Assembly (NCBI GenBank): GCA_965613205.1 | Contig: CBFDVE010000001.1 | Coordinates: forward strand, 1 to 25,984 | Direction: 5' to 3' | DNA: 25,984 nucleotides | Source of the DNA: an uncultured Rhodospirillaceae bacterium | GTDB lineage: Bacteria > Pseudomonadota > Alphaproteobacteria > Rhodospirillales > JABHCV01 | Part shown: positions 1 through 25,984 of the stretch, one piece after another | How the letters are laid out: each line of letters starts with the position of its first letter | Numbering within the stretch: position 1 is the stretch's first letter | Made by a program: the position numbers and the translations under genes | The notes under the pieces: model-generated | Database searches by the model: none | What the model was told of the DNA's origin: nothing | What the model saw: the letters and a program-made list of their open reading frames with translations, nothing else

Positions 1-37
1 CGGGCGGTTGCAGATATTCGAAAGATGTATCGCTCAT
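1..37 (-). CDS. 5' end of a CDS running off the left edge; probably a RidA/YjgF-family protein
   Basis: ATG at 37 overlaps the CoA-ligase stop (ATGA) and reads MSDTSFEYLQPP. LQPP(GW) is a start I associate with RidA-family genes in abm-type clusters, but only 12 codons are visible. Confidence 0.45.
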   Translation of the reverse strand, partial: MSDTSFEYLQPP

Positions 38-1653
38 GAGTTTTCCTTGAGTTTGAAACGCTGGACTTTTCCAGTCTGGGTTTTCGGCAGATCACCGATG
101 AATTTGACAATGCGGGGATATTTATAAGGCGCGATGGTGGCCTTGACGTGATCCTGCAAGGCCTTGGCCAGGTCGTCATCGCCACGAACGCCTTGGCGCA
201 AGACCACATGGGCGGCGACGACCATGCCGCGCTCGTCATCGGCGGCACCGACGACGCCACATTCGAGCACGCTTTGATGCAACAAAAGCGCCTGTTCGAC
301 TTCCGGGCCGGCGATGTTGTAGCCCGACGAGACGATCATGTCGTCAGACCGGGCGACGAAATGGAAATTGCCGTGTTCATCCTGGCTGAAGGTATCGCCG
401 GTCAGGTTCCAGCCGTCGCGTACGTAAATCACCTGCCGGTCGTCGGCCAGATAGCGACAGCCGGTGGGGCCGCGCACGGCCAGGCGGCCGATCTCGCCGC
501 AGGGGACTTCGGTCATGTCGTCATCGACAATCATCGCCTGATAACCCTCGACCGCCCGCCCGGTACTGCCGGGTTGGGCATCATCGAACCGGTTGGAAAT
601 GAAAATATGCAGCAGTTCGGTGGCGCCGATGCCGTCCAGCAGGGGCTTGCCGGTCTTTTCGATCCATTCATCGAAGATGGCACCGGGCAGGGTTTCCCCG
701 GCGGAGACGGCGCACCGCAGGGTCGATAAATCGGCCCCGTCGTCCATGGCCTGCAACATCACCCGGTAGGCCGTGGGCGCGGTGAAGCATATGGTTGCGC
801 CATAGGTTTCGATAATTTTGATCATTTCCGGCGGTGAGGCATTTTCCAGCAGGGTCGCCGTCGCCCCGAAGCGCAAGGGAAAGATAGCCAGCCCGCCGAG
901 GCCGAAGGTAAAGGCCAACGGCGGCGAGCCGACAAAAATGTCGTCGGGTGTGACCCGCAAAACTTCTTTGGCATAGCCGTCGGCGATGATCAGCAGATCC
1001 CGGTGGAAGTGCATGGTCGCCTTGGGAATTCCCGTGGTGCCGGAGGTAAACCCGAGCAGGGCGACATCGTCGCGACCGGTCTGAACCGCATCGAATTTGA
1101 CCGGTTTGCCCAGGGCCGCGCGATCCAGTTCCGCATCGTGGTTGGCGGTGCCGTCGAAGCCAATAACTTTTTTCAGGTATTTGCTGTCCTTGGCACAGAT
1201 CACCAGTTCATCCATCAGCCGGGTATCACAGAGCGCCAGGGCGACTTCCGCCTTGTCGATGATTTTGGTCAGTTCCATGGCCCGTAACATGGGCATGGTA
1301 TTAACCACGACGGCCCCGGCCTTGGTCGCCGCCAGCCAGCACGCGACCATGGCCGGATTGTTGGCCGAGCGGATCAGCACCCGGTTGCCCGGTTCGATAT
1401 GGAAATCTTCGACCAGGGCACGGGCCAGCCGGTTGGTCCAGTCCGACAGCTCCTTGTAAGTGCGCTGGCGGCCATTGCCGATTAACGCCGTATGATCGCC
1501 GAAGCCCTTTTCGACCATGTCATCGGTCAGCGCCACGGCGGCGTTCAGATAATCCGGATAGGGAAAATCAGCGAGCAGAAATTGCGGTTGCTGATCGTCC
1601 GGGGGCAGGTTGTCCCGGCTGAAAGTATCGCTGTGTCCCGAGGGTCCGAGCAT
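34..1653 (-). CDS. abmG: Aryl-CoA ligase, benzoate-CoA ligase family (2-aminobenzoate-CoA ligase-like), 539 aa
   Basis: ANL motifs FTSGTTGIPK, GIGATE, TGDTF, RSDDMIVSSGYNI and PKTQTGKVQR; GGGAG SD upstream of the ATG; co-oriented with the abmA-like gene. Confidence 0.88.
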   Translation of the reverse strand: MLGPSGHSDTFSRDNLPPDDQQPQFLLADFPYPDYLNAAVALTDDMVEKGFGDHTALIGNGRQRTYKELSDWTNRLARALVEDFHIEPGNRVLIRSANNPAMVACWLAATKAGAVVVNTMPMLRAMELTKIIDKAEVALALCDTRLMDELVICAKDSKYLKKVIGFDGTANHDAELDRAALGKPVKFDAVQTGRDDVALLGFTSGTTGIPKATMHFHRDLLIIADGYAKEVLRVTPDDIFVGSPPLAFTFGLGGLAIFPLRFGATATLLENASPPEMIKIIETYGATICFTAPTAYRVMLQAMDDGADLSTLRCAVSAGETLPGAIFDEWIEKTGKPLLDGIGATELLHIFISNRFDDAQPGSTGRAVEGYQAMIVDDDMTEVPCGEIGRLAVRGPTGCRYLADDRQVIYVRDGWNLTGDTFSQDEHGNFHFVARSDDMIVSSGYNIAGPEVEQALLLHQSVLECGVVGAADDERGMVVAAHVVLRQGVRGDDDLAKALQDHVKATIAPYKYPRIVKFIGDLPKTQTGKVQRFKLKENS

Positions 1654-1655
1654 GG

Positions 1656-2798
1656 TTATTCACTCCCTATGATTTGCCGTGCGATAATTATTTTTTGCAC
1701 ATCCGTTGCCCCTTCGTAGATGCGCAGGGCGCGGATATCCCGGTATAGACTTTGCACCACCGAGCCGACCCGGACGCCGTCGCCGCCATGAATTTGCACC
1801 GCCTGATCGATCACCTTCTGAGCCGCTTCGGTGGCGTACAGTTTGGCCATGGCCGCTTCCCGGGTGATCCGCGCCGCCCCCATATCTTTGGTCCAGGCGG
1901 CCCGGTAAACCAGCAGGGCCGATGCATCGATATCAACGGCCATGTCCGCCAAGTGCCCCTGAACCATTTGCAAATCATGCAAGGGCGCACCGAACAGTTG
2001 GCGTTCATCGCTGCGTTTGAGAGTCTCCTGCAAGGCCCGGCGGGCAAACCCGAGCGCCGCCGCGCCGACGGTCGAGCGGAAAATATCGAGCACCGACATG
2101 GCGATCTTGAAACCACTTCCAGGTTCTCCAATAAGCGCACTTTCGGGCAGCCGCACATCGGTGAAGGCGAGCCGCGCCAGGGGATGGGGGGCGATCACCT
2201 GTAGCCGTTCGGCGACGGTTAATCCAGTTGTATCGGCCGGCACCAGGAACGCCGACAGGCCCTTGGCCCCCGGCCCCTCGCCGGTTCTGGCGAAGACCAC
2301 ATAAACATCGGCGATGCCACCATTGGATATCCATGTTTTTTCGCCGCTCAGGATATAATCCGATCCGTCACGGGTCGCCGTCATGGCGATGTTGGCAACG
2401 TCGGACCCGGACGCCGGTTCGGTCAGGGCGAAGGCGGAAATGGCTTTTCCGGCGCGGGTTTTGCGCAACCATTGGCGCTGATCATCGGACCCGAACAGGG
2501 TCACCGCACCCATGCCCAGGCCCTGCATGGCGAAGGCGAAATCGGCCAGGCCATCGTGCCGGGCGAGGGTTTCCCGGATCAAACAAAGGGAGCGCACATC
2601 CAGGCTTTCGCCTGGCCCGGCCCCGGTCAATTCGAGAAAACCCGCCGCGCCCAGTTCTGACACCAGTCCGCGACAGGCGGCATCGATATCGTCATGGTCT
2701 ACCGGCAAGTGGCGAGCGCACCAGGCTTCCAGATGTTGCGCCAGATGCCGGTGCCGGTCGCCGAAAAACGGCCAGTCGAGAAAACTTTTATCGACCAT
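1656..2798 (-). CDS. Acyl-CoA dehydrogenase family protein, 380 aa
   Basis: Motifs [21 protein letters not shown] and [11 protein letters not shown]. The start is placed at ATG 2798 (TGATG overlap with the upstream stop) rather than the 424-aa ORF-track start. Confidence 0.92.
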
Positions 2799-3601
2799 CA
2801 ATCGCCCTCGAACACGGGTTTTTCCTTGCCCACGAAAGCATGATAGGCGCGCTCGAAATCCCTGGTCTGCATACAGATCGCCTGGGCCTGGGCCTCGGCT
2901 TCGATGGCCTGTTCCGGCGACATGTTCCATTCGTGGTTAAGCTGGGTCTTGGTCATGCCGTTGGCGAATGTCGGCCCCGCAGCGATACGACTGGCCAGTT
3001 TCAGGGCGGCAGTATCGAGCTCGTCGGCCTCGTGCAGGGCGTTGAAATAGCCCCACGCATAACCTTCCTCGGCGCTCATGGTGCGCCCGGTATAGAGCAG
3101 GTCGGCGGCCCGGCCCTGGCCAATAATGCGGGGCAGGATGGCGCACGCGCCCATGTCACAGCCGGCCAGGCCGACCCGGGTGAACAGAAAACCGGTGCTG
3201 GCTTGTGGCGTCGCCAGACGCAGGTCCGAAGCCATGGCGATGATCGCCCCGGCACCGACGCAGACGCCATCGACGGCGGCAATAATCGGCTTGCCGCAGG
3301 CCAGCATGGCCTTGACCAGATCGCCGGTCATGCGGGTGAAGGCGAGCAATTGTTTCATCTCCATGGCGACCAGCGGCCCGATGATATCGTGCACGTCGCC
3401 ACCGGACGAAAAATTGCCGCCGTTGGAAGCAAACACCACGGCATGGATATCATCGGCATAGGCCAAGTCGCGAAATGTGTCCCGCAGTTCGGCGTAACTG
3501 TCGAAGGTCAGCGGGTTTTTGCGGTCCGGCCGATCCAGCGCGATGACCGCGACCGAGCCTTCCATGCGCCATTTGAAATGGCTCGGTGTGAAATCAGCCA
3601 T
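2798..3601 (-). CDS. Enoyl-CoA hydratase/isomerase (crotonase) family protein, about 267 aa
   Basis: Motifs [38 protein letters not shown] and [11 protein letters not shown]. Start uncertain among 3601, 3610 and 3619. Confidence 0.92.
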
Positions 3602-3623
3602 CAGTATCATGTTCACCATCCAG

Positions 3624-4073
3624 TTATTTGAGGCGTCTAAAAATTCCGACCAGTACATTCAAATCGTCATCGACCATATGGCCGAACAAATCATTGATCA
3701 GGTCTTCGTGGGCGGCGGCCATGCGGGAAAACAAGGTTCGCCCCTGGGGCGTCAGGCAGACCAAAACCGCCCGGCGGTCATTTTTGACAGACACCCGTTC
3801 GACCTGTCCATCGGCGACCAGGCGATCAATAATGCCGGTCACGTTACCGTTCGAGACCAGCAGTTGTTTCGACAGGGCGCTCATTTTCAAACCATATTCG
3901 GCGCGGTACAGGGCGGCCAGCACATCGAACCGGGGCAAGGTGGTGTCGAACTTTTCGCGCAAATATACCCGCAACCTGTTTTCCACCGCCCGCGTCGTGC
4001 GCAACATGCGAATCCACATGCGCAGGCGGCGTTTTTCCAGGGGCGACCCCGATCTGCCCGTCAGGTCGGTCAT
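3624..4073 (-). CDS. MarR-family transcriptional regulator, 149 aa
   Basis: wHTH segment [11 protein letters not shown]...[20 protein letters not shown]...DRR; ATG 4073 overlaps the abmA stop (ATGA). Confidence 0.92.
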
Positions 4074-6364
4074 ACCCGCACCACCATGGCTTCGGCCCGT
4101 TCGGCCAATCGGTACATCTGATCGCGGCCGGGCAAGTAAGGGTCGGGCCATTTTTGGCTTTGCTCGCCCAATGTGGCCGCCGCGTGCAGGGTCCAATAGG
4201 GGTCGGCAAGATGGGGCCTTGCCAGGCAAACCAGATCGGCACGACCGGCCATGAGGATCGAATTGACATGATCGGGCTCGTATATATTGCCCACCGTCAT
4301 GGTCGCCACGCCAAGCTCGTTGCGAATTTTATCGGCACAGGGCGTCTGGTACATGCGGCCGTAGACCGGGTCGGCCTGGGTCGAGGTCTGGCCCGTGGAC
4401 ACGTCGATGATATCGACCCCGGCGGCCTTGAACATGGCGGCGATTTCGACCGCGTCGGCAGGCGTGATGCCGCCCCTGTCGACCCAGTCATTGGCGGAAA
4501 TGCGCACCGACATGGGCTTGTTTTGCGGCCACGCGGCCCGCATGGCGGCGAACACTTCCAGGGGATAACGCATACGGTTTTCCAGCGGCCCACCATAGTC
4601 ATCGTCGCGGATGTTCGACAGCGGCGAAATGAACGACGACATCAGGTAACCGTGGGCGGCGTGCAACTCGATCATGTCGAACCCGGCCCGCTCGGCCATT
4701 TCGGTGGCGCTAACGAACTGATCCCGCACCACATCCATATCGGCCCGGTTCATGGCCTTGGGCGTGGCATTGCCCGGCGACCAGGCCATAGCCGAGGCCG
4801 ATAGCAAGGGCCAGTTGTCTTCGATCAGCGGCGCGTCCATGTCTTGCCATCCCAGCTGGGTCGATCCCTTGCGCCCGGAATGGCCGATCTGGCAGCAGAT
4901 TTTGGCATCAGTTTCCCGGTGCACGAAGGCGGTCAGGCGGGCCCAGGCGGCTTCATGTTCGGGCGCATACAAACCCGGACATCCCGGCGTGATGCGACCA
5001 TCGGCGCTAACGCACGTCATCTCCACGTAAACCAGACCGGCGCCACCTTTCGCCCGTTCGGCGTAGTGGACGAAATGCCAGTCAGACGGGCAGCCATCGA
5101 CCGCCTTGTACTGGGCCATGGGGGAAACAACAATACGGTTGGGCACTTCCATGCCGCGCATTTTATAGGGCGTGAACATGGGCGATTTGCCGGACCCGGT
5201 CGGTTGCCCGGCCTGAACCTGGAACCAGTCTTCGGCGCTTTCCAGCCAGGCCTTGTCGCGCAGACGCAGGTTTTCGTGGCTGATCCGTTGGGAGCGGGTC
5301 AGCAGGGCATAATTGAACTGGACCGGATCGTAATCGACATAACGTTCGGCGTTTTCGAACCATTCCAGCGAATTGCGCGCGGCCGATTGCAGGCGCAGCA
5401 CTTCTAAGCGCCGTTCGTCCTGATAGCGTTCGAACGCCGCTTCCATTGTCGCTTCGCTGTGCAGATAATTAGCCAGCGAAATGGCGCTGTCAAAGGCCAG
5501 GCGGGAGCCCGAGCCGATGGAAAAATGACCGGTCGCCGCCGCGTCGCCCATCAGCACAATGTTTTCATAATGCCAGTTTTGACAAATCACCCGCGGGAAG
5601 TTCATCCACACGGCCGAGCCGCGCAAATGGTCGGCGTTGGAAATCAGTTTGTTGCCGTTCAGATGGTCGGCGAAAATGTCCTCGCACGTGGTGATGGTCT
5701 GTTCCTTGGACATAATTTCGAAACCGAACTTGTGCCAGGTTTCGTTGGTGCATTCGACGATCACGGTGGCGGTATCGGCATCGAACTGATAGGCGTGAAT
5801 CCACATCCAGCCGTGTTTGGTCTGCTCGAAAATGAAAGTGAAAGCATCGTCGAATTTCTGCTGGGTGCCGAGCCAGATGAACTTGCAGACGCGAATATCG
5901 ATGTCGGGCTTGAACTTGTTGGCGTATTGGGAACGCACGGCAGAATTGATGCCATCACAGGCGACGACCAGATCATAGTCGTCTTTATAGTCACCGGCGG
6001 AGCCGAATTCCGTTTCAAAACGCAGGTCCACACCGAGAGCGCGGGCCCGATCCTGCAAAATAATGAGCATTTTCTGGCGCCCGATACCGGCAAAACCATG
6101 ACCGCCGGAAACGGTTTTGTGGCCCTTGTGGTGGACGGCGATATCATCCCAGTAGGCGAAATTCTGACGGATCGCTTCGGCGCTTTTCGGATCGTTCCCG
6201 ATCATGTTGTCGAGCGCATCATCGGACAGCACCACGCCCCAGCCGAAGGTATCATCGGCCTTGTTGCGTTCGATCACCACCACATCATGCACCGGGTCGC
6301 GCAGCTTCATGCTGATGGCGAAATAAAGGCCCGCAGGACCGCCGCCCAGACACAAGACTTTCAT
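4070..6364 (-). CDS. abmA: Bifunctional anthraniloyl-CoA monooxygenase/reductase (salicylyl-CoA 5-hydroxylase/oxidoreductase), 764 aa
   Basis: N-terminal FAD monooxygenase ([25 protein letters not shown]) fused to an old-yellow-enzyme domain ([27 protein letters not shown]); SD GGAGAGG before ATG 6364. Confidence 0.92.
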
Positions 6365-6401
6365 GGAAACCCTCTCCGCCACCCTTAATTTGCCTTGTAT
6401 C

Positions 6402-6430
6402 GTTGTAGACTTATTCAAGGTATATTTCAA
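6402..6430 (-). promoter_or_regulatory. Candidate sigma70 promoter of the abm operon
   Basis: Minus strand TTGAAA (6430-6425), 17-nt spacer, TACAAC (6407-6402), in an AT-rich intergenic gap. Confidence 0.5.
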
Positions 6431-6452
6431 GTATAAACATTTAAAGCTTGAA
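6414..6452. promoter_or_regulatory. Candidate operator (TTCAAG/CTTGAA elements) overlapping both divergent -35 boxes
   Basis: TTCAAG at 6414 and 6426, inverted CTTGAA at 6447-6452, and near-palindrome TTAAAGCTTGAA at 6441-6452. Confidence 0.45.
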
Positions 6453-6476
6453 TTAAAAAGACACCGTTGGTATTTT
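6448..6476 (+). promoter_or_regulatory. Candidate sigma70 promoter of the alpha/beta hydrolase, probably giving a leaderless mRNA
   Basis: TTGAAT (6448-6453), 17-nt spacer, TATTTT (6471-6476). The ATG begins 8 nt after the -10 box and there is no SD. Confidence 0.5.
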
Positions 6477-6483
6477 TTCAATC

Positions 6484-7314
6484 ATGGAAAATCCACCCTC
6501 AAAAGCCGATTGGGATGACGCCTACGACAACGGCGGCCACATTGACGGGGCCGCTGGCTATGCGCCCAAATGGGCCAAACAGGCCCTGGCTTTTCGGGAT
6601 GCTTTGATGGCTGCCGGTCGGGCCGATCTGGACTTGGCCTATGGTCCGCAAGAGCGGGACAAACTGGATTTGTTCCGCCCCATTGGAACGGCCAGGGGGT
6701 TGGCGGTTTTTGCCCACGGTGGTTTCTGGAAAGCGTTCGACAAATCGACCTGGTCGCATTTGGCCGGGGGCGCGTTGGCCAGGGGCTGGGCCGTATGCGT
6801 ACCGAGCTACACTCTCGCCCCGCAGGCCCGGATCGGCCAGATCACCGATCAATTCGCCCGCGCGGTCCAGTTCGCCGCGCAACGTATCGAAGGCCCTATC
6901 CGCCTGGCCGGGCATTCGGCCGGCGGCCATCTGGTCTGCCGCATGGTCTGTCAGGACGGCCCTTTACAGATCGACATTTGGGGCCGCATCGAACATGTTT
7001 TGTCGATCAGCGGCGTCCACGATCTGCGCCCCCTGCGGCACACCACCATGAACGAAATTCTAGGCCTCGACGAGGCCGAGGCGGCGCGCGAAAGTGTCGC
7101 CCTGCACCGCCCGCTGGAACCCTGTTCGATCACCTGTTGGGTCGGGGCCGATGAGCGCCCGGCCTTTGTCGCCCAAAACGATTTACTGGCTCGAGTGTGG
7201 TCCGGTCCTGGAGCCATGACCGAGAGCGTTCATGCCCCAGGCAGACACCACTTCAATGTGATCGACGATTTGTGCGATCCCGAAACTGAACTGACCAAGG
7301 CATTCATCGGTTAG
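6484..7314 (+). CDS. Alpha/beta hydrolase, HSL/arylformamidase (kynurenine formamidase)-like, 276 aa
   Basis: HGGFW oxyanion motif, GHSAGGH nucleophile elbow, GADE acid, and HHFNV histidine. Confidence 0.85.
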   Translation: MENPPSKADWDDAYDNGGHIDGAAGYAPKWAKQALAFRDALMAAGRADLDLAYGPQERDKLDLFRPIGTARGLAVFAHGGFWKAFDKSTWSHLAGGALARGWAVCVPSYTLAPQARIGQITDQFARAVQFAAQRIEGPIRLAGHSAGGHLVCRMVCQDGPLQIDIWGRIEHVLSISGVHDLRPLRHTTMNEILGLDEAEAARESVALHRPLEPCSITCWVGADERPAFVAQNDLLARVWSGPGAMTESVHAPGRHHFNVIDDLCDPETELTKAFIG

Positions 7315-7892
7315 CGTAGGCCGTCTTCACCCTTCACATCGGCGGCTTCCAGGCCCCCCATGCGGCTGTGAATACGGGGGCCTTTCGACATCGCCAGGGC
7401 GAGCAACAATTCATCGTGACGGGGGCCATCGGAAACGCTGATTTCCATGGCGTCGAAATGGCTGCGCACGTAGGCGGCGTTGATGTGACCCAGGGGAATA
7501 TCGATGCGGGCACCGACCCCGCCGACCTTCATGGCCGAGGGCACAATGGCCTTGGCGACGCCCAGATGATCGCGCATCCCATAGCCCCCGGCCACATGCC
7601 ACAGCGCGGCATGTTCTATTTCACCACCTTCGCCACACAGGGCGGCCTTGCCATAGCCGTCGATCCCGTCGCCACCGCCAAGAGCGTCGATCAACATCTG
7701 GCTCATGGACAGGGCCAGGGGTTTCAAATCGTCCATGGCGCTTTGCAGGTCTTCGTGATAGCCGCCGGAAAACGGGTTTTTGACAATGGCGATGACGGCG
7801 GCGCGACGCCGTGGCGTGGCCGGTGGCGGTCCATTTTCATGATGAATTTCTTCGATGATTGTCATAGTTTTACGAAGAGTAAAATCAGCCAT
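7311..7892 (-). CDS. Amino acid synthesis family protein (DUF1185/PF06684), 193 aa
   Basis: Family-typical segments RKTMTIIEEIHHENGP, NPFSGGYHEDL, YGKAALCGEGGEIEH, AIVPS, IDIPLGHINAAYVRSHFD and GPRIHSRMGGL. Confidence 0.88.
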   Translation of the reverse strand: MADFTLRKTMTIIEEIHHENGPPPATPRRRAAVIAIVKNPFSGGYHEDLQSAMDDLKPLALSMSQMLIDALGGGDGIDGYGKAALCGEGGEIEHAALWHVAGGYGMRDHLGVAKAIVPSAMKVGGVGARIDIPLGHINAAYVRSHFDAMEISVSDGPRHDELLLALAMSKGPRIHSRMGGLEAADVKGEDGLR

Positions 7893-8736
7893 AGGCGCGG
7901 TCTCCTGTGTGTTCTGGGATCAGGACCGGCGACCCGACCTGACGAAATTGCCCTTGCAACATAAGCAGGGCTCCGGCGATGACATTGCGGTCGATCAGGG
8001 CGCTGGCGAATTGTTCACCGCCATCAAGGGCGTCGCAGACATCCCGTTCAGAGAGCGGCCCCACATATTCGGTCACCAAGCGGTCGCCCAGATCGCTGTC
8101 GGGAGCCATATGGCGAGCCGGAATTCTGGTGATCGCCGGGTGGCCCGGAAGATCAACCGCGTTGGCGATCAGGGTCGCCGCCGCATCGGCCCCGGCGGCA
8201 TTTGTCGCCACCACGGTGACCGCATCGGCGATGCCGAGCGAATGGCTGCGCCCCTGCCATCCCGATGTCGCCACGCCCCGGCTGTGATGCCGCTCGGTGA
8301 CGACGATCTTGCCAACCCGATCAGCGCCGATGGCGGCCTCGATAGATTGTCCGGGGGTGAGATAAAACGCCACATCGCCACCGTTGTTGACGATGATTTT
8401 CTCGATACCTCCCTGATCGTCCATGGCCGCCAGAATTTCATCGGCGACGGCCCCGGCGACGGCCGCCATGGGGGTGACAAAAGTCGCCAGCATGGGGATC
8501 ACGGCCTGTTGCATACGCCGCGCCACCGGGCCGTGGAACAAGCGATCCCGGTCTGCGGCCAGCCGCAATTCCGGCAACTCATGGACCAGTTCCTGCAACA
8601 AACCCCGAAACCGCCCCACGGCCAGATCGTAAGCGTCTTGCCGACCGGGGCCGATGGCCTCGATGATCAGATCAATCGGCCCTTCGTGCAAATGCAGTCG
8701 GCGGCCATCGGCCAGAATACTGGCTTCCAGGCCCAT
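7885..8736 (-). CDS. UPF0280 family protein (ApbE-like flavin transferase fold), cytoplasmic, 283 aa
   Basis: Motifs HEGPIDLII, TPMAAVAGAVAD, VNNGGD, GVATSG and ADAAATLIAN; no signal or lipoprotein peptide; TAATG overlap with hnr. Confidence 0.88.
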   Translation of the reverse strand: MGLEASILADGRRLHLHEGPIDLIIEAIGPGRQDAYDLAVGRFRGLLQELVHELPELRLAADRDRLFHGPVARRMQQAVIPMLATFVTPMAAVAGAVADEILAAMDDQGGIEKIIVNNGGDVAFYLTPGQSIEAAIGADRVGKIVVTERHHSRGVATSGWQGRSHSLGIADAVTVVATNAAGADAAATLIANAVDLPGHPAITRIPARHMAPDSDLGDRLVTEYVGPLSERDVCDALDGGEQFASALIDRNVIAGALLMLQGQFRQVGSPVLIPEHTGDRAYG

Positions 8737-10190
8737 TATTTCGGCCTTTTTGGAACGCCGACAGGCGGGGCAATGGTGCGCATACTGTCGCCGTATTCGC
8801 CGCCGCTGGCGATCACATCATCGATTGACCGGACCGACTGTTGATGACCGCCCAGATCCAGGTAATCGCCCCGCGCCACGGTGAATTCCAGGGGGGCGAC
8901 GATGGCCGGGGTCGGCACATAGCCGAACGAATTGTCGGGCATGTCGGCGACATCGACCATCAGGGTAATACCGCCGCCGGGCCAGATGTAGGCGGGCGCG
9001 CCGCCGCAGGTCACCCGAGTATTCTTTTTTTGCACGGACCGGGTCAGTTTGACCGGATTGCGGGTCGCCCCGGACCGCAAGGAGCCCCCGGCCCCGGCCA
9101 TGAACAACACGGTGCACAGGGAAGGTTCGCAGTTTTCCGAGATCAGATCGACTGACGCCCTGAGGTGTTCCGGTAAGTCCTGCAATAGGGGCACCAGATT
9201 GTCGTCGAGAACATAGTAGCTAAATTGCTCGCCGGTGGTTGATACCATCAACAGGCTCAGTCCGGGCCGGGCCCCTTTTTTAGCGTTCCAGGGGCCGAGA
9301 ATAACCAGCGGGTCTTCAATATCCGTGCCGCCCCAGCCCAGGCCCGGTTCGGCCACCCTGAAATAGCGGCCCGGTGTCGATCGCCGACCGAGAATTTTAA
9401 TACCGGTCGGCTGCCAGCCCAGCACCTTGCCCGCCTGGTGTTCGGAAACCACGCCGGTGATATGATCATCAACGACGACCACTTCATCGACCAGCCCCAA
9501 CCACTGAGACGCAAACATGCCGATGGTCGCCGAGCCGCAGCCGACCCGCATTCGGTGTTCCTGTTGGCCATCGACAATGGGCGCCTGGCCGGCCTCAACG
9601 ATAACGCTGGTGCCGCCATCAATGGTCAGTTCAACCGGTCGCTTGTTGCACAGATCCATCAGGGTTTTACACGTGGTATCGCCTTCCGCTCTGGAACCGC
9701 CGGTCAGATGATCGACGCCGCCGAGGGACAGCATTTGCGAGCCATACTCGCTGGTCATGATATGGCCGACGGCCTCACCAAAGGCGCGGACCGTGGCCCC
9801 TTCGTGACCCAGATGCCGGTCCGTATCGATTTTGATTTTAACGCCGCAGTAGGAATAAATGGCCTCGGTGACCACGGTGACAAAATCGACCCCGCCTAAA
9901 TCGCGGCTGACAATAAAGGGGGCCGGTTTGTAATCGGGATAGGTGGTTCCGGCGCCAACGGCAGTAACAAAAACATCCCGGCCCGCGACCACCCGGCCAT
10001 CCCAGGTGGATTTCAGAAACGGCACCACTTCGCCACCTTTTTCCAGGGTCTGGTCGAGGATGGTCAGGGGATCGCAGCGGATGATCTTGCCTTTTTCGTT
10101 GGCGTAGCGATCGCACGCCCCGGCCCGGCCCTCGGCCACATAGCACATTACCGGGCAGGCATCGCAACGGACTTTTTCGCCCGCACTCAT
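8736..10190 (-). CDS. hnr: 6-hydroxynicotinate reductase (Fe-S flavoprotein), 484 aa
   Basis: N-terminal CDACPVMC-x9-C cluster motif, plus GAGTTYPDYKPAPFI, MRVGCGSATIG and WPGGGIT; lies directly after the Mo hydroxylase (ATGA overlap). Confidence 0.88.
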   Translation of the reverse strand: MSAGEKVRCDACPVMCYVAEGRAGACDRYANEKGKIIRCDPLTILDQTLEKGGEVVPFLKSTWDGRVVAGRDVFVTAVGAGTTYPDYKPAPFIVSRDLGGVDFVTVVTEAIYSYCGVKIKIDTDRHLGHEGATVRAFGEAVGHIMTSEYGSQMLSLGGVDHLTGGSRAEGDTTCKTLMDLCNKRPVELTIDGGTSVIVEAGQAPIVDGQQEHRMRVGCGSATIGMFASQWLGLVDEVVVVDDHITGVVSEHQAGKVLGWQPTGIKILGRRSTPGRYFRVAEPGLGWGGTDIEDPLVILGPWNAKKGARPGLSLLMVSTTGEQFSYYVLDDNLVPLLQDLPEHLRASVDLISENCEPSLCTVLFMAGAGGSLRSGATRNPVKLTRSVQKKNTRVTCGGAPAYIWPGGGITLMVDVADMPDNSFGYVPTPAIVAPLEFTVARGDYLDLGGHQQSVRSIDDVIASGGEYGDSMRTIAPPVGVPKRPK

Positions 10191-12901
10191 GACCGCGCCT
10201 CGGCTAATTTGATGGCCGCCAATACCCGGTGGGGCACGGCGGGCAATCTCTCTATTCTGGCCCCGCAGGCGTCGGTGATGGCGTTGAGAATGGCCGGGGC
10301 GGTGGGGATCAGAACATGCTCGCCCAGGCCCTTGGCCCCCATGGGGCCTTCCGGGTCGGGCACTTCGATCAGGATCGACTGCACATGGGGCATGTCGCCG
10401 ACCGTCGGGATCAGGTAGTCGTGCAGGTTTTCCGTGCGGCCCGGTATATATTCTTCCATCAGGGCCATGCCCAGCCCTTGTGCCACGCCGCCTTCGATTT
10501 GCCCTTCCGACAGCAACGGGTTGATCACCCGGCCCAGATCATGGGCGGCGGTGACGCGGGTGACCTTGACCGTGCCAAGCACCGTATCGACTTCAATTTC
10601 AGCCAGTTGCGCACCGTAGCCATAGACGGCATAAGGGATGCCCTGACCGTTTTCATCGAGCGCCGAGGTGGGCGGGTCATAGGTTTCTTGCGCCCACAGA
10701 ACGTAGCCGTTGGCTTGCACCGGCAAGTTCAACAGATCGATTTCCCGCTCCGCCTCGCCGTCACTGATCAGCAGTCGCCCACTTTCCAGGTTCAGCCGGG
10801 CTTTCGGCCCTGAATTGCTTTCCCGCAAGATAGTCTGCCGCAATGAGAGGCCGGCCCGTTCCGCCGCCTTGCCGGTGATGAAGGTCTGGCGCGAGGCCGA
10901 TGTCTTGCCGCAATCGGGAGTCAGGGCGGTATCCGGGCCGATCAGCGAGAAGCTTTCAATAGCCATGCCAAGGGCATCGGCACATATCTGGGTGATCACC
11001 GTGTTGGCGCCCTGGCCGATATCCGTCGCCCCCTGGTGCAGACACAACCGGCCTGTCGCCGTAATGCCCAGCCGTACGGTTGATGGGTTCGGCAGCGCCG
11101 TATTGCCGCAGCCATACCAGCACGAGGCCACGCCGATACCCTTTTTCGTGGTTGCCGATGTGGCATTGAATTTTTCGATTTCGCTGTTTGCCTCCTGCCA
11201 TCTGGGGATCAGGGCGTCCAGGCAATCGCCGATACCAACGCCCTGCAAGGTTTGACCACAGACCGTGCTGTCGCCATTTCCGAGGGCGTTGAGGCGGCGA
11301 AATTCGAGCCGGTCCATGTCACAGGCGGCGGCCAGATCATCATAAATCATTTCCTGCAAGATTGCCGCCTGGGGTACACCGAAGCCGCGAAAGGCCCCGG
11401 ACACCGGGCCGTTGGTGTGCAAGGCGCGGGTCTCTGCCCGGTAATGAGGCGTCAGGTAAGGGCCTGAGGCATGGACTGGCACCCGGTTGGCCACGGTCGG
11501 CCCCCAACTGGCATAGGCACCGGTGTTGAAATCGCCATCAAACTCCATGCCGGTGATGCGACCGTTCTCGTCCGTGCCAATACGGGCCGACATTCTGCCC
11601 GGATGGCGCTTGGTGGTCGAGGCCATCGATTCCGCCCGGCTGTAAACCATGCGACAGGGTTTGCCCGTTTTCAGGGCCGCCAAACCGATAAGGGGTTGCA
11701 GGGAAACATCCAGCTTGGAGCCGAAGCCACCGCCTGTGGCGGCTGGAATAATGCGCACTTTATCCGGCGGCAGGGCCATCATGGCGGCGGTATCGTCCCG
11801 GTCCATGATCGGTGCCTGGGTACAGGCCTGAATGACCAGGGTGTCGCCATCGAGCCAGGCGCAACCGGCTTCCGGCTCGATATAGGCGTGTTCCACATAG
11901 GCGGTTTCGACCGAACGCTCGATAACGTGAGCCGACCCATCGAGCGCCCCGGCGGCGTCGCCGCTGACCACCCGGCCCCGAACCAGAATGTTGCCGGGCC
12001 TGCTGTCATGCAGTTGAGGGGAGTCTTCGGCCTGGGTCATGTCCAGGTTTTCAGGTAACGGTGTCCAGGTGACAGGAAAATTATCCAGATTTAATACCGA
12101 GACGGCGGCGGCGTCACCGACCACCAGGGCCACCGCCTCGCCACGAAACAGGGCGACTTTTTCGGCCAGGGCCGGTTGGTCGGCATAGGGCGGAATGACC
12201 CCGAAACAATTCCTGCCGGGGATATCCCTGGCCGTCAGCACGACCTCCACGCCCGGCGTATGCCGGCCCCACTGATCGAGATCACCGAAGCTGAATTGGC
12301 CGTGGTGATGGGGCGAGCGAACGGCCCGCACCAGCAGGGCATTGGCGGGCCAGTGATCGGCCCCGAATATTTCTGAGCCGTCTATTTTTGCCCTGCCGTC
12401 CAGCCGCTCAACTGGGGCACCGACGGCATTTCCGGCGGCCGGCAGGATCGCCTGGGGGTGACTATTGCCGGCATCAACAACGGCATCGACTATTTTTTGA
12501 TAGCCGGTACAGCGACACAGCACGCCGCCCAGGGCATCCGCCACCTGGGCCCGGCTGGGCGTTGGATGGGTCGCCAGCAGGGCGCTCGCCGCCATCAACA
12601 TTCCCGGTGTGCAAATACCGCATTGGGCCGCCCCGTGCCGGGCCAGTGACTCCTGCAAGGGAGATAATCCGTCTTGCGACAATCCTTCGACGGTCACGAC
12701 TGTGCGATCTACGGCCTGGGCCGCCGGTGTCAGGCAGGCATAGACGGCCTGGCCATCGATCATGACGGTGCAGGCACCGCAATCCCCGGCGTTGCAGCCG
12801 ACCTTGGTGCCGCGCAGGTCGAGATTTTCGCGCAGGAAATTACTGAGCCGCTGGCCCGGTGCGGTGATGGCGACCGATTTTCCGTTGACGGTGGTTTTCA
12901 T
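10187..12901 (-). CDS. Xanthine-oxidase-family Mo hydroxylase with fused 2x[2Fe-2S] and Moco domains; probable nicotinate dehydrogenase catalytic subunit (NdhS+L+M fusion), 904 aa
   Basis: Fe-S motifs GCNAGDCGAC, QCGICTPG and CRCTGY; Moco motifs GGGFGSK, GAFRGFG, GQG and KGLGE. Segment GVASCWYGCGNTALPNP resembles, from memory, the N-terminus of Eubacterium barkeri NdhM; adjacent to hnr. Confidence 0.85.
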   Translation of the reverse strand: MKTTVNGKSVAITAPGQRLSNFLRENLDLRGTKVGCNAGDCGACTVMIDGQAVYACLTPAAQAVDRTVVTVEGLSQDGLSPLQESLARHGAAQCGICTPGMLMAASALLATHPTPSRAQVADALGGVLCRCTGYQKIVDAVVDAGNSHPQAILPAAGNAVGAPVERLDGRAKIDGSEIFGADHWPANALLVRAVRSPHHHGQFSFGDLDQWGRHTPGVEVVLTARDIPGRNCFGVIPPYADQPALAEKVALFRGEAVALVVGDAAAVSVLNLDNFPVTWTPLPENLDMTQAEDSPQLHDSRPGNILVRGRVVSGDAAGALDGSAHVIERSVETAYVEHAYIEPEAGCAWLDGDTLVIQACTQAPIMDRDDTAAMMALPPDKVRIIPAATGGGFGSKLDVSLQPLIGLAALKTGKPCRMVYSRAESMASTTKRHPGRMSARIGTDENGRITGMEFDGDFNTGAYASWGPTVANRVPVHASGPYLTPHYRAETRALHTNGPVSGAFRGFGVPQAAILQEMIYDDLAAACDMDRLEFRRLNALGNGDSTVCGQTLQGVGIGDCLDALIPRWQEANSEIEKFNATSATTKKGIGVASCWYGCGNTALPNPSTVRLGITATGRLCLHQGATDIGQGANTVITQICADALGMAIESFSLIGPDTALTPDCGKTSASRQTFITGKAAERAGLSLRQTILRESNSGPKARLNLESGRLLISDGEAEREIDLLNLPVQANGYVLWAQETYDPPTSALDENGQGIPYAVYGYGAQLAEIEVDTVLGTVKVTRVTAAHDLGRVINPLLSEGQIEGGVAQGLGMALMEEYIPGRTENLHDYLIPTVGDMPHVQSILIEVPDPEGPMGAKGLGEHVLIPTAPAILNAITDACGARIERLPAVPHRVLAAIKLAEARS

Positions 12902-13731
12902 GGACCTGGTTCCAGGGCCTGGGCGATTACACGGCGGACAATTTCGACCGCCGCGCTGCGTCGATAATCGGCAGTGGCGCGAATATCGTCGATCGGCGAG
13001 AGCGGCCCATTGACCAGGTTTTCGGCAATCTGAAATGATCCGATTTGTTGGCCGATCAGCGCGGTTTCAAGGTCGTTCAGGCGCACGGCCACCGGGCTAC
13101 AGGAGCCGACCGAGATGGCGATATCTTCGATCAACCCGTCATTTTCGACCAGCCGCACGGCGGCCATGACGATGGAAATGACCAGGTATTTGCGCGACCC
13201 CAGCTTGATAAAACCCGACCTGCCCCGTGCCCCGGTTTCGGGCACCACAATGGCGCTGAGCAATTCATCATCACGCAAAACCGTCTGCCGGGGTCCGGTC
13301 AAAAAGTCAGCCAAAGGCAGGGTGCGGGTTGCGGCTTGTGAGCACAGCTCAACCGAGGCTTCAAGGGTCAACAACACCGGCACCCCATCGGCGGCGGGGG
13401 AGGCGTTGCACAAATTTCCGGCCAAAGTGGCGGCGTTCTGAATTTGCCGGGAGCCGATTTCCCGGGCACACAGCTTCAGGCCATCGAAGGCGGCGGGCAG
13501 TTTTTCGTTGATGATATCGGTCCAGGTGGTGGCCCCGCCAATGCGCCAGCCTTCGGCGGTCTGGCTGATGCCGCGCAGTTCTTGAATGGCCGTAATATCC
13601 AGCACCGAACCTTGCAAAACCGGGGCCGTTGTCGCCGCATAGATATCGGTGCCACCGGCGACCACCTGATGATGCTGTCGGGCGATTAAATCCAGCGCGT
13701 CTGATAAACTGTCGGGGCGTGAATAGGTCAA
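12898..13731 (-). CDS. FAD-binding subunit of the Mo hydroxylase (NdhF/CoxM-like), 277 aa
   Basis: Motifs VAGGTD, IGSRQIQNAATLAGNLCNASPAAD and SPIDDIRATADYR; TTG start; ATGA overlap with the Mo subunit. Confidence 0.9.
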   Translation of the reverse strand: MTYSRPDSLSDALDLIARQHHQVVAGGTDIYAATTAPVLQGSVLDITAIQELRGISQTAEGWRIGGATTWTDIINEKLPAAFDGLKLCAREIGSRQIQNAATLAGNLCNASPAADGVPVLLTLEASVELCSQAATRTLPLADFLTGPRQTVLRDDELLSAIVVPETGARGRSGFIKLGSRKYLVISIVMAAVRLVENDGLIEDIAISVGSCSPVAVRLNDLETALIGQQIGSFQIAENLVNGPLSPIDDIRATADYRRSAAVEIVRRVIAQALEPGP

Positions 13732-13741
13732 GGAGCACCCA

Positions 13742-13765
13742 ATTATTCATTCGTACACAAATGGA
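13742..13765. promoter_or_regulatory. Operator site 1 (probable NicR-like MarR box)
   Basis: Minus strand TCCATTTGTGTACGAATGAATAAT, 21/24 identical to 19687-19710; starts at the last base of the ndhF -10 box and covers the predicted start site. Confidence 0.7.
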
Positions 13766-13793
13766 TTTTGCGACGGCACTCATTTCGTGTCAA
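13765..13793 (-). promoter_or_regulatory. Sigma70 promoter of the ndhF-ndh-hnr operon
   Basis: Perfect TTGACA (13793-13788), 17-nt spacer, CAAAAT (13770-13765). Confidence 0.7.
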
Positions 13794-13812
13794 CATCCAT
13801 TATATCTGCTAT

Positions 13813-14271
13813 ATGGCATCCATGAACGGCAAACCGGAGAGACAAGATTTGGCCAACAAGACCAACGCCTATCGGCTCAACGATCAGGTTGGATTTATCC
13901 TGCGCCGGGCAACACAAAGGCATCTGGCGATTTTCGCCAACCATATCGGTGATTTGACCTCGACCCAGTTTGCCGCCCTGGCCAAATTGCACGAAATCGG
14001 CCCGGTATCGCAAAACGAACTGGGCCGCCAGACCGCCATGGACGGGGCCACCATCAAGGGCGTCATCGACCGGCTGCGTAAACGAGGGTACGTGGAATCA
14101 AGGTCAGATGCTAACGACCGGCGGCGCATCTTCGTCGAACTGAACCCGGCCGGGCACAAGATTTACCAGGATTGCGTCGATGCCGCCCACGAGATTTCAG
14201 GCAAGACCCTGGCCCCCTTAACTGCCAGGGAAAGCGAGACTTTTCTCAATTTGCTCAGGAAAATCACCTAA
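13813..14271 (+). CDS. nicR: MarR-family regulator, NicR/BpsR-like
   Basis: YRLNDQVGFILRRATQRHLAIF...LTSTQFAAL...SQNELGRQTAMDGATIKGVIDRL...DRRR; divergent from the ndh operon. Start at ATG 13813 or 13822, no SD seen. Confidence 0.8.
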   Translation: MASMNGKPERQDLANKTNAYRLNDQVGFILRRATQRHLAIFANHIGDLTSTQFAALAKLHEIGPVSQNELGRQTAMDGATIKGVIDRLRKRGYVESRSDANDRRRIFVELNPAGHKIYQDCVDAAHEISGKTLAPLTARESETFLNLLRKIT

Positions 14272-14282
14272 GGAAAACGATT

Positions 14283-14909
14283 ATGAATAGCGAAAATACG
14301 GCGCTTCTGATGATCGACATTCAAAATGACTTCTGCCCCGGCGGTGCCCTGGCGGTGGCCGATGGCGACGCTGTGGTGCCCGTGACCAACCGCTTGCAGG
14401 ATCATTTCCCGGTCCGCGTACTGACCCAGGACTGGCACCCGGCGGATCATTCTTCTTTTGCCGCCAATCACTTGAACACCGAGCCCTTTTCCGTCATGGC
14501 CATGTCCTACGGCGATCAGGTGTTGTGGCCCAACCACTGCGTTCAGGGCAGTTCCGGTGCGCAATTTCACCGTAATCTGGTTACCGAGACCGCCCACATA
14601 GTTGTCCGCAAGGGCTATAATTCCACTATTGACAGCTATTCCGCATTTTTCGAAAACGACCACAAAACCAAAACCGGCCTGGCCGGATTGCTGAACGACC
14701 TGGGGATTGAAAGTGTTGTCCTGACCGGCCTGGCGATGGATTTTTGCGTCTGCTACACGGCCCTGGATGCGGTCGATCTGGGCTTTGGTGTGACCCTGGT
14801 TAGCGATGGGTGCCGGGCTATCGATCTGGACGGGTCCCTGGACGGGGCGATGAAATCCATGACTGATCGAGGCGTCACCTTCGCCACCAGCGCCGAGTTG
14901 CTGGCCTAA
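14283..14909 (+). CDS. pncA: Nicotinamidase/pyrazinamidase, 208 aa
   Basis: Motifs IDIQNDF, QDWH, WPNHC, RKG and GLAMDFCV; AAGGA SD 11 nt after the nicR stop region. Confidence 0.93.
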   Translation: MNSENTALLMIDIQNDFCPGGALAVADGDAVVPVTNRLQDHFPVRVLTQDWHPADHSSFAANHLNTEPFSVMAMSYGDQVLWPNHCVQGSSGAQFHRNLVTETAHIVVRKGYNSTIDSYSAFFENDHKTKTGLAGLLNDLGIESVVLTGLAMDFCVCYTALDAVDLGFGVTLVSDGCRAIDLDGSLDGAMKSMTDRGVTFATSAELLA

Positions 14910-15613
14910 ACGCCGATGTAATGGGCCAGCAGGGCCGGATCTTTTTCCAGCACGCGGGCGTCAATGTTTTCTCTGGCATAGCCGTTTTCGATAAAGGCCA
15001 CCCGGTCGGCGATGGACAGCACCGCATCGACCCGTTGTTCGACCAGCACCACGGCGACTCCTTCAGATTTCATCTGCACAATGACCCGGCGAATTTGCTC
15101 GATCATGGACGGCTGCAAACCTTCCGTCGGTTCGTCCAGCAGCAACACGCGGGGTTCGATGCAGAGCGCCCGTGCGGTCGCCAGCATCTGCTGCTCACCA
15201 CCTGATAACGTCCACGCCTGTTGATCCAGGCGCTGGCGCAACAAGGGGAATATATCGAGCACCCGGTCGCGGGTCTTGGCCTCTTGTTTGATTCCTCGAC
15301 CCCGCACCATCAGGCCAATTTCCATATTTTCCGCCACCGTCAGTTCGGCGAACAACCGCCGCCCCTGGGGGATATAACCGATGCCCTTGCCGGGCACCCG
15401 GTCGGCCGGCAAGGCGCTGATCTGCTCCCCATCCAGGAATATGCCGCCGCCGCGCACCGGCAGCAGCCCCATGATGGCCTTCATGATGGTGGTTTTGCCC
15501 GCCCCATTGCGCCCCAGCAGGCACAATATTTCCCCCGCATTAACCGACAAAGACAGGCCGTACAGGGCCTGAGCCTTGCCGTAATAGACATCGATATCGC
15601 GCACTTCCAGCAT
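14906..15613 (-). CDS. livF: Liv-type ABC transporter ATP-binding protein (LivF-like)
   Basis: Walker A GRNGAGKT, signature LSGGEQQ, Walker B LLLDEP; ATG 15613 in a TGATG overlap. Confidence 0.92.
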   Translation of the reverse strand: MLEVRDIDVYYGKAQALYGLSLSVNAGEILCLLGRNGAGKTTIMKAIMGLLPVRGGGIFLDGEQISALPADRVPGKGIGYIPQGRRLFAELTVAENMEIGLMVRGRGIKQEAKTRDRVLDIFPLLRQRLDQQAWTLSGGEQQMLATARALCIEPRVLLLDEPTEGLQPSMIEQIRRVIVQMKSEGVAVVLVEQRVDAVLSIADRVAFIENGYARENIDARVLEKDPALLAHYIGV

Positions 15614-16326
15614 CAACGGGTCCCCAGATAGGCGGCCTGAACATCGCCGTTGGCATGAATTTCGTCTGGTTTGCCCTCGGCCAGGATTTCACCAAAATTG
15701 AGCACGCTAATGTAGTCGGCGGTCTGCATGACCACGTTCATATTGTGTTCGATCAGCAAAATGGTGGTTTCGTGGGCGATGGAGCGGACCAGGGTGACGA
15801 AATCTTCAATTTCGCTGTCGGCCAGGCCCTGGGTCGGTTCATCCAGGATCAACAGGCGCGGTTTCTGGCCCAGGCCCATGGCGATTTCCAGCAACCGCTG
15901 GTGGCCGTAGCTTAAATCACCGGCGATCTGGCTGACCCGGTCGGCCATACCGACGGCGTCAAGGGCGGCGATCACCTGGGCATCGATGGCCGCCCGGTCA
16001 TTGCCCAGTCGCCGCTGCACGGCCAGGGCGACATTTTCGTGGCACGACAACCTGGCGAAAATGGATGTGATCTGGAAAGTGTAGGCCATGCCCATGGCAA
16101 TTCGATCATGGGCGGCCAGGGCGGTGACATCTTCGCCCAAAAACGTGACCCGCCCTTCCGACGCCGCAATGCGACCGCAGAGCAAATTGACGAAGGTGGT
16201 TTTACCCGCCCCGTTGGGTCCGATCAAGGCCCTGATCTGGCCTTCGGGTAAATCAAAGTCAACATCGTGGACCGCCTTCAAGCCGCCGAAGTTGCGGCCG
16301 AGGCCTGTTGTCGAGATCAGGTTCAT
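15613..16326 (-). CDS. livG: Liv-type ABC transporter ATP-binding protein (LivG-like)
   Basis: Motifs GPNGAGKT, LSYGHQR, ILDEP and IEHNM; ATG 16326 in an ATGA overlap. Confidence 0.92.
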   Translation of the reverse strand: MNLISTTGLGRNFGGLKAVHDVDFDLPEGQIRALIGPNGAGKTTFVNLLCGRIAASEGRVTFLGEDVTALAAHDRIAMGMAYTFQITSIFARLSCHENVALAVQRRLGNDRAAIDAQVIAALDAVGMADRVSQIAGDLSYGHQRLLEIAMGLGQKPRLLILDEPTQGLADSEIEDFVTLVRSIAHETTILLIEHNMNVVMQTADYISVLNFGEILAEGKPDEIHANGDVQAAYLGTR

Positions 16327-17267
16327 GGCAGCCATGGCGCCAGCCTTTTACGCACCTCACCGACCAGCCCCTGGCGGGCGAACAGGGTCAGCAAGACCAG
16401 GGCGACCCCGGCGATCAGCATGTAGGCGCTGGTAACGGCGCTGGAAAGATCAATCAGATAGAACATGAACAGCACACCCATGAACGGCCCCAGCGTGGTT
16501 CCGGCCCCGCCCAGCAAGACCCACAGCAGGGGAAAGATCGAATATTCGACGGTGGCGAAGGTCGCCCCGGCATAGCCGAACAGCAGCCCGTAGGTGGCCC
16601 CGGCGGCACCGGATATAACGCCGGAAAGAATAACCGCGATCAGCTTGTGGCGGAACACATTGAAACCCAACATGCGGACCCGGTCTTCGTTTTCCCGGAT
16701 TGCTACCAGCACCCGGCCCAGGTTGGAGCGCACCAGCACCAGCGAAATGATCAGGCAGGTGCCGAACAGGACCAGGGCGGCATAGTAGCGTGAGACGGGA
16801 TCGGAAAGGTCAATACCGGCAAAGACCCGCTGGCTTTGCTGAATGACAAATCCTTCGTCGCCCCGGGTGTATTGACCGAACAGCAGCACCGTCAGATAAC
16901 CGGCCTGGGCGAACATCAGGGTGACGATCATAAAAGCGACACCGGTCGTGCGCAGGGCCAGAAACCCGACCACCGAAGTCACCACCAAAGCGGCCAGCAG
17001 TCCGGCCAGCAAGGCCGGTCCCGGCGAAAGCCCTAGAAACTGGATCGACAACCCCATGCCGTACATGCCGCTGGCGAAAAACAGCGCGTGGCCGAGGCTG
17101 AGCAATCCGGTGTAGCCAAACAGGATGTTGTAGCCAATGGCATAGGACGCCAGCACCATAATGCGGGCCAGATTGCCATGGTGATAGGCGGGCAGGACCG
17201 ATTGCAAGGCGAACAAGACGATAATCACGCCGCCATGCAAGAGCCAGGATTTTGCCCCGTCGGTCAT
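16323..17267 (-). CDS. livM: Liv-type ABC transporter permease (LivM-like), 314 aa
   Basis: Motifs GYTGLLSLGHALFF, AIRENEDR and LLGGAGT with multiple hydrophobic helices. Start at ATG 17267 (ATGA overlap), not the ORF-track start at 17984. Confidence 0.9.
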   Translation of the reverse strand: MTDGAKSWLLHGGVIIVLFALQSVLPAYHHGNLARIMVLASYAIGYNILFGYTGLLSLGHALFFASGMYGMGLSIQFLGLSPGPALLAGLLAALVVTSVVGFLALRTTGVAFMIVTLMFAQAGYLTVLLFGQYTRGDEGFVIQQSQRVFAGIDLSDPVSRYYAALVLFGTCLIISLVLVRSNLGRVLVAIRENEDRVRMLGFNVFRHKLIAVILSGVISGAAGATYGLLFGYAGATFATVEYSIFPLLWVLLGGAGTTLGPFMGVLFMFYLIDLSSAVTSAYMLIAGVALVLLTLFARQGLVGEVRKRLAPWLP

Positions 17268-18145
17268 ACCGGGCGCTTCCCGAACAAGCCTTGCGGCCGG
17301 AACACCAGAACCGAGGCGACCAGCAGGGTGGCCAAAATTTTGGCCAGCGTTGGCGAGAAAAAGACCGAAATAATGCCATCGCTCATGCCGATCAGCACGG
17401 CGGCGACCACCGTTCCCCGCAGGCTGCCAAGGCCACCCAGGATAACAACGATGAAAGACAGCAGCAGTGGGTCGCCACCCATCAGGTAGTGGGCCTGCTG
17501 AATGGGAACGATCAGCACGGCGGCCATGGCCGCCAGTCCGGCGCCGACGCCGAAGACAATGCTGTACACCCGTTTGACCCGGATGCCGAAGGCCTGGGCG
17601 ATATCGCTGTCGAGCTGGGTGGCCCGCAAAATCAGGCCGATGCGGGTCTTGCTGACCGTCGCCCAAACCCCCAACAGCAACACGATAGCGGCCCCGATAA
17701 CGAACAGTTTGTAGCCCGAATAGCCGAACCAGGGGAGGGTAATGCGAATGTTGAAGGGCGGCGGCACGGGCCGCGCATCGGGGCCGTAAGTCATTAGAGT
17801 GACTTGCTGAATGATGTAAAGAACGCCGATGGTGGCGACGATGGTCGCTTCCGGATCGTAATCCAGCCGCTTTAAAATGGTCCAGTCGATGGCGGCAGCC
17901 AACAACCCGGTCACGATCGGCACGATAATCAGCGCCAGCACGAAACCGATTGAGGCATCGCCGCCGACCTGGGAGGTCAGCCACCAGGCCAGCACGGCAC
18001 CGAGCATAAAAAATTCACCGTGGGCGATATTGACCACCCGCATGGTGCCGAACACCAGACTCAGGCCAACGGCGGTCAGGGCCAGCACAGCCGCCTGCAC
18101 CGCGCCTTCCAGCGAGGCGAGCAAAAGATAAGGGCCTAATTCCAT
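17264..18145 (-). CDS. livH: Liv-type ABC transporter permease (LivH-like), 293 aa
   Basis: Motifs GLSLVFGTMRVVNIAHGEF and VILGGLGSLRG; hydrophobic. Confidence 0.92.
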   Translation of the reverse strand: MELGPYLLLASLEGAVQAAVLALTAVGLSLVFGTMRVVNIAHGEFFMLGAVLAWWLTSQVGGDASIGFVLALIIVPIVTGLLAAAIDWTILKRLDYDPEATIVATIGVLYIIQQVTLMTYGPDARPVPPPFNIRITLPWFGYSGYKLFVIGAAIVLLLGVWATVSKTRIGLILRATQLDSDIAQAFGIRVKRVYSIVFGVGAGLAAMAAVLIVPIQQAHYLMGGDPLLLSFIVVILGGLGSLRGTVVAAVLIGMSDGIISVFFSPTLAKILATLLVASVLVFRPQGLFGKRPV

Positions 18146-18156
18146 TTAGCGAAAAC

Positions 18157-18188
18157 GAAGGTCACGGCCGGTCGAGGCCGTGACCTTC
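18157..18188 (-). terminator. Intercistronic hairpin (attenuating or mRNA-stabilising) after the binding-protein gene
   Basis: Perfect 13-bp stem GAAGGTCACGGCC / GGCCGTGACCTTC with a 6-nt loop, followed by GTTTT on the minus strand. Confidence 0.7.
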
Positions 18189-18195
18189 TCTATCA

Positions 18196-19500
18196 TCAGA
18201 ACGATTGCTTGGTGTAATCGACTTCATCGGGATAGTAGGTATCCTCGATTGACGTGGTATGGGCCAGCACCAGTTTCTGGTTGGTCACCTTGGTGATGTA
18301 TTGATGACCGAAGACCTGATGGGTCTTGCCGTTAAAGCGTTTGGCCCCCTGGGGATGCTGGCGCGAATGGGCCATGTCGGACATCGCCTCGACCGCTTCT
18401 ATCAGCTTGGCCCGGTCTTTCGGCCCCCGGTACCCGGAAGCTTCCATGCCGGCTTTAATCACATAGAGCGTTTCCCAACAACCAAACATATGAGCGTAGG
18501 TGGCGACATCCTTGGAGTCAGCCAGGGAAGCGCCATTGTTGTCGACCCCAACCGAGGCGCGGAAGAATTTGTCGTATTCCGACTGGTTGGATTGGGCATA
18601 ACGGGGATTGCCTTCCCAGAAATAGGTGCCTTCCAGGAATTCCAGCCCCGGACTGGCCAGATCGACCGCTTCGAGACTATCAATAAAGCCAAAGATTTCG
18701 GGCCGTTTGGAGCCGAAGAATTCACCCAGTTCCTTGACGAATGTCAGCACCGCTGGCCCGACCATGACATGGTAGATGACTTCCGTTTCCTTGGGGATTT
18801 TGGGGAAGTATTTGGTGAATGATGATTCTCTCGGCGGGATGGCGATTTTGGCGATCACATCGCCGCCGATCTTTTCAATGGCGGCGGAGAAATAATCCCG
18901 GTGATCGTAGCCGAAGGCGAAGTCGGGGAAAATCATGGTGACTTTCTTGCCCAGGTTTTTGGCCACAAACGGGGCCATCGCCTGAACCTGACTTTTGACA
19001 TCGGTAATGCCCGGTTGCAGGGTGTAGCGATTAAGTATACCGCTGGCCACATGATGGCCTTCGGAAACCACGAAATAGGGCAATTTCAGTTCACCCGCTC
19101 GCGGGGCCGAGCCGATCACGACGTGGCTGAACAAGGTGCCGAAACCGACATCGCAGTTGAGCTGATTGGCAAATTTTTCGACCACTTCGGCACCGCGCTT
19201 GGGCGAGGTTCCATCATCTTCGGCGATGATTTCGACCCTGCGGCCATTGATGCCACCGCCCGCGTTGATGACTTTTGCCGCCGCTGCGGTGGTGCGACCG
19301 TACCATTTGCCATAGGCGGCACCGATACCGGTGCGATGAACCTGAAAACCAATTTTTATGGGTTCGGCGCTGTGCACCTGATTGTAGCCGATCAGGCCCG
19401 GAAATGCCGTGGCGCCGGCAATGACCCCGGCACCCGCGCCAAGGGTCTTCAAGACTTTGCGGCGGTCCTGCACGCTTGATTTGATTATTTTTTTGGTCAT
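18196..19500 (-). CDS. ABC substrate-binding protein (LivK-like PBP1 fold) with a Tat signal peptide, 434 aa
   Basis: N-terminal DRRKVLK twin-arginine motif plus hydrophobic stretch; GGINGRRVEIIAEDDGT; GGAGG SD; tandem stops TGA TGA TAG. Confidence 0.9.
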   Translation of the reverse strand: MTKKIIKSSVQDRRKVLKTLGAGAGVIAGATAFPGLIGYNQVHSAEPIKIGFQVHRTGIGAAYGKWYGRTTAAAAKVINAGGGINGRRVEIIAEDDGTSPKRGAEVVEKFANQLNCDVGFGTLFSHVVIGSAPRAGELKLPYFVVSEGHHVASGILNRYTLQPGITDVKSQVQAMAPFVAKNLGKKVTMIFPDFAFGYDHRDYFSAAIEKIGGDVIAKIAIPPRESSFTKYFPKIPKETEVIYHVMVGPAVLTFVKELGEFFGSKRPEIFGFIDSLEAVDLASPGLEFLEGTYFWEGNPRYAQSNQSEYDKFFRASVGVDNNGASLADSKDVATYAHMFGCWETLYVIKAGMEASGYRGPKDRAKLIEAVEAMSDMAHSRQHPQGAKRFNGKTHQVFGHQYITKVTNQKLVLAHTTSIEDTYYPDEVDYTKQSF

Positions 19501-19535
19501 TTTGTTGTCCTCCCTAAAAGCAGTTTGTCACCTGT

Positions 19536-19579
19536 CCCCAAAGGCTTGCGAGGGCAATGCAGCCGAAGCCTCTCTGGGG
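19536..19579 (-). other. Predicted stem-loop in the 5' leader of the binding-protein mRNA
   Basis: Minus strand CCCCAGAGAGGCTT...AAGCCTTTGGGG, about 12 bp with a 2-nt bulge and an 18-nt loop. Confidence 0.35.
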
Positions 19580-19583
19580 TTTT

Positions 19584-19620
19584 TACACAAATAGCCAAGG
19601 GCATATTGTGTGTACACAAA
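19584..19620. promoter_or_regulatory. Two partial copies of the NicR-like box flanking the ABC -10 element
   Basis: Minus strand TTTGTGTACAC (19620-19610), which includes most of the perfect palindrome TGTGTACACA (19609-19618), and ATTTGTGTA (19592-19584). Confidence 0.5.
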
Positions 19621-19631
19621 CAACTTGTCCA
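19603..19631 (-). promoter_or_regulatory. Candidate sigma70 promoter of the ABC operon
   Basis: TGGACA (19631-19626), 17-nt spacer, CAATAT (19608-19603); the operator-like box lies in the spacer. Confidence 0.5.
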
Positions 19632-19686
19632 GAAAAATATTTACCGCCACCGCGCCCCCTATTGACTTTACTTCGCCATTACGGCT

Positions 19687-19710
19687 TTCATTTGTATACC
19701 AATGAATAAT
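19687..19710. promoter_or_regulatory. Operator site 2 (probable NicR-like MarR box) upstream of hydantoinase A
   Basis: TTCATTTGTATACCAATGAATAAT; the first 20 nt are an 18/20 palindrome; 21/24 identical to site 1. Confidence 0.7.
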
Positions 19711-19729
19711 AACAATGAGGCGGTATTCC

Positions 19730-21790
19730 ATGACAGGGTCCGGTTCGGCACAGGTGGTCGGTGTGGATGTCGGCGGAACCTTCACTGACCTGGTCATGCT
19801 CGACCAGAAATCCGGCCAGGTGCGCCTGGCCAAGGCCCCGAGCACGCTGGATAATCAGGCCTTCGGCGTGCTCGCTGCCTTAGATCAGGCGGGGACCGAT
19901 TTACGCAGGGTCAATTTGATTGTCCATGGCACCACCACCACCACCAATGCGGTACTGGAACGCAAATTGTGCAGGGTCGGCCTGATCACCACCGCCGGAT
20001 TTCGCGATGTGCTGGAACTGGGCCGCCGGACCAGACCGCAAGCCTATGGCATGACCGGCAAATTCCGCCCGGTGATCGCCCGCAATCTGCGCCTGGAAGT
20101 GGCCGAACGCATGGACGCTGGTGGGCAAATCGTGACGCCGCTCGATGAAGCCGCCGTCAAGGTCGCCGCCAAGCGCCTGATCGAGAAGGACTGCGAGGCC
20201 ATCGTTATTCACTTCCTGCACGCCTACGCCAACCCGGCCCACGAGCTTCGGGCGGCGGAAATTGTCGGTCAAATGTGGCCCAATGATTACATCACCATGG
20301 GCCACACCCTGCTATCGGAAAGCCGCGAGTTCGAGCGCGGCGTGACGGCGGCGATCAATGCTTCCGTCCAGCCCCTGCTGGAACGCTATATTTCGAAACT
20401 GGTGCAGGAACTGGCCCATAGGGGCTACCACGGTGAAATGCTGGTGATGAACGGCAACGGCGGCATGGTGTCGTCCCGGCGGGTCGCCAAAGAGGCGGCC
20501 AAAACCGTCATGTCGGGCCCCGCCTCGGGGGTCATTGCGGCGGCCTATACGGGCCGCAAGGCCGGCATTGCCGATCTGATCACTTATGACATGGGCGGCA
20601 CGTCCACCGATGTGGCGCTGATCCGCAATTTCGAGCCGTCCGTTTCCAGCGAAATCGAAATCGAATACGCCATGCCGATCCATGTGCCGATGATCGATGT
20701 GCGCACGGTGGGGGCCGGTGGCGGCTCTATCGCCAGGGTCAATTCCGCCGGATTGCTGGAAGTCGGCCCGGAAAGTGCCGGGGCCCATCCCGGCCCGATC
20801 AGTTATGGACAGGGCGGTGAATTGCCAACCATATCGGACGCTAACCTGTTGCTCGGTCGCCTGAACACGGGAAAAATGAACGCGGTGCAAGGCAATGTCG
20901 CCATCGATCACATCAAGGACATTTTCGCCACTAAATTAGGCCGGCCTCTGGGCCTGGATGCAATCCTGGCCGCCGCCGCCGTGATCCGGGTCGCCAACAC
21001 CAAAATGGGCGGGGCGATCCGCATGGTCTCGGTATCGTTGGGTCTGGACCCCAGGGATTTTGCCCTGTTTGCCTTTGGCGGGGCCGGACCCCTGCACGCC
21101 ACGGCACTGGCCCGCGAGCTCGGCGTGCCACAAGTGCTGGTGCCGTGCCGACCGGGCATCACCAACGCGCTCGGCTGCGTCGTCGCCGATTTACGCCACG
21201 ATTTCGTCAATACCCTGAACAAGCCGCTGGATCTGGTCGATATGGATGAGGTCCACGCCCTGTTCAACAGCCAGATCGCCGAGGGCGAAAAATTGATCGG
21301 CAATGAAGTGATCGAGATCAGGTCGATCAAACGGTTGCACAGCGTCGATATGCAGTTTATCGGCCAGACCCATTTGTTGCGTGTGCCGCTGCAATCCACA
21401 ACGCCCGACCGGGAAACCTTGCGGCGCCTTTTTGAAGACGTCTATTTCGCGCGCTTCCGGGTCGAACTGGATGACATTAGAGCCAATCTGGTCAACGTCA
21501 ACACGTCGGTAATCGGCGTCCGGGCGGAACTTGATCTGTCCATCCTGATCGATCCGGCGGGTCGAAAAGAAACCCTGGAGGAGGCCAAAACAGAAAACCG
21601 CCCGGCCTATTTTCTTGGGCAGTGGCAGGACACCCCGGTCTACTGGCGGGATTTTCTGCCCCTTTCGTTTACCCTGACCGGTCCGGCAATTATCGAGCAA
21701 ATGGATACCACCATCCTGATCGAACCGGGCGACACCGCCGAAGGGGACGTTCATGGCAATATCATTATTTCCATCGGGGCGCGCTTGTGA
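19730..21790 (+). CDS. Hydantoinase/oxoprolinase family ATP-binding subunit (HyuA/OplA-like), 686 aa
   Basis: Motifs DVGGTFTD, HGTTTTTNA, SGPASG, DMGGTSTDV, GAGGGSI and FGGAGPLHA; GAGG SD before ATG 19730. Confidence 0.93.
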   Translation: MTGSGSAQVVGVDVGGTFTDLVMLDQKSGQVRLAKAPSTLDNQAFGVLAALDQAGTDLRRVNLIVHGTTTTTNAVLERKLCRVGLITTAGFRDVLELGRRTRPQAYGMTGKFRPVIARNLRLEVAERMDAGGQIVTPLDEAAVKVAAKRLIEKDCEAIVIHFLHAYANPAHELRAAEIVGQMWPNDYITMGHTLLSESREFERGVTAAINASVQPLLERYISKLVQELAHRGYHGEMLVMNGNGGMVSSRRVAKEAAKTVMSGPASGVIAAAYTGRKAGIADLITYDMGGTSTDVALIRNFEPSVSSEIEIEYAMPIHVPMIDVRTVGAGGGSIARVNSAGLLEVGPESAGAHPGPISYGQGGELPTISDANLLLGRLNTGKMNAVQGNVAIDHIKDIFATKLGRPLGLDAILAAAAVIRVANTKMGGAIRMVSVSLGLDPRDFALFAFGGAGPLHATALARELGVPQVLVPCRPGITNALGCVVADLRHDFVNTLNKPLDLVDMDEVHALFNSQIAEGEKLIGNEVIEIRSIKRLHSVDMQFIGQTHLLRVPLQSTTPDRETLRRLFEDVYFARFRVELDDIRANLVNVNTSVIGVRAELDLSILIDPAGRKETLEEAKTENRPAYFLGQWQDTPVYWRDFLPLSFTLTGPAIIEQMDTTILIEPGDTAEGDVHGNIIISIGARL

Positions 21791-23526
21791 GCATAGATCC
21801 GATCACGCTGAGCGTTATTCAGGCCGGGTTGCAACAGGTTTGCGACGAAATGGATTTGAGCTTTTCCCGCGCCGCCTTCTCGCCGGTCATATCCGAAGCC
21901 AATGACCGGTCGGACGGCATCTACGCGGCCACCGATGGCGCCCTGATCGCCCAGGGGGCCGGGGGCTTGCCCATCTTTGTCGGCACCATGCAGTATTCGA
22001 CCCGCACCCTGATAGAAATGATCGCGGCGGGCACGGTGTCGCCGCCAAAACCTGACGACATATATATCGTTAACGATCCTTACCTGGGCGGCACCCATCT
22101 GATGGATGTTCGTTTCGCCCGGCCTTTTTATCGCGACGGCGAAATTTATTGCTGGCTGTCCAATACCGGTCATTGGCCCGATACGGGCGGCTCGGTGCCG
22201 GGTGGGTTTTCCGCCTCGGCCACGGCGGTCGAACAGGAAGGCCTGCGACTGCCGCCCGTGCGCCTGTTCAAGCAAGGGCAACTGGACAGGGAAATCTATT
22301 CGATCATCTGTTCCAACATCCGGGTTTCCGATCAGCGCATTGGCGATGTTAAAGCCCAGGCCGCCGCCCTGATCACCGGCGAAGAACGTTTGAACGAGTT
22401 GCTGGACCGCTACGGTGACGACACGGTCACCGACGCCATCGAAGAACTGCGCCGCCGCGCCGCCACCCAGATGCGGGCCTGTATTGCCACCATTGCCGAC
22501 GGCACATATACATCGACCGCCTATATCGACAGCGACGGGGTCGATAACACGCCGCTGGAAATCAATCTGGAAATCACCAGGGCGGGTGACGACCTGACCT
22601 TTGATTTCAACAAATCGAGCCCGCCCTGCAAGGGCCCCATGAATTCGGTTCTGGCGACCACCCTCAGTTCGGTCTACCTGGCCATGCGCCATATATTTCC
22701 CGAAGTCCCGATCAGCGCCGGGGCGTTCGAACCTTTGCAGGTGATCCGTCCGGCGGGAACTTTTCTCGATGCTCACTATCCGCGGCCCGTGTCGGGCTGT
22801 GCGGCGGAAGTTTCCCAGCGTATCGCCGAAGCGGTGTTCGCGGCCCTGATCAAAGCCCTGCCCGACCGGGTAACGGCGGCACCGGCGGGCACCAGCGGCA
22901 ATTTTGCCCTCGGCGGGCATGACCCGGAGGCGGGCAAGGATTTCGTCATGTATCAACTGACCGGCGGCGGCTATGGCGGCAACGCCGATCACGACGGCCT
23001 GACCAACGGCTGTTCGACCATCGGCATTTCCAAATCCCCACCGGTGGAAATTATGGAACAAACCTATCCGGTGCTTTATCACCACTACGCCCTGCGCCAA
23101 GGGTCCGGCGGGGCCGGGGCACAGCGCGGCGGGTTCGGCCTGGATTACGAAGTGGAATTGCGGCGCGGCCATGCGCTCGCCAGTTTCGTCATGGACCATG
23201 GCCGGTTCGGCCCGCAAGGGGCCCTGGGGGGGGGTGACGGGGCGTGTAATAAAGTGGTGGTCAAACGGGGTGGCAAATCCTATACACCGGTTCATCTGTC
23301 GAAAGAACAGGATATCCCCCTGCAACCGGGAGATCGGGTGCATGTGCAAACCCCCGGCGGCGGCGGTTACGGCGACCCGTTTTCCAGGCCCGCCGAGGCG
23401 GTTCTGGAAGACGTTATCCTGGAACGCTACACCGCCACCCAGGCCCGCGACTTGTTTGGTGTCGTTATTAGTGGCGAGCCGCTTTCGGTAGATCAGGAAG
23501 AAACGTCACGATTGCGCGAAGAATAA
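21787..23526 (+). CDS. Hydantoinase B/oxoprolinase family metal-binding subunit (HyuB/OplB-like), 579 aa
   Basis: Motifs DEM, AFSPVISEAND, NDPYLGGTHLMD, GHWPDTGG and TPGGGGYGDP; GTG start in a GTGA overlap with the subunit A stop. Confidence 0.93.
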   Translation: MSIDPITLSVIQAGLQQVCDEMDLSFSRAAFSPVISEANDRSDGIYAATDGALIAQGAGGLPIFVGTMQYSTRTLIEMIAAGTVSPPKPDDIYIVNDPYLGGTHLMDVRFARPFYRDGEIYCWLSNTGHWPDTGGSVPGGFSASATAVEQEGLRLPPVRLFKQGQLDREIYSIICSNIRVSDQRIGDVKAQAAALITGEERLNELLDRYGDDTVTDAIEELRRRAATQMRACIATIADGTYTSTAYIDSDGVDNTPLEINLEITRAGDDLTFDFNKSSPPCKGPMNSVLATTLSSVYLAMRHIFPEVPISAGAFEPLQVIRPAGTFLDAHYPRPVSGCAAEVSQRIAEAVFAALIKALPDRVTAAPAGTSGNFALGGHDPEAGKDFVMYQLTGGGYGGNADHDGLTNGCSTIGISKSPPVEIMEQTYPVLYHHYALRQGSGGAGAQRGGFGLDYEVELRRGHALASFVMDHGRFGPQGALGGGDGACNKVVVKRGGKSYTPVHLSKEQDIPLQPGDRVHVQTPGGGGYGDPFSRPAEAVLEDVILERYTATQARDLFGVVISGEPLSVDQEETSRLREE

Positions 23527-23532
23527 CAAAGA

Positions 23533-23561
23533 TTGACATAAATTCCGTGAAAAGTGATATT
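23533..23561 (+). promoter_or_regulatory. Sigma70 promoter of the parDE module with an overlapping inverted repeat
   Basis: TTGACA (23533-23538), 17-nt spacer, GATATT (23556-23561). GACATAAAT (23535-23543) and ATTTGTATC (23559-23567) form a 7/9 inverted repeat. Confidence 0.6.
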
Positions 23562-23586
23562 TGTATCTTGTCGAGAGGACACGGAA

Positions 23587-23835
23587 ATGAATTTCAGCCT
23601 GACCCCCAAACTGGAACAGTTCGTGCGAGAGCGCGCTCGTTCCGGTGACTACAACAACGCCAGCGAAGTGGTTCGCGATGCCATCCGGTTGCTCAAACGC
23701 CGGGAAGAAGAACGGGCTTTAAAATTGCAACGCCTGCGTAGCGCAATCAGCGAAGGAGACGCGGCGGTGAAGCAAGGTCACTATACCGACTTGAATTCCG
23801 ACAAGGCGTTGGACGTACTTTTTGCCGAGCTATAA
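23587..23835 (+). CDS. parD: Type II antitoxin, ParD family (ribbon-helix-helix), 82 aa
   Basis: MNFSLTPKLEQFV...SGDYNNASEVVRDAIRLL...LRSAISEG; GAGGA SD; overlaps the toxin gene. Confidence 0.88.
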   Translation: MNFSLTPKLEQFVRERARSGDYNNASEVVRDAIRLLKRREEERALKLQRLRSAISEGDAAVKQGHYTDLNSDKALDVLFAEL

Positions 23836-24139
23836 AAAACTGCGCCTTGCAGACCCGGCCAGAAAAGACCTGGTGGAAATCGGTAAGTACACATGGCAAA
23901 CCTGGGGTGCCGCCCAAAAGCGAAAATATCTGGGGCAGATCAAAAACGCATTTAAGATCATCAAGGACAGGCCGGAAATTGGGCCTCCCCGGGATGACAT
24001 CGATATCGGTTTGCGCAGCCATCCGGTTAACCGCCATATTATCTACTACCGGATAGGCGAAAAAGAATTGATCATCGTCCGGGTTTTGCATCAAAGCATG
24101 GATTGGGCCGTTGTTGCCCGGCAGTCACAAAACGGTTAA
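23822..24139 (+). CDS. parE: Type II toxin, RelE/ParE family, 105 aa
   Basis: LADPARKDLVEIGKYTWQTWGAAQ...RSHPVNRHIIYYR...IVRVLHQSMD; TTG start within the antitoxin 3' end. Confidence 0.88.
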   Translation: MPSYKKLRLADPARKDLVEIGKYTWQTWGAAQKRKYLGQIKNAFKIIKDRPEIGPPRDDIDIGLRSHPVNRHIIYYRIGEKELIIVRVLHQSMDWAVVARQSQNG

Positions 24140-24201
24140 TGTAAAGACGGCTCAAGTCGGCAGGCAGTGAGCTAAATCGGTGTGTGCCATGATTATCCCT
24201 G

Positions 24202-24213
24202 ATTCAATTGAAT
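24202..24213. promoter_or_regulatory. Perfect 12-bp palindrome just upstream of the mttB-like RBS
   Basis: ATTCAATTGAAT, ending 13 nt before ATG 24227. Confidence 0.3.
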
Positions 24214-24226
24214 GGTGGAGATCATT

Positions 24227-25801
24227 ATGGAAAACAGACCCGGTAAAAGAACCAATCGTCGGCGCGGACGCGCCACCCCGACCCCACCGATCCAGTTTCC
24301 AGATGCCTTTACCCTGAGCGGCGGGTCGGGCGAACGGCCCGGCTTCGGTTTCCTGAACGAAGCCGCTATGGCCAGGTTGATCGACCGTACTTTCGAGCTG
24401 CTGGAGGATTACGGTGTCGTCGTCATTCATCCGGCTGCCATCAAGGCCCTGCAAAAAGCCGGGGCCAGGGCCGGGGCCGACGGTGACCGTTTGCGGCTGC
24501 CCAGAAAGCTGGTCGAACAGGCCCTGGCGGCGACCCCCAAGCAAGTTTCGTTGTATGGTAAAACGCCGCAGCGGGATATTCATTTACCCCGCAGCGACGG
24601 CGGCTTCATCATGCGAACCGGCACCGGCGCCCATGGCTACGTCGATCCGCAAACCGGGGTTTACCGAAATCTGGACCTGGTGGCCGTGGCGGAAATGGCC
24701 GCCGTCGCCAGCGGCCTTGATCAGGTCGGTTTCATTGCCCATCCCTTCGTTCACGGGGTGCCGGAAATTACCGCCGATATTCACAGCCTGGCCCAAATGA
24801 TCCGCCATACGGACAAACATGTGTGGGTGCAGCCCTATGCCAGGGAAAATATCGACTACCTGATGGCCCTGGCGGTCATTGCGGCGGGTGGCGAGGCGCA
24901 GTTGCGGGAACGACCCCTGGCCAGTTGCATAACGTGTTCGTTCTCGCCGCTTGAATTCAAGTTCATGGATACGGAAATTATCATTCAGGCGGGACGCTAC
25001 GGCCTGCCCCTGCACGCCTGTAGCCTGCCGTCCGCCGGCGGCACGGCCCCCTTATCGACACCGGGCATGGTGCTGATGGCGGCGGCCGAAATCCTGGCCA
25101 TGGTGACCCTCACCCATGTGCTGTCGCCGGGCACCCCGGTGATCGCCACGCCGCTGATGTTCACCTTGGATATGCGCACGGGCAGCGCATTGCAATCGTG
25201 TTCTGAATCCCTGCAGGCCGCCAGCATGGCCATTCAGCTTATGAAACACGGCTTCGGCTTGCCCGCCCATACCTATGGATCGGGTTCCGATACGCCCGAT
25301 GTGGATGTGCAATCCATGGCCGAACGGGCCTTGTTGGGTCAGGCCGTGGCCTTGTCGGGGGTCGATATTCTCGGCGGCGTCGGCCAACTGGAATGCGCCA
25401 CCGTGTTCAGCCCGGTGCAGGCCGTGCTGGACAACGAAATCGGCGCCATCTTGCGCCGCTTTATCGAGATTCCCGAGATCACCGATGAAAGCCTGAATTG
25501 GGCTGAAGTTTCATCAATCCGCAGCGGCGGTCATTTCCTCGACAGCGGCCATACGCTCAAATACTGCCGCGATCAGGTCACGCCCAAGGCCTTCCTGCGA
25601 CAGGGCCGGGACGACTATGAAAAATCGAACCGGCACACGGCTTTCGATCAGGCCCGCCAGATCGCCCTGGACCTGATCCGCGACGCCCGGCCCGAAGGAC
25701 TGTTGGGCGAAGATGCCAATCGGGCCATGGCCCAGGTTGTCGCCGATGCCGACAGGCACATTCTGGCGGCGGCGAAATCAGGTGCGGCGGCGGTAATTTA
25801 G
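24227..25801 (+). CDS. Trimethylamine methyltransferase (MttB) superfamily protein, non-pyrrolysine, 524 aa
   Basis: Arg-rich N-terminus, SFSPLEF, PSAGGTAP, GTPVI, DMRTG and GLPAHTYGSGSD...DVQ...GGVGQLE...FSPVQAVLDNE; GGAG SD; no in-frame TAG. Confidence 0.9.
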   Translation: MENRPGKRTNRRRGRATPTPPIQFPDAFTLSGGSGERPGFGFLNEAAMARLIDRTFELLEDYGVVVIHPAAIKALQKAGARAGADGDRLRLPRKLVEQALAATPKQVSLYGKTPQRDIHLPRSDGGFIMRTGTGAHGYVDPQTGVYRNLDLVAVAEMAAVASGLDQVGFIAHPFVHGVPEITADIHSLAQMIRHTDKHVWVQPYARENIDYLMALAVIAAGGEAQLRERPLASCITCSFSPLEFKFMDTEIIIQAGRYGLPLHACSLPSAGGTAPLSTPGMVLMAAAEILAMVTLTHVLSPGTPVIATPLMFTLDMRTGSALQSCSESLQAASMAIQLMKHGFGLPAHTYGSGSDTPDVDVQSMAERALLGQAVALSGVDILGGVGQLECATVFSPVQAVLDNEIGAILRRFIEIPEITDESLNWAEVSSIRSGGHFLDSGHTLKYCRDQVTPKAFLRQGRDDYEKSNRHTAFDQARQIALDLIRDARPEGLLGEDANRAMAQVVADADRHILAAAKSGAAAVI

Positions 25802-25864
25802 GAAAATACCGACTTGCACAAAGAATGGGCAACCAGCGAAGGCAGGCCTGTCTGAACCCGGTGT

Positions 25865-25890
25865 TCCGGCACCATTAACCCGGTGCCGGA
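25865..25890. terminator. Hairpin between convergent mttB-like and ALDH genes
   Basis: 9-bp perfect stem TCCGGCACC / GGTGCCGGA with an 8-nt loop, abutting the ALDH stop; no clear U-tract. Confidence 0.5.
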
Positions 25891-25984
25891 TCAATCGTGC
25901 TTGATGGCGATGGTCTTGGTCGCCGAAAATCCGTACAGGGCTTCCAGGCCTTTTTCCCGGCCAAAACCGCTGCCCCTGGCCCCG
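25891..25984 (-). CDS. 3' end of an aldehyde dehydrogenase family gene (partial)
   Basis: Minus strand reads GARGSGFGREKGLEALYGFSATKTIAIKHD*, containing the ALDH C-terminal SGxGREKG motif. Confidence 0.8.
   Translation of the reverse strand, partial: GARGSGFGREKGLEALYGFSATKTIAIKHD

Follow-up and report, generated by a model that had tools for sequence, protein, structure and literature searches.

A predicted ATP-dependent lactamase pair in the place of enamidase in reductive nicotinate loci of Alphaproteobacteria

Introduction

The locus described here raises a simple question: how is the ring opened in a reductive nicotinate pathway whose gene cluster has no enamidase? According to the published account (Alhapel 2006, as cited in PMC3511419), the first three steps of this pathway in Eubacterium barkeri are carried out by NdhFSLM, Hnr and enamidase, and a proteobacterial version of the cluster occurs in Azorhizobium caulinodans, Bradyrhizobium and strain SG-6C. 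The window, i.e. the whole stretch of 25,984 nucleotides analyzed here, carries a comparable set of genes. We regard it as quite likely that they constitute a regulon for the uptake and reductive (THON-type) catabolism of nicotinamide and nicotinate, in which a HyuA-HyuB pair takes over from enamidase the opening of the cyclic enamide 1,4,5,6-tetrahydro-6-oxonicotinate (THON).

Organization of the locus

The ndh-hnr operon lies on the reverse strand. Its ndhF gene (12898-13731; FAD_binding_5 and CO_deh_flav_C) codes for the FAD subunit of nicotinate dehydrogenase and is followed by a fused ndhSLM (10187-12901; Fer2, Fer2_2, Ald_Xan_dh_C / hammerhead, MoCoBD_1 and MoCoBD_2), which combines the 2Fe-2S and molybdopterin subunits. 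These Pfam domains supply the FAD and 2Fe-2S/MoCo subunits of a molybdenum nicotinate dehydrogenase, whose substrate specificity is predicted from sequence. The next gene, hnr (8736-10190; P0001), codes for a 6-hydroxynicotinate reductase homolog with a Cys-rich N-terminus and no Pfam match: it was identified by homologs named 6-hydroxynicotinate reductase (75-78% identity) and by the Hnrs of clusters with a 2VUN-type enamidase (59-69% identity). Between hnr and the DUF1185 gene is a gene for a UPF0280 family protein (7885-8736, reverse strand; NF003322, 334 bits against a cutoff of 290), a near-universal partner of hnr that is found in 130 of 140 hnr loci. The DUF1185 gene (7311-7892; PF06684, AA_synth, E 1.7e-64; PDB 3byq/2qtp), present in 64 of the 80 nearest hnr loci, is the last of the operon; its 3' end overlaps that of a convergent esterase gene (6484-7314, forward strand) by 4 nt, which bears out the stop-to-stop ending of the operon given in the preliminary description.

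Divergent from ndhF, the forward strand carries a gene for a NicR-like MarR-family regulator (13768-14271; MarR/MarR_2 domains), kept in 58 of the 80 nearest hnr loci, followed by the nicotinamidase gene pncA (14283-14909; NF008623, 225.6 against a cutoff of 174), with ATG 14283 as its true start codon, 11 nt past the marR stop. A Liv-type ABC importer (14906-19500) occupies the reverse strand. It comprises LivF-like (14906-15616) and LivG-like (15613-16335) ATPases, a pair with ABC_tran and BCA_ABC_TP_C domains; a LivM-like permease (ORF 16323-17984, with the true start of the gene probably near 17270) and a LivH-like permease (17264-18145), both with BPD_transp_2; and a periplasmic solute-binding protein (SBP; 18196-19500, Peripla_BP_6), whose orthologs in hnr loci show 64-86% identity. 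Beyond the importer lie hyuA (19715-21790) and hyuB (21790-23526), both on the forward strand. The genes named in the preliminary description are all present where it had put them, with its list falling short at the UPF0280 gene, which it missed. An MttB-like gene at 24212-25801 was considered as a possible cluster-linked trigonelline demethylase and rejected, having no ortholog in five close relatives.

The HyuA-HyuB pair

The product of hyuA (Hydant_A_N, Hydantoinase_A, Hydant_A_C) is the ATP-binding (ASKHA) subunit of a predicted ATP-dependent lactamase, and that of hyuB (Hydantoinase_B, E 1.2e-157) its predicted metal-dependent hydrolytic subunit; the GTG start of hyuB overlaps the TGA stop of hyuA, and the pair is translationally coupled. 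The pair is assigned to the ATP-dependent lactamase family by its neighboring subunit genes, A carrying Hydantoinase_A and B carrying Hydantoinase_B domains. The catalytic motifs are intact: HyuA has DVGGTFTD at 18, DMGGT at 292 and GAHPGP at 356, which fit the ASKHA patterns DxGGTxTD, DxGGT and GxxPGP, and all 36 HyuA orthologs retain the three ATP motifs; D39, H103, D106 and H128 of HyuB align with the CapB metal ligands D41/H99/D102/H124, a D-H-D-H site kept in 27/27 HyuB orthologs.

The best PDB match for HyuA is 7hk5 (388 bits), with 6yra_A at 358 bits, and the nearest solved relatives of the pair are lactam hydrolases (CapAB and N-methylhydantoinase), not carboxylases. We give almost no credence to a reading in which HyuAB would carboxylate a pathway intermediate at the expense of ATP, in the manner of acetone or acetophenone carboxylase: although carboxylases belong to the same superfamily and CapAB requires bicarbonate, HyuB scores 128 and 59 bits against carboxylases as opposed to 280 bits against CapB, and the locus has no extra carboxylase subunits. 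At the sequence level HyuAB is no caprolactamase ortholog, reaching 484 and 329 bits with the NCBIfam caprolactamase models NF050156/NF050157 against a cutoff of 1000. Homology alone cannot give its substrate, and the CapB template, at 4 Å and 38% identity, is uninformative for the substrate-pocket residues of HyuB. Paralogs of HyuB elsewhere in the same genomes share at most 49% identity with it, and the nearest Hnr-less sister group 57-63%.

Distribution of HyuB and enamidase

The window holds no enamidase match, just as the preliminary description had reported no amidohydrolase gene at the locus. The full-genome search that it had called for also returned no homologue: in this assembly, which is 86% complete and in 498 contigs, the best match to the enamidase seed is hutI, at E 2.6e-4. 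Thus no enamidase of the PDB 2VUN type is present in either the window or the 86%-complete genome. The genome has eight Amidohydro_1 matches: seven correspond to housekeeping deaminases, HutI/HutF, dihydropyrimidinase and dihydroorotase, and the eighth is an unassigned 207-aa fragment. Since the genome is 86% complete, absence from this organism is not proven, and an enamidase might lie in the unassembled 14%, with HyuAB being accessory or unrelated here.

A census covered 400 evenly drawn alphaproteobacterial genomes, related ones among them being non-independent samples, of which 63 (16%) have Hnr. The HyuB orthologs have 63% identity or more, and the Ena orthologs 70% or more to a seed (L106:16204-17403) that matches the 2VUN enamidase over its full length (E 1.5e-111). 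Of the 63 Hnr-positive genomes, 38 have HyuB and no Ena and 25 have Ena and no HyuB, while no genome carries the two together or lacks them both: the mutually exclusive occurrence of ena and hyuAB in hnr clusters that had been put forward for testing is thus what is observed. Most of the 38 HyuB-positive genomes, all of them devoid of an Ena ortholog, are at least 96% complete, and Ena is likewise absent from four further HyuB-positive genomes (three single-contig assemblies and one titled complete genome). These counts make an unassembled enamidase in the present organism very unlikely, despite its fragmented assembly. Four HyuB-positive genomes (G100, G273, G219 and G122) have a distant amidohydrolase with 37-44% identity to Ena.

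The pattern extends beyond the sample and recurs within it. In a second set of 50 Hnr genomes, HyuB is present in 49 (74-83% identity), and the single one lacking it has Ena at 73% identity, as had been predicted blind. On the Hnr tree there are at least 10 switches between the Ena and Hyu types, at least four of them forced by starred branches, and sister pairs of opposite type occur inside families f171 and f52. Conversely, 41 genomes have a HyuB match of at least 61% identity, and 38 of these are Hnr-positive as against 16% overall; one of the Hnr-negative exceptions (G297) is an artefact of a contig that breaks off at UPF0280.

Gene neighborhoods and a shared predicted operator

In 10 loci of relatives hyuAB is on the same strand and directly downstream of hnr-UPF0280(-DUF1185), in the same operon, and in G370 the gene order is ndhF-ndhSLM-hyuA-hyuB. 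Three further loci (L001, L003 and L004), each with a MarR2 match, have hyuAB on the strand opposite to the ndh-hnr operon, 4.3-4.4 kb away, and in many genomes hyuAB is 25-400 kb from hnr. The 80 nearest loci also contain several recurrent clusters of ORFs without Pfam matches, which we read as probable shadow ORFs, produced opposite real genes by the high GC content; one such ORF (L040:3-992) is read this way because it is positioned opposite the expected place of hyuA.

The near-identical site that had been noticed upstream of both hyuAB and the ndh operon is supported by counts. The sequence ATTATTCATTSGTAYACAAATGRA has two copies, 13742-13765(+) and 19687-19710(-), that agree in 21 of 24 nt, and 100 shuffles gave 0 matches. 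Copy 1 of this predicted operator, ATTATTCATTCGTACACAAATGGA (13742-13765, forward strand), lies between the divergent ndhF and marR, and copy 2, ATTATTCATTGGTATACAAATGAA (19687-19710, reverse strand), precedes the hyuA ORF by 5 nt; the predicted operator is a 24-nt palindrome around GTAYAC. Its core TACACAAA occurs three times in the window as against 0.21 expected, always within the ndhF/marR and SBP/hyuA intergenic regions, and the latter region contains two TACACAAA half-sites, at 19584 and 19613 (19584-19620, forward strand). A promoter scan found no more sites than expected by chance. In relatives, the palindrome of copy 1 recurs upstream of ndhF in L001 and L004. The predicted operator at hyuA is conserved in other genera, with related sites ahead of this gene in L001, L037, L052, L068 and L075, and across loci the motif is 20-26x enriched upstream of ndhF, marR, SBP and hyuA. 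The MarR protein has a wHTH domain, and the conserved palindrome at these promoters is a candidate site for it.

These neighborhoods bear on the view, suggested by Pfam matches and automatic names, that HyuAB is simply a 5-oxoprolinase or hydantoinase of the usual kind whose genes happen to lie near those for nicotinate. Such an enzyme would hardly be expected to track Hnr in 38 of 41 genomes, to be fused into operons with hnr and ndh and to share a predicted operator with them, and we hold this view to be exceedingly improbable.

Proposed pathway

In the pathway we propose, PncA would deamidate nicotinamide to nicotinate, NdhF/NdhSLM would hydroxylate the latter to 6-hydroxynicotinate, and Hnr would reduce this to THON, the ring of which would be opened by HyuAB in enamidase's stead. 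HyuA would use ATP to activate the lactam oxygen, and the lactim so activated would be hydrolyzed at the metal site of HyuB, yielding 2-formylglutarate and ammonium either directly or via an enamine. A MarR-type repressor acting on the 24-nt palindromic operator could jointly control ndh-hnr, marR-pncA, the importer and hyuAB. We infer the substrate, the use of ATP, the product and the repression by MarR. The retained DUF1185 protein may finish the reaction by hydrolyzing the ring-opened enamine; it has a chorismate-mutase-like fold, as do RidA-type deaminases.

A different possibility is that HyuAB serves the nicotinate regulon on a lactam other than THON, such as the further-reduced 6-oxopiperidine-3-carboxylate, or in a different route with DUF1185 and UPF0280. 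The sequence of HyuAB does not specify its substrate, and its closest characterized relatives act on saturated lactams, e.g. caprolactam; moreover, a sister HyuAB clade (58-61% identity) adjoins a distant Mo-hydroxylase without Hnr, implying that the clade is able to serve other heterocycles. Against this, the same Hnr orthologs are retained in both types, which are interleaved on one tree, and no extra reductase recurs in Hyu-type loci. As the either/or pattern is strict and the substrate of enamidase is THON, HyuAB and enamidase are best placed at the same step, and we deem another lactam unlikely.

The replacement of enamidase by HyuAB, as first suggested in the preliminary description, is hence strongly supported by comparative genomics: the two are complementary in distribution, have been exchanged at least 10 times, and the replacement is further backed by the 10 shared operons, the conserved predicted operator and the one blind prediction among 50 genomes. 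HyuAB is probably a THON lactamase, representing a new substrate class of ATP-dependent lactamases, which would have displaced a 'DUF1185b + enamidase' module at least 10 times in Alphaproteobacteria.

If true, this would account for the 'missing enamidase' of ~60% of the sampled alphaproteobacterial Hnr-type clusters, including those of marine Rhodobacterales, SAR116 and soil Mesorhizobium, and would provide a function for a large and consistently mis-named 'hydantoinase/oxoprolinase' group. It would also extend the substrates of ATP-dependent lactamases to a carboxylated enamide lactam, and provide a clean example from nature in which hydrolysis has repeatedly been exchanged for an ATP-coupled step, rendering ring opening ATP-driven and effectively irreversible. 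In addition, it suggests testable roles for DUF1185 and UPF0280 and defines the predicted operator of the regulon.

Comparison with known systems

In Pseudomonas putida the nic cluster is repressed by NicR, a MarR-family protein; the regulator of the window resembles it by family and by its placement, divergent from nicotinate hydroxylase genes. In comparison to the known reductive cluster, the window lacks enamidase and the second DUF1185 paralog, has hyuA-hyuB instead, and adds pncA behind marR. A search of the literature on hydantoinase, oxoprolinase or caprolactamase together with nicotinate, THON, enamidase, 2-formylglutarate or DUF1185 did not find the enamidase/HyuAB swap in this otherwise known bacterial gene set for the reductive breakdown of vitamin B3.

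Like CapAB of Pseudomonas jessenii (PDB 6YRA; PMC8453981), HyuAB has two subunits, with ASKHA motifs in A and the D-H-D-H residues in B, and aligns with it over the full length (358 and 280 bits). Unlike CapAB, it falls far below the equivalog cutoffs, its context is nicotinate rather than caprolactam, and it is proposed to act on a six-membered enamide lactam that bears a carboxyl group. N-methylhydantoinase (PDB 7HK5) and the 5-oxoprolinase OplAB belong to the same family, and the ATP-driven lactam hydrolysis of these enzymes is predicted for HyuAB as well; the A and B regions are fused in the former, whereas HyuA and HyuB are separate proteins that form a distinct orthologous group.

Organization of the locus

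The ORF listing and domain scans (Pfam, NCBIfam) resolve a densely packed minus-strand block, with stops overlapping starts, comprising: ndhF (12898-13731; FAD_binding_5 and CO_deh_flav_C); a fused ndhSLM (10187-12901; Fer2, Fer2_2, hammerhead and MoCoBD_1/2); hnr (8736-10190); a UPF0280 gene (7885-8736; NF003322 score 334, cutoff 290); and a DUF1185 (PF06684) gene (7311-7892), whose 3' end reaches 4 nt into a convergent esterase gene (6484-7314). The Hnr protein (P0001) is a 484-residue Cys-rich protein without a Pfam family; its close homologs number in the thousands, those that are named being 6-hydroxynicotinate reductases. Divergent from ndhF, on the plus strand, are a MarR gene (13768-14271) and pncA, the start ATG of which (14283) lies 11 nt past the marR stop (NF008623 score 225.6, cutoff 174). 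Next come a minus-strand Liv-type ABC importer (14906-19500) and, divergent from its binding-protein gene, hyuA (19715-21790, plus strand) and hyuB (21790-23526, plus strand), with the GTG start of hyuB overlapping the TGA stop of hyuA. The gene list and coordinates of the preliminary description thus stand, save that it had missed the UPF0280 gene. Hnr of E. barkeri carries a covalently bound flavin, and the UPF0280 protein, which partners hnr in roughly 130 of 140 loci and matches PDB 2o34 weakly in its window copy, may be an Hnr maturation factor.

Two flanking elements are also present. Downstream of hyuB lies an MttB-superfamily methyltransferase gene without pyrrolysine (24212-25801, plus strand; TIGR02369 score 280, below the cutoff of 525); a role as trigonelline (N-methylnicotinate) demethylase is tempting, but five close relatives lack an ortholog and we left the gene out of the system. 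At the other end (34-6481, minus strand) is an unrelated cluster coding for an AMP-dependent ligase, an acyl-CoA dehydrogenase, an enoyl-CoA hydratase, a MarR protein and an 803-residue FAD-monooxygenase/Old-Yellow-Enzyme fusion, which is not kept beside hnr in 80 related loci, save for weak AMP-ligase matches (24-30%) in three.

hyuAB and ena are alternatives in Hnr genomes

No amidohydrolase was found in the window by domain scans or enamidase (Ena) search. The assembly (2.77 Mb, 498 contigs, 86% complete) has eight Amidohydro_1 matches: seven are assigned by NCBIfam to 8-oxoguanine deaminase, guanine deaminase, HutF, dihydropyrimidinase, HutI, dihydroorotase and cytosine deaminase, and the remaining one is a short fragment. 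An enamidase seed from a related cluster (locus L106:16204-17403; full-length match to the enamidase PDB 2VUN, E 1.5e-111) had HutI as its best and sole match across this 86%-complete assembly (E 2.6e-4).

Among the 80 nearest hnr loci, taken with 10-kb flanks, 16 show HyuA/HyuB orthologs (56-79% identity); as hyuA lies 9.5 kb from hnr in the window, most copies would be expected beyond such a flank. For 50 of these loci the entire genome was searched, and 49 of the genomes have a HyuB ortholog (74-83% identity), with a clear gap above the paralogs (at most 49%). The distance to hnr is 20 kb or less for about 30 of the 49 orthologs, provided that the numbered contig is the record bearing the locus. 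The sole genome lacking HyuB (G032) carries an ortholog of Ena instead (73% identity), as predicted blind. In ten loci of a broader sample hyuA-hyuB comes immediately after, and is co-oriented with, hnr-UPF0280(-DUF1185); three others (L001, L003, L004), each with a MarR2 match, have hyuAB and the ndh-hnr operon on opposite strands, hyuAB being 4.3-4.4 kb away from hnr. One genome (G370; loci L158, L144) has a split cluster, with an ndhF-ndhSLM-hyuA-hyuB operon and hnr-UPF0280-marR 1.4 Mb off. A separate observation concerns G124 (L117, L155, L156; also G420), where hyuA is in the hnr cluster and the sole HyuB ortholog found, interrupted by an in-frame TGA, maps 1.4 Mb from it: the system may be split, or in decay.

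In a census, 400 evenly drawn alphaproteobacterial genomes were each searched with three queries (Hnr, HyuB, enamidase seed); 63 have Hnr. Of these, 38 combine a HyuB ortholog, at 63% identity or higher, with the lack of an Ena ortholog, and 25 show the reverse, with an Ena ortholog that matches the seed at 70% or higher and no HyuB ortholog; none of the 63 has both or neither, so that the proposed mutual exclusivity of ena and hyuAB holds throughout. Conversely, Hnr is present in 25 of 26 genomes with an Ena ortholog and in 38 of 41 with a HyuB match of at least 61% identity. Of the three HyuB exceptions, G297 reflects an assembly break, the contig end reading hyuB-hyuA-marR-DUF1185-UPF0280; the other two (family f144; 59-61% by tblastn) adjoin a distant Mo-hydroxylase and look like a sister system. 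The Ena ortholog was likewise absent from four HyuB-positive genomes checked, namely three single-contig assemblies (one being the Nitratireductor aquimarinus F7 chromosome) and a Mesorhizobium cantuariense record.

A caveat to the either/or pattern is a distant amidohydrolase with 37-44% identity to Ena in four HyuB-positive genomes (G100, G273, G219, G122), on other contigs and unlinked to hnr. This paralog also occurs in one Hnr-less genome and alongside true Ena (G417 and G359 are further carriers); we treat it as a separate subfamily.

Loci L152 (genome G342) and L153 (G192) represent a sister HyuAB clade (58-61% identity) in genomes without Hnr, with a neighboring Mo-hydroxylase 27-30% identical to NdhSLM. 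It may serve another N-heterocycle route using an ATP-dependent lactamase.

Repeated exchange of the proposed ring-opening module

On a maximum-likelihood tree of 60 Hnr proteins the Ena/Hyu state changes at least 10 times (mean with shuffled labels, 18), at least four changes being forced by branches with SH-aLRT of at least 95. Well-supported sisters of opposite type are seen in families f171 (L102/L129) and f52 (L106 versus L115/L135), and the window Hnr clusters with two further Hyu-type sequences within a mostly Ena-type clade. Repeated replacement, the lack of coexistence and the lack of loss of both give this distribution of genes the signature of non-orthologous displacement of one function.

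A second DUF1185 paralog is found in 16 of 22 Ena-type loci, often adjoining ena (L090:12343-12912; equivalents in L091-L108), and in 1/38 and 0/80 Hyu-type loci. Hence, the exchanged module is 'DUF1185b + ena' versus 'hyuA + hyuB'. This paralog may be an enamidase partner; that DUF1185 acts on the ring-opened enamine is speculation. A Rieske/VanA-type oxygenase also recurs near Ena-type hnr clusters (L102:2967-4034 and five more loci), and may supply the pathway as an N-demethylase or hydroxylase.

A shared putative operator

The preliminary description had noted a near-identical site upstream of hyuAB and the ndh operon. This 24-mer, ATTATTCATTSGTAYACAAATGRA, has exactly two copies in the window, identical at 21/24 positions: one between ndhF and marR (13742-13765), the other 5 nt upstream of the hyuA ORF (19687-19710); 100 shuffles gave 0 matches. 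It is a palindrome centred on GTAYAC, with a core, TACACAAA, that occurs three times (0.21 expected), every time inside these two intergenic regions. L001 and L004 have this palindromic element too, both ahead of ndhF and adjoining hyuA, and in loci from Pseudaminobacter, Chelativorans and Mesorhizobium a TTATTAGTATACAAATGA form precedes hyuA by about 150 nt. When the window and 140 loci are taken together (141 sequences), the degenerate core shows a 20-26-fold enrichment, over its level in the loci overall, in the upstream regions of ndhF, marR, the binding-protein gene and hyuA. From the copies in the window and this conservation and enrichment in other loci we infer, with good support, that hyuAB is co-regulated with the ndh operon; MarR is the putative binder.

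Predicted function of HyuAB and relationship to known systems

HyuA has all three ASKHA ATP motifs (DVGGTFTD, DMGGT, GAHPGP), and HyuB D39, H103, D106 and H128 align with CapB D41/H99/D102/H124, metal ligands that matter in caprolactamase (PMC8453981). The ATP motifs are kept in 36/36 HyuA orthologs and the metal ligands in 27/27 HyuB orthologs examined. Among solved structures the closest are CapAB (6YRA) and N-methylhydantoinase (7HK5), both lactam hydrolases, whereas carboxylases score much lower. The pair falls far under the NCBIfam caprolactamase cutoffs; HyuAB is a distinct orthologous group.

By homology to the described pathway (PMC3511419), PncA would convert nicotinamide to nicotinate, Ndh nicotinate to 6-hydroxynicotinate, and Hnr would reduce the latter to 1,4,5,6-tetrahydro-6-oxonicotinate (THON). 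Complementarity with enamidase and the family chemistry (PMC8453981) suggest that HyuAB then opens THON at the cost of ATP, with HyuA activating the lactim and HyuB catalyzing metal-assisted hydrolysis, to yield 2-formylglutarate and NH4+. ATP coupling could possibly make ring opening irreversible at low substrate concentration. The complementarity among Hnr genomes and the at least ten swaps support the earlier reading of HyuAB as standing in enamidase's place, with THON as the predicted substrate.

A proteobacterial Ndh-Hnr-Ena cluster with an ABC transporter and two unknown proteins is known (PMC3511419); searchable literature on hydantoinase/lactamase and nicotinate/enamidase topics makes no mention of a HyuAB version. 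The system reported here would, with good computational support, be a HyuAB variant of this Ndh-Hnr-Ena cluster.

Follow-up and report, generated by a model that had tools for sequence, protein, structure and literature searches.

A palindromic operator candidate associated with a BpsR-like MarR regulator and nicotinate-related transcription units in Alphaproteobacteria

Introduction

Two MarR-type repressors of nicotinate catabolism provide the background for the present study. [quoted passage not shown] BpsR is a dimeric repressor of nic promoters that is released by 6-hydroxynicotinate (6HNA); it contacts this ligand through Tyr15, His23, Arg26 and His32, residues that are not conserved in NicR, and its DNA site was called unclear in 2019 (PMC6837509). 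[quoted passage not shown]

Here, we analyzed a stretch of 25,984 nucleotides from an uncultured Rhodospirillaceae bacterium (hereafter the window), in which a gene for a MarR-type protein lies among genes of this kind. The initial annotation had suggested that a single operator of this adjacent MarR protein joins the hydroxylase/Hnr operon, an ABC importer and hyuAB, and this idea gains support from phylogenetic footprinting and from the co-occurrence of motif and regulator. We consider it likely, with a probability of about 0.85, that three 20-bp palindromes are the operators of the MarR repressor encoded at 13813-14271 and that they control four nicotinate-related units. The literature searched contained no published operator or regulon for this MarR clade, which does not prove that none exists.

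Results

Genes and transcription units

The following genes and transcription units of the window are relevant here:

3624-4229: second MarR-family gene, located in a separate CoA-pathway operon
7311..13731, minus strand: five-gene operon (Pfam and NCBIfam), made up of the next five entries
7311-7892, minus strand: AA_synth/DUF1185
7885-8736, minus strand: UPF0280
8736-10190, minus strand: Hnr-like reductase; homologues (65-71% identity) carry the annotation 6-hydroxynicotinate reductase
10187-12901, minus strand: fused 2Fe-2S/Mo subunit
12898-13731, minus strand: FAD subunit of a Mo-hydroxylase
13813..14271, plus strand: marR, MarR-family repressor of 152 aa, the proposed operator-binding protein
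14283..14909, plus strand: pncA, nicotinamidase (NCBIfam PRK11609, nicotinamidase/pyrazinamidase, 226 bits versus a cut-off of 174)
14906..19500, minus strand: Liv-type ABC importer (Pfam Peripla_BP_6, BPD_transp_2 and ABC_tran)
19730..23526, plus strand: hyuA/hyuB, ATP-dependent lactamase of the hydantoinase/oxoprolinase type (Pfam Hydantoinase_A and Hydantoinase_B)

The hydroxylase/Hnr operon represents a type of cluster that has already been described (PMC3511419). The importer is composed of a substrate-binding protein, two permeases and two ATPases, and the best NCBIfam match for hyuA/hyuB is caprolactamase alpha, at a score under the cut-off of that model. The pncA gene starts 11 nt past marR and is probably co-transcribed with it; the same gene order recurs in four loci (L007, L009, L010 and L018).

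Three copies of a symmetric palindrome

Two 24-bp sequences had originally been reported to match at 21 of 24 positions. Both are present, one at 13742-13765 (attattcattcgtacacaaatgga; reverse complement TCCATTTGTGTACGAATGAATAAT) and the other at 19687-19710 (ttcatttgtataccaatgaataat), and they differ at three of the 24 positions. The notion of a directional 24-bp unit had to be abandoned: conservation covers a symmetric palindrome of 20 bp, WTCRTTnGYRYRCnAAYGAW, and as the TAAT flank is not kept in orthologous sites, it is meaningless to describe a site as pointing into the gene. A position weight matrix (PWM, 26 bits) derived from orthologous loci has invariant TT (positions 5-6) and AA (positions 15-16), 10 bp apart. 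The window contains three full copies:

13746..13765: operator 1, TTCATTCGTACACAAATGGA, 32.2 bits, within the 81 bp that separate marR from the divergent FAD-subunit gene
19605..19624: operator 2, ATTGTGTGTACACAAACAAC, 25.4 bits, 105-124 bp ahead of the ABC substrate-binding-protein gene start
19687..19706: operator 3, TTCATTTGTATACCAATGAA, 30.4 bits, 23 bp upstream of the hyuA ATG (19730), self-complementary at 18 of 20 positions

Operator 2 had been taken for a partial site (TTTGTGTACAC) and is in fact the third full one. The other sequence so classified, ATTTGTGTA (19584-19592), is not a site and yields a PWM score of -0.5 bits. When the palindromic core TTCATTnGTATACnAATGAA was searched with up to 3 mismatches, operators 1 and 3 were the only places found in the window (0.01 expected from 100 shuffles), and the 2.77-Mb assembly held one extra weak match with 3 mismatches on a different contig. 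The three sites of the window are also the only ones in the whole assembly that reach at least 25 bits, a score attained by no shuffle of the genome. The next best genomic site (C18:1107, 23.6 bits) is situated between two convergent gene ends and was rejected as a target; matches of 20-21 bits were likewise rejected as regulon targets, as their number does not exceed the shuffle background (about 1.3 per genome).

Since marR-pncA shares the first site with the divergent hydroxylase/Hnr operon, the three sites would serve four units rather than three, namely the Mo-hydroxylase/Hnr operon, marR-pncA, the Liv-type ABC importer and hyuAB. Each copy appears to abut or overlap the -10 region of a predicted sigma-70-like promoter. 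The promoter that had been described next to site 1 was recovered by a consensus scan:

13765..13793, minus strand: putative sigma-70-like promoter of the hydroxylase/Hnr operon, TTGACA-N17-CAAAAT, 10 of 12 consensus positions

Its last base touches site 1. Read from the sequence, operator 2 covers the spacer and the -10 hexamer of a weak minus-strand element (TGGACA-N17-CAATAT), and operator 3 overlaps the -10 hexamer of TTGACT-N18-TTTCAT (19662-19691). All three operators thus touch promoter-like hexamers, the promoters being consensus matches only, two of the three with weak -10 hexamers.

Conservation at equivalent promoters

A PWM scan of 81 loci (1.39 Mb) retrieved 115 sites of at least 16 bits, versus about one in shuffled sequence. 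For 98 of the 115, the start of the FAD-subunit gene, marR, the substrate-binding-protein gene, hyuA or hnr follows within 400 bp, at median distances of 29-66 bp. For counterparts of operator 1, the median distance is 39 bp to the start of the FAD-subunit gene and 53 bp to that of marR; counterparts of operator 2 lie a median of 66 bp ahead of the substrate-binding-protein gene, and those of operator 3 a median of 29 bp ahead of hyuA. Altogether, more than 100 alphaproteobacterial loci carry the motif ahead of equivalent genes, so that the proposed conservation of the motif at orthologous promoters was borne out. A named and culturable example is Sagittula stellata E-37, which has a plasmid (NZ_CP155730.1) with an equivalent cluster, a MarR gene and three sites, at 12844, 12945 and 13888 of locus L179. 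Shimia sagamensis DSM 29734 is another culturable carrier. The half-sites vary independently at five of the seven arm-position pairs tested, and this fits a protein site, not a hairpin.

Outside the Alphaproteobacteria, nine homologues of the regulator (35-43% identity) were inspected with the alphaproteobacterial PWM, and no site of at least 12 bits was found apart from a weak one of 14.3 bits; three of the nine have TATAnCGTGTACGCnATAA-like palindromes in front of their own gene. A degenerate pattern, YYRTTNGYRYRCNAAYRR, was counted over 400 genomes and proved too loose: its enrichment was weak (1.28 matches per MarR-positive genome versus 0.81 for the reversed control) and it was not used as evidence.

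Co-occurrence of motif and regulator

For an unbiased view of regulator and motif, 400 alphaproteobacterial genomes were drawn evenly and loci were picked from them with Hnr as the sole criterion; 62 of the genomes encode Hnr. The MarR protein was present in 45 of these 62 genomes and in 8 of the 338 Hnr-negative ones at E<=1e-28, and in 51 of the 62 at E<=1e-27; across loci, marR usually lies less than 10 kb from hnr. Of the 47 loci from genomes with a MarR orthologue (E<=1e-27), 43 have the motif at the operon promoter, and two of the four motif-less exceptions are truncated by contig ends. By contrast, the motif is found in none of the eight Hnr-positive genomes that lack a MarR match even at E<=1e-12, all of which are at least 96% complete. 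This distribution ties the motif to the BpsR-like MarR, although related genomes are not independent and statistics on the co-occurrence overstate its significance. Individual genomes deviate: G050 and G331 have the MarR protein and no motif near hnr, whereas G168 has the motif, 262 bp from a contig end, and no MarR protein was detected. A Pfam scan for alternative regulators among hand-picked ORFs beside MarR-less loci gave nothing useful, most picks being spurious ORFs of high GC content.

Family and ligand residues of the regulator

The regulator matches Pfam MarR (PF01047) with 48.6 bits versus a cut-off of 24.6 over residues 63-120 of the 167-aa ORF. A search of the PDB returned 56 MarR-family matches, among them 2NNN (E=3e-40, residues 15-150) and the BpsR structures 6PCP (E=7e-23) and 6PCO (E=1e-22), both over residues 16-151. 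Three of the four 6HNA-contacting residues of BpsR are retained, as Y15, R26 and H32 correspond to Y20, R31 and H37 of the window protein, which occur in 109, 111 and 102 of 111 clade sequences, respectively. The position of His23 is occupied by F28 (F in 85, Y in 18 and H in 8 of the 111 sequences), and the ligand may therefore differ from that of BpsR. Bordetella BpsR is the nearest characterized relative among those compared; because three BpsR residues are kept in the window protein and not in NicR, BpsR is probably the closer of the two.

Discussion

The regulated genes appear to serve the uptake and breakdown of vitamin B3 (nicotinate and nicotinamide), and it is very probable, judging from the conservation and co-occurrence described above, that they are switched off by the neighboring MarR protein. 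A MarR homodimer would set its two recognition helices into successive major grooves, and the most conserved bases of the palindrome, TT and AA, lie 10 bp, or one helical turn, apart. We infer repression rather than activation: the bound protein would cover each promoter at its -10 and start region and shut off the nicotinate hydroxylase/Hnr/UPF0280/DUF1185 operon, its own marR-pncA unit, the Liv-type ABC importer and hyuAB. A metabolite of the pathway, most likely 6-hydroxynicotinate, would then bind the repressor and release it from the DNA. By analogy with BpsR, three of whose four ligand residues are kept, 6-hydroxynicotinate is a plausible effector.

It is conceivable, though we would not bet on it, that the MarR protein binds the sites and responds to nicotinate, nicotinamide or 1,4,5,6-tetrahydro-6-oxonicotinate instead. 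This would be a variant of the main explanation in which the ligand alone differs. The replacement of His23 by Phe, or by Tyr in some members of the clade, speaks for such a change, as does the pathway itself, which is the reductive Hnr route, unlike the NicC route that Bordetella and Pseudomonas use (PMC3511419); in addition, pncA resides in the regulator's own operon. On the other hand, the three remaining contact residues are nearly invariant in the clade, and 6HNA is the first committed intermediate of both routes and the known inducer of BpsR (PMC6837509).

A different transcription factor might occupy the palindrome, either a GntR/HutC-type protein encoded elsewhere or the second MarR protein of the window (3624-4229). 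Operators of the GntR/HutC type have a GT-N-AC core, and the central TnGTATACnA of the palindrome is similar; the presence of a MarR paralogue and the case of G168 could be read in the same way. We nevertheless regard this as improbable, since the motif tracks the first MarR protein and, except for the paralogue, neither a GntR domain nor any other regulator gene is present among the scanned ORFs of the window. Over 98 residues the paralogue is only 35% identical to the first MarR protein; it is part of a separate operon, and none of the loci with the motif contains an orthologue of it. That the palindromes act in RNA as 5'-UTR hairpins, or form a generic repeat without a regulatory role, is more improbable still: sites 1 and 3 closely precede start codons, so that part of each would be transcribed, and the sequence is self-complementary, but the arms are conserved in sequence without covariation at five of seven tested pairs, sites are also located where divergent genes leave them non-transcribed and are seen in either orientation, and the motif is confined to these promoters within the genome and missing where the MarR protein is missing.

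With the MarR protein as the preferred regulator, the operator is a concrete candidate binding site for a clade of nicotinate-pathway repressors. It offers independent evidence, from regulation, for placing hyuAB, pncA and the Liv-type transporter in the alphaproteobacterial nicotinate pathway of the Hnr route and makes several poorly characterized genes easier to annotate. In a wider sense, we tentatively propose, at slightly less than even odds, an undescribed alphaproteobacterial regulon of a BpsR-like MarR protein that ties HyuAB, PncA and the Liv-type importer to the Hnr/THON route, together with a GTRTAC core common to the BpsR/NicR family. If the core is indeed common to this family, the operator of Bordetella BpsR would be predictable from sequence. 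In other respects the system is a conventional local repressor/operator pair, an ordinary bacterial gene switch.

Among solved structures, the closest relative of the window protein is PDB 2NNN, a 'probable transcriptional regulator' whose molecule name gives no function, ligand or operator and which thus adds a fold and no mechanism. NicR resembles the window system in its logic, as a MarR repressor of nicotinate catabolism (PMC10269826). The Hnr-type clusters of Azorhizobium caulinodans (AZC_2790-2804) and Bradyrhizobium japonicum (blr3818-3830) have the same core genes as the window (PMC3511419); that account describes neither a regulator nor an operator, and in the window hyuAB and pncA would also be part of the regulated set. 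BpsR from Bordetella bronchiseptica/pertussis (PDB 6PCO, 6PCP) is likewise a MarR-family protein whose gene belongs to a nicotinate-catabolic cluster. Its match to the window protein spans the whole length at only about 38% identity, with Phe in place of its His23, and the alphaproteobacterial PWM does not detect sites beside the nine non-alphaproteobacterial homologues in the same identity range. Whereas BpsR controls the oxidative NicC/NicX route, the regulon proposed here would comprise the reductive Hnr route along with hyuAB, pncA and the ABC importer.

A probable three-site operator in a nicotinate gene cluster

The genes and putative operator sites of the window considered here are as follows (Hnr, 6-hydroxynicotinate reductase; hyuAB, a hydantoinase-type gene pair; PWM, the operator matrix described below).

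3624-4229, minus: second MarR-family gene, within a separate minus-strand operon
7311-7892, minus: AA_synth/DUF1185 protein, last gene of the hydroxylase/Hnr operon
7885-8736, minus: UPF0280 protein, same operon
8736-10190, minus: Hnr-like protein, 484 aa (homologues at 65-71% identity annotated as 6-hydroxynicotinate reductase)
10187-12901, minus: fused 2Fe-2S/Mo subunit of a molybdenum hydroxylase, in one operon with the FAD subunit
12898-13731, minus: FAD subunit of the molybdenum hydroxylase, first gene of the operon
13746-13765: operator site 1, PWM 32.2 bits
13813-14271, plus: MarR gene, divergent from the hydroxylase/Hnr operon
14906-19500, minus: Liv-type ABC importer, divergent from hyuAB
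19605-19624: operator site 2, PWM 25.4 bits
19687-19706: operator site 3, PWM 30.4 bits
19730-23526, plus: hyuAB, divergent from the ABC importer

The gene pncA starts 11 nt after marR, and its product matches NCBIfam's model for nicotinamidase at 226 bits (cut-off 174). The spacer between the ABC importer and hyuAB measures 229 bp. Clusters of this type have been reported from Azorhizobium and Bradyrhizobiaceae as Hnr-route nicotinate clusters, the regulator not being described (PMC3511419).

The initial annotation had proposed a 24-bp operator-like site in two copies, and these are indeed present at 13742-13765 (minus strand) and 19687-19710, with mismatches at 3 of 24 positions. They share a palindromic core of 20 bp, which in site 3 is self-complementary at 18 of 20 positions. 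When three mismatches are allowed, the core TTCATTnGTATACnAATGAA occurs only at these two places in the window (expected, 0.01) and has a single further, weak match across the assembly (2.77 Mb, 498 contigs), in which the window makes up contig C1 entirely. A search with the MarR protein yielded 80 related loci (47-65% identity), mostly from several orders of Alphaproteobacteria, from which a PWM was iterated and symmetrised (WTCRTTnGYRYRCnAAYGAW, 26 bits of information). Scanning with this matrix confirmed the observed sites and raised their number to three: of two further sites regarded as partial, TTTGTGTACAC proved to be the full site 2, while 19584-19592 scores -0.5 bits and was rejected. 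No other place in the genome reaches 25 bits, nor does any of 10 block shuffles. The best match outside the window, TTTGTTGTTATACAAACGAT (23.6 bits, contig C18:1107-1126 of the same assembly, G000), is flanked by the 3' ends of two convergent ORFs; it is therefore probably not a functional target of the regulator.

All three sites adjoin or overlap putative promoters, which are consensus matches and not mapped transcription starts. A promoter consensus scan placed site 1, as previously noted, next to the -10 box of TTGACA-N17-CAAAAT (13793-13765, minus strand); the marR ATG is 47 bp further on in the other direction, which allows the site to act on both divergent units. Read from the sequence, site 2 extends over the spacer and -10 box of a weak minus-strand TGGACA-N17-CAATAT element, and site 3, which ends 23 bp before the hyuA ATG, overlaps the -10 box of TTGACT-N18-TTTCAT (19662-19691).

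Downstream of hyuAB, a ParD antitoxin/ParE toxin pair (23554-24139, plus) precedes a gene for an MttB-superfamily methyltransferase (24212-25801, plus; Pfam MTTB, 177 bits). No operator stands in front of the latter, the sole nearby PWM match (7.7 bits) lying within the gene, and by that criterion it falls outside the MarR regulon.

Conservation of the motif in related loci

In 1.39 Mb of related loci, 115 sites score at least 16 bits, compared with about one in shuffled sequence. In 98 cases the site falls in the 400 bp that precede the start of one of five genes (FAD subunit, marR, substrate-binding protein, hyuA or hnr), with medians of 29-66 bp, and the motif is thus conserved at orthologous promoters. 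Most of the others belong to a more divergent ABC system; they lie about 1.3 kb ahead of its permease gene and hence in front of a gene, unlabelled, for a binding protein. The flanks are A/T-rich, but the TAAT extension of the original 24-mer is not conserved in orthologous sites. The palindrome arms vary independently at 5 of 7 position pairs tested, a result that favours a protein-binding site over a hairpin.

The cluster is also present with three sites on plasmid NZ_CP155730.1 of Sagittula stellata E-37 (L179), where annotations comprise 6-hydroxynicotinate reductase, UPF0280, amino acid synthesis family, hydantoinase A/B, ABC transporter and MarR. In its stretch 12807-14031, two operators occupy the divergent spacer and the third directly precedes hnr; genes for a ferredoxin-NADP reductase and a Rieske oxygenase alpha subunit lie inside the regulated units. 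Contigs binned as Verrucomicrobiia and Acidimicrobiales (L038, L084, L085) carry MarR at 47-53% identity together with hnr/UPF0280 genes, which suggests horizontal transfer or mis-binning.

Co-occurrence of regulator and motif

Since the 80 loci had been selected by MarR, they are useless for testing the link between regulator and site. Instead, 400 alphaproteobacterial genomes were sampled evenly and loci were picked by Hnr alone. Hnr is present in 62 genomes; MarR is found at E<=1e-28 in 45 of these versus 8 of the 338 Hnr-negative genomes. In 57 of these 62 genomes, the scan covered about 20 kb around hnr.

Loci with the motif at the operon promoter, by MarR match
MarR at E<=1e-28: 36/40
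MarR between about 1e-27 and 1e-28, narrowly missing the cut-off: 7/7
No MarR match even at E<=1e-12: 0/8

Two of the four exceptions in the first group are truncated by contig ends; G050 and G331 are evaluable and negative. In G168 the motif is present and MarR undetected, the site lying 262 bp from a contig end, and the G083 locus is too short to judge. The eight genomes with neither MarR nor motif (G059, G064, G090, G122, G275, G315, G351, G390) are all at least 96% complete. Their hydroxylase/Hnr operons (L116, L118, L121, L122, L127, L129, L131 and L132) must be regulated differently. We give counts rather than a P-value because related genomes are not independent; despite this kinship, it is clear that motif presence follows MarR presence.

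The second MarR shares only 35% identity with the first over 98 residues, and its orthologue occurs at none of the motif-bearing loci. Other products of its operon are an AMP-ligase (34-1653), acyl-CoA dehydrogenase, enoyl-CoA hydratase and a protein resembling bifunctional salicylyl-CoA 5-hydroxylase (4070-6481; NCBIfam PRK08255, 1273 bits, cut-off 1078). As no nicotinate operator lies near the gene, the operon seems to represent a separate, CoA-dependent pathway for aromatic acids under a regulator of its own. Conservation and co-occurrence together support the earlier proposal that the adjacent MarR binds the sites and unites the units in one regulon, with predicted binding and repression at all three sites.

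Relatives of the regulator and its likely effector

The nearest solved structures are 2NNN, which is uncharacterised (E=3e-40), and BpsR of Bordetella (6PCP/6PCO, E=1e-22). BpsR is a repressor of nic promoters that 6-hydroxynicotinate releases via Tyr15, His23, Arg26 and His32, its DNA sequence being called unclear (PMC6837509). In the BpsR alignment these residues correspond to Y20, F28, R31 and H37 of the window MarR; among 111 clade members, Y20 is kept in 109, R31 in all 111 and H37 in 102, while position 28 varies (F in 85 members, Y in 18, H in 8). With three of the four ligand residues kept, 6-hydroxynicotinate is a reasonable candidate effector.

Beside nine non-alphaproteobacterial homologues (35-43% identity), the alphaproteobacterial PWM found no convincing sites. 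Immediately ahead of the homologue's own gene, three of the nine loci (L172, L173, L178; 35-40% identity) have TATAnCGTGTACGCnATAA-like palindromes that share the GTGTAC core of the alphaproteobacterial operator; seen in only 3 of 9 loci, this form may be an operator type of the BpsR/NicR clade. No description of the operator was found in the searched literature. The system itself, a MarR repressor with promoter-overlapping palindromes, is of a well-known kind.
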